Assembly: GCA_013115145.1 (NCBI GenBank)
Contig: JAAPAO010000023.1
Span: 62,001-126,000, forward strand
Direction of reading: 5' to 3'
Length of the DNA: 64,000 nucleotides
Origin: Perkinsus chesapeaki ATCC PRA-425
Taxonomy: Eukaryota; Protista; Perkinsozoa
Shown: piece after piece, positions 1 to 64,000 of the stretch
Position numbering within the stretch: the stretch's first letter is position 1
Layout of the letters: every line of letters starts with the position of its first letter
Made by a program: the position numbers and the translations under genes
Notes under the pieces: generated by a model
Seen by the model: the letters and a program-made list of their open reading frames with translations, nothing else
Told to the model about the DNA's origin: nothing
Database searches by the model: none

Positions 1-86
1 TGTCAGTAATCACTAACAAGTGTCACTTAATAATTGCAAAGTGTATTTCTAATCACTAATTGACAACAAGAACATAACCCATCTAC

Positions 87-2890
87 CTTATTCGCCTCCT
101 GGAATTTATTCTTGGTCTCCTCCAAACCAGCTTCATCAATCAATCCTATTTCAAGCATCAAATTCCGTAATTCGTCCGATGCCTTCTCCAACTCATCATC
201 CTAAATTGATAAAGGTATCTTAGCTCCATGCGCGCCCCAAGCATCACCTTCGGAACTTGGCACCTGGCAACTAGCAGGAAGGCGGCTTGAGCCACTGGAC
301 TGCCGTATCGGGCCTCAACAGCATTAATCTGACAAGCCAAGCTATCTCACATAAGTAAACTTTCTTGGCCCAACACTGTAAAAAACATAATCTTAATTTG
401 CTCGTCATAGCGTGGCATATTTCCCACCATAAGTCGAAGCCGCTACCGGTTCAAGGTTCAACAGGAAGATACGCCTTTTCGAACGAATGTTCTTTTCATT
501 TCCCTCTTGCATCCTAATAACTGTAATACGCCACAAGTCCCATTCTCAGTCGTCTCAAAAACCGGACAAAAGGTTACTGCAACAAGTACGGGTAAATGGC
601 AGGGACAAAAGCAACAGTTGGATTGTGTCCTACCTTAACATTAACAGACATCATCTTCAACACCTGTTTATTCGCCTTAATTTCCTCCTCAGTGGCCCCA
701 CTACTTTGCGGCAGCTAACAAGGTAAACGCTAACAGGCCCACTCTACCCGCTTTAGTAGTACATCCGCATCATCGTCATCATCCTTGCTATTCTTTGCCT
801 TAATGAGAACGTCGCAAAACTCTCTCATATACCGCAAAACCTGCAGAGGAAACATCTCAACACAAAGACCCCTGAAATTCATTATATATACTAATAACTA
901 TATTCATTATATATACTAATAACTATACTTATTATATATACTAATAACTATTATACCGTTATAAGTATAGTTATAGTAGTAGCTAGTACAGCTATTAGTT
1001 ATATACGTTTAATGTAATTAAATTGCACTAATCGATCAACCGTTCCATACACGACATTCACAATTGACTCTAGTAAGTGACCGGAAATCCCCCCCGATGA
1101 GTCCCACCAGATGTCACTTCAGAAGAACATATTCCCTAACCGAATTACCATCCTATAGATGCAACCATATATGAGTAAACTCTTCACGGCTCTCTCATTT
1201 CCCACCTCATTTCTACCTTGCTGCGCTCGTCCAGTTTCTTTATCTCCTCAAGCTCGGGTGAATCGACCCACGTACCCTCACTAACATCCACCTTGGTGCC
1301 CGCCGGCAACTGAGGTCATTATTAAAACGGTCTGCCCTGTGCCATATCACCTTTTTCATAGTAACCAGTCCGGGGCCCTCGAATTTAGTAGGGATCTCTG
1401 GCGTTAGGTAGGGACAGCACATATCCATGGTATTGTCATCAGTAAACCGGATGATATACCTACCAGTGGAGTGCAGCGTCATATTTAGACTTCATCCTAA
1501 CCACATGAACCGGTTTAGTCTACCTTGATAAAGGGAAAACGATTTATTATTTTACAATTGCCTTTTAGTATTCTTTATTGATAATAAAGTAACATAGGAG
1601 GCAATTACTAATAAATTATTATACCAAAATTCCGCCAAGTCTTACGGGACATTAGGCCCTTGAGTTCCATCTATAGCAAGATGTACGTTGAGTAACATCG
1701 GCTCCCTACTAACATCAACCATATAACTGGCTTCCTGAGACTGTCCCATAACCATAACGTGCATCTTATGGCCATCCTCGAACTGCATAACCTAAATGGT
1801 ATCCAAGGTTGAAGCGTGCAAGATACAAAGTAGGTTACTTGTGAGTATCCACCAAGCTTTTCAGTAACAGTTCCTTTCCATGACCCCATTAGTTTCTTCT
1901 CTACCGATGCCGTATAACATGCATTCCTCAACGCCTTCAAGTTATCAATATCACCCTAACCAAAAGCAGCGTAACTCAACTACTCCAAACAGATGTCACA
2001 CCAAACACTACGAATACTAATATTAATATATTGCCACTATTGATGAAGAAATAATTCCTCATCATGGACCATGTACGAAATACCCACTCAGGCGAAAATC
2101 ACATTTTGATGATTTTTTTAAAACTATTCACCATTCCACATGGCGGTGATTCCATGGATCAATTTAGCTTGTCCCGAATATACCTCGGGTCAGTTGGTTA
2201 CGGTGTGATAGGAGGCGGGGGAGTTAAATCCTTACTGATCGTGATACGCTCACTTCGTGCTACATCTCATTCAAATACATGATATAAGTTACTACTATTA
2301 GATATCACCTGTACACCCCAGCTCTTATCGACTCTAAATTGTTTGTACTCTAAATTCTTCCAAAATACTTCTCCCCTTTATATTACCTCAGTGCAGCTAG
2401 CTATTGCCTTATCTAAATGATCGACCGCTTCCTCGTACCTAACTCATATATAACTGGAACCAAATGCACTCCCCAGTTGCTCTACTTTCCCATAGCCTGC
2501 AGAGCGCTGCCAACTCTATGGTGACCTTTACTCCAAAGGGGCGCTAATTCAACACATCGCATGCCATCCTCGAAAGCCTTCTCATAGGAACCATCTACAG
2601 CATAGGCTGCCGATCTATTTGACCTGAGAGGAGCTCAAGTTAGCCTATAAGATAACTTCAAGGTTGACCAAGCAAGATCCTAAATAGGTTGATAGCCTTA
2701 CCATGCTAAATGATCCTCAGGTTTAATATCAATAGCCTTTGTATAACTATCTATAGCACCTTGAACATCCTTGGCCTAAGCAACTAAATGACCTTCAATT
2801 CACCCTAGCCATTATTACCTTCAGCTTGGCGTTGCCATCCTTACGGAAGTCCTCGGCGGTCCTATTAGTAGAGTCTGTATTATCGGCCAT
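87..2890 (-). CDS. Multi-exon TPR-repeat protein (STI1/PP5-like N-terminal TPRs, unrecognised C-terminal region); 3' end may run off the window
   Basis: ATG at 2890: MADNTDSTNRTAEDFRKDGNAKLK|AKDVQGAIDSYTKAIDIKPEDHLAW|SNRSAAYAVDGSYEKGFEDGMRCVELAPLWSKGHHRVGSALQAMG|YEEAVDHLDKAI, i.e. three canonical TPR units split by short GT-AG introns. Further exons (GDIDNLKALRN.., VMQFEDGHKM.., YIIRFTDDN.., VLRYMREFCD.., LIDEAGLEETKNKFQEANK) continue to ~87. Confidence 0.8.
877..950. repeat. 25-bp AT-rich tandem repeat (~3 copies) in a TPR-gene intron
   Basis: ATTATATATACTAATAACTATA(TTC/CTT) at 881, 906 and 931. Confidence 0.9.
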
Positions 2891-3237
2891 TTTAAGCAGG
2901 TACAAATCAACCAACATTCAGTGGACTCTCACTCGACTTGTTAAGTCTTGCAGTCTTACACTTCCTTAACTATAGACTGCCTGCGTGCCAATGTGCGCTG
3001 ACTTCTTTCCGGAGTTGTAGACAGCTGGGTGGCGGAAATTATGGCTTTAATTTTGAAGTTCTTTTTTGGTGTCGGTTTGAATAGGTCGGCTGGTATCTAC
3101 CAAGCGACGATTCCTATAGATTTGCGGCGAGTGACGTACGCAATCCGCGTCGCGTATTCTGATAGAAAAACCGTAAAACAGGGAGGCAGTTTTGTTGTAG
3201 CTAATGTCACCAGTGGAGTTCTTCCCCTTAGCAAGGC

Positions 3238-6200
3238 ATGCCGACAAAGGAGGAGGGTACTAACTACCTGGACGGGCCGCATCATTTCATACCGTAAATT
3301 CCCCAGATACATACTCCGGATATGCCTTCTGCCCAACAGCTTGGCCGTGGCCTCTCAGCAGCGAGTCGGCGCTCGTGTTGAAAGCGTTATACGTATCCTA
3401 GATCAATCCACGCTGGCTCAGGTGCTCGAATCAACCTCTGCATATCTTTGATAGCGTATCTTAGGTTACACTATTACCTTCCTGTCATTCCCAGCCAATC
3501 ACCGATCTACAAGTTATACCGGAAACTGGTGGCCGAGGCCTGTAAGTTCTCTAATATACCGTTTAACTATAGCATTTTTAGGGTATCTTGTTCTCGAGAT
3601 GCCACTGCCAAGATTTGGGACCTACGAGCGGACCCCTCCTCAAATCCAGCAGCAAGCATATCCGTTAGTAATAATAATAAGGATGCCCAAGTGTTCGGAG
3701 CAAGTGTCAACAACAATAATGTCCTAGCTGTAAGCTGGATGGGCGGGGATCACTGGGAGGCTCATATAAGGTATATCTTATAGTAATACTTATTACTAGC
3801 GTTGTTTGATTTTATTTATAATATCTTTCAAGTGGTTTCGAATATGTAAGATTCGGCCGTTTACCAACCGTTCTCGTTGTGACGGTTATATCTAACAGTA
3901 TGTTTCGATTACCGTAATAAAACTGCTGCTACAGCGCGTGATGGAATGACCGATATCTCACTCTTCGTAGTTGAGGAATTGGTAACCTCAGTCATCGGCC
4001 TTGGATAACAAATTATGCACTACCCGAGAAAATACGGCCTTTTGCGTAACATTTCTAGCTTTGGGGGGAGCCGAATAGATTTGCTTACATTATGGTACTT
4101 GAAGGAGTCGGAATAAGAGAATAAGATTAGTTACTGTGGGGGAGGCCTATTATGGCTAGGAACTTACCAACGTGGCGAATATAACGAAGTATCAAACTGG
4201 ATCGGCTTTGTGCACATTTTTGGAAGGTGTAGAGAGATTTAGTTTAGCGGAGCGAAGGTGCTGTTTTATGACGTTTAATGTGCAGGTGGGATCCGACTCT
4301 GATGTTTTACTGTTTGATATGAAAGCTGGGAAAAAGAAGCCTTATTTTACGTATACTGATGCTCATATGGATATAGTCAATTGCGTGAGGTTCCATCCTA
4401 CAAAAGGGAATCTTTGCTTGACGGGAGGTAGATACGCGAGAGGTTAACTCGTGGGTTATTGTAGCTGTATCAGGTGAAGATACTCTAGTGAATGTACTTG
4501 ATGTAGCCGATCTTGTTAATGAGGATGACGGTCAAGCTCCGAAGGTTACAATAAGTGCGGAAGATTCGGTAAGGCATTTGGGAAATTGATGTTCATAGCG
4601 TAGAACGGACTTATGGAGGCCTTCTGGTAGTTATAGTATTCTTAGTGCTACCGATATGAAATAATATTGCTACGGGTACGCGGCACTCTTGGCTGTGAGA
4701 AGTTCGAGCATGTTGGGGGGGTGGTGTTCGAGTATGTCCCACCTTGTGATGAGTTGTTGTTAACAATGCTCTATCACCAATTAATGATCTACTGAGGTGT
4801 GCCGGAAAAACGTGATTTTTTCAATGACTGTATATATTTGTTTCGGAACTTCTGTGTGTACGGTCAATAGCTGGTGAAGTTAACATTTATCATCTCTACT
4901 TGCCACGTGTCAATCACGCTCAGATCGGACGAGCACCGAGTATCGTCATTCTTGGGCCTGATATTGATGAATTGATTTTGGAATGTATTGCAATTCAGGT
5001 GCGGTCCGTGTGCTCGGCTGGGAAACAGGGAGAACTAATAGTAGCATCTACTTGCACGGAGAAGTTACAAGTCTGGAATGCCATAACAGCGCAACGGTAG
5101 GTGGTAACATGCTGGATGCTTTTAAAAATGACGTGTGCCGGGATCGAACCGACGACCGAGTGAGAGCGTCAACGAAGGTGGTTGTTTCCAAGAATTATCA
5201 CTGTTGCATGGTTCGAAATGGAATCTAATATCGTTTTTGATTGCAGTAGCGATTAGTTATCTTTTAGATGTTTGGAGACTAGTGGCATAAGGGAGCACCC
5301 ACTCCTATGTGCAGGCTCCACTGAAGAGGACAGGCAGTTGGGCTATATCATTGATGCGCAATACGATGCTATTAATAATAGAATGTAGGTGGGAGAGGAA
5401 CACCAATCCTGCTAGGGGAAATGTTACTTTTGCTCTTGGAATCGACTTTTCACGCTTTTAACTATTGAGGGGCTTATCTCGGTGGGAGTTGGTGAATTTG
5501 TGGCAGACTACCTTGTTGCATAGGAAGGGCTTGAAGGTCGGAAGGTGAATAACTGGTTATAGTGTGCGGGAGGACCTCAATTTAAACCTCGGCCACGCAC
5601 ATGTATAGAAGAATTCCCGAAAAAGGAGCCAGATTGAATCATTATTTGGCAAATTGCTAGGGCACCACCATCACCTATATGTTGCATAAGATCAATCGGA
5701 AGCCGCCTCTCGATGGCTAAGTAGAGATCGGTACTGCAGTGGCTGCTGCTCACCATGTTGACTATGCCTTGGGAACATATACGATATTAGGATACTCCTT
5801 GAGCATCCTACCTTTGATGGTCGTAAATCCTTAACGCATTGCTGAGACTGCGCAGAATGGTAAAAGTGTTGCTCCTGTTGAAGTTGTTAAGGCGTTTCCA
5901 GTGGACCTATGGTTAGCGCTACATAGGCTACAGCCTGAATCAGGTTTATAATAGGAGGCTCTACCAACGGCACAGTAGTCTGCTGTGAGCTCCTGGACAC
6001 GGCAACTCTAACCACACATGGTGTCTTCCATACTGGTTTGGCAGATAAGGGCCATGAAGGGGTGGTGCGATCGGCTGTACTGGTAGGTTGGAGAGGGGCT
6101 TGCAGGCGTACTTAAGCTGAGCTTAGGATACCTCCGGAGGATCTGTCTTCACCGGTGGAGAGGACGGTGTCGTTGTTAGCTGGGGCCCTAATGCTGGGCA

Positions 6201-6334
6201 TACGGATCTAAGCGATCTGAAAGATGTATGTGCATGCGTGCATATGATTTCATACCGTATTTTTGTTTGATCAGGGTCGTACAGGCAGCAATAGAGCGTC
6301 TCGTGGGGCGTCTTCTGTCGTATCGCCTTACTAA
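3238..6334 (+). CDS. WDR89: WD40-repeat protein, WDR89-like (multi-exon; start approximate)
   Basis: Exons LPSCHSQPITDLQ, VSCSRDATAKIWDLR, VGSDSDVLLFDMK..AHMDIVNCVRFHP, EDTLVNVLDV, GHEGVVRSAVL|..VFTGGEDGVVVSW, ending SVVSPY* (TAA 6332-6334). Motif order matches my recollection of WDR89. Confidence 0.7.
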
Positions 6335-6510
6335 GGTAGCATTCCCACTCAACACTGTCTATGGAGTATTGCTAACGTTCCTCATTACCAACGTGCTTCT
6401 AATATGGAAAAACGGCTTGCGTGAAATCTTCGCAGTGCGGGAAGATACGCCTTCCGTGTCAGCGCTTTTATGGATATAATAGACTCGAGAACCTCCTAAC
6501 CCGCCTGCCG

Positions 6511-9237
6511 ATGGCTACTACTACTTCTACTAGTACTGGTGAAGCAACCTTTGTTGAGGATGTCAAAAAGAGGCCCGATAGAACCGATTCAGTATTAAGC
6601 GGCGCGCGCACCCCAAGCACAGTTGGTGATCTCACTCCTGGCTTTCGTGGTCGCCTAGATTCAAGCGACCCCTTTTGGGGCCTAGAGTTCACCGAGGAGA
6701 TGGCCTTGGCCGCGATGAAGAAGGAAATGAAGAAACGAGTCTGGCCCGACAGTCGGGTGCACACGGACGGCTCGGCCAAGCAGAGAACTTGGCGACTTGA
6801 TCCCACCGATTTCGATATGGGTCATATGTTCGCTGCTGGTGAGGACACCGATGGTTATGTTATGAAGTTTGGTGACTTCGATATGGAGTACTTCTTCGAG
6901 GACCCTAACCCGCCTCCGGAGGCAATGCCTTTGTCGTGGAATATGTGGGAGATCGAGCTCTTTGGGCCTATACGTGAAGACGTTAAGGGCATGTTCAAGC
7001 CGGAGCCGGTCCATGATGTTGAAAGATTTGTGGACCATGGTCATGATTATGACACTATTGATGAGAGCGAGCTGAGCGATTTCTGGGAGTGTTGGGAGAT
7101 CAGTCCAGTTGTCCATGTTGGCGTGGTCGAGGCTGTTCTGGAGCTGCTCAAGGACCCTGTGTATGTGCTCACAATAGACCAGTCAGTTCTGAAAGGTGCC
7201 GAGTGGCTCAGCCTCATTAGGATTCACCCGGTGGTTGAATATCCTATCATATTGAGCCAGACTTCCTCCTGCCTTCACCCCCAAAACCTCCTGGAGACGG
7301 CTCGTGCCCAGCAGCCTGCTCTGGGTTGCCAGGGGATTCTGCCCCTCCTCGCTGGTGGAATTATGCAGGCTCGTTTGAAAGCATTATTGAGCAGACTTAC
7401 TCGCCACGAAATTGTCGAGGCTGACCCGCGCGTTCAGGAGGAGTCCATCAGGAAATGGCTCTGGAAAGCCTGCCTCGATAAGTCCCTTACCGAAGCCTGG
7501 CCGCCCACTAAGTGGCTCGGCCCGCTGGAAATGCTCTATGTGGAAGCTCAAGCCGTCTTTGTTCGAGATCTGGGTGCCATCGCTGGATTGCTGAAAGCTC
7601 AGCACATATCTGGCCGCACCACCGCCGATGTTAACGCCTGTCCGGGCCTTGCTGTGGCCCGTGCCGCGGTGGCTTCTCGGGTGCTATTGGTCGAAGGGTC
7701 GGAGATGTTGAATATGCTTGATGATGATGTGAGCTCTATGGCCCAAGAAGTGGCCACACTTATCGTTCTATCTGCCATGGATACCAAGTGGCCCTATCAA
7801 CAGCAACCCGAGACTGTCGATGATGCTGCCGAGGTGTTCTTCTCTCATCGCTTTGAGCGCGAGCCCTGGGTGCCTTTGTCGAGGCTTTCAGCTGCATTCT
7901 GCCACTCAGGCAACAGCCCACTGGTTCCTCGGCAATGGCGTCTTAAGGAACCCAGCCAATACGCGTTGCTTGCTGAGAGGCTTTCTAAGGCGATTGAGGC
8001 GGGCAAGGTTTACGTGGGCCCACGGTATCTGCCACCGAGCTACACTCTTCAGGATAGGGTGCGCTCATCGTTGGACTATCTAAGTTGGTGCCTTGCCCAT
8101 CAACCTCAACGCTCAGTGCCGCCAAGGGAGGCATTGAGTCCTCTGGCGAGCTGGTGGGACTATATAGGGCTACGTCTTGCTGATTTGGTCTGGGGCATTA
8201 GGGACCTGATGAGACTACATCAGCCTGGAGTACTTGTACATGCCTACTGGCTCCACAAGTGGTCCTCTGCTCCCAAGCCTCTCCCTAAGCCCTCGGTCTA
8301 TGGGGGTGATGCATTCGCCTGGAAGCGCCCAGGTAGAGCAGGTTGTGAGACCTTGGCGTTGAGGATGCCTGCCCCGCCGTATCGTACTGTCATTGATGCG
8401 GTGGGCTCCGCGGCCGCTGTACCAGTGGACCATCTGGCATCCTATTTAGAGCTGCGTTCCAATGACATTGCTCAGTCTTGGCGGTCGTACCGAGCTTTGA
8501 ACCGTTACGCTGAGCTCACAGCAGTGTTCGCCAAGTGGCTGGTTGTCCTTGGCCTGCTACATTCGACGGTGCCCTCTATTAACATGTTACCATGAACGCT
8601 GGGGCCTGACTCGTCTGTCTTCACCTATGCCCTCCTTGCCATCGGTTGCTGTCCTGGTGGAGGCCTGTGGGTTGGAATACTCGGCACTTGGATCAAGATT
8701 CCTATGTCCCTCATCGGCGAGTGGCCAGTTGATAACTACGTCCTTGGCTTGCTAATATTACCGTTGATATCCCGCTCTAAGCTTCAGTGGCCAGCACTGG
8801 CCTATCCCACAGTAGAGGAGTGGGCCTTGGGCTCCATCGCTCTATCCTCCCTCCTGCCAGCTGTGGGCATCCAGGCGGTCTGGCTCTATGTGCTCGGGGC
8901 TATCCTAGGTAATGTAATTTGCCGTGAGATGGAAGCGCAGGCCGGCATTGCTGCCGTCATCAGCTACCTTGTTGGAGAGAGCATGGTCTTTGCTAACCAC
9001 CGTAATGACTTTGATGGACTCACCCTTCTTTGGTTCCATGATCTTGGCCCATCGACCTTCGCCGTAGTGTATGCCGTCTTGGCCAGTACCACCTATGTGG
9101 CATTTGCTCCCCGTTGTAGAAGAGAGCTGATGTGCCTTAAGCGCGCAGACTGGTGGGTGTCTTGTGCAGCTGTGGTGAGCTTTGGACTCCTCTGCGGTGC
9201 TTTTGGTCCATATTTATTATCATTAATAATAGATTAA
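6511..9237 (+). CDS. Large, essentially intronless orphan ORF with a multi-TM C-terminus; frame interrupted by one in-frame TGA (8593-8595)
   Basis: Track ORFs 6421-8595 and 8704-9237 are in the same frame (offset 2283 nt = 761 codons) with only TGA 8593 between them: ..INMLP*TLGPDSSVFTYALLAIG..IPMSLIGEW. The distal part is hydrophobic. A last intron 9206-9256 giving ..FGYHFTFPIPDL* is possible. No family recognised. Confidence 0.6.
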
Positions 9238-9460
9238 CAACAATAAGTCTGATTAGGGTATCATTTCACCTTTCCTATACCCGACCTGTAGAATGTAAAG
9301 CGATGTCATCATCCCATTATATGTGTCACGATGGTCTTCAGCAGGCTCCCCTCACTTTCTCAGAGGATTTCGTTTCCTTCAGATGACTTTGAGTTTTCGC
9401 CCCTTTATTCTTCCGTCAGTTGCTTTTAATTAATGTGTACTCGACTAGGACGGCCCGTTC

Positions 9461-12261
9461 ATGTCTGATGCGCCCTCCTCTCCTCGGCCAGTGGTCCTTG
9501 GTACCTGCCCTGGTGAGGCCGCTCGGAGCTATCTGGCATGGCTGGGCCCACGGGCCACCGCTGCGGCTTATATTCTTCAAAATGAGCTCCAAGCTCAGGA
9601 CTTGCCTCGACCACCAGAGCACACTTGTGTGCGTACCGATCCGCACAAGCAAACGGTTGGCTCCACGCAAGAATTACTCACCTTTGACATGGACACCTTG
9701 CCCCGCGTCGGACCCGAGATCATTACCCTGCCTCCCTCAGTGCCTATTGCCGAGCATCATCATGAGCCTGACAGTTGGAGTTCGTGGGGCAGTAGGGCTT
9801 CTGTGTCCCATCCGGCCGTCTGTGAAGCCCATCTTCCTTCACCATCCCTGGACCCTCTGGTGGCGCCGACTATCTTGTTCCTGGTGTACGCCGCAGTGCT
9901 CAGCCGGATGTCCCAGGAAGAGTCGCCCAGCGCCGTGGCCGCTGCCTGCCTTGCTGAGGTTTACACTTATATTACCCGCAACGGCGCGCCCTGCTGTCGA
10001 CTTGCTAAAACTGTTCTGGGGGCTTGGAAAGGTGAGACGATATACTCGTTGGGTGGCGCTGTAACGATATACTACTTTTGCCAGGTGGATGGGGTTATTG
10101 CTGCTTTTGCGAGATGAAGAACCTTATCGTGTCCGCCGCTTTAAGCTTTCCTACAGAGTCGGCCCGCCTTGAAGTTGGCTCTATCACTCCGGAGGCAGAG
10201 GACGAAGCCTCACTGGTCGATGCCCCTTCGTCCCGCGCGAGTGTGATTGCCGGCAATGTTCCTATAGAGGCGGCCGAACCTGCGCCTGCTGCGCCCCCTC
10301 TGTCCGAAACCAAAGCGACAACGACGGAATTGCCTTCCACAGCATTTCGGCAGGATTGTGTGTTCTGTCCCCTAGGGGAGTCCATACTGGCAGAGCACGT
10401 AGCACTGTGCACCCTTGCACGCTTACAAGGCACTTTGCCTAAGAATAGCCTATCTAAGCTGGAACCAGTAGGAGATGTTGATAAGGGCTCCAATGCTCCG
10501 CCTAATTCCTCTCGACTCGATATCACTGCCAACAGGCCGAGATTTCAAAGTAGCCCGGAGCTCATCACTGCCTTTGACGCCCTACTCGTGCAAGAGGCAT
10601 TTCTAGCATCTCTGGAACGCCGAAATCGGTCGAGTCATCAACAGTGGCGTCGGCGCTCCAGTCGTATGAAGGCTCGACCCAGATCTGATATGATGCCGAC
10701 TCGCCCCCTGAGTAGCCCGGGGGTGGCGCCCAGGGCATATGTGCGGCCTTTCACACCCCATGACCAGCTCCCCTACAGCCTTTATGTGGAGAAGGTTGAA
10801 AATGACTTCATTGCTACCTTCTGCAAAAGTCCAAGGATTCTTCCTCCCCACACGGTCTCTCGGCTCGAGTCCAGCTCCCATATGCTCGCGCGGTACATCC
10901 TCCGCGACCTCTACTTCACCATCGGTATTATCTACGCCTTGGAGGGGGGTCGGTGGCCACACCCGCCGTCAGCTGAGGTCGGTCGGAAACCCAGCCCAGG
11001 AAGCCTGAGCGCTGTGACTTTTCGTCTGACCCGGATCTCTGAGCCTCGCCCTCGGTCCTTGGGATGCCAGACTGATCTAGCCGGGCTGACTGGCTCTATG
11101 ATAGATATTACCTTGGCCGCACAGTCGACGACCACCGCTGGTAGGAGTGAGGATGTGACCGTGAAGAGTAACGAGGCCCACCTGGTCATTGCCGACTCGA
11201 TGACCATTTCACTGCAGTGCATGGTCCACTCGAAGGACGCTGAGGAGAAGACGGTCCAGGCCTCACGGAAGGCTGGACATTGCAACAGCAACCAGAAGGC
11301 GGAGATGCCAGTGGTGGAGATGGTCTCCTCCGCGGTCCAGACGATGAGTCCTCGGCAGCGCCTCGAAGCTGGAACTTTCTGTGACTTGTCTAATATATCA
11401 GTTGTCCCTCCTGACGCAACCTCCAACACCGTAGTAAGTCGCACCCCAGCTGGCGGCAACAATCATTTCAAGAGCAATACGGTGATGGAGGATGATGCCA
11501 TGGATCTCACCGCAGCCCGACGGTGCTCTGTCGAATTCGTTGGCTACCTGATGGCCCGCTGTGCCTGCCGGATGATGGCGCGTTCCTCCCTGGATAGCCT
11601 TTTCGCCCGCATTGTCGCTCCCGCTCGGGGTACTCTCCCACGTGCCGAGCGCGTCACTGGGGGGAGCTCCGTGGGAATACAGTGTGTAGATGAGACTCAC
11701 TCGGACTCTACCGAGTTCGTTCCAGCTTATCTGACATCACCGTGCAACGTGGCCTGTCAGACTAACTCACCCCGCCCTAGCCATCTGAGGCTCTTGCTCC
11801 TCATGGCGGCCCAGCGAAGGCTACTCTCAAGTGGCGCCGTCGACAGGCTCCGCCCTGCTCCTGAGGAGGCACCTGCAAGCTGCGGAAGGCGCGGAGGCAG
11901 AAACCGCCAGCCACCGTCGTCGACACCATCAGTATCGAATACAGCGCCGCCCCCTGGCCTTGCTCCAGCGACCCCATGCTTGCTGTTCGAGACTTCGTCC
12001 TCGGTCGTCAGTCAGGAACTGACCTCTACGTATAAATCGGTCGCCACGACATTGCGTAGAAGTGAACCATCGATGCGGCAGGCGAGTCCTCGTCGTGGGT
12101 CGGCGATTGTTGGCTGTTCTCCCCGACGTTCTCTTTTACCCGCAAAGGCAGCGCGCAGAAGTCCATTATACCGGAGGGCATACTCGAGCGTGAAGCCACT
12201 GCGAGCCAAGCCCTCAGATGAACATCGTTACGAGCTGCGGTTTTCACCTACCATGTCCTAG
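9461..12261 (+). CDS. Two-exon orphan protein (~915 aa), Ser/Pro/Arg-rich, with Cys motifs
   Basis: A 53-nt GTGAGA..TTTTGCCAG intron (10032-10084) joins the 218-aa and 727-aa ORFs in frame (AWK-G-GWGYCCFCEMK). Contains C-x2-C-x9-H-x3-C (CVFCPLGESILAEHVALC). Confidence 0.7.
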
Positions 12262-12366
12262 TGTACAATTATTACCGTTGTTCTTTTGGCTTTGATAGAA
12301 GTTGTTAGTCGTTGAGTTGGCTTGAAATTGTATCTTTGTGGTCAGTGTCAGTCCATAAAGTTTGGA

Positions 12367-13414
12367 ATGGCGTTTTCCCAGTCCACCGAATCTCCGTCGG
12401 ATACTCCGGCCTCAGTCTCGGAAGTGTCCACTGACTGCAGTGCTGCATCGTATACCAAATTTTGTGCACCCCAGAGCTGCCTCTTTCACCCTGATTCTCC
12501 AGGAGCTCATGCTCTCGATGATGCTACTGCTCTTGCTGCCAAGAGTCGTGACAGTCTGGTAAGAGCGGTGATCATGCTGATCATCATCATCATCATCACC
12601 ATCGGCAACAACACAGCACTCCCTGTCTTTCAGGCGTTGATGTTACCTTCGCTTGGGGAAGTCTTGAACCACGTTGTTATGCTAGGAGACGCGACAACCA
12701 GTGAGAATTAACCATTGTTCGATGTTCCTCCTCCCTGTCACACTGCTCCTCCTCCTTCTCCAGGTTCAATGGGCCAAGGAGACCTAACGCGATTCCACGC
12801 CGTGCGCATTCCTGGAATATCCATTAAGGACTACCTCAAACGTCTTGCCAAGCACTTCAATGTACATCTCAATCGTCTTTCGTCATCATCACCACTACAA
12901 TTGCCCTTTTTAGTGCTCCAATGCCTGTTTCATCATTGCGCTCATTTACATCGATAAACTTATTAAAACAAGAGGTGAATCCTTCAGGATTAACTCCTAC
13001 AGTATACACAGGTAGTCGTAGCTTACCCCCAGCAAGCTGCTCTTGGAATACAACCTTTCTTTTTAGAGTTCTCTTAACGTCGCTCTTGGTGGCGACGAAG
13101 TTTTACGACGACAGTTACTACAGCAACGCTTACTACGCCAAAGTTGGAGGCATTCGCCTTGCTGAACTCAACGCCTTAGAAGTCAGATTCCTACACTTGA
13201 TGAGTAGAGCGAGCAGTCGGCTAGGCTATGCGCCGTATCGTAACTCTTGTTGTTGTTCTCAGAATGGTCTTTAGTTGTCGATCCAGAGGAGTATCAACAA
13301 TACAAGTATCACATCGTTAAAGTTAGGCTGCTAGAAGGGAATTTCTCTCAGCCCTGGCAACAGCCTATAAGGAACCCCAAAACTGTAAGCATTGCAGCCT
13401 GTGAGCATTCCTAA
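12367..13414 (+). CDS. P/U-type (Pho80/PCL-like) cyclin, copy A (3' end uncertain)
   Basis: [25 protein letters not shown]|[20 protein letters not shown]|[45 protein letters not shown]|[11 protein letters not shown]: a full Pho80-type cyclin box. Confidence 0.9.
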
Positions 13415-14742
13415 TGCTCAGCACTGCTCCTCTATTAGGTTGATCGACGTTCATCCATTGCATCTACTGTGGACCCAGACGTTGTCTCTTGCTGCCCTCC
13501 CACAGGCTCTTCTTTGCTGGGCAGATCTCCTCCCTGTAAAGGCTCAAGAGCCGGTGTTATAGCGAACGGCAGTGGTAAGAATATTTGGCACATGAATGTG
13601 AGTAAAGTTGCTAGGTATATGTTGTCCCGCTCACACTAATGTTGAGGATGCTGGAGAAGGGCCATTCAATCCCTCTCTTGTGGGGTGTCATGCGGCCCTC
13701 CATGATGAATCTATTAAACTGCTGCACCGACAATCACCGAGAGGCAAGTGAGTTGTTATACTGTTGATGTTGTTAGTGTTGCTGCTGCTGTTGGTAGATT
13801 TCTCACCCCTTAAAAACTACCGAGAAGTCCGCTCTTCGTTCGCGAGGGTCCACATGTGACATGTGGTTCCCGCGCAGATTGTCTAATATAATTCTTTTTT
13901 GATACCATCATCAGATCAACACTCCTTTATCGGATTGCTGCTGTAACATGAACTGGTTCAGTCTTCTTGTTGTTTGGTCTACTTCTACTTCTTAAGCGTC
14001 CTCAACTCCTTGCATTGTCATGAACTATTACCTCTATCAGAATAATATAACTGGTCTCAATATTGATTGGCAGCAGCATCATCATTCACCATTACAGAGT
14101 ATTTAATACGGACTCAACTCATAGTCACCTCGTTGTCTCTTGGTCTTGGTCTACATCAAGTGGAGGGATGATGATTGGATTCTTGGTATTGGTTATGAAC
14201 TTTTCATATGTAAGGATCCTACATCAGCAGTATCGTGCCCGTTTTAGAATAAGATTGAAGAAGATCACTGTAGAGAATAACCGTCTTCACTGCTACAGTC
14301 TCTCTTCGCACTGCCAAATGTATTATTGACGATACTATTACAGAACGGTGAGTATTAGACTTTATTATTATCATATTTTCTTGCTACTGCTGCCAAAGGT
14401 CAGATCAAAACCTATCATTATCTGCTCTGGCTGGTATACCGGCAAACTGCATTCTACCGTGTACGACTTGTATATCTTGCCTCACGCTGTTGGCCTTGTC
14501 AGCGAGTTCTGTCACGAGACCTTGTCATCGGGACTACTAGTGATGCCGGTGTCTCGTTTATTACTGTGGCTTCTCTTCAAGTGCGCTGGCTCCTGCGGTT
14601 GTCGGCTGTTACGGGTATCATTGACGGTGCCACACAATACAATGACACAGCGAGAGGAATATCTATAATAGTAAGCGTCGATAGTAAGAGTATGTTGCGA
14701 GGATACCAGCAACATGGGAAAGTTGTTGCTGTCTCGAATCAC

Positions 14743-14769
14743 TATCATCATCATCATCATCATCATCAT
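14743..14769. repeat. (CAT)n microsatellite
   Basis: About 9 consecutive CAT units; source of the poly-His and poly-Met stretches in the track ORFs. Confidence 0.9.
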
Positions 14770-15410
14770 TCGAATGTTATTATGACTTTGGCTCTCTTCA
14801 GCAGTGCTGACTCAGCACTACTAGGCCAGAGTGAATAGAGTATTTTATTTTCACCGACCTGCTACTACTGGCTACAACGCTAGTTTCCTGGTCCTTGTCT
14901 CTGTACTTTCAGAGCTGTTTCAGTGGCATTCATCACGAGGACACCTCCGCTGCATGAATATCTGCTATAGAGCAATACAACAGTAATCATCGAAGGTTTC
15001 GATACCTACTACTTGTCTGGTATCTATGCGGCTTTTTTGCTGTGTATCTCCGTTGTGTGAGAGGATGATACATAGTTGTTGTTGTTGTTGCTGCTGGGAG
15101 CTAGGTGTTGTTGCCATTCCGCCTTTTCCTGAAAACCATAAGTGCCATTGCGTTATCTTCAATGAGCCCATACTAATTCAGCATTACTTTCTGTTTTAAT
15201 GGTTCCAAAGTTTGCGACCCCGTGGCCACATCCCCTCCCCTCAACAGCTCCCTCACTGAGCTTCAACTCCTGCCAAGGCGGTCATCTGTCGTGCTGCTCT
15301 TCCATGAGTCGCAATCTCGCAAAGTAGCCTTCTGTGCTGTGTCCAACCAACGAGCATTATTTTGTAGCTCTCACGAATGCAATGAATGCCTCTCACGACG
15401 CACGGTCAAG

Positions 15411-16309
15411 ATGAGTGGGCGCGTGAAGTCAAGTGTCGAAGTGATGCTCGAATATCTATTTGACCGTATGTTAGCAGTCCATGATGACCATCAGATTCTA
15501 CTGTATGAAAAAGTCACAGTGACCTTGAAGAAGCTCATGCAAGTGTCCAATGATGCTCACAAACACTGTACGCCTTCGCCATCTTGATGATTCTTCCTTT
15601 TTATTTTTCAAGGTTCGACTCGCCGGCTGCTCCCTCTAGCGCCCCCCATCCCGCTCGTATTCTACAGTTACCCTCTACCATCTATAACATTGTCACATTA
15701 CGTTGAGCACATCGAACGAAATATAGATGTAATCGAAGCCCCGCCTCCGTGCTTCACAATGGTCTCCACTCGTCAGTGTTCGAGGATATGCTTTTTAATT
15801 GCTCTGATATATATTCGCCGCCTATTTGGGTCCCACAAGGCAGCTAATATAGTTAACAAGTGCACCATTCACAGGTCGGTTCTACATGCATCAAATTGCT
15901 CCGTTCAATTGCCGAGTTCATGCAGTCAGGCTCTTCCTCGTCTCTATAGTCCTCGCTGCGAAGTTCGCCGACGACGAGTTTTATCACAATCGCTATTACG
16001 CGCAGATTGGGGGGATATCTACGAACGATCTCAACGACTTAGAGAAAGAGATATTAAGATTGCTGCGTAGCCTAAGACTGCTGATAAACAGCAGCTGTCT
16101 TATAATGTGCTTGTTGTTTTTCTCAGGCTGGGACCTTTATGTATCTTTCGATGGTATATATGATCCATTTTCATGAATTTCGTTGTCACATCTTGGCCTT
16201 GGCGCCGATGGCGTGAGATGTCGCTGACTTGGAAAAGTTTGGGATAAGATATTTTTATTTAGTGTCACTTCTCTTGCCAGTGGAATGCTTCCACGAGCGT
16301 ATGGCCTGA
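15411..16309 (+). CDS. P/U-type cyclin, copy B (divergent; 3' end uncertain)
   Basis: PSITLSHYVEHIERNID|CSRICFLIALIYIRRL..TIHR|[45 protein letters not shown]|WDLYVS. Confidence 0.85.
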
Positions 16310-16477
16310 GCTAAGCTTGTAGGTAGCTTACCACATTGGCATACGGGCGTTCTTACCCACATATTGGTACTTTCTCACGGACGATTCTCGCGCTTTGCGT
16401 TCACTGGGTGAGAGTGACTTCCGGCCATAGTGAGGTCCTCTACGGCATCATTCGCAAAGGCTTACTAGTCTCAATAA

Positions 16478-17452
16478 ATGGTCGACGACCAGATCATGAA
16501 GAACAATGCTGTTGAAGCAACCGAGTCAAGCGTGCCTCCAGCAATGGTAATCAGATGATGATGATGCCCTAACTGGGATTTGAACTCGCGCCTGTCAGGA
16601 CTCTTTCCTTCGAGCTTTGTCCATCGTGCTTGAGCACATGGTCTTGGTCGGTGAGCCAGATGGCACCGCTATCGATTGTAAAGCTGTTATTGCTGCTGCT
16701 GCGGCTGCTCGCTGTCCATAGTGACATTTAGGTTCGGGAACTCATACCAGATTTCACGGCGTAAAGCCCCCCTCTATCTCCGTATACCAATATCTCAAGC
16801 GGATCGAATCACATTTCAAAGTCAGCAGCAGTGCTGTCAGTTTGTCGCATTGAATCCTTGTCTTTCCTTTCAGTGTTCATCGGAGTGCTTTGTTATCGCG
16901 CTCGTCTACATCGATCGGCTTGTTAAGGCCCAAGGCCCAAAGTTTGTTATTACGTCTTGCGCGATACATCGGTACCTACATATTAATAAAGCGTTGATTA
17001 TTACTATTATACTACTTGCTTTTCAGAGTTGCTTTGACATCTATCGTGCTAGCTGCTAAGTTCTTTGATGACCGTTATTACAGTAATAGATTTTACGCAG
17101 CAGTTGGAGGTGTTCGAACCAAAGAGCTCAACTTGCTTGAAGCAGACTTCCTCAGACTCATCAGTAGTTGCTCCTCCCCCTTACTGCTGCATCTTCATCA
17201 TATTTTTCTTTAGACTGGGACCTTCATATCATCCCGGAAGAATACGAAGCTTATCGGTTAAGTGTTTGGACCGCGGTAACCGTTGACATGATGGCCGTCC
17301 TCTCGCCTCCGCCGCCACCCCCCACAACTCCGTCTTCACCTTGTAGACTACCTCTGGAGATGATTCTTAGGAGCCTTGTTGGGGTACCGCAGGGGTGTGA
17401 GCCCCCTCCTCCTCTTCCTTCCCCTTTCACGAGCAGCAGCCAAGCTCTCTAA
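16478..17452 (+). CDS. P/U-type cyclin, copy C
   Basis: [23 protein letters not shown]|[20 protein letters not shown]|[45 protein letters not shown]|[11 protein letters not shown], with a Pro-rich tail to the stop at 17452. Confidence 0.92.
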
Positions 17453-19436
17453 TTACGATTATATTTTTGTCGTTATGTAGTGCTTCTGAGTTACACATGT
17501 GTTGTTCTTTTTGCCACCGCTGTACTGTATGTCACTAATCTCACTGGAATCATGATGATGGATGACAAAGTGTCGTCGTCACTGAACGTATGTGATTAAC
17601 CTTGCTCGTTTTCGAGTTGAGATCTGCCAATCACCGTGTATCGCTCTACGTACCATCATCCAGCCACCAACATCTTTGAAGCACCACGTGTGAAAAAATA
17701 TACAACCATCTTTTACTTATCGGAGGCTCGAGTGTCCATTCTCACGAGGCGTGCATAGTCAATGGCTTCCTGAATTGAGGGATAACTTCTGAGATTCGGC
17801 GCAGTGTTGGGTCATCTTGTGGCTGCTGCCTTTCTTGGTTGGACTTTAGGGTTACTCCACCCTACCGTTATAGGAAGTGGGCTTATTAATGTCGGAAAAA
17901 TCGGGCGGAATTTCTGGAAATTTCCACAATTTTTTCCTACCTCGCCCACATACGTAGGTGACGGGGAAGAAAGTCTCCCTAGGGACCGAACGAACTTGTC
18001 GAAGTGATGTAGCTAATCTTTAATTTTAATTTATAGCATGTGGCGGGTAGTTCGTATCAGCAACATTCTGAGGTATCTTTTGTGTGTCAGGTCCGAGCTT
18101 CGAGTGTCGCTCCGCCATTACGTTCACAGAACTACGCAGAGAGCTTTCGCGTAGTGCCCTGTACCGGGCCCTGTACTCCCCCGGGTGCATATGCTGACCG
18201 CAGACGCGGCGCCAGCATCATTATGGCTACCTCATCGTCACGTACAGATTACTCTACCTCCTATTAGACGCAGCCGCCAATCTACAAACGTCGGTGCGAG
18301 TTGCTTCTGCGGCTTTGCAGCATCTACCTTCAACATCTATCGTGTTGTAGCCTTTACTGTGAAATGGTAAAGATCGCACTATGGATGAGGGCGGCGTAAG
18401 CCCCCATTATTGTTAATAATTGTGATTCCATGACTATGTTAATATCTCATAGCTACTATAATCATCTCCATGCTAACTACCTGGTACGTGACACTTCAGG
18501 CCATATGAGGAAGGAGGAACATTCACTTCATTCGTATGGCGTATTTCCTTCCCATTATTGCCTGTCATGTTTCCACGATAGTATTGCGGTTCTAGCATTT
18601 AATACCGGAAGATTCCATATCATCACATTATGAGCTTCAGAAAGCTCTATTGTCAGCTAAAAGACGGAAGTGGTGATGATTACTATGAGTCTATGACTTA
18701 ATATCTATGTTCTCTCTTTTCCCAATGGCTTTGTCTGTATGGTCTGTATAGTTATACTAAGTATTACAACATTCTATTACTACTTGACGAATAAAGATGA
18801 TGTGGAGACATCAACAAGCGTATGATTGTTTGCTATCATAGTGTTCTCATCCCCTTATCATCATAGTCACTTGTACCAGTGCTTAGAGCGAAGGTGCTCA
18901 TGAGCGTTCAATAACTTGATGATTAGGAAACTCTCATGTTGTGAGCGTCGTCTTCGTCTTCATCTTATCACCCCCATTTCACCACCACCTACTTCGTCGG
19001 TCGAAGATTGAGTATCAGTACATCTGCCTTAGCTTGAGTTTTAGTGCTGCATCCTATCTTTCCGAACACCAGTCCGGCTCCTCCCGGTGTGTGTGAGCTT
19101 GTAGTGCAACCAAGCCGAAAATGGGTTAGGCTATGTAATCGAGGTGCACCTAAAACGGAGAGGATTTAATAACCTATATTGCCATTGTGTGGTTCATCGA
19201 TCCTCCTCAGTTCGTTCTCAAGAAATTTGCATCTAATCGATACTAGCCAAACGGTAATATCTCCCTCGGGGTTTTGTTCCTACGATGGCAAACATGTATT
19301 ATTGTGGCCCTCAGTCGGTGGGCAAGTCGGAAGAAGTTCCGCTATGGTTTCATGGGAACACTTTTATGGTGCCCCCTTTACTGTAGGACAAATAGACGGT
19401 TGCCCTAGGATGTTGTTTTGTTTGTAAAGTACTATA

Positions 19437-20968
19437 ATGCTGTCGGTAATTCCGTCAATGATCAAGCAACAGCAGCAGCAGCCGAGAGGTTCATCTCCGG
19501 CCAGAGCCCTTAACCACACTCCGCCGACATCACCGTGCCTGTCACCATCTCGGCCTAGGCCTGCCGTATCTATCATGCGAGATGATTCTTCTCCCGATGA
19601 TTCCCACCATCAAGCTCATTCGTTTTTGCGGCGGGTTTGCCGGTGTAATAGTAGCGATGCCGCTATATACCTCAACACTATAAAGGAGGAGCGTCCCGCA
19701 ATGACGGGGAAGGTCCCGAGGTTCAGAAGCGCTTCAAACGCTGGCCAGTTTTGGTCACCATCGGTAAAGTACGACGATGTAGCCATGGACAGCCAAACGG
19801 AGAGCCCTGTGTCCCCTGAAACTGACACTGAGCGTTCCGTCACTGTAGCCAGTACAAGCAGGGACCTCGGACATAACAGTGCAATCTCCGGAGGATCATA
19901 CCTTCCTCAAAATGAGAGTCAGGCTAGCCTAGTTGCCATGGTTGACCAGAAGCAGCAACAACAGGTGTGTTGTGATGGACATGTAGCCGAACGATTGGAC
20001 GGTGAAGAGGCATTTTTGCAGGAGTTCGTTTTTGGATCTTCGGCATTCCAAGTAGGTCTCCGGTCTCAGCGACTTGTACCGATGATGCTGTCGACAGGTG
20101 GACTTTGTGAACACCATGACCCAGTCTCTTCTTGATAGGATCTCATCGGAGGAGATGGTAGCGTTCCCGGGTAACTTCCTGTCTCGGTCCGATTTTTACT
20201 ATTTTCCTATCAGATTTGCCGTCAGAGCTCCGCAGTGTCACTCGCTTCTACGCCCTACGAGCCCCGAGCATCTCCATACATGCATACCTAAAAAGAATGG
20301 AGAAGCATTTTCTGGTAGATGACCGAACTTCTTCGCTCCGCCGTTCACATTACCCTCTCAGTGCTCTCGTGAGTGTTATCTTTTGGCACTGATTTACCTG
20401 GACAGACTGTCCTCTAATTATTGGCAGTTCAGAATAACTCGCAGAAGCGTCCACAAGTAGGTCGATATTTCACCGCCATCGCGCCATTTAGTAGCCGCTT
20501 TAGATTTTTCCTCACTGCATTGGTAATCGCGGTGAAGTACTTTGACGATATCTATTACGACAATAAGTACTATGCCCATGTTGGAGGAGTTAGAGTGGCA
20601 GAGCTTGACACAATGGAACTAACATTTTTGCAGCTTCTAGGTAGGTTAGTTATCCCTTCTCTGGACCCTACCATTTGGGTTTCCTACATCTTTTGGCGAG
20701 GGAGTCCTCAGCGACGAAGAGCTTCTCTATAATATCCGTTCACTGGCGGATATCTCAAGACTGCTCTATTGTCTCGTGAAGTTAATTTTTATTGATGCGA
20801 CTGCGGGTCTCAATCTGGTGATAGTTGACCGTCTACTTGTGTTCAGATTGGCATTTATTCGTTACTGCTGACGAATTCACGCAGTGTGCAAAGAAGTTCC
20901 TTGTGACTGGTAGCGGCGTCGAGTATGCTATGACTACTGGCCCAACTCCTATGGACATCTGCCACTGA
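19437..20968 (+). CDS. P/U-type cyclin, copy D, with a long low-complexity N-terminal extension
   Basis: TRFYALRAPSISIHAYLKRMEKHF|..LALIYLDRL..SVHK|FFLTALVIAVKYFDDIYYDNKYYAHVGGVRVAELDTMELTFLQLL|DWHLFVTADEF..ICH* (TGA 20966-20968). The true start could lie upstream. Confidence 0.88.
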
Positions 20969-21532
20969 CCATGAGATGACACGCGTGTCCTTCGCCATCT
21001 GATTTATCTTATTAACACTCATCAACTCTATAGTGGACATTACTGCTTCCTCTCTAAAGCTGCTGTCTAACACGGCTAGAGTGACTCCTCCAACCTAACG
21101 TAGTTAAACGCTGTTGTCATTGGCATGCCGCCGCCTTCGTGGAAGAAGGGTAGGTTTATAACAAGTCGATTTGCTTGTCTTTCGTATGCTGCTGATACTG
21201 CTGCTGTCTGAGGCAGTCCACCAGCTAAGCGTTACTATGTATCATTCGCTTGTACATATATGCGGCATTGAAGGTCTCCTAATGGGGCTCGCTGCACACA
21301 ACAACTTTCCTGCACTTGTCGTCTGCTCATCACAGGGTCGTTCAACTGCAGCTGATACGTATCTGACCTCCCTCTACTGATTTTTTCATCAAAAGCAGAT
21401 ATGTTTTTTCCACTCATTAAATAACGCTTGTGTCGTCAATGAATACCGGCACCGCCGCCGCCAACATCATTCAAGTGAGGGCCAAGTTGCGATGACCGAG
21501 TTAATAAGAAACCCGAGTAGCTCCATTTTTGA

Positions 21533-23307
21533 ATGTCGCGATCGCTGGCATACCGGCGGTCGCCGACTCCGTCCTTTGAAGAAGCTTTAAGACAGGCTCA
21601 GACGGAACGACTGTGTGTGGTTCAGAATATCGGACCAGCTTGCTTCGTGGGATTGACCGTAACTAATGCCGTCGCGAATCCTCACAGGTGGTGCGAAACT
21701 TAGACGACTCCACTTCAAAGTACCGTATTAAGATAAGCAACACTCATACCTGCACCTGTGGCAATGTTAAGCGTGAATCGGTTGCTGAGTACTGCCAACA
21801 TGTGCTGTAGGACAGCCAACGTGGATGCATCGCCATGAGCTGGTGCACTCCGGATTCATACTGCACAAGGTATTGCGAGTTGCCACTGAGAACCCGATAC
21901 TGTGGCAGCTAGCCTTGTGTGACAGAGAAGTCGAGGAGATATTGTCGGTGCGACGCGGAGCTTATGCAAGCAGCAGTTCGACAAAGGGTAGAGTTGGTGT
22001 GCTGGAGGCGACCCTGCAGCCGCCTTTTGTTGATTATAGTAATCAGATATGACAGCGAAAGTAGACAACACAGCAGTTAAAGGCGATTCTGTGGAGCGCA
22101 GAGAAGTCGATGGAGAATCGGACCTTTGCCCAATCTGCCATGACCTGCTTGGTGAGCGTCACCTGCAGCCTCACTGCGCTGCATGGCCGTGTGTGTAGGT
22201 TCCGACCTCGACTTCTTGACCTATTGCAGCGCCTCCTGCGGTGCCAATGTTCACGTAAAAAATTCAATCTTCAAAGCTGCGCAGAATGAATCAGATCGAA
22301 TGTATGAAAGCATGGGCAGACCACAACGTCAGTGGTTCAACGGGGGAAGTATCCTGCCCGCTTTGTCGGGTACACTGGCCATCAGGAACCAGGGCAGACC
22401 TTCACAGTAACCACCATTCCCCGTGAATCTATCGCCTTGATTCCTCAGGCAAATGGACTCGGCTGCAGGTCACCAAGCTGCCTGCTTTCCTCCGCACTCG
22501 ATGTAGGAAATGCAAGAAGTCACCCATCCGCGGCACGTAGTGTTGACATTGTTGATTGGCCAACCGTTCGTTGACCCCAGATACTATCAATGCTTGAACT
22601 GTTACCGAACTGGTGAGTATTGTCAGGATTGTTTCGAGGCACATGCTCGAGACACGGACCATCCTATGGTTGCCTTGAACAATCCTAGGAAGTTCATACC
22701 GATTCCCGCAAGCGCAGGTACCCTAAACTCACCGAATGTTGCCAGCTCTGTTCGGCCTGTCAGGCGCTCCACATAGCTTCCGGAACCTCGTCACGAAGGC
22801 TATCAGCACCATCAGCAAATCGGTGGACGAGCGTTTCTCCGTGTGCGCGTGGCCTTGTGGGCATACGTTCACTTTGGAAACGATTCAAATACGTAGGACC
22901 CTACCCGGCTTCCCTCGGTATGTAACTCTCAAGGATGGAGCACGCCGTGCCCTGTTTGTGGCATGTCCGGTCTTCCTGGATTGGCGAAAGCTTTGGAGTA
23001 TTACGGCAAAGCTGTCGCCGGCGAGAAGCCGAGGGAAGCCGACGTCCTCGACATGTCAGTCTGCTCATCGACAATGAGTCTGAAAAGTCCAGCCGGGGAA
23101 GCGTCAAAGAAGTTGGCACTCTCTGAGGGGCACGCTCCAAGCCTCAATGCGAGCAAGCCGCTGCGTGCCAAGAATGTTCGCCGACGAAGTTTGACCGGTA
23201 AAGTGAGGCATGGGCACCGCAGCAGTCATGAAGCAGCAACCGTTGGCACTTTGTCTCATGGGAGCCTCTCTGTATCTGGCTCCAGTATGCAAATAAATGG
23301 AGTTTGA
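21533..23307 (+). CDS. ZSWIM2: ZSWIM2/MEX-like E3 ubiquitin ligase (SWIM, RING, ZZ, degenerate second RING)
   Basis: LCVVQNIGPACFV..YRIKISNTHTCTC..ILHKVLRV..LWQLALCDREVEEIL (SWIM region). CPICHDLL..LTYCSASCGANVH (RING). CRKCKKSPIRGT|RYYQCLNC..YCQDCF..H..H (ZZ). WPCGH follows. Same domain order as animal ZSWIM2. Confidence 0.8.
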
Positions 23308-23758
23308 CCATGAACTTTCTCCTTGCGTTCAATAGTCGGTGGAACGGAAGGTCTCCGAGAATGCCTTTCTTATTCCCTACACTCGCCGCGGATCCATAAA
23401 GTAGCAGAATCCTATACATGGCAAGCGTTTGTGTTAGACTCTTGCTAGCACCACTTAGGGTTGCGTGTGCGGCGAAGGCTGTATCTCCACCGCAATAAAG
23501 ATGACTTTCTTCTATAACTAGCATCAGGTACCCGAATACTCAGCACTCGTACTTGTACTTGAAAGCATACGACGAATGGGCTTCGCTAATAACCTTCGCC
23601 TACGGCCCATTAGTTGCTCGAGTGTGGCGGAAGTCGATGCACTTTGTGTGAGGAGTGTTATTCGGATTAAGAGTTGAACTCAACAATGGTGGTATGTGAT
23701 AGTGTAACCTTATTCTTACTGAATGAGATGATGAAATGATAAACAATACCAGTAAGAA

Positions 23759-26417
23759 TTATGCCAGATTTTGCATGCCCATGCTAGAGTCTAAATTAGC
23801 CACCGGAGAGGCAGAGCGTTGAGAACGAGTTGCTCTCCCGTTCCCTGATGCTGCTGCCATTGGTGGAGCGAGGACAGTCTGAGCTGAATGCGAAAGGTCT
23901 CCGCCGCCGCCAAGGTTGGGGTTAATATTTTCCCTAACCTGCACTCGCTCGACTCCTCCATCCAAATAGATAGTTTGAAGCTGATTATTGCGCTTCTTGC
24001 TCTCACCAGCCACCACTTCAGTTTGGTTAACTTCCACATAACGGTCAACAGTCTGTACTTGCGGAACCTCAACTACACGTTCAACACGTTGGACCTGAGT
24101 CTCTTCGATTATCTTATCCACATACTTCCGGACCACTTGAGGCACAGGAACTTCATTAACCTTCTCGACATACCGTGGCACAACCACTTCAACTTCTTTG
24201 TCGACATACTGCACCTCGGGCACCTCCACAACCTTCTGAACAGTCCTCGTCACCGGAACTTGAACATGCTTCTGAATCACTTGGGGAACCGGCACGTCAA
24301 TTACCTTCTCCACTTGCTGGACAACCGGCACCTCGACCTCGCGGTCCACGTATTGAACTTGAGGCACATCAACGTACTTCTGCACCTTCCTGTTGACCGG
24401 GACGTTCACGTACTTCTGCACCGTCTGGAGCACCTCCACGTCGATAACCTCTTCCACACGCTTCACCACAGGTACTTCAACCTCACGTTCGACCACTTGA
24501 ATCTCAGGCACTTCGACGTCGATTTGAACAGTCTTGGTAACCGGGATCTCGACAATCTTCTGAATAGTCTGTGGCACCGGAACTTCGATGATCTCCTCCT
24601 CGTACCTCACTTGAGGGACCTCGACCTCTCTCTCAATTTCGTGGATCTCCGGCACCTCAACAGTACGCTGAACTACCGTCTCGTAGACCTTAGGGACGTG
24701 CTTGTACACAACCTGCTCTTCAGGTACTTCAACAATATTCTCCTGATACTCCACCTCAGGCACGTCAATGACCTTATCCACGTACTCGACATAAGGTCTG
24801 TCAATTGGCACCTCAATCACATTCTCAATGATGTTTTCTTGATACTCGATACGAGGCACTTCACGTACAACTTCTTGAACCTCATACTTAGGAACGTGCC
24901 TCTGAACCTTTTGGATCACAGGGACCTTTCGCTCGATGACCCTCTCAACAACCCTCTTTCGCTGGACCACCACGTCTTGGACATCTTGCTGCTCGATATC
25001 ATCAACGATCTTGCGGGTGACCTTGGGCAGCTCAATAACCCTTTCCTGAGTGTGTATCACAGGGACCTCGCGCACGACCTCCTCAACCTCAATCCTCGGC
25101 ACACGACGCTCAACCTCAACGATCTCCTCCACAATCTGGGGTACATAGACAACCCTCGGAACCTCCACCACTTGCTCGACCGACTTGGGGATAACACGTT
25201 CCACCACTTCAGTTTTGGGCACGTGGATGACTTGCTCGACGATCTGCTCTACCGGGTGTTCAATGACCTCCTCGGTGATCTGGGGGATGTGTCGGTACCT
25301 CGGTACCTCAACAATTTGCTGCACCGACTTGGGGATGATGCGCTCGACGGTTGTGATTCGAGGAACCTCGATGATCTCCTCCTCAATCTGCTCGAAGGGG
25401 ACCTCGATAATCTGTTCCTGTATCTTGGGGATGTGACGGTAGATCGGGACCTTCTCAATATGCTCCACGTACTTGGGAATGACACGCTCCTGAACCTGTC
25501 ATGGCAGGGATACTCAAACCAAGGTGCCAAGGCGACAAGGGCGACCAACCTGGATCTTCGGAATATGATTAATTTGCTCGATAATCTCCTCTTTGGGAAC
25601 CTCGATGACCTGCTCTACTATTTGGGGCACGTGGACGTATCTGACAACTAAACGTTAACCCTCCAGACTGACTGACCATGGTCGTGACCTTGGAACCTTC
25701 TGGACCTTCTCGACCGTCCGGGGGATGACCTTCTCGCGAGTGATCGGGCGCTTGACTTCGATGACCTCCTCCCGAACTACTTCTTGAGGAACTTCGATTA
25801 CTTGCTCAACAATGTGAGGGACTTTCACGTACTTGGGGACCTGAGAAAGCAGAGGATTGCACAAGAATTAAATAACACCTACGTACCTCGACAACTTGCT
25901 TGACGGGCCTGTGCGTTATACGCTCCTGAACGACCTTACGAGGCACGTCCACGTTAACCACTTTATCAACAGTCCTCTGAACCACTTGCACTTGAGGGAC
26001 TTCAACCACCTTCTCCACGTATTGAATTTGGGGCACCTCGATCAGTTCCTCGACATACTGAATCTCGGGGACATCCACATACACCTCGACGACCTCTTCT
26101 TGAACCTCCTCGCGGACGTTCTGCTTCGTAGGCAGTTGTCGTATCTTCTCCTCGCGCACTTCAGTGACCTCCGGAGGAGCAGACTCGACTGATACCGTAG
26201 GAGTATGAGTTAGGCTATTAGTGTAGGGATGCTGCATCATAAAACCGGCTTGCGGCACAGGCTGGCCGGTTGGTGTGAAGAGATTTGCTTGATGGAATTG
26301 ACCAGGCTGAAAGTACGGCGATTGCTGCTGCTGCTGTTGCGGCGGCGGCGGTGGCCTTGATTGAGTGCTTGGCGTCTGGTAGGGCTGCGGGCAGAAGGCT
26401 TGGAAGGGCTGATACAT
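23759..26417 (-). CDS. Alveolin / inner-membrane-complex (IMC1/articulin-like) protein 1
   Basis: Q/P-rich N-terminus followed by hundreds of residues of EVP/VPV/EKIVEVP charged Val-Pro repeats over 3-4 exons. Confidence 0.92.
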
Positions 26418-26710
26418 GCTGTTGATTGGGGTGGTGGTGGTTAAGAGACCTTAGAAAAGGTAGATGCCCGCCTGAAAAAGATTCATAAATGCCAACAACA
26501 CCAACGATAAATTTAACATGACTTAAACTCTAATTCGATGCTGAGGTAAGGACAACACTATATCACATGTCAACTAATACGTCATCATGCTCACACTCAA
26601 TAGCCCACAAAAATGTAAATCAGACTGCTTTTACTGCGCTTAATATTATCATCCAATGGACGATGAAAAATAGACGCTTCATTTGACGTCGGTCGAGACG
26701 GTTGAGGAGA

Positions 26711-29183
26711 CTAGTAAGGCTGAGCAAAACTGTTGTTGAACATGTCGGCAAACGACTTGTGGTTGAAGCTCTGATCAATATCGCCACGGGAAGATATCGA
26801 CGACCGGTGACGACTCTGCTGAGCCATTTGCTGAATTTGGTAGCTGTTCACACTTCCAGGAGGGAAATCATAGGTTGAAACCGACGTGTAGATGTGGGCA
26901 GGCTCGGGCTCGTAGGCATCACCATCGACTCGTTCATGAAGTCTCTCGACGCCACCTTCAATACGGATGGTCTCAAGCTGAGTGGTCACAGTGCGCTGCT
27001 CGCCAGAAACCGTCTCGGCATGGGGTATCTCCACGTATCGCTCAACCGTCTCAATTTGGGGAACCTCGACAATCTTCTCAACCGTCTGGAAGACCTCCTC
27101 CTCGATGATCTTATCCTGATACTTCTTCACCACTTGAGGCACCTTCTGCTCCTGTATCACGTCCACGTACTTGGTAACAATAACATCTTGAGGAATATCA
27201 ACATACTCCACCTGGGGGACCTCGACGTACTTCTGAACCGTTCGAATCTGAGGTACACGGACTTCCTTCTGAACGGTCTTGTTAACGGGGACGTCGACGA
27301 TCTTCTGAACATGCTGGGTCACCGGCACCTCAACCTCCTTGTCAATGTAGGCAACTTGGGGTATCTCAACGATCCTCTGAACCTTCTGTACATCAGCTAG
27401 GTGGATGACCTTCTGAACCTTCTGCTTGAAGGGGACATCGACGTACTCCTCAACATACTCCACCTGTGGTATCTCAACCACCTTATCAATGTACTCGATC
27501 TTGGGCACCTCAATGTACTTCTGAACCTTGCGGACGTTAGGCACTTGCACTATCTTCTGAACATGTCGATCAACATACTCAGGCACATGCTTGTAGACGA
27601 CCTGCTCCTCTTCGACCTCGATAACCTTCTCCACATACTCAATTTGAGGGACCTCGACCACCTTGTCGATGTACTTGATTTGAGGGACCTCTCGCTGGAC
27701 CTCCTTAATAATCTCGACGATCTTCTCCTCGTACACAATCCTCGGCACCTCACGAATGATCTCCTGCACCTCGAGCTTGGGCACCCTCTTGTGGACCTTC
27801 TGTACTATAGGACGCTTCCTCTCAACGATCTTCTCCACCACACGTTTCTTCTCAACTATAACGTCCTGGACTTGCTGCTCAATCTCCTGGTCAATGATAG
27901 TGCGAGTGATCTTGGGAACCTCGATGATCCTTTCCTGGACTTCATAACGAGGGACTTCACGGACGATCTCCTCGATGTTGACCTTAGGCACTGGTCTCTC
28001 GATCTCGATGATCTCCTCGATGATCTCTGGAACATGCACTATGCGGGGCACCTCGATGATTTGCTCGACGGGGCGCTCAACAATGCGTTCAACTCTCTGA
28101 ATCCTCGGCACCTCAATAATCTCCTCGTGGATCTCCTCCACAGGGATCTCGATGGTCTCCTCCGTGATAACAGGGACCTCGCGGTAGACCGGTATCTCCA
28201 CGATGGTGGCGACCTCCTTGTGAATGACGCGCTCAACGTACTGGATCTTGGGCACCTCCACGACCTCCTCAATCACTTGAGGAACTTTAACCTACACAGA
28301 AAGCAGAGTAAAGTGAAATCTTCACTGAAGCACAATCCGAACCTCGATAATTTCCTCCTCGATTTCCGGGACATGTCGATTGACATGTATCGTCACAACT
28401 TGCTTCACAGGCTTCTCAACGATCCTCTCTTGCATCTGATAACACCATAGATGTCACTAGGAGTGCAGAGGGGCCTCACCTGAACCTTGGGCACCTCGAT
28501 GATCTCCTCAACGATTTGATCGACAGGGACCTCCACGACCTCTTCAATAATGCGCTCCTGTTGAACCCTAACTTCCTCCTCGCGTATGCGAGGCACTCTT
28601 ACGTACTTAGGGACCTGAAACACAAAGCGCCTGCTCGTGGCTCGATCTTCACTAGGGAGCTCACCTCAACATACTGCACGACCGGCTTGTTGACGATTCT
28701 TTCTTCGTGGACCACCTTGGGGATGTCGATGTAAACGATTTTCTCAACAGGTCTTTCGATATACTGCACTTCAGGGACCTCAACGATCTTCTCGACGTAC
28801 TGTACCATAGGGATCTCCTCGACCTCTTCAACGTATTGGATCTCAGGGACGTCGACCGGGATCTCTATGATCTCGTCAGTGACAACTTCTTGTACGTGTT
28901 GGACTGGAGGAGCCTGGAAGCGCTGCACCTGGTGAACCTCGGTAACCTCAGCATCCTTCGTGACGCGTGTAGATGAGTAAATGGGTTCGTTCGGACGAGA
29001 GGGCCTTTGCCAGCCGACTTGTTGGTACTGTTGCTGTGAGGTGGTAGACTTCCGCGACTGATCCAAGGCTGCCTTCTGATCAGCAGCAGGAGGCTGAGAG
29101 AACGCGGAACCGATGGACAGCCTTGCATTGAATACCGGGGGAGGACCAAAGTAGTTCGGGAAGCCAGAGTTCATGGCAGCCAT
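26711..29183 (-). CDS. Alveolin / IMC-like protein 2 (tandem paralogue)
   Basis: Same EVP(Q/K)I(Q/E)YVE(K/R) repeat architecture; introns at equivalent QYVEV|QVPKYV and VPKVQ positions; similar C-terminal TI(R/Y)(I/L)(E/D)GGVER motif. Confidence 0.92.
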
Positions 29184-29867
29184 GATAAAACGGTCAACCA
29201 AGCGTTCACTGCTAATAACGCATCACAAGCCATTGAAGCCCCTGCCAGCTCGAAGCCCCTAAAACGCAAACCATACAAGGAGAAGAATCATAGGAGACAA
29301 GCAGCAAGATTATGGAGAGTAACGAGCGTCTTAGAAACCAGAAGGAAGGTCAAGGAAAGTTGGAGCGACCGCGTGCTCAGAAACCGTAGATCTTGCGCTT
29401 CGGGACAACCGCGCACGCCCTGGTAATCGATATCTTATCTATTCGACTTTGCAGCAGATGCGCATGGTCTTGGTACGTTATGATCTGGTTAGTGTATAGT
29501 AGTGTCGTTGATAATACTTACACGATGTATTTGTACGATAACTAGTATATTGTTTATATTATTGAAGGAAGTGTGGTATGAAATAATATTGGTGTTCGTT
29601 ATTTGAGATGTTGCCTTTACGGTTTGTTGTTTAGTTATTTTCTATTCTGGTATATATGGGCCGCGAGAGCAGAAGCCGATCACCGTATAGTAGAAGCAGA
29701 TCAAGAAGGGATAGACATAATGATAGTAACGGATGGGCGTATCTTATCTTCAACCTCGCAAGATACATAATAGGTCAAGTTGCGTCATCGATTCATAGAC
29801 ATAGTAGAATGTAGTAATCAAATAAAACACTCGTGATGTTAGTTTAATTTCCGTGATGGTCTGGCGG

Positions 29868-32605
29868 ATGGATGACCGCGCGCCAGTTAATTGCCTTTGG
29901 TAAGATTTTTCACTCTCCAAAGCGTTCTTTCAGTCGCCAACTCCCCGCAGGTTCAATTCTTCCGTTTTTCATTTCAGCTCGAAATTCTTCCAATATTTTT
30001 CAGGATCCCGTGATCGTGGACGTGATCGTCATCACAGTCATAGGCACCACAGACATCACGAGTAAGCCATTTAGTATCTTCAGGTCACCCGCTTGAACTT
30101 AGACTTAGATTGGAGTCGTCAGGTTCTATTGGAATTTTCAGGCGCAGTGACTTATTGCTAGGAGGTCTCTGTTTTTTCTTTTTAGTCGCAGTGATGACCG
30201 TGACAGCTCGACAGAGCGCGAGAAGTCCAGACGCCGAGCTCAGCGAGAGTAAGGAGGAGTATCTTTAGGTCAAGTTGGTGACTCCTCCTGCTGCTGCTCT
30301 TCAGTTTCCTCAATAAATCATCTCATCAAGCTGGCACTAATTCTAATATGTTCTGGGATGGTTTCCAATGGATCCCTAAGATCGGCACTCAGGACTCGGC
30401 ACAGCACAACGCAACGAGGAAGAACCGACGACTCTATGTTGCGAATCTGCCTATCCAGCTAGGTGCGTCCCGGGATGGGCTATCAGTCATCCTCCCTACT
30501 TCGTCTGAGTAGCGCCTCTATTAGAGACTTATAGAGATTCTCTTGAGCAACTCGTATAGCTATTTTGTCTTTGCGAAATTCGGTCCCCCGAAAAAACCTT
30601 CCCACATGTTTGTGGTATCTTGTGGGGTGTATACTGCAAGCGTCGACCTCCATGCTCGTTTGTGTTCGCCCGAACACTAAAACATTACGACTCCACCACC
30701 ATGACGATCTCTATCGATTTTGAGTAATGTTCACAAAGTAGATGTCAGATCCAATTTTTGCTCGACAAAAATGTGCGCATACGAGTGAGCGATTTCCAGA
30801 GTTGTATACGTAGTCAAATAATATTTTCCACGGAACTGCAACACAATACGGTGGCAACTCAGCCATGGCCGAGTGACAACTTGTCACTTAACTTGGCTAC
30901 ACCTACGCTTGCCATCATCCGTATGGGAGGGTGGTGGTATGGTTTAGTAACGTATAGGTGATAGATAGTGATATCGACCTACAGGAAGCTGTGAAGTGTA
31001 TCTCTATCGTTTGCAATGTAGCTATTGTATTATTCATTGCTATTATGTACCCAAATCCGAGTATCCGAGTAGTATGTAGCTATGATGCCATCATCACCTC
31101 ATAGTCGAGGCTTCCCTATGTCCTGTTGAAGAAATCTTTCTACCATCACGTTATACTTTTCAATTGCCTGCTTGGTCAGAGGGGTCGAGATCTCATCGAT
31201 TCGGGAAGTACTGTTTACATTTTCGTTGTGGATTGTGGTTGATTCGGTGGATTGGTGCTACTCAGACGAAATTATATTATCTCTCCAATGCTGTATTTTA
31301 TCATCAGGTCTAACTGAGGAGTTCCTCGGCCAACAGCTCTTCGCTGCTCTTCGTGAAAGAGGATGCATTGCTCCGGATGGCCACAGTCCTGTACTCCATG
31401 TTTGGTTTGCTCGGGAGAAGGGTGGTACGATCGCTACGTGCTTGATGGCACCCACCGTCTGGTCAGGTAATTACGGCTTCGTTGAATTCGCCACGCTAGA
31501 GGACACGGAGAACGCCCTGGCTCTTGATGGTAAGGAAGGAGGTCGGCGAATTTCATGGCGCGCGGTAATTTGTGGCTATAGGACTCGTGGTAATGGGTGC
31601 TCCTATTACGATTCGTCGACCGTCGGATTACCAAGACTCCACGGTACCGATGCTGAACGACTCTGTTGTGGCTGCGGCTGCGGCGGCGGCAGCGAACAGT
31701 AGGACGATCCGAGAAGGGGGAATGTAGTGGACTTGTTTTGTTAGGTGCAGTTGGCAATCTTGGTGGTCAAGCTACCAGTCGTATTGTTAGATTTGCACAG
31801 GTAATGCTTGCTTGGGTGAAGATAGTCGTGGGTTGGTCTTTGTGTTATGGGATGGACTCGAGGGGGCTGTCCGCGGTATGGCGTATTACAGAGCTGTTTA
31901 TTAGTACTTATACAATAATATATTATCTTTGATATAGGAAGTCGCTTAATATCAGTTATTGCATTCATCTACTATTGCTTCCAATGTTAATCTCATTCAA
32001 AGTTGATATTGACCTACTTTAATTAGCTCCGACATCGTCGCCACATAAGGGCCTTTGGAAGGTATCTTTCGATCAGCCTCCAAACAATTGAAATCAGTAG
32101 TGTACCTGTGTAGTTCTCTACATGTCTTTATGAGAAAAATTTGCGGGACTTCTGGTGGTGTGGGAATTGGGGGATATATTCTTGTATTAGGTCGTGCGTG
32201 TTGGACCAAACACTAGAAGGGAGGAGTATATGGATGTCATTGAGGATATGAAAGGAGGCTGCGGCGATTTCGGCAAGCTTGATGCTGTCTACATTGCATC
32301 GGCCGACGTTCATGTAGAGTTGCAGCTGAGCGGTATGGGAAATTATTCATTGGTGTGCAGGACCCATCAACTCAAGGGCTTGTGCTGGCCGCTGGTGATG
32401 TGTGTTTGGAGTACTCTGATCTTGGAGGTGAGGAAAAGTCGGTATGAGTGGGGCTATCAGCTAGGTGGTGTCAGGCGCGGAGGCATGCATGAAGGGAATG
32501 CAAGGACGTAAATATGACGGTCAAGTTGTTCATATGACAAGCGTCGATGAGGAGACATGGCAGAATCTGGCCAAGTACATGGGCGCTGGGCTTCGGACGA
32601 GTTAG
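29868..32605 (+). CDS. U2AF large-subunit-like RNA-binding protein (RS region, RRM, C-terminal UHM)
   Basis: RS/RD-rich exons, FWDGFQW..RRLYVANLP (RNP2), NYGFVEF (RNP1), EEYMDVIEDMKGGCGDFGKLDAVYI and MQGRKYDGQVV (UHM-like). Long intron 30463-31307. Confidence 0.75.
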
Positions 32606-33346
32606 TAGGGTTTCGGTGTTTAGGCCCGTTCTGGTGGAGATGGACGCCGCTTTGGGTATATTGTAGAAGACGAAGGCGCGCGGTAATTGATGATGATGAT
32701 GATGACAACATACACCAAGCTGCCGGTTCGACCATCTTGTCATTGTCCGGCGACAGCTGTAATTTTCCTATGCTGCTTATCGAACTATGGCTCCAACGGT
32801 GGTGGTAGAAGTGCTGTTAGTAGTGGTAGTGGCTAAATACCATCACGTACAATTGTGGTTCGATCACAGTCTTTGCGGGGTTGAGTTGATGGTGGTGGGC
32901 TTGTCGGAGTGTTTCTAGTTTTGGTAATAATGTCAGATTCACCAGTGTCATCATCGTCGGAGGCCAACAGCATTGGTCATGGAGCAGCTAAGGCAATTAC
33001 TTCATCTGTGTACGAAATGGATGGGGCCATGTAGGAGGGGTGGTATAGAGCAGCAGCATATTACACCTCATAGGGGACTAATAATCGAGTGTCACCGCCG
33101 CCGCCGCTCGAGAAAAGGATAGTGTTATTATCATCGACAGATGATAATAACATTCTTTGATTCCCTTGCTGAAGTCTTAAAGCATCATCTTGTATATTAT
33201 TTTAGCGCCTGCAATGTTACTTGACGACATTGCGCTTTACTATGATACTTGTCTGTTCTGACCACCGTTTAAGTGTTTGGATTTGCTAAGACGTTCTTCA
33301 CTGGTACATCCTCCCTCGTAGGCAACACAACCCTGGTTTTGATGAA

Positions 33347-36300
33347 ATGAGGGATCACCACCACGGTGAGGAGGAAGAAGGAGGGCTTAGATCACCTGGC
33401 CAGGAGACGGTAGTAGCGAGTGTGGTAGCATGTGATGGTGGTGGTGGCAAGGAGTGCTTTCAGACCTCTAGTAGTGGATTCTCACAAAATATGGATATGG
33501 ACATCAATACGGTGGGAGTGTTCGGTAAGGCTGGAGCTCGCTCTTTTCGTGGATGACATCTTATTACTGTCCCTATCGGGATGGGTACTTCCATGACATC
33601 TTTGCAGTCCTTAGTTCCCTGTATAACCATAAGTGTTACGGTTTTCCCTCAAACCACTTGGGGTCTCTGAGGCTTGTTTACAAGGCTGTATGGACTTTTA
33701 CCAAGGCCTAACTATGGCCGCAATATTACTAATATATTTCGAAGCTCCATCTTTTAGTTTTTCGGGTTTACCTGGATTCGTTTTGTGTCTCAAACTATTA
33801 ACCTCTGCTCTCAATGTCACCCCTATTACTACTCCTTTCCCCCTTCAGACCCGAAACAGAGCAAGTTATCTGTACGGAAGATATCGGGTGCTAGTGACAT
33901 GCCTGATCATGTAGGTTGGTGACACTAGTAGTGCGTGTCATGGTCCATCTCGTCAGGTTACGGACTTCAGTTCATTGTCGAAGCCAGCGAAGATAGCGGC
34001 CTTGTGTGTGGAGAAAGTTCCTGCCTGGAAGGGGCGAGTTCATCCGGCTGATGTAGGAAGGAGCGATGAAGTTGCAGATTGGTTTGAAGTTGATCGATAA
34101 TTAATTTCCGAGGTTGCTTCCTTTTACTGAATACAGCCCGACGCAATGGAGTAGAAGAATCCGTATTTGTTAGCTAATGGTGCACGATATTGAGAATATG
34201 AAGATATTCGGGCTGTTCAATAAAGCGTTCCTGAAACTCAGGAACGTGCCTAGGAAGGGAAGTGCAACATTTGTGTTCATAAGACCGTGCCCAGGAACGG
34301 TCCAGGGAACGATCCCAGGAACGTCCTCCGGCACGTTCAAAAAACTTCAAGAACGATCCCAGGAACGTCCTCCGGCACGTTCAAAAAACTTCAAGAACGA
34401 TCCCAGGACCGTTCCTCGGCACGGCATTTTCAGGAACACTCCACACCGTTCCTGAGAATTTTCTGGCGCGTGACTTGAGCGCCGGCGTAACTGATTTGTC
34501 AGTTCCGGACACTCATCCTACCAGCGAAGTGAACTCTTTGAATATGACGATATTGAAAGCGAATAGTCGGTGCTTCGCTCCGCTAGGATTATTGTATTTT
34601 TAGGTTGAGATAAATCAACTATGTGAAGGCCTGTCCAACCAATTGTTTAGAGTGTCCTTGCCGAACCCTCGGGCAACCTCCTCAGCATCAGACAGCCCGA
34701 CGGATCAGGAGGAGCCAGTAGCGTTCACCAGAGTACTTTTTAGGTAGGCGGAGCGAAGTTTTGTTGTTCGATTTTTCGTCAGGATTTACGGTAAGGACGC
34801 GAAGTCGTTCTATGACCCTGTCTACGAATTGAAGGTCTTTAAGACGCTTTCACGGTATCGCATAGCACCGCAGTTGATTGCCTATGTAGGATGAGTTGTG
34901 GAGAGAGCGGTAGAAGATTCTTGGCGTTCTAGGGTGATGGTTGGCGCATAGAAGAATGGCATGCTTCGATTGCAGTGCCGACTAAGCTGCTCGGAAACCC
35001 GAGTATCTTTTGCCAGGTAGGAGCAGGAAAGATACGCGGAAGGTTGATAAAGGTGTATTCAGATCGCATCGCAGCTTGGTCGATTTCACAAGCTCGATCA
35101 GCGTCAGGACTTCCCAAGATCCTTCAGCACGGAGCCGGCTACTATCAAGCGATTGAGGTGACGAGATGGATGCGCTTCGCTCCGCTAAAGCATCTCGTTT
35201 TTAGGAGTTGGGCAGCTGAGGCCGAGAAAGTATCTTTTAAGGAGCCAGAACAGCGAAGGAAGCTCGAGCGGCTACATGTTGATAGAATGGTTGAAGAGGC
35301 TGGGTGAGCTGAGTTGTGGACAAAGGGGGGGTCTTGTAGGATTATATTTGCGGGAAAATCGGTATGAAGGAAATATAGAGGGACATCGATTGTGCTATGG
35401 CAGTATATTTGCATCATACTTCGTATTAGTTGAATTCCCGCAATGATGACTTATTTTGAGGCAATTTTCGGGAGAAAACTGACCGTTAGGCGGCTGGATG
35501 GATAAACCCCTAATCGCCGGGAGTCGTAAGCGAGTAGTCGTTTGCTTGTTCGCCGCCGCCGCCGCCGTCTGCCCGAGTGAATTTGGCGTTGGGGTGGGCC
35601 AGTCGGTTTGTCATGAGTGGTTTGCTGTTTGTAATAATTGTTGATGATTTAGATGGCTGATCGACTATCTTACCCAGAATCAAGAGGACATAGTAAAAGG
35701 GCAAGGCATGGATATAGTGTTCTCTCATAATGATGTACCAACATGGCTGCTACCTGTAGTAGAGCTGTTGCTTGCTTGTGTAGGTGCAAGAAAACAATAT
35801 ACTTCAAACGCAGTATGGTCTCAGACTTATTGACTTTGAATATGCACATTATAATTATCAAGCTTATGATATTGCCAATCTCTTCTGTGAGTTCACTATG
35901 GACTATACCGAGAAGTAGGCATCACGGTGGAGCTGTGGTGAAGGGGCGGCGGCGGCCCGGAGGTTGACAGTCTTGCTCATCGGCTCCCTCGTTAATCCCA
36001 TAATCGCTGGGATTCCCTTTCCCCCGGAAACGTGCCACGTGGAGCTATATATTCCTGTACTGTAATGTAGTTTGTTTCAGGCACTACCCGTTCTTCGCTA
36101 CGGATCTGGCAGCATATCCGGATGAGCAAAAGCAGCGGATGTTCTTGAGCGTGTATCTTTCCGAGTAGGTTGGCTCCACTGGGGTTGGGGTGAGGTTGCA
36201 TCGCACCGCCGCCGATTTAGGTATTTGGAAACACCTATTTTCCCTGATAACGACCTTTATATTCTTCCTTTAATGAAGAATGTCTCCAAGTTTGCGTTGG

Positions 36301-36895
36301 CCTCCCATCTGCTTTGGGGTCTTTGGAGCGTCATCCGAGCACCTCAGGCACCGACATATGACGACTTTGATTTTCTTGTGTAAGTTGAGCTCTGAGGTAT
36401 CAAGCGAGGTTCAAGCTCAGATACGCGAAGTTCCGTTTCGACTCTTATTTTCGGATGAAGAACATTATTCTATCTGAGGACAAGGAGGCTACTGAAAAGC
36501 ATGATGCCGAGTTGCTGAGGAAGCAGTTGCAATTAGAGCTTCAAGAACAGAGAAATAGCAATAGTGGAAATGTACTGACGAGGGATAGAACCGAGGGTCT
36601 TTAAATTGATAGATGAGCGCTCTCCCCGTTGAGCTATTAAGACGGTCTTTTCAGATACATCCGAAGGATGTGCGGCGGTACATTGGTTTCTTCCGTGGCA
36701 TAGAAATCGGCGCGGTGGCGCTGTCCATTGGCCTTTCCCTCGGCACGGTGTTTGGAATCCTTAATTATCGTAATGGTAGAAATTTATCATAAAATACCTC
36801 AAGTGAGATATGTTAATCTCCTTGTAAGATTTACCATTGTAGAACAGCAGTTTCAGCGTCGTTCGCAGTGCTCATCTTCCTACTTTCAGTTGTGA
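33347..36895 (+). CDS. Choline/ethanolamine kinase (multi-exon), possibly with a C-terminal TM segment
   Basis: EINQLCEGLSNQLFRV, VLF|RIYG, ELKVFKTLSRYRIAPQL, GWRIEEW, IVFSHND|QENNIL (Brenner motif), LRLIDFEYAHYNYQAYDIANLFCEF, ASHLLWGLWS, YAKFRFDSY. Confidence 0.92.
34227..34456. repeat. Fold-back / MITE-like structure inside the 551-nt intron (34053-34603)
   Basis: 19-bp inverted arms 34285-34303 and 34406-34424 (18/19 match) enclose a 44-bp direct repeat (starts 34307, 34351, partial 34395). GTTCCTGA/TCAGGAAC hairpins lie at both outer ends. Confidence 0.8.
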
Positions 36896-36971
36896 TTAAA
36901 AATGTGTTGAGTGTCGGGGCTGGGGTTCGAACCGGGGACCTCGGAAGTTGGTTGCATTATTTTTTCTCGTT

Positions 36972-39900
36972 ATGGCTGAACAGCATCAGCAAAATGGTGT
37001 AACGCCACCGAACATGCGAGTGCGGCAAAATCCATTCGCGAGTCAGCAGAATGGGGGGCAGGCTGGATGGTACCGTCGCTGGGATTCGAACCCGGGTCAT
37101 CGGATGCGGAGTTTTCGTAGGTACCAGCAACCGCAGCCACAGGCGGCATCCTCAGGGCAGCCGCCCTTGAAGCCTCAAGCGCCGCCTGCGGTGCACGCTC
37201 CTGCTCCTGCAGGGGGGGTAACGGCTCCGTGGAATAGAGTGCATGCCCCCGGTACGGAGAGCAGTGGTGCGGTGGGGTCAGGTAGGATGGGGATTGATGA
37301 TTGGTTTTGGTACTTGCAACTTAGGTCACACTGGTGGGTATACTAGTAGCGGAGTCGAGAGTCCATGGGGAGCATCTGGGGTAGGTCCAATCCAGGCTGC
37401 TGCTGCTGCTGAGAGAAATGGTGGAGTCATTCAGGGCGTTCCATCGGGGATGAGTCGAGTTCACGCTAGCGGTGGCGGCCAGGACCATTACCATCAGCAG
37501 CAACAACAACCCCAATCGATACACTCACCATTCGGCAGTGCGACCACGGGCTCGCCGTTCACACAGAGCGACCAGCAGAGCGCAGCGAAGCATTACCAAC
37601 CTCAACAACAACAACAGGAGCATCATTCGAATGCTCAAGGTGAATAGGTGATGATGGAGACTGGGAGGAAGGGGTGTCGGTCAGGCCGGATGGAACAGCA
37701 GCAGCATCAGACAAGTCGGCAGCAACAGCAGTCTGGTGGGGGCTTTGCAGATCAACTGGTGGGAGCAGCATTCAATGCAGCGGCAAAGACAGCATTCGGA
37801 GGAAGTGGCCAAGGCGGTCAAGGTAATAGGGGAGGGTACGTCTGAGTATCTCAAAGATGTCATCACTTGCGCACAGTTATATAATGTAAAGAATCCTAGT
37901 TCTTCTTGGTTGATTGTTCTGAGGCACGTGTGTTTTATAATTTCATATGGTCAGCTTGCGGGAGGCGTTGATCTTGACGTCGTGTAGATCTCTAGTCACC
38001 CCATAGACCAGTTGAACTTGCGGGGTCTCGGCGAACTTGGGGAGACTTGTGCTGTTATTCTTGGCTCTCGCGGGCTTGCGCTGCAAATCCCTCCCCTATG
38101 GATGGCCGGGCTGCCCTTATTACGGCAATGGTTGCTTAGGTAGTGGTAGCGGCAACGATGAGATGATGGGGGCTGTTATGAGCCAGGTAACGATGGACGG
38201 AGAAAGGTCCAATGCCTTCCGAGTCAGGTCGGGCAGAATTTGTACCAACAGGCGGAGCAGTCAGGATGGACCAAATTCGTGCCTTGGGGGTTTGACAGTA
38301 AGTTAGAGCAGCATTAGCGCCGCTGATGGGTGTGGGAGGCAGAGTTGGATCAGGTTTGCGACCGTACTTTAACATCACGCACAGTTACGTGAAGTGGAAA
38401 TGCCTGTTTTTAATGATACCGTTTGTGAAGTAAGAGGCTGCTGATGGGCGTTGTTGAGCGTCATTTTGGTCAGGCGGCTGTTCCAACCGGGGAAGAGCCA
38501 GAGGCACTATAGTGTGGATAATGAGATGGATAACGTAAGCAACCTCGGGAGAATCTTAGCGAGTTTGGTGGCTCAGTTGCAAGCTCCGACTCAGCGGACC
38601 GGAGACCCTAACGAGGGAGTAGCGCTGCGATTTGTAATAGAGTCAGTGATGTCTGGCTGGTGGCGATCTCATCATGGCAGGTTCCGGACCGCCGACCAGA
38701 TATGTACATCCCTTTGATGAGTTTTATTACATATGTGTTGGCGTACGCAATCATAAAGGTGAGGATCGTGGGGAGCGAAGTTGAGATAACTTGTCAGCCT
38801 TCTTTAACCCAACTCAACGGTTTATTGGTCGACACGTTTGCCTAGAAATGTTGGCGGTGCCTTGTTGGATTTCCTTAATACTATCAAAGACATATGTGAA
38901 AAATAATATATTGTTATAGTATAATGAAGAATATCTCCAGTAGTATCATTATGCTTGTTTTGTGATCATGATTATACTTGTATTACAAAAATGAATGGTT
39001 AATGATTTACCGCAAGATGGCCGGCCCAATGGAAGTCTCATGTGGGTATCCTATTTAGGGTGCTGCTGATGACGGTTCTTTCCATCCGGATGTCCTCTAT
39101 GACACTGCTACCTTTGCCGCGGTAAGCTCGATGTTGTTATCCCTGTTTGTTACCTCCACCTCCTCCATTCCCAGGTACTATCAGTAATAGAATTGGTGCT
39201 AGCCAGAGGAGCTGGATACTTCGCTAATATGACCAGGTAAGAGTGGCGGCACGTATAGGAGTTACGATCTATGTAATGGCGGCTGGGGCGCTCCTCCCTC
39301 CGTCTCTTCCGTGATTATTGTTGCATTACTCTGACAGTTGGTGAAATGCATCAATTTTGTTGGGTGCGTATTAGCGGGTAAAAATTAAGAGCATTCAGTA
39401 AGCGTGCTGTGGTGCTTTATGAAACGTAAGTAGTCATTTGATGACCTAATAAGAAGTGGGCTGGGGTCAACGCAGCGGCAAGTAGTCTGTGTTATGCTAA
39501 TCACTGCTGCATACTGTCAGTTTGCGGCTGTTGGACTTGGTATGTGTTATCGGTTACAAGTACTTCCACTTGTCGGTCTACTGCATTACCCGGATACTCT
39601 TCTCCAGCAAGATCACAACGGTAATAAGCCCGGCAGTTCATCAATGGTAATGACTTGGACTTATCAGCCTTACTTCTGGTGGGGGTTGCTCGGTTACCTC
39701 TCCCTAGCAGCAGCCTATGCATGCTTGGTGTCGCTGCAGTACTTTACAACGTAAGTCATATGACCAGACTGGGGGGATTCAAAGGTGCTATTACTATTAG
39801 ATATAAGACGGCGATGCAAGCCCACTTGGAGGTCTCGGGGACGCATACGAGCGTGCTTGTTAAGTACGTGGTGTTTGCTATAGCTCTAGCGCAGGTAATA

Positions 39901-40188
39901 AGCATTCGGGTAGGAGCGACGGAAGAGATAGGGGGTGCTCGGTGACGGGTGGGAAATGCGATCCTGAGAAAGTGTGGTAGAAAAGGTGTTCGCAATGAAA
40001 AGTGGAAGCATCATGGTTGCCTGACAGAGTGGCATTGGTGAGACGAGTGAATAGAGAGTTGATTGACGTTGATTTGCTGACGTGCAACTCATCGATAGCC
40101 TCCTGGTCTCAGACGGTAGCCTTCTTTATGTTGTTAGATACCATTATGCTGGTTATTGGCACCATCACTGAACACCACATCAATGTGA
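36972..40188 (+). CDS. YIF1: YIF1/HRF1-family ER-Golgi membrane protein with a Q/G-rich N-terminus
   Basis: LRPYFNITHSYVKWK, RPDMYIPLMSFITYVLAYAI, FHPDVL, WWGLLGYLSLAAAY, YVVFAIALAQ|IPLCWLL match YIF1 motifs. Confidence 0.8.
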
Positions 40189-40378
40189 AGAGGGACAGGC
40201 GGTCATTGCTGTATCCTACCGATGCCTGGCACTGTTGAATAGTATTATTGTAAATGCGAACTAGGGAAGAAGGTTTGCTTTATTGACATTTTCTCACGCG
40301 CCGCGAGTTTTGTGTTCGCTGTCCCCCTTCGAGTCGTCGGTGGATTTCACCGTACCGCGTTTGATCGCATGTCCCGTG

Positions 40379-42217
40379 ATGGCAACTGAGGACTTCATTC
40401 GGATTCAAGAGGAATGCAGCAGGATGGTTCTGAGAGAGCAGATGGGTGGCCGACGTCCAATAGCTGGTACGAAAAATGTGAAACATGAAACGCTTCGCTC
40501 CGCTAAGCTTTTCTTGTCAGGTGAATACACTTGCCACTCCTGTACAGGCATGTCCCAAGAAGCTATGAATAAGTTGATTGCCGCCTTGCCGTATCGGAGA
40601 GCTAGTAGAAGTCACCGAAGAGCGGTATCTGACCCTGGCACTGGGGGAAGGGGACAGCAGCTTTGTGCAACACAAGCCTGGTCGGGGCCGGTGAGCCAGG
40701 GTGCGGCAACTGGTCGCTGTGGTGATGATGATGGTTCCTCCTCCTCTGGTTTGTCAACTGGTCAGCTTGGATACATCACTGGCCTCGAGGAGCCTCGAAA
40801 TGGATGGCCGAGTTCTTCAAGAAGTGTCTCCGAGGTGGGCTGCGGCTGCTGCTGGTGTGATGCCAAGCTTTGCTGTTGCTCAGTGTCATAGTGAATGGAG
40901 ATTCACTTATGGGCCGGTGAGCTATATCACCGCGGGAGATTCCAGCGAGTGCAGTAGTAATGGCGGCTGTCCTGTGGTGGGGAGGGATGCTGGGAGGTTG
41001 GAGGCAGCAGATAGGTTGCACTTGAAAGTAAGGCACGGGGGCGTCACTGTTGTTGTACTGGTTATGTCGGACAGGTTCATCGTATGGGGCAGGAGCCGTC
41101 GGAGGTTGAGGATATCAGCAGCGTGGACTCTGAACGGGCGGCGAATGTGTCGCTGACACCGTTGGTATCGCCGAGGCTGCCAGATGAGGAGGGGAGTTGT
41201 GGGAAAGTTGGTATGCGTGCAGAGATATGTGTAAAGTACCGTGGCGTACCGTCGGCGAGCCTTGCTAGAGCGGGACGCCGAGCGAAGACGGCTTCTGACC
41301 AGAAGCCTACGAGCCGGGCAAAGAAGTTGGTAGGTAACGATCTTAGGGCTGTCAGGGGAACTGGGCTTGACAAGAGAGAACGGACAGCAGCGGTGGCAAA
41401 GGCGGCACCGTGTGAGGTACTGAAGCCGGCAATGAAGGCCGCACCGTGTGAGGTACTGAAGCCGGCAGTGAAGGCGGCACCGTGTGAGGTACTGAAGCCG
41501 GCAGTGACGGAGGTTATGAGGCCTGTTGGTCCTCGGAAGATGGCACCTGTCAATGGCTCGATGTCGGATACAGAGGTGGTTGTCAAGACTGTTGCAAGGC
41601 ACTATCTTCAACGACGATCAGCATCTGTGACGCCTAGGGTAGCTTTAAGGGAGCCGAAGAGGGTACGAAAGAAGGTGAGGTCGAGTGTTGGTAAGGTTGA
41701 GGAAAGATCTGCGGCCCTGCCGCCTAGACGGGGAGGGTCTGGGTATTCCGAGGCGCGTCGGAAGGTGCTTCAGCGGACGAGAGAGAGGTATCTTTTGAAG
41801 CAGGCAGCGTTTAAGTTGTGGGTGGAGGTTAAGCGTGATCTTAGAGCTAGAAAAGATACTGAGAGAGCCACTAGGGGGATTACTGGGCAAGTGCCGGTGA
41901 CTAAGCCTCGTGATGTGTGCCACACACGGACGTCGCTCCTGCGCAACTCGGCGAAGCTGCTGGTCTCGTCGACCGAAGAGAGGAGTCCTCTCCCCAGCCC
42001 TGCGGTCAGGCGGCCACCGGCATCTGTGAAGTTGCCTAAGGCTTGCAGGTTCTGTGATGAGCCTCGCTCGGTGAGTGATGTTCGAGCAAGGTATGCCGAG
42101 TGGGTTAGTAGGGAGGCTGAGGCCCGGGTAATGCCGTGGAGGGCTGGCATGAATTTTAGTCTGGACGGGTATCTTAAGGAATACACCGTTAAAGCTGATC
42201 ATGGTTCATCCTCTTGA
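40379..42217 (+). CDS. Hypothetical basic, low-complexity protein (multi-exon)
   Basis: ATG 40379, intron 40468-40520, then a 377-aa terminal ORF. No family recognised; internal exon structure uncertain. Confidence 0.55.
41399..41507 (+). repeat. 36-bp x3 coding tandem repeat (KAAPCEVLKPAx)
   Basis: GGC(G/C)GCACCGTGTGAGGTACTGAAGCCGGCA at 41401, 41437 and 41473. Confidence 0.95.
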
Positions 42218-42306
42218 TGTCATCGGTCTCATCATGTGTTGTGTTCGAGTGCGGCAATGGTATGGTGTAGTTTCTTGACATCGTCGTCGTCTGACTCAAC
42301 ATCACT

Positions 42307-45086
42307 ATGACTACTCTCCGCCCCAACATCATCCTTCTCAAGCAGGGCACTGATTCCTCTCAAGGTAAGCAACCAGCGCTAGTGCTGCCACTCCTGATCC
42401 AGCAGCAGCAGCGGTAGCTGTCATTATAGCACTTATGTTCTTTCCTGCTACATTCCTTTAAGAACACGACTACTTCACCGAGCATGGCGATTCTAATACC
42501 TCGTGGCTGTATCGAAGGTGTAGTATATTTATCTGGCAGGTATCCCTCAGATCATTTCCAACATCAACGCCTGTGAGGTTATCGCGGACATAGTCCGTAC
42601 TACGCTGGGGCCACGAGGGATGGATAAGCTCATCCACTCGGAGAGTCGGGAGCCGACAATTACTAACGATGGCGCTACTGTCATGAAGCTGCTCAATATC
42701 AGTCATCCCGCCGCCAGGCTCATGTCTGATATCTCCAAGGCTCAAGATGATGAGGTGAGTTATTGGTCAAAGTGCTGGTAGGGATGGCGGGATCAGGTCG
42801 GAGATGGCACTACGTCTGTTGTCTTGTTCGCTGCTGAGCTTTTGAAAGAGGCGAAGATGTTCTTGGAGGAAGGCCTGCCTCCTCGGGCCCTTCTTAAGGG
42901 GTATCGCAGGGCCCTTCAGTTGGCTTTGGGTAGGTTATGGATGAGTAATGGTGGTGACGATAGTGGTGACAGATAAACTGGAGGAGTTGGCGGTCGATTT
43001 GACGGCCAAGGCGCCAGAGGAGAAAAGGGAGATGTTGGTTAAGTGCGCCGAGACGACACTCAACAGCAAATTAGTTAGCGGCCAGAAGAAGTAGGATAAC
43101 CTCGGCGAGGGGGGTGATGGAAATCTCTTTGTCAGATTCTTTTCGGATATGGTCGTGTCGGCAGTGTTGATGCTGGATCAGGATTCATTGCCTGTGAACA
43201 TGATCGGCTTCAAAAAGGTCCCTGGTGGATCGTTGACTGAGTCTAGACTGGTCGATGGTGTTGCTTTTAAGAAGACTTTCTCTTATGCTGGTAATAATAA
43301 AGGAATCCTGTCGGAGGGTTGCGCAGCAGATGGGGCCATTGGGGCCGGCGGGTGAAGTATTTACCCTTTCCGTAGTGGAAGTTAACCAGCTTCGATTCGG
43401 TCACCTCCCCTAATGGTACCGTGTCGTCGTTGCCTGTATTGTTATTGTCAGGTTTCGAGCAGCAGCCTAAGTACTTCAAGAACCCAAAGATCCTGCTCCT
43501 CAACCTCGAGCTGGAGTTGAAGGCCGAGAAGGATAACGCTGAGGTAGGCTGGGGCCATTGGAGGCCTAGGCGATGCTGATCGATTGAACACATTGGGACT
43601 CCGAATCTCCACGTTGATTTTTGCTCTTCAAACGAGGTTCTTTCAGGTTCGTATTTCCAACCCCGATGAGTACCAGGAGATAGTGGATGCCGAGTGGAAC
43701 GTCATTTACGAGAAGCTCGATAACATTGCCAAGAGCGGCGCGCAAGTTGTCCTGTCTCGCCTTCCTATTGGAGATCTAGCCACACAGTACTTTGCTGATC
43801 GTAACATTTTCTGCGCCGGCAGGGTCGACCAGGACGATATGAACCGCACGCTGCTGGTAGTGGTACCTTCGGTGGCGTTTTGCCTTCATGGTGATTCAGG
43901 CCGTCGGTGGATCTATTCAAACTACTGTGAACGGATTGACTGATGATGTCCTTGGTACATGTGGCAGCTTTGAGGAGGTTCAGATTGGCAACGAACGTTA
44001 TAACATTTTCCACCAGTGCCTCCAGTCGAAGAGCGGTAAGTCCGAGCTTGGGTAGTCGAGTGAATTTGATGGGAGCTGCCTCTCTCGGGCTCGGGAACGT
44101 CCACATCGCAGCAGATCATGTTTTTGTCCTTGTTCAGCGACCATCATCCTGCGTGGCGGTGCGGCCCAATTCATTGAAGAGGCCGAACGTTCCCTCCACG
44201 ACGCTGTTATGATTGTTAGGAGGGCCCTTAAGTGCTCCAAGGTGGGACGACGACGGTTAAGGAGGGGGCCTTGTTTAATATTATATATCAGATTGTTGGC
44301 GGTGGCGGTGCTATAGAGCTAGAGCTGTCTCGTTACCTTCGGGAATACTCTAGGACTTGCACCGGTGCTGATCAGGCTGTTATCAACTATTATGCGAGGT
44401 AAGCGAGAGGGAATACTAGGTGTTACCCAACCCAGGAGAGAGGAAGTCTCTTCTTGCACCTGGAACGTGTTTCCTATCAAACTTTCTATTGTACCTTTGC
44501 GCCTGGAGATTCTCTATCGAGCTTTGTATTCTGCCTACTTGGTCTTTTATCTCCCTTCTGTTTGAGGAATGCGCTATCTCTTCAGAGCCCTCGAGTGCAT
44601 CCCTCGTACTCTTGCCCGTAATAGCGGCGCCGACGCCACGGATCTACTGAACAAGCTGCGATACAAGCATGCTGAAGGTAAGCCAATTCTGTGACGCGGA
44701 TTGAGATGGTGGCGTCACAGGCTTGTCTGGTCGGTGGTACGGCGTTGATTGCTACAACTGCGATATTACCAACACGGTTGACAACTTCATTTGGGAGCCT
44801 GTAGTCGTGAAGAGGAACGCATTGGGCGCAGCCACAGAGGTAGGGGGTAGGTGAGCAGGATTTGAGGAGAGAGCGGTATGGGTTTAGGCAGCCTGCATGA
44901 TCCTCAGTATTGATGAGACGGTCACTAACCCCAAGTCGGAACAGCCGGTAAGGAAAATTGTAAACGTGAATCGCTTCGCTCCGCTAAACCCACTTTGTTC
45001 AGGGTGGTAAGGGCAAGGGAGGCATGCCCATGGGCAAAGGAATGGGCCGTGGCATGATGGGCGGCAAAGGGATGGGTCGAAGATAA
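42307..45086 (+). CDS. CCT7: T-complex protein 1 subunit eta (CCT7)
   Basis: [20 protein letters not shown]|..[54 protein letters not shown]|[41 protein letters not shown]-rich tail; TAA 45084-45086. Confidence 0.97.
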
Positions 45087-45286
45087 ATAAACGTTAGGAG
45101 CGAGCCGACGTGAAGGCTACTACTAGAACGTATTTAGACGACGAGTCCGTCGATTAGGACTGTGATTAGGATGGTAGTGGCCAACAAATACCTTTTAAAA
45201 GTGATGACGATCATCTAGGATGGTTTTCTGCTGACTTTGGTGTTGAATTCAATGTCACTAAAGGGAGGGTCTAGCAGTTTGTGAGA

Positions 45287-48110
45287 ATGTCCTCGGAAGC
45301 ACCACCACCAACAGGGGCAGGGGCAGGAGCAGAGTCTTCTGTTGTGGAAGGTGTGCCGGCGGCATATTTCACCGAACCGCCATTCGAGGCATTCTCGATG
45401 TATGGTGCGGTGAAGCTGGATGAGTATATAAGAGAGCTGGGAGAGGAGTATTGGAAGTATCGGGTAGTAGGGCACCAGAAGTCTGGATGGACCACACTCG
45501 GCCATTGCTAGTCTTCGGTCGCTGGTGGAGCGTTCTTGCGATGCTGTGGAAGTTGTTAAGTCCCATTTCGCTCCTCTCTTTCGAACACGTGAGCCTAGGA
45601 AGGAGTTTCCCTGAATTCTCACCGTACGGAACTTGTGAGTGCTGCACTATTGAATCACCACCGTGTCACCACTAGGTATCGTCTAGTAATAATAATCTCT
45701 CGGGTATATCGAGATGGAAGCTGCCCCCGCCGGTGAAGACGATGGCACCGAGCGTGCAGCCAGTGGAGGAAGAGGAGGTTGAGGAAGGTAGCGAGCCTTG
45801 GTATTCAGGACTCGACTGCGTGTCAGCTCCAACTGCTACAACAACAGTGGTGGCCTCGCCCACCTCTGAGGAGGACAGCAGTGCTGCGGAGCAGGTGAAG
45901 CAGGCGGATCTACCTCGCAGACTGGTCCGACCGAAAAAATGCTTCCTCCACAAAAAGCCGAGGCCGCATACTTGTGCGAAATGCCGGAAGTATGCGGAGG
46001 AGATGGAAGAGTTTAATAGGAGTCTTATCGAGATGGCAGGTAGGCCGGTGACGTCGGCTGGCAATGGGAGGGTGCGAGGATATCAGACCCCTCAAAACAA
46101 CCAGTCAGAGATTCAACATCGTTGGAAGGGTCTGGTGGAGGAGAGGAGGAAGGTGTTGATGTTGATGGCAGCGGAGCCTTGATATTGGTCAACCAAGGAC
46201 CGCTGTATGGCCTCTACCCGACACTGATGCAGAATATTTGTTCATCTGAGTGAGTACGACGGATACCTCTCTGATCTTGATGTGGTTGGTAGTTACTATA
46301 AGGAGGGGCTTGGAGGGATAGGAACGGTGGAGGAGGTCGTAGAGGAGGTGGAGAAATCTGCGAATCACGCGGAGCCGTAGGCGGAGCGAAGCGGCGATTA
46401 GCATTATCTGTGGACTAGGTACAACGTTGGTGCGTTGAACATGCCGTCAACACTGTTTTGTTGCCTTTATAAATTATGTAAGATTTTGATAAATCTATCG
46501 GAGTGAGATTTGGAGAGTTTCAGGCACATTGGGGCCTAGTCCGGCAGATTTGCGACATATGTTGGGTAGGGGAAAGAGCCCGTAAGAGTATCTTTGTTGG
46601 GTATGAAGTGCACGGTTGAAGCTTAGATACGTAGTGTGTCTTGGACTCCTCTACCTGCGATGTGTGAGCAAGCCCAGCAAGTTATGGACATGGTTCTATC
46701 CCATCCTTTTCAACACCACTGTAGCCCCTCTTTTCTCGACGGTAGCCGTGGGGATGTCCGATTTAGGTCTTCCATCCGGAGCAAGTGATAGGAGAGGTCG
46801 AGGCCGAACCGATGACCCTCGGCCGCTATGCTGAGTTGCTGCTGCTCACCCACAAATACTTCACAGTCAATCTCAACAGGTTGGAATGTATCTACCTCAC
46901 AAGTCGCTGATGTCGTTCAGGTTGCCTGAATCAGCCCTGCAATCGTTTGGAGTTCGGTGCATCCTATTGGACACGGAGGATTGCCGCAGTAGAGCTGCTG
47001 GCCATCCTGAGAATGCCGACCAACTCAGTGTTGTTGGTACATATGTAAGCATGACTTCTTTGATTGTAGTGGAGGACCTAAATGCCAGGTGTTTGCTCGT
47101 AGTGAGGACTCAGGAACATGGGATTTGGGGCAGATAGTGCCGGGTGGAGACGCCAGCCTTGGAATGGTGGAGGTACCTTTGGGGGAGGGAGGCGCTCCAG
47201 CTCCAATGTTCGGGGCCGCTCTAGTAGCGTTATAGTGAGTGACGCTGAAGCATTTATGTTATAGGCAGTAGTTATGTTATTATCGGATTGGCAGGGAGGG
47301 CAGGGTTATGAATGCCAATCTGCGACACTACTGCGAAGTGAACTGATGAGGAGAAACCAGCACTTGCCCAATTTTTCTGTAGGATTTAACTATTGGTTTG
47401 AAATGGTGTAGGCGAATGCTATATCGGTCGTATTATTATTACAACTAGTTTATATCGAGCTGATGCTTGATAGCAGTCTTCATTGGCGACTGCCCAGGTT
47501 CGGACGTCAGAGACTGAGACCAGGTTGGTCCATTGGTCGACCCTACGAATGTGTATGGATGTAGCGGCGGCCCGGAGAGCAGCGGATGCGGTGGCCTTTA
47601 CTAAGGAGGATGGTGAGGAATTCGGCAAATAGGAGGGTTCGAAGTGTGTTTCCTTAGATGCAGCAAGAGCTCGTAGACGGGCACTTCTAGTCTGGCGGCA
47701 ACAGCAGAGGGCATTTGCGGAGGAGAGAGCATTTAGAGTGTCCGCTGGATGGCAGAGCCGAGGAGTTACTGATGATGTAGGTCTCGATAGGGAGATACGG
47801 AAGCCTTCAGACTTGAATAACATTGCGGGTTAGACTTGGTAGAATGATTAGAACCGAAACGCCCGAACTTTCCTTAGAACTGAAATTTCCGAAGCCTTGG
47901 GGGGACTCGCAGAAAGGCGCTCGTGAGCTTGTTGATCGGAAAATGTAACCTAGGACCTTTGGAAGGGACGTAATGAAGATTGGCAATGATCTGTTGATCT
48001 CGTGGCAGATACATGAGGAGGAGTTGGAGCAGTTGCCAACGGCAGAAGGGCAGGAGGAGGAGAGTGAGGAAAGTGCCCCCAAGAAACGCCGTGTTGTCTC
48101 TAAAGAGTAA
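45287..48110 (+). CDS. PRPF38B: Pre-mRNA splicing factor PRP38B-like (3' extent uncertain)
   Basis: LMQNICSSE|YYKE..VEEVVEEV..HAEP|YNVG..PSTLFCCLYKL|..YVVCLGLLYLRCVSKPSKLWTWF matches the PRP38B core. The N-terminus has C-x2-H..C-x2-C. Exons after ~46800 are tentative. Confidence 0.75.
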
Positions 48111-48530
48111 TAAAGGGGCTTCATGGCCGTGGGTTGAGCGAGCGGATATGATCAGCTGCTCACGCCAGTTGCACCTGTGCTTTGCCACTCTTTCGTGGAG
48201 TTCCTAAGAACTTATAACCCCAATTCCGCACTCTGCTGTGAAAAGGATTCCTAGTTCTACCTGTGCAGAATTAACTACCAATGAACCTGACAGCTTCGTG
48301 GTTGATTCCTTGTTGTTCGTGTATCAGATACCAACAACAGCAAGAGGCTCTGCTACGTCGAAGATACGTGGACTCGGCAGCTCCCAAGCCAGCCGCCGCT
48401 CGAAAGGACCAGGAAGAGCCCGATGTCGGCTTTATCGGTTAATTTTTCCTCCCAATCGTTTCCTAACCTGAACTGGCTTCTAGTGCGACGCTACTGATTC
48501 GCGCTATTGTTAGTTTTTTCATTCGCTTTA

Positions 48531-49811
48531 ATGGCGCCAGTCGTCTCTGTTCCCGCCAGAGAGCCATCAGCGGCTCTTGTAGACTTCTCCGCTGCAACCT
48601 CCGGAGCTGCAGGGGCCGCCTTTAGCACGCTCGTTATGTAATTCATCGGGCGCTTCTGTAAGGCTCGGTATCATTATCCCAGGTATCCCCTCGACACGGT
48701 GAAGACACGCTTGAATGTCGGGGTCGATGAAAACGGTGAGCCTTATGATAAGGGGTCGTTGGACGTCCTCGTTCGCACTGTTCGGTAGGCAGCCTCGCTT
48801 AGAGTTAGTCTCAGTTTCGCCCGTTTTAGTTCGGGAGGCATTGGTGCTCTTTACCGCGGTTTAACGGCGAAGCTGTTCCACAGTGTCCTTCAGAAGTTCG
48901 TCTATTTCTACCTCTATAGCGCACTCATCGTAAGGAGCTCACGAGCGCTGGCTGGAAGGGAGAGAGACCTTTGTTGTCTTAGCGTGTTTATCAATCTAAA
49001 CGGCGCGTTGAAGGGAAGCTATCGGTATCTGCCAATCTTGCTCTTGGTTACATAGCAGCACTCGGAAGTGTATTTGTGACGACGCCTGTAGAGATAGTTC
49101 AGACTAGGCAGCAGGTAATTGATGACTGCCACTCCTCGGCAACAACGGTGTTTGTAGGTTGGACGCTCTGAAGGTCACTTCCTTCGTCACCTAACGCAAA
49201 TGGCCATCACCGAACCAACCGATTTGTAGGGAATGCTGCTTCGTAGGCCGCCTCCTCCTGGTCATGAGGGTTCTCAGGTACGCTGGCCTCGGTTCGAATA
49301 TAATATTATGCATCAATCCAGCAATCGAATATACTACGTTCGATCAGCTTAAAAGGCCCTTCCTTAAAGGACGGTATGAGTAACGCGATCTGCTCTTGTC
49401 GAGTGTGTTGTCGTTAGGTCCAATTTAACATCGATGGAAGCGTTCTGGCTCGGAGCTCTCGCCAAGGCTGTAGCTACGATATGCACTTTCCCGTAGTTCG
49501 CTTGCTTCTCTACGGTAGCGATTGCTTTGATTGCAGATATGTAAGAGTGAAGGTTTTGCAACAGACGAAAGGCAAAGGAAATGACCCTACCGAGGCGAGC
49601 CCAAAGAAGTTGCTGAAGGACATGTGGGACGAGGAAGGTGGCAGTGTGGCTGGATTGTACAAGGTTGGTTGCGTCTCTGTGCCCCTTACTGTATCGCCCC
49701 GTGCAGGGAATGAGCCCGCAACTCTACAAGGGGGTTTTAACAGCAGCGTTGATGCTGATGGCAAAAGAGAAGATAGATGAGAGCATTAAAAGTGTCATAT
49801 TGAGGAGATGA
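48531..49811 (+). CDS. Mitochondrial-carrier-family protein, peroxisomal adenine-nucleotide/CoA carrier (PMP34/ANT1)-like
   Basis: Three carrier signatures: YPLDTVKTRL, TTPVEIVQTRQQ, TFP|YIRVKV. Also LCINPAIEYTTFDQLK and FWLGALAKAVAT, typical of the peroxisomal subfamily. Confidence 0.85.
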
Positions 49812-50243
49812 TGATGTGTGATTTCATATTAATTTATCGTTTCATTATTTATTATTGTTCGTGGTGTTTCCAAGCTCTCAAAGACAACATTGACACAAAC
49901 GACGGCGAATGCCAAGATCAGTTGGCTATAATGAAGAATAACGTTACCGAACTACACGGACATCATCATCACGAACAACATTCAGTCTTCTGGTGGCTGA
50001 TCAGCTGCATTCGATCACTCGGGTGATCTACCTAGTTTGCCAGCTCCACTCTTTCCATTTCCTATCAGAGATTGTCCTCCAAACTTATCACGCAGAAGTC
50101 CGTTCCTACGCAGCGGTATTATCAAACTTCATTCTGGTGTATGTTGTGAATAACGACATCTTTTGGAGTTGATAACTGCTAATGCGAAGGTTAGGGAACT
50201 TCCACAACAACATGAACCGTGAAATAGTTTCTTCTCGTGTTGA

Positions 50244-51145
50244 CTATCCGCCATTTTTGAGGTGAAATAAACCTTTCTCGGGGGAGGAGAGTGCGGGGTT
50301 GCTTATTCTCTTCGCTTCCTCCAACTTGTCTATGATTATGTGTTTCTTGGCGATCAAGAAGTCAGAGACCCAGGCGAAGGGGCGATTCTCTCCTCCAGCA
50401 GTGATTGTCAGCGCGCGGAGGATTTCCTCGCAGTTCGGTCTTCCTGGCAGTTCTAGGATACCTCTCACCGCTCTAGCAACGTCACCGAAAGGGTTTAGAT
50501 TTTGGGAACGTCTCTGCGCGCTCGAGTCGAAAAGCGGGCTGGCAAACTGGAAGAATTTCTCCACTTTATCGGGTTCTCCGCTGACTGCAGTAGAATCGTT
50601 ATCAAATCTGAAGCGAAGCCACTGTAACGTTGGACTTGACCTGAGGTATAACATGATCGCCTTAGTGGAATTGGCGCCGCTACCTAAAAGCCACTCGAGC
50701 CTCACCTCCATTCCAACTGATGTAGGTTTCTGTGTCGTGGTTGACTCTATACAAAGAGACATTGAGCGCTCAGAGGAGATAGTCCAACTTACGGTATGCT
50801 ACGAACATGAAAGAATCCCGACCCTTGTTTGTGTTTCAGCAAGCAGGAGTTCTTATCTTGGGCAATCTAACGCAAACAGAATCAATTGGTAACAGCACCC
50901 AGAGAGTCGTAACGGCGACACCGAATCTTCCGGCGAAGGAGCTTCCGTACGATAGTGTCACCAAACCTACTTCAATGTCGCCCACCACGGACTTCTGTAC
51001 ACCATCAGTCTGCTTATTAGTCTGACCACCAACAGTATAATTCTGATATATCACTTCTAACCTTTCTCGGTCTCGCTCTCACAGCGCCCATCAACTCTCG
51101 TGTCGAAATGAAGCATAGTAGAGTGAAGACGTTGGAGGTGATCAT
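50244..51145 (-). CDS. Hypothetical lineage-specific protein, possible signal peptide (multi-exon)
   Basis: Hydrophobic start MITSNVFTLLCFIS, followed by spliceable exons into the 172-aa terminal ORF. No family recognised; the first junction is unresolved. Confidence 0.4.
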
Positions 51146-51757
51146 TCTTCTCAAGATGGAAACAACGCCTCAAAGGGGAAACTTCAACACGACGCCAGTT
51201 GGCTGAGAACACTCAAATGCTTGTAACATCAATTCTCTAGCGGCAATCACTCCGAGGAAATACCGATCGCGCGAACGTTTAGACCTTCGGTGCCCGCCTG
51301 GGAAATCAATACCATTCGACACCTGCACCGGGTGCAGTGCACGCAATCATTCTCGCTCTAACTTGTTCCACTTTCGTGCGAACGACACGGAGAGCGGACC
51401 GGTCGACGAGACAGCAGCATAGGCAATGTACCGAAATTTCGACCAGGTTAGCGCGACTCATTTATGTTTCAACTAGACTGTAGGTCTGTGTTTGATATTG
51501 CGAGTTCTGGGATGAAGTCGAGCATCTCGACTGAACTGGCGCGAGACGGCGGTGAAGGCGAGAGAGGATAATTCGACAAATTGGGAACTTGGTCGGGAGT
51601 GCCGCCGACAGGTATTGCCAACACCATAGTCATCAGCTGACTACACTGACAGTTAACTTGTACACAAACCACTAGAGATGTGAAACCATAAAAAATTAAA
51701 TAAATAGAGATTGTGAGGGCAGCGAGATTTAAACAATAATTAAGAGCTTTGAATATC

Positions 51758-54118
51758 TCACTTGATGAAGAGCATCTCCTGATAGGTCGGGAGTGGCCAG
51801 TACTCATCAGATACGATTTGCTCCAAAGAATCAACAGCCTCTCTTAACGCCTTCATAGTTGGGCGCAGTTCGTCAGCGGCAAACCTCGCATGAGCTTTAG
51901 GATCCTCGCTGGTGCTCTTGTGGTCGACCTTAGCCTTCAGAGCTGCCATAGCCTTGCCTAGATCTTCCACGTACTTGCTAACTTCGACCAGTCTAGAGCA
52001 AGTGAACTCGGGAACGATACCAGTGGCGGCCTTGAGATTGGCTATGTTAGCGGCGAGATCGGTTTGATACTTCAAACATGCGGGGAGAATCATCGTATCT
52101 GGCGAAACCTACACTGTCGTCGATTCCGTTACGACTTACTGGCAATCCTATAAGCACAGCGAGCCTCAACACCGATACGGTTGAAGTAGATTTCCAAAAG
52201 GATGTTCTTCTTTGCCATAAGCTCGGACCGGCTCATCACACCGCAGCTCTCAAACAAGGCGATGGTCTCTGGAGTCGCATACTCCTCGATTGCCTACAGA
52301 GCGACCAATAGAAAAACTAAAGTCGAATGATGCACGCAACTTACCTCCGGCGACTTCACCAAAACTTTCAATCCGCGTCTAACAGCCTCATCCTTCCAGG
52401 TATCGGAATAACCGTCACCGTTGAAAACAACGCGGCCGTGATCCCTATAGACCTCACCAATGATGGCCTTGGCAGACTCCTCGAGAGTCATGCCACTGGC
52501 AATTCTCTGCTCGAGCAAGTCAGCCAAATGCGCCAGACTCTGGGCCATAATGGTGTTCAAGACAATCAACGACGGTGACAATGATTGGCTCGAACCAACA
52601 GCGCGGAATTCGAACTTGTTGCCGGTGAAGGCGAATGGGCTTGTTCTGTTTCGATCGCCGGCATCCTTGTTCAGAGACGGCAGAGTCTTGGCACCCAAAG
52701 TCATCGATGTACGCCTCACACGAGTTTCCAAAGTGTAGTGGCCCGTACTAGGTTCACCAGCTTTAGTAGCCGACTTGATCTGCTCGAAGATATCGAAGAG
52801 CTGGTCACCAAGGTAGATGGAGATGATGGCAGGCGGGGCCTCTTGAGCACCTACAGACAACAACATCAACAGACAGACCAACAACTCACACCTTACCGAG
52901 TCTATGGTCGTTCGACGCGCTGGCAATGCTGCCACGCAAGAGACCAGCGTGGATGTCAACAGCTCTGATAACCGCTGCGATGAAGAATAGGAATCGAGTG
53001 TTGGCACCGGGGTTCTCGGTAGGCTCAAAGAAGTTGCCCTGAGTACTGTTGCCGATACTCCAGTTGACGTGCTTGCCAGAGCCATTAACACCTGCAAATG
53101 GCTTCTCGTGAAGGAGGGCCTGAAAGCCGTGCTTCTCGGCCGTATTGCGCAGAACTTGCATAATCAAATGCTGATGGTCGGAGGCGATATTAGCGGTCTC
53201 GAAGAGGGGAACGATCTCGAACTGTCCCGGAGCGACTTCGTTATGACGGCATTTGATCGGCACGCCAAGCTTGTACAGACGGCTCTCGGTCTCGGTCATG
53301 CACTTCAGCACTCGGTCGGGAATGGCGCCGAAGTAATGGTCATCGAACTGCTGGGACTTAGCTGGTATAGAGCCAAAGAGGGTGCGATCACAAATAACCA
53401 AATCTGGCCTCAACGAGACCAAACGTTTGTCGACCAAGAAGTACTCCTGCTCGGGACCACAGAAACTGGTGATGTTGCTGATATACTCGGACTCTCGGAC
53501 AAAATGGCCGAGGACTCGACGAGCGGAATTCTCTACCGCTTGCATAGACCTCAGCAAAGGAATCTTCAAGTCGATGGCCTCACCAGTCCACGAGACGAAG
53601 GCAGTGGGAATACATAGTGTGAGAGTGCCGCCCTTTTCCAGGACATAGGCAGGTGACGTTACGTCCCAAGCAGTGTAACCGCGAGCCTCGTTGGTACCGC
53701 GGATACCACCGTTGGGGAAGGAAGAGGCATCAGGCTCGCCTTGGATCAAAGACTTGCCATCAAACCTCGTCAGAGCAGTACCGTCTCCACTGGGCTCGAT
53801 GAAGCTCTCGTGCTTCTCGGCAGTGGAACCAGTGTGTGGATAAAAGACATGTGTGAAGTGTGTGGCACCGAGACCAACAGCCCAATCCTTCATAGCAGCG
53901 GCGACTGTATCAGCCAGAGAGGGATCAAGAGCCTCTTGGTTCTCCACAGTGCTGCGCATCTGCTTGTAAATAGAGTTTGGCAAGCAGTCCTTCATGACCC
54001 TATCAGAGAAGACATGCATGCCAAACTGGTCCTTGGTCGTCTTGGTGTTCACACCGTACGACAAGTCACGATTGCCATCAACAATAGATGAAATGGCAGA
54101 GACACGACTGGCGGCCAT
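51758..54118 (-). CDS. glnN: Glutamine synthetase type III, copy 1 (3 introns)
   Basis: [94 protein letters not shown]|[38 protein letters not shown]. Confidence 0.96.
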
Positions 54119-54354
54119 TGCAAAAAATAACCTGTTCAAGAATTGACTAGTTCGCCGTTAATGTTCGACGTTAGCCTATCGACCTCGCTAGTATCTTTAC
54201 TGCAGCACTTAACAACGACACACTAGTAGTCCCATTCAAGTGTGCGCATTGGATTTAGCGCACGCCCCCGGAGACCAAATCTCGCTCGCCCTGGTAATCG
54301 ATATGAGCTATACTTGCCTCTAGTCAGCCTCTTTGTACAGGTAGTCCCGTCAAT

Positions 54355-54758
54355 ATGGCCGCGAAATCTGGCTTGGCCGCTGGCATCAACAAGGGTCACA
54401 CGCTCAACGTGCGTCAGCCCAAGGCTCTTAAGTCTTCTTACTCCGCTAAGAAGCATCTCGCTCGTGAGGTCGCCCGTGAGGTATGCGGCTTCGCTCCCTA
54501 TGAGCGTCATATGATGGAGTTGATCAAGATCGGCTCCGCTGCTAGTTTCAAGCGTGCTCTTAAGGTACTTACGGGAATGCGTTGACTACGTTGAATCGTA
54601 AATGGTTATTTTGATTATCCGTGATGGTTTGTTTGTTTGTTTAGTACGGCAAGAAGCGTTTGGGAACTCACAAGAGAGCCAAGGCAAAGCGTGAGGAGCT
54701 TCAGGCTGACATCATGGCTCAGCGTAAGAAGGCTCACGCTGCTCACGCCCATCACTAA
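54355..54758 (+). CDS. RPL36: 60S ribosomal protein L36 (eL36), one intron
   Basis: [35 protein letters not shown]|[19 protein letters not shown]; TAA 54756-54758. Confidence 0.97.
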
Positions 54759-55096
54759 ACAACTCAATGCTGATGCACGTGAAGGTGGAGGCAGCTGTTC
54801 GACGACTACAACGATGATCAACGACGCTCTGTTTGCTGGTTATCGCTCATCACAGCAGTTGGTGCGGCAGACGCTGTTTCCAGTGCTGGACGGGAACTAT
54901 CCCTTCCCCCGGTGTTGCGTTAAGTATGGTGATGGTCGTGGTGGTGGTGACGGCAGATTTTTGTTGAATCGGGTCTGGCTTGTGCATAGCTTTGCCTGAA
55001 TTACTTCTGCTATATAAAATGGAGGCTGATTAGCGGCATTCTAGCGTATTTGTTGTGATTGCCGTCAGTCGTCTGATCAACAAGTTAATAATAATA

Positions 55097-55171
55097 ATGA
55101 TGATCATCTGTTTTGCATAGTTCACTCTTACTGTTAGTGACGAACAATAACAATCACCATCTTTCGTCTGA
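55097..55171 (+). ncRNA. Box C/D snoRNA, copy 1 (LSU rRNA guide)
   Basis: Box C ATGATGA 55097-55103, C'-like GTGACGA, box D CTGA 55168-55171. Guides GCATAGTTCAC and TCACCATCTTTCG are antisense to the conserved LSU segment CGAAAGAUGGUGAACUAUGC. Confidence 0.85.
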
Positions 55172-55192
55172 TTCCTCTCGTTGTCTGTGGTA

Positions 55193-55263
55193 ATGATGAT
55201 ATTATTAGCATAGTTCACTCCGACTGTCAGTGACGATTAACCTAATCACCATCTTTCGTCTGA
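55193..55263 (+). ncRNA. Box C/D snoRNA, copy 2 (paralogue of copy 1)
   Basis: Box C 55193-55199, D' CCGA, C' GTGACGA, box D 55260-55263. Both guides are identical to copy 1 while the spacers have diverged. Confidence 0.88.
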
Positions 55264-55288
55264 ACTATCCCTCTGTCTGGTAGCAGCA

Positions 55289-55422
55289 GCCTGTTTATAC
55301 TACCTGTGTCGGCTATTTGTCGCCCTCAGGAGGGAAACGCAGGCGATACCGCCGCATCCTGACTCCCATTACCGTCAATTGCTATCTGATGCATTGCCGG
55401 TTTAGTTTAGTCAAGTACATTT
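55289..55422 (+). ncRNA. Box H/ACA snoRNA candidate, copy 1
   Basis: Two hairpins (GCCTG..CAGGC; GACT..AGTC), imperfect H box (ATACCG), ACA 55417-55419. 3' pocket CCCATT / AGTTT lies 14 nt from ACA. Confidence 0.65.
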
Positions 55423-55438
55423 ACACAGTGGAATGGTC

Positions 55439-55575
55439 GCCTGTTTATACTACCTGTTTTGGCTCTTTGTTGCCCTCAGGAGGGAAACGCAGGCCATAGC
55501 ATCCTCGGCTGGCTCCCATTACCGTCCACTGCCATCTGCTGATGCATTGCCGGTTAAGTTATGTCAGTTACACCT
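55439..55575 (+). ncRNA. Box H/ACA snoRNA candidate, copy 2
   Basis: Hairpin GCCTG..CAGGC, H box ATAGCA (55496-55501), hairpin GGCTGGC/GTCAGTT, ACA 55570-55572. Pocket CCCATT + AAGTT pairs with LSU AACUU-UA-AAUGGG, 14 nt from ACA. Confidence 0.75.
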
Positions 55576-55685
55576 CTATGTTCCCCTTAACATGATTTCC
55601 ATTTGATATTGCGAGGTGTTGAGAGTTCAGTGAAGAGTCAATGTTATGTCCTCCTTTCTGTAGCTCTTCTAGATAGTTCACAAGC

Positions 55686-58507
55686 ATGACGGTTGGCAGG
55701 CAAAAGGCTGTGATGTCGATGATTGACCGCAGCACTAATACCTCCCATACCGCGGACCTCTCGGAGACCCAAAACAACTTCGGCAAATACGTTTTCTCGA
55801 TCCGTGTAATGCAGAACCGTCTGCCATCGGAAGTGTTCAAGCATCTGAAGATATGCATGGAAGCCGGTCGGTTGGGGGTTGAGTATGTTTTTCAAGGCAG
55901 CCCCGCTGTTTCAGGAAGGCCCCTTGATCCCTCTTTGGCTGATACAGTCGCCGCTGCCATGAAGGATTGGGCTGTTGGTCTCGGTGCCACACACTTCACA
56001 CATGTCTTTTATCCACATACTGGTTCCACTGCGGAGAAGCACGAGAGCTTCATCGAGCCACGTGGAGACGGGACTGCCTTCACTATGTTCAACGGCAAAT
56101 CTCTGATCCAGGTAAACGGCAGCGATGACAAGCCGTTGATGATTCTCTCAGGGCGAGCCTGATGCGTCCTCCTTCCCGCACGGTGGCATCAGGGACACTT
56201 ACGAGGCCAGGGGCTACACTGCCTGGGACGTCACTGTAGGCGCCGCTCGTTTATTCGACACCCGTCGATACAGTTGTTGTTGTTTGTCAGTCCCCAGCCT
56301 ACCTCATGGAGAGGGGTGGCTGCCTGACCCTCTGTATCCCTACAGCCTTCGTGGCTTGGACCGGTGAGGCCATGGACCTCAAGACGCCACTGCTGAGGTC
56401 GATGCAGGTAGACTGCTGGCCAGCTGCGAGCGTGTCAGATTCGTATTCAGGCTGTCGCTGCCGAGGCCGAAAAGATGCTGGTGCACTTCGTTGGTGACGA
56501 GCCCATGGACCAAGTTGTGTCGTTCTGCGGCGCCGAGCAGGAGTATTTCCTTGTCGACAAGAAGCTCTTCGCGATGAGGCCTGATCTGGTCATCTGCAGC
56601 CGCACACTCTTCGGTCGATGCCCAGCCAAGACGCAGCAGTTCGATGACCATTACTTCGGCGCCATTCCCGACCGAGTGCTCAAGTTCATGACCGAGACCG
56701 AGAGCCTGCTGTACAAGCTTGGTGTGCCGATCAAATGCCGTCACAACGAAGTCGCTCCGGGACAGTTCGAGATTGTTCCGCTCTTCGAGACCGCTAATAT
56801 CGCCTCCGACCATCAGCACATCCTAATGCAAGTTTTGGATAACATTGCCAGCAAACATGGATTCAAGGCCCTGTTCCACGAGAAGCCCTTCAGAGGTGTT
56901 AATGGCTCCGGCAAGCATGTCAACTGGAGTATCGGCAACACCACCCAAGGTAAGCAGCAGCAGCGGTAGCCTGCACTAGAGCTGAGTGCAGGTAACCTTT
57001 TGAACCCGACAGACAACCCCGCTGACAACCTGCCATTTTTGATCTTCCTCTCGGCGGTCATCAGAGCGGTTGATCTACATTCGGGCCTTCTGAGGGCGAC
57101 GGTCGCCTCGTTCTCCAACGACCACAGGCTTGGTACAATACAGTCTTTCTCATCGAATGGTGCACTCTGCAATTTTCAGGCGCGCAGGAGGCGCCCCCGG
57201 CCATCATTTCGGTCTATTTGGGCGACCAACTTCAGGATGTTTTTGAGCAAATTCGTGCCACCATCAACTCGGATAATCGTCGAGGCTCTGGGGGATACAA
57301 TCTCGAGACTAGGGTAGGCGGCCCAACGCCGCGCGTTGGTGGGTTTGTCCAATCTGCTATCAGGTCCGCCGTAGTTCCCTCACACTTGGGGCCAACACCC
57401 TTCCCTCACTTAACAAGGATGCTGGCGACCGTAACAGGACCAGTCCGTTCGCCTTTACTGGCAACAAGTAGGCTGCCGCGGCGGCCACCGGGAACACACC
57501 CGATGCCAGGCCCTGTTGAAATGTGTGTTAGCTTTCTCCGAGAATGAGAACGGTTCTCGGTCAAGCCCCGGGATGTGCTCGTCTGTGACCCTCAGAAAAT
57601 CCAAACCGCAAAAGTTGGAATGTGAAAAAATCGCCGGAAATTTTTATCGAAAATTTTTTCGAACATACGTAGGTTGCGGAATAGTCCAACCGTGCTGACA
57701 GGTTTGAATTCCGTGCCGTTGGATCCAGCGAGTCCCTGTCCCCGGCTCTCATCATGCTCAACACTATGATGGCTGAGAGCCTGAGGGATATGCGGGCTCA
57801 ACTAGAGGAGCGGCTTGGTGAAGGGCTCTCCCTCGACTACGCCGCCAAGGCCGTCATTCGTGATGTCTACAGAGACCACGGCAAAGTCATCTTCAACGGT
57901 GATGGGTACTCGGACGCATGGAAGGAGGAGGCCGCTCGGCGCGGGTTGAAGAACCTCCAGAAGGCCCCCGAGGCATTGGCTGAATATTCCACTGAGGAGT
58001 CCATAGCCTTATTTGAAGGGACAGGAGTGATGAGCAAGTCGGAGGTTGTCTCCAGACAGAACGTCCTGCTTGAGCGCTACGCCAACATGGGTCGCGTGGA
58101 GGCCGAGTGCGCCCATAGAGTTGCTCAGACTCTTATCGCACCGGCGTGCATGCGCTACCTCTCGGAGGTCTCCGGAACTCTGAATTCTTCTAAGGCCGCT
58201 GGTGGCGCCCCGCGGTTCGTACAGGAGCAGTACGCAGCGCTGGGTAAGGGGATTGATGACCTTGGTGATGCCCTTAAGGAAGTGGAGACTGCCATGAATC
58301 ATATCAACGAGAAGGGTGATGTGATGGCTCATGCTAGGTCGGTGGCAGTTTTCCGACATTTTCCCAGAATTCGCTCTCAGGTATGCAGCTGACATTCTGA
58401 ACCCGGCTACCGAGAAGCTCCGTACTGTGGTGGACGCTCTGGAGCTACTCGTGGCAGATGATCAATGGCCCCTGCCTACCTACCAGGAAATGTTATTTAT
58501 GAAGTGA
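55686..58507 (+). CDS. glnN: Glutamine synthetase type III, copy 2 (9 introns)
   Basis: Same GSIII motifs as copy 1 ([61 protein letters not shown]|[18 protein letters not shown]); TGA 58505-58507. Confidence 0.96.
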
Positions 58508-58661
58508 TGATAATGTTATTATAGTCTAAGAGGAGTGCGGCTAGACCCGCTCCTCCGCAATGTCATTACTCGTTTTCATGTCATTATCTCTTGTCAAGTT
58601 CCCCACTAAGTACACAACACATCAATCACTTCCAACAGCGAACTCCGTCATGAACGAACAT

Positions 58662-59106
58662 TTAACCCATTCGGGCGATTCTGGAAGCTCTGGCGCCGCG
58701 TAGCCTATCTCTGATGTTAGCAGTACGACGAGCAAGAGACATATGGTCGACCTTCACGTCGGGACCATTCACCAGTTCGCGCTGACAAGGACTATTGCTG
58801 GGTAGGAATTGGATAGACTTACTGCACGATGGACGCGATGGGCCAGATAGGCCTCCTTGAGCCTCTTAAAGGGGGCCTGGATGGCTCTCATGTGAGCGAT
58901 GATAGCGTTGTGGATGTCGGAGTCCGACAGGGACTTCTTTTGGGTTTCCTAAAATGAACAAGGTTATGTAGATCAGCGTGGAACGAATTGGATACCTCAT
59001 CATCATCGTCATCAATAATGTCCTTTTGTTTGGTCTTAGCCTTCTCAACGCCAGCGGCAATGGCCACCGCGAAAAGAATGTAAAGGATAATGTAACGGAA
59101 TAGCAT
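58662..59106 (-). CDS. Small hypothetical secreted or membrane-targeted protein (3 exons, ~110 aa)
   Basis: MLFRYIILYILFAVAIAAG (signal-like)..DDDDDE|ETQKKSLSDSDIHNAII..RVHRA|RELVNGPD..RIARMG*, with two clean GT-AG introns. Confidence 0.55.
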
Positions 59107-59630
59107 TTAATAGAGAGTAAATAGCTAGGCAGTGCACCATGACCGCTCAGCTACCAGTTAAAGTCAGTTTGGGCGGAATAGATGCTTTTCTTTTAAGCCA
59201 GCCAGCCTCCTCTGTTTGAATTGAGTGTTCCTGCATCGTTACTTCAGCAAGGGCACTTTCTCAGCGACCACGGCGGGGTCGGAAATAGAAAGCCGCTCGA
59301 AAGGGCGATCGGAGGGATGCGCTGGGCGAGCGAGATTTTTGTGCCGGTGGAAATCTGGCCAGCGCGGCGCTCGAAAGTGGTCGCACAATTTCCACCTCTA
59401 AAAGGCTAATGCGACACTCAGAAACTGCATTGCTTATTGTAGTACCCCAGTTTATCGGACCAACCTGTTTCCGACAGTTCAGGGCTCACACTTCCGAAAA
59501 GGGCTCGCGGGACTACCACAGTCTTGTTCGACTGCGTCTAGGTTTCGGAGGCAGGCAACGACTCGAAAGCAGTGGTCGATGAAGGTGACAATAGATCGGG
59601 CGAGTCTCAATAGACTAGACGAACATCATC

Positions 59631-59702
59631 GGCTGTGTGGTCTAGTGGTATGATTCTCGCTTAGGGTGCGAGAGGTCCCGAGTTCAATTCTCGGCACAGC
59701 CC
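59631..59702 (+). tRNA. trnP: tRNA-Pro (AGG)
   Basis: Acceptor stem GGCTGTG/CACAGCC, D-arm TGGTCTAGTGGTATGA, anticodon arm CTCGC-TTAGGGT-GCGAG, T-arm CCGAG-TTCAATT-CTCGG, followed by a T-run. Confidence 0.97.
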
Positions 59703-59989
59703 TTTCTGGCGGCTGACCATTAACTTTTTGTCGTGTGCACTGTTGTGCAGAGCTGCTCATTCCAGAAGGTCCCCTTGAACGCTCTGAAGTTGAAGCAAGA
59801 TAGATTACATCCTAACATATATACTATGCATCCATATATAGTGGACAGTAACGAGCGCAACATCAGTACATATATGATTAAAGTTCACAAGTGAATGAAA
59901 TTGCTTCTACTTTACAAAAAGGCCTCCGAATACGTTCAATGGTACAAAGCACCCGAATGCGAATGTTGAAAGATGTTCCGGCTCACAGG

Positions 59990-61391
59990 TGGATGACGAA
60001 TTCAATCGGTGGGGGCTGCAGCTGTCATCGAATCTCGGATCCTCGCGTGAGCTTGTACAACAACACGTACCAGATCAGTCAGTTCATCGCGCGCTCGCAA
60101 AAGGTCTTCTCTATCATGATGGGCCATGTCAGAGTTTAAGCAGGCCAAACATGCACGCTCGAGTTGCACACCTGAAGAGATGCCATCTGCAATACAAAAA
60201 GGAATCTCCGCAACCTACGTTCCCGCAACAACCGTTCAAGTCGTCTTTCCTGCTCTTCGAAAACTCGGCCGAGTCGTTCCTGCTGCTCCCCACTATTGGA
60301 GTTCTCAGGTTCCGTGCTCGCATCACTATCACAGTCAGCAACTGATGTAACCGACACCGCGGAATCATCTGACATGAAAGCAATGAGTGGCCGATTACAC
60401 CTGCGGCTCGCACCTGCTGCATCGTCATCAGGGCTGGCAGCAGCTTCGGGTGCCGATGAGGCTTCCTGTACAGAAGCATCAGAGTGGAGGGATAAAAGAG
60501 GGCTTGTCATGCAACGCTCATAACATACAAAAGGCACAAGCTGATACAAAGCCCCTACGCCAGCGGAAGTCGTGCGATCGAACGCAAGTCGCGTATGTAT
60601 GTCTTAACTACCGTCACCGGCAGTTTGCTCTCCTTCACTCGAAACCTGCTGTTGCTGTTGTTGTTGTTGCTGTGCGTCTTTGTGGTGTGTCCTCTCCCCA
60701 CAGTAGAACGGCGAGGACTCGTCTCGTATGCTGATCCCCCATTCCCGCTCCAAGGCGTACTCCAGACTCGACAACTAAAGCCAAACAACTCCGTCACAAA
60801 ACAGGCTGTCATGCTCACCGATATCGCATCTTCCTTCCGTCGCTTGGCCACCGAGGCAGCGTCAGATAGTATCTTATCCAGTATGTCATTCCCCATCTTT
60901 TTCAACAGTTCAATCTGCAGCCAAAAGTAGCCCCGAAGGAGTCAGCAGGATCGGCCTCACCGTCGTGTCGTCCATTTCGTCCCCGCCCGGCACCAGAGCT
61001 CGAAGCTGCTCTGTCGTGAGGACATCTGGTAGGGGCGTCGCTTGGGACATACCGCCCAGCTGGGGATTACCGGACATACCGCAAACTCTACCAGAAAAGT
61101 GAAGCCCCTCGGCCAACTCAAGCGACTTGATTCAGAGAACACCTTCTGCATGGCCTCAAAGATTGGCGCATCTAAGCCCGCGTTGCAGGGCATCCGTGTA
61201 CTGATTAACCGCTGCTATTATATCATCGTCAGCCTGCGTTCTGGCTCGAGTCTCCAAATGCACTCCTACTCTATGGCATACCAAGGCTGGAGGAGGACGC
61301 TCTTTACCATTCTTAATCTTTGCCATTTCTTCCAGAAGGAAACCTCTGAACTGCTCATCCTCTGTGATGCGACAGTCAGGTCCGCCTGGGC

Positions 61392-61422
<31 letters not shown>

Positions 61423-64000
61423 GCCGCCGCCGAGACAAGATTACGGGAAGAGAGAGACGGGGGGAGGGGGAAGGAGGGAGACGCTTAGTAAGTGGAAACA
61501 GTGGAACTATTCCTAGTAGTTCTCCTGACGCAAGCCCCCTACTAGAAATGGGAATCGACATCAGCCTGCAAGATGCGGCCACGGAAGGAAATACATTTAC
61601 CACAAGCTGCTGCTGTTCTGTCCTACCAGCATTGCCTGATCGCCTCAGAGCCTCTACGTCCTTATCCAGACCAGATGTCTGTTGATCGAACACATTGCAC
61701 TCATTGGCGACCTTATGCTCTAAGCCCGTGCCTATCTCATCCAGCCTCTCCAACAGCTGCCAAGGACGTCCCCATCGCGTCACGGCGTCACAACTCACTC
61801 TCCGATCCCGCTCAAGCCACAGCTTTCTCTCGCTGCCCATCCGATCGCCAAGCTCCCGTATCTCCTTCTGGAGCGCCGATGCATCCACCAGCAGCTTCGA
61901 CGGCAGCTCTCCCCGGAACTGCAGCATCCCTCGCTCGAGTGTCGTCGTGCCTGCAGAATACCACTTCCCTAGAATGCCCCCATCGGCCCCTCGCCCCCCC
62001 ACGCATCGCCAACGCCTCGACGGCCTTCGTAGCCTTCTCCAGCTTGCCGAGGACTCTACTCTGCAGTTTATCCAACATTTCATTAGCCATTTGTTCCGTC
62101 ATCTTATTAAGGGTATTAGTAGACTCAGTACGTCTACGTATCTACCACCAAAGACCAGAGACGCCCTCCTGTGACTCCAAGACAACTGCAAGGAGCATCC
62201 CCTTGTTTAACTCCTTTCCAACCAGCCCGAGGACGAGGCTGATTCATACTCACTGGCTGATAAATGAAGTCATATATTCCGAGCTAGTCAGCAATATTAT
62301 GCTTCCTACTATGAATCTATCACCGTGGCCCGACGCACCTCATCCGAGAGCGCCTTGTCCAACTGGGACACCGTCTCCGCCATATCCTCTATACGGTGGC
62401 GGTCAGATGACCTGTACATAGCAACACTTAGCAGCGGACCAAGCGCCGTGCACTCTCCCCAATGCCGCCTTTCTCAGACTTCTCAATCGATCCGACAGTT
62501 CACTTCGAAAATGCAACTAGCGGCATCCTTCCTGCCTTCGTCTTGCTGCCTCCTCCTCAATAAGTTTGTCAAATCCAATAAATCTTTCCCCGACAGACAG
62601 TAGTTTGTTCCTCAGTCTCTCTGACCTGACCTCGCTCCCCACAGGTGTAGCCGATCCTCCGCTGTCCATCTAAATTCTCCACTACAGTCACTGTGACGCT
62701 CCTTCAGCAGCTCACCTTCACCGGAGACGCCGAATAACTTCTCGAGGATTCGCCGCTAGGTGTGCCACCTACCCAAAACTGTTATTTTTGTTATCACCGC
62801 AAAGGCGTCACCATTACTAACTTTCCAAGGCGGAGTCAACGAGGCAGATGCCATATCAAGACCTACAACCCCACTAATGTCACGACTAACACAATTTCTG
62901 TCTCCCTTGAGAATAGAAACTAATAACTTAACGTTTGCTCTGTCGGGCCTCCTCCAATAGCAGCTTTGCCGGTCCAGGATTAAGTCTGTCCTCTGCCCTC
63001 ATTGACTTCATCATATTCCTTCTAACTTCTCTATCAACAGCAACATCATCTGTTACATCCACATGTGTATCCTCTGGCGCCATCGTCATTTGAAGCTCCT
63101 TATCGAGCTCCTGCATGTATCTGATCATTGATGCGTGAAAGATATGCGCAGATCTCCCCGATGCAGATAACAGCTTGGCGCCCACCCTTGAGAGATCCGA
63201 TGGAATATATTCAAAGTACACTCTTCCCTCTTAGAGCAGCCGAGCGGTCACTCTATATAAGCTCACGCCCGAGCTTCTCAAGTGCCCACCCATGGATCTC
63301 CGGCATTATAAGATCATCGACAAAAGAGATAAAGTACCACACTTCGAGTGCGGCCCTACAAACGCGCTCTCCCTAGACTCACTTTCGCATTTCAGCATCC
63401 CCAAACTCCAAGTCGTCCTCATCACCAGACTCCGACATATCATCATCCACCTCATCATCATCAAATCCCTCTCCTCGATCCTCTCCATGAGAATCTAAGC
63501 AACACCCATATCCCTCACACCCCACCATGAGCCCGTACTTTCAACCCCGAGAATGCCAGATGCCCTATTCATCAACTCGTTCAACCTGCTAGTTACATCC
63601 CGGAGCTCCTCTTGCTCCTCTGAGGTAAGTTCATCTACAAGGAAGCATTTCCTTAACGAGAATCCTCGCCATCCATCCACCTTGCCCTTTAGCTGCTTCG
63701 TTCATGGCCTCAGTCAACCAGGTGTCGCTGTCACTTGGACCATCGTACTTTGCGAAACGCTCGAACTCGACAGGCTGCCGAACGGTAAAGCAATCTTGTT
63801 CCAAGCACTGCCTACCTCTCCCTCACTAGTCTGGATAACATCCCCCAGGCCCATGCCCTCCTCAAAGTGGGCCGTGTCTTTATTATTAGCCTTTACAGCG
63901 CAGTGTGCTGCCAGAGACACTAGACGACCCAACATAACTAAAGCAAGGCAAACTCTAAAGCCCAGCGAACGCAGGCCTCTCAGCAATCTCCTACGAGGAA
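59990..64000 (-). CDS. Large multi-exon coiled-coil-rich hypothetical gene (5' end beyond the window; could be more than one gene)
   Basis: Chain of minus-strand exons with heptad character (EEQEELRDVTSRLNELM, RYMQELDKELQ, EMLDKLQSRVLGKLEK, LQKEIRELGDRM, RVFEEQERRLERLLRERR) separated by short GT-AG introns. Confidence 0.6.
61391..61422. repeat. (CAA)n microsatellite (intronic)
   Basis: About 10 CAA units. Confidence 0.9.

Follow-up and report, generated by a model that had tools for sequence, protein, structure and literature searches.

Introns of 40-55 nt are usually regarded as spacer between terminal splice signals. A long invariant word is known from the introns of Trichomonas and Giardia, which have reduced spliceosomal systems; this 12-nt branch/3' motif is found in one orientation in nearly all introns and includes both branch point and 3' splice site. 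In plants, intron-mediated enhancement is due to intron motifs that boost transcription, the signal being degenerate and near the promoter. On the DNA level, the heptamer d(GCGAAGC) forms a mini-hairpin. As described introners we considered the DNA-transposon introners of Micromonas and Aureococcus and the repeated non-canonical introns of Amoebophrya (PMC7789003).

The initial annotation of a 64-kb stretch of DNA from the shellfish parasite Perkinsus chesapeaki (the window, i.e. the whole stretch that was analysed) had noted one word of 11-14 nt that recurs in the introns of unrelated genes, and had explained it as the relic terminal inverted repeats (TIRs) of an introner-like element or as a lineage-specific splicing enhancer. 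In a literature search the motif was found undescribed and appeared in papers only as unrelated primers; descriptions of introners or intron motifs in Perkinsus were not found either.

Recurrence of the word in tiny introns

The recurrence was borne out. CTTCGCTCCGC ranked first by frequency among the non-simple 11-mers of the window, with eight exact copies against 0.02 expected (mean of dinucleotide shuffles, maximum 1), and all eight are housed in spliceosomal introns (Table 1). Seven of these introns measure 39-59 nt; the ancestral length of the eighth was 51 nt. In the filtered intron set about 12% (approximately one in eight) of the tiny P. chesapeaki introns carry the motif, the copies of which scale per intron and not per base of non-coding DNA. 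In the transcript the C-rich sense is read in five cases and the G-rich sense in three. That the recurrence is due to chance, or is a compositional by-product without function, has the short length of the motif as the sole point in its favour; in view of the number of copies, and of the six out of six orthologous introns that retain the motif while their other interior letters are scrambled (see below), this origin is hardly credible and was rejected. A scan of metagenomes with a 21-mer yielded two contigs, which are considered chance matches because both are ordinary bacterial-looking coding sequence.

Table 1. Motif copies and related features of the window, with their counterparts in P. olseni (L001) and a third deep lineage (L003)
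Feature	Position (strand)	Sense in transcript	Gene and intron	Basis	End of copy to end of intron	Counterpart
Motif copy	4247..4257 (-)	G-rich, GCGGAGCGAAG	WD40 (WDR89-like) gene on +; inferred 59-nt intron 4227-4285	inside annotated + strand gene	28 nt	
Motif copy	20331..20341 (+)	C-rich, CUUCGCUCCGC	PHO80-type cyclin gene; inferred 47-nt intron 20315-20361	inside annotated + strand gene	20 nt	
Motif copy	34573..34583 (+)	C-rich	choline kinase; intron 34053-34603	RNA contig, spliced out	20 nt	CATCGCTCCGC, L001:5283
Motif copy	34748..34758 (-)	G-rich	choline kinase; 39-nt intron 34744-34782, first letters GTAGGCGGAGCGAAG	RNA contig, spliced out		exact, L001:5481; 50-nt intron, 25 nt in from donor
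Motif copy	35175..35185 (+)	C-rich	choline kinase; 47-nt intron 35158-35204	RNA contig, spliced out		exact, L001:5898
Motif copy	40493..40503 (+)	C-rich	gene without known family; 54-nt first intron 40467-40520	GT..AG ends, exon flanks conserved with P. olseni		19 nt in common, TGAAACGCTTCGCTCCGCT, L001:10119-10137
Motif copy	44974..44984 (+)	C-rich	CCT7; 55-nt last intron 44948-45002	GT..AG ends, exon flanks conserved with P. olseni		exact, L001:14239 and L003:4246
Motif copy	46381..46391 (-)	G-rich	PRP38; 42-nt intron 46377-46418, first letters GTAGGCGGAGCGAAG	GT..AG ends, exon flanks conserved with P. olseni		exact, L001:15904; 22 nt in from donor
Extended core, ~34 nt	40472..40505 (+)			depth-based estimate		
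B-box remnant	36923					orthologous place, L001:7353
B-box remnant	37082					orthologous place, L001:7532

Conservation across Perkinsus lineages

The motif introns were compared with two sister loci, the collinear locus of P. olseni and a locus of the third deep lineage. Six sites were testable; those at 4247 and 20331 lie outside the comparison, as a word search gave no orthologues for them and an exhaustive one found no protein but that of the window itself. The orthologous introns of P. olseni keep the motif in the same orientation at all six sites (five exact, one with one mismatch; 65 of 66 letters identical), and conservation extends to both orientations relative to the transcript. In the third lineage it is kept in the one intron compared, that of CCT7. 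The motif is older than the split of the sampled Perkinsus lineages. Its place within the intron shifts between the species, and neighbouring introns that lack it are scrambled. Five motif-free introns of the same gene served as a control and share only words of 5-7 nt, like non-orthologous pairs. Nearly all of the other approximately 45 position-conserved intron pairs, a filtered automatic set in which a few false pairs remain and to which three motif introns were re-added by hand, share 4-8 nt; the exceptions, with 9-16 nt, are three real or candidate pairs and one false call. Neither gain nor loss of the motif was seen among about 50 position-conserved introns of the collinear block. P. olseni lacks a counterpart of the partial copy at 38770, and the motif is absent from the additional loci L007 and L008 of P. 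olseni and L002 of P. chesapeaki. Judged by the letters kept, the 11-mer is under purifying selection, the remainder of each intron being scrambled. The presence of a letter-perfect motif in the same introns of distant sisters indicates an old selected signal rather than the recent scar of a jumping element.

In age and in conservation of position the motif-bearing introns do not differ from their neighbours, and the proposal that they hold relic TIRs had to be abandoned. The look-alike of the motif at the 5' end of intron 34053-34603, from which TIRs had been proposed, is present in the sequence and in no other motif intron, but it is not ancestral: this intron of 551 nt corresponds to one of 51 nt in P. 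olseni, which starts with GTACTACC and has no 5' copy. The place of the motif next to the donor does not hold across the species either. Two P. chesapeaki introns do start with GTAGG followed by the motif, whereas in P. olseni the same copies are situated 22-25 nt inside the intron.

It could still be that the motif is part of an introner-like element that is or was recently mobile, or that dispersed copies are homogenized by gene conversion, the 11-mer being the part required by the spreading machinery. Introner-like sharing is indeed seen, not only for the 11-mer in eight introns but also for an extended core of approximately 34 nt, of which 50-150 near-identical copies (at least 90% likeness) with unrelated flanks are estimated elsewhere in P. 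chesapeaki, an estimate based on depth (1032 and 2185; baseline 83 and 74). The contig pieces differ from this core by 1-5 letters, some having one mismatch in 35 nt, which hints at recent spread or gene conversion in P. chesapeaki. Furthermore, introns 40467-40520 and 44948-45002 share 21 of 27 letters upstream of the motif, letters that the orthologues of the latter in P. olseni and L003 do not have; two copies are found 10 nt apart on one contig elsewhere; both orientations occur; and flanks seem species-specific, with TAAA at three copies of P. chesapeaki and TGTAA at two of P. olseni. A point against mobility or conversion is that no motif-bearing intron was gained or lost among the approximately 50 shared ones, although the species separated long enough ago for neutral intron sequence to become scrambled. 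In addition, neither TIRs nor target-site duplications are seen, the flanks of all motif copies being free of duplications, and the only TIR-like intron is explained by an insertion of about 500 nt specific to the P. chesapeaki lineage. We regard this explanation as distinctly unlikely.

Position in the intron and possible readers

A branch-point position had been suggested for the motif. In four P. chesapeaki introns it is followed by TAA or TAG, with its end 17-20 nt from the last base of the intron, but P. olseni and L003 do not keep this TAA, which was rejected as the branch point. The distance from the end of the motif to the 3' splice site is 14-28 nt in all 15 copies examined, that of the 551-nt intron included, a range that leaves little of the free interior of a 40-55-nt intron uncovered. 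These distances would fit an RNA-level splicing element of tiny introns that borders on the branch point from upstream or overlaps it, within the zone where U2 is anchored, and that either binds a splicing factor or pairs with a small nuclear RNA. Such an element would also agree with the distribution of the copies by intron, with the removal of the three choline kinase motif introns seen in the RNA contig and with the TAA, TGA or TAG-like branch candidates that follow the C-rich sense copies. In both P. olseni introns with the G-rich sense the stretch that separates the motif from the final CAG contains no A, and the branch A would have to lie within GCGAAGC or upstream of it. However, because the free interior of introns of 39-59 nt is nearly all 14-31 nt from the 3' end, the position of the motif says little. 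A single RNA-binding reader does not explain why two exact reverse complements are both conserved; instead of the single fixed orientation of a splicing signal, five C-rich and three G-rich sense copies were found. Neither the trailing TAA nor the contact with the donor is kept between the species, the motif is present in only about 12% of the introns, and its complementarity to the universal U2 5' end amounts to only 5-6 bp. Mimicry of the U2 5' end or the U6 3' end was rejected as no more than a resemblance. The sequences in a paper on the SL RNA (PMC3101222) showed no match to the motif. Of the proposed lineage-specific functional element, the function is retained in so far as the 11-mer is under purifying selection, whereas the splicing enhancer is at most a candidate: two orientations are conserved, and the place next to the donor and the TAA differ between the species. 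An RNA-level element is somewhat improbable, and it is the alternative that deserves most weight.

The motif introns have no RNA structure in common. The fold z-scores of seven of them (-2.4 to +1.3) are unremarkable and resemble those of three controls, and a shared RNA hairpin was rejected, GCUU...AAGC stems being formed in just two or three copies. Of the 15 copies, 11 contain the full heptamer GCGAAGC, since most copies keep the flanking G.

The locus offers a precedent, as tRNA 3' halves fill other introns and their B boxes are conserved there (Table 1). By analogy, the motif may be a kept fragment of a small RNA gene, either the D-arm/A-box region of a tRNA or the 5' end of an snRNA. TAGCGGAG fits the first eight positions of the A-box consensus TRGCNNAGTGG, and GGCGGAGCGAAGCG is similar to GGCGCAGCGGAAGCG, the consensus of the initiator tRNA D-arm. 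Yet P. olseni does not keep the T and R positions of the A box (three of its copies read CAGCGGAG), and an acceptor stem, an anticodon arm and a B box are absent at the expected distance. The best register with the B box GGTTCGAANCC matches at 7 of 10 specified positions by eye, with A58 replaced, while true B boxes are present elsewhere in the window. No known RNA family was detected at the motif introns with Rfam (gathering or E<=10 thresholds), the only call by ARAGORN was a tRNA-Pro at 59631, and no tRNA stems could be drawn by eye from the motif flanks. The weak matches led us to reject an A-box or B-box identity, and an origin from a small RNA gene is very unlikely.

The explanation that we favour, tentatively and with somewhat less than even confidence, is that of an old word kept by purifying selection in tiny introns as a putative docking site, functional in both orientations and probably recognized on DNA. 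The unit is a word of 12-13 nt, (G)CTTCGCTCCGC(Y), that predates the split of the sampled lineages and that purifying selection has held letter-perfect inside tiny spliceosomal introns. Its sequence-specific reader would most simply be a protein on double-stranded DNA, as is TFIIIC on the tRNA B-box remnants of the locus. Extra TFIIIC sites can be conserved away from a functional gene whichever way they point, and the same was found here, both orientation classes being exact in P. olseni. An ancient burst of a short inserted element may have brought the word into the introns, which would account for copies that occur one per intron, in both orientations and with some flanks shared.

Several observations fit a DNA site less easily. 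A generic DNA site does not predict a distribution per intron unless such an origin is added, the location of all 15 copies shortly before the 3' splice site fits an RNA role near the branch site too, and the many near-identical 34-nt copies in P. chesapeaki likewise weigh against it.

Meaning of the word and comparison with known systems

An invariant word in about 12% of the tiny introns has outlasted the complete turnover of the surrounding intron sequence, in both orientations. If it is read on DNA, tiny introns would be protected parking places for regulatory or architectural sites in a compact parasite genome, which would help to explain their persistence; if it is read on RNA, it would be a new type of signal for recognizing very short introns. 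On either reading the sequence is defined, short and testable in an organism that can be cultured, and P. marinus can be transfected. More speculatively, and rather improbably as a whole, the invariant either-orientation words of tiny Perkinsus introns (the 12-mer in about one of eight, B boxes in others) might form a DNA-read layer of genome signals, for example in chromosome organization or co-transcriptional control, with the 34-nt version kept uniform by ongoing copying or conversion at existing motif sites. This would imply a new mode of intron retention and a new kind of intron-homing repeat.

Like introners, the motif is a single sequence that recurs in either orientation in the short introns of genes unrelated to each other, and its longer version is near-identical in many copies within one genome. 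Unlike introners, the motif introns have neither TIRs nor target-site duplications and are not lineage-specific gains, all six being present in P. olseni too. Conservation is confined to 11-13 nt and the remaining intron has decayed, which points to selection on a site and not to recent copying. The motif introns also differ from the fungal introner-like elements, in which the predicted fold of the whole intron is unusually stable, by the z-scores mentioned above. With the motif of Trichomonas and Giardia the Perkinsus word shares its length and invariance near the 3' end of short introns, but it occurs in both orientations, at a variable distance and in a minority of introns. As in plant intron-mediated enhancement, a short intron motif may act on DNA rather than on splicing; in contrast to the plant signals the Perkinsus word is invariant and present from the first to the last intron. 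The heptamer of the d(GCGAAGC) mini-hairpin is complete in most copies, although the conserved unit is longer than the hairpin; nearest-neighbour folding, which is blind to this hairpin, predicts no structure. In comparison with TFIIIC sites, the motif is not a B box and stands without a tRNA-like context. It resembles isolated B boxes (extra TFIIIC sites) and remnants of tRNA 3' halves in being an 11-nt word that is exact across deep divergence while its surroundings have decayed, and, like the two B-box remnants of this locus, it sits inside tiny introns in either orientation.

The word and its intronic setting

Once triplet repeats are set aside, CTTCGCTCCGC is the commonest 11-mer of the window. 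Together with its reverse complement it occurs as eight exact copies in the 64 kb, against a mean of 0.02 and a maximum of 1 in dinucleotide-preserving shuffles. When one mismatch was permitted three extra sites appeared, which is about chance level. Aligned in one orientation, most copies are preceded by G and followed by T or C, so the conserved unit spans about 12-13 nt. In transcript orientation the word appears as CUUCGCUCCGC five times and as GCGGAGCGAAG three times.

The window corresponds to positions 62001-126000 of Perkinsus chesapeaki contig JAAPAO010000023.1 (GCA_013115145.1), whose annotation includes a protein identical to one encoded here. Eight choline kinase introns, including the three that bear the motif, are spliced out in RNA contigs from two runs carrying the same species label as the window DNA. 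The remaining five copies all lie inside GT..AG intervals of 42-59 nt, either flanked by exon sequence conserved in P. olseni (three copies) or within annotated genes (two). This confirms the initial annotation with respect to both a recurrence beyond chance and the intronic placement of all eight copies.

Motif-bearing introns and tRNA 3'-half remnants (T-arm with B box and acceptor strand) in the window
Feature	Position	Context	Evidence	B box in P. olseni locus L001
Choline kinase intron	34053-34603		Spliced out in RNA contigs	
Choline kinase intron	34744-34782		Spliced out in RNA contigs	
Choline kinase intron	35158-35204		Spliced out in RNA contigs	
Motif intron	40467-40520		GT..AG; exon flanks conserved with P. 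olseni	
CCT7 intron	44948-45002		GT..AG; exon flanks conserved with P. olseni	
PRP38 intron	46377-46418		GT..AG; exon flanks conserved with P. olseni	
WD40 gene intron	4227-4285	+ strand annotated gene	GT..AG interval	
PHO80-type cyclin gene intron	20315-20361	+ strand annotated gene	GT..AG interval	
tRNA 3'-half remnant	36911-36945	Antisense, non-coding stretch of + strand gene		L001:7353
tRNA 3'-half remnant	37075-37110	Antisense, non-coding stretch of + strand gene		L001:7532
tRNA 3'-half remnant	5128-5160	Antisense, non-coding stretch of + strand gene		

The annotation of the window's first 23 kb gives an estimated composition of ~48% exon, 35% intron and 16% intergenic DNA, and because of these estimated shares the bias of 8/8 copies towards introns over intergenic DNA is only marginal (about 0.05). 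Seven of the eight copies are housed in introns of <60 nt and the intron of the eighth was tiny ancestrally. Such tiny introns make up only ~1/3 of the intronic DNA, with a rough P of 0.002 for the concentration of the motif there. The copies are therefore apportioned one per intron and not per base of non-coding DNA. From the word's end to the 3' splice site the distance is 14-28 nt in 15 of 15 copies, a zone that is almost the entire interior spared by splice signals in introns of 39-59 nt.

Conservation in related lineages

A protein search with the product of the long exon 41084-42217 hit a protein encoded on a 78-kb contig of P. olseni, from which locus L001 was fetched. This locus is collinear with window 28096-54073 at a coding identity of ~70-77%. 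All six window copies of the block are present in the orthologous P. olseni introns in unchanged orientation, five of them exact and one with one mismatch, and outside these introns L001 holds no further exact copy. Besides, the exact word is kept in the last CCT7 intron of L003, a Logan contig (run SRR12548988) of a third, about equally distant lineage. These comparisons draw on a single syntenic sister locus and a short contig of the third lineage, and they cover six of the eight sites (all but 4247 and 20331).

Orthologous motif introns share a word of 12-19 nt, versus 5-7 nt in five motif-free choline kinase introns, which is the range also found between non-orthologous introns. In a wider, rough pairing of ~50 position-conserved introns (29.3-50 kb), six (~12%) contain the motif and nearly all others share 4-8 nt with their orthologue. 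Longer words occur in three real or candidate pairs (9, 10 and 11 nt) and in a single false call (16 nt). When isolated exact matches were sought independently along the collinear diagonal, the motif sites once more stood out as the recurrent conserved islands. As the motif is kept at orthologous introns where motif-free ones are scrambled, the introns and the word are older than the split, and judged from these alignments the word is under purifying selection. Two further exact islands with unconserved flanks were seen, ACTCGTGATGTTAGTT (window 29829-29844, L001:1806-1821) and AAATACCTTTTAA (45186-45198, L001:14457-14469), the latter directly downstream of CCT7.

The motif introns thus predate the species split, and by the criterion set in the initial annotation, which offered a relic of an introner-like element as one of two readings, recent intron creation is refuted. 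Neither terminal inverted repeats (TIRs) nor target duplications were found at motif introns. The TIR-like appearance of intron 34053-34603 dissolves likewise: its P. olseni orthologue is 51 nt long and begins GTACTACC, so that the supposed 5' copy is P. chesapeaki-only sequence. The ~500 nt by which the P. chesapeaki intron is longer (34080-34560) contain a 44-nt unit repeated three times in tandem (34307-34438) as well as an inverted repeat of 30 nt (34285-34314 / 34395-34424), and may therefore be a small hairpin-forming insertion. Abutment on the donor holds for two P. chesapeaki introns, which start GTAGGCGGAGCGAAG, but in P. olseni the word lies 22 and 25 nt inside. Similarly, the TAA or TAG after C-rich copies is present in P. 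chesapeaki, but TGTAA, TGAAG, CGTCT or TGTGG stands there in the other species. Look-alikes of the G-rich word occur near the donors of two long introns, GTAGGAGCGACGGAAG (39910-39925) and GTAGGAAGGAGCGATGAAG (34053-34071, at the donor of intron 34053), and neither has a counterpart in P. olseni, where the intron orthologous to that of GTAGGAGCGACGGAAG contains a one-mismatch motif copy in opposite orientation (L001:9716).

Some features of the neighbouring genes emerged as well. P. olseni annotation apparently merges adjacent genes (L001 10001-11848 and 14570-18902): one gene model combines PRP38 and mitochondrial-carrier domains, and what is named 'Protein yif1b' corresponds to the unknown gene lying downstream of YIF1. 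CCT7 and GSIII are separated by the PRP38 and mitochondrial-carrier genes in P. chesapeaki and P. olseni; in L003 these two are missing from the interval, and GSIII lies ~2 kb from CCT7 (compared with window 43134-54103). At least three GSIII genes exist in P. chesapeaki: the window has two (51755-58509), and contig JAAPAO010000998.1 carries a third, with ~67% nucleotide identity.

An extended 34-nt version

Around the copy at 40493 contig depth in two DNA runs rises to 1032 and 2185, versus baselines of 83 and 74, and the rise is restricted to 40467-40509. The contig pieces there differ by 1-5 letters and have unrelated flanks. From the excess contig depth roughly 50-150 genomic copies of the 34-nt version (40472-40505, +) are estimated. 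Upstream of the core, introns 44948-45002 and 40467-40520 agree at 21 of 27 letters, a likeness absent from the orthologues of 44948-45002 in both other lineages. In the P. olseni orthologue 19 nt are retained at 40493 and so, beyond a one-letter insertion, is AAGCTTTT. Elsewhere in the P. chesapeaki genome one contig carries two 34-nt copies head to tail with the 10-letter spacer GTCAAGCCCT. The family may reflect selection for a longer site in a single lineage, gene conversion, or an element that is still moving. Ongoing spread or conversion as the explanation of the word itself would account for this family, but leaves the complete lack of turnover unexplained and is quite improbable.

A possible reader and known systems

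RNA folds of seven motif introns were not more stable than those of shuffles or control introns, and Rfam and ARAGORN gave no match at motif introns. Taken together, the results show an old word under selection that is retained in either orientation, shifts its place within the intron and lacks RNA structure. The main rival is an RNA role adjoining the branch site; it accounts for the link to introns, but not for the exact retention of two reverse-complement words, and seems unlikely. We tentatively favour a reader that tolerates either orientation, most simply a DNA-binding protein, with copies seeded by an ancient insertion burst, which would have left one copy per intron in both orientations. 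A local precedent for a DNA reader would be the B boxes retained in neighbouring introns: true tRNA 3'-half remnants have B boxes at 36923 and 37082, both boxes are conserved at the orthologous positions of P. olseni, and remnant 36911-36945 forms a 27-nt island of 93% identity. Near these remnants lies a sub-threshold tRNA-like match (36571-36643, -; 21 bits, E 1.6), and an intact tRNA-Pro(AGG) gene is found at 59631-59702.

No description of the word was found in the literature searched; we class it as a conserved intronic cis-element. Introners resemble it in their recurrence across introns, but they are defined by TIRs, target-site duplications and recent gain, features that the Perkinsus word fails. 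In Trichomonas and Giardia introns the 3' motif is fixed, and the Perkinsus word differs from it in orientation, spacing and frequency. Extra TFIIIC sites behave similarly, although the Perkinsus word is not a B box.
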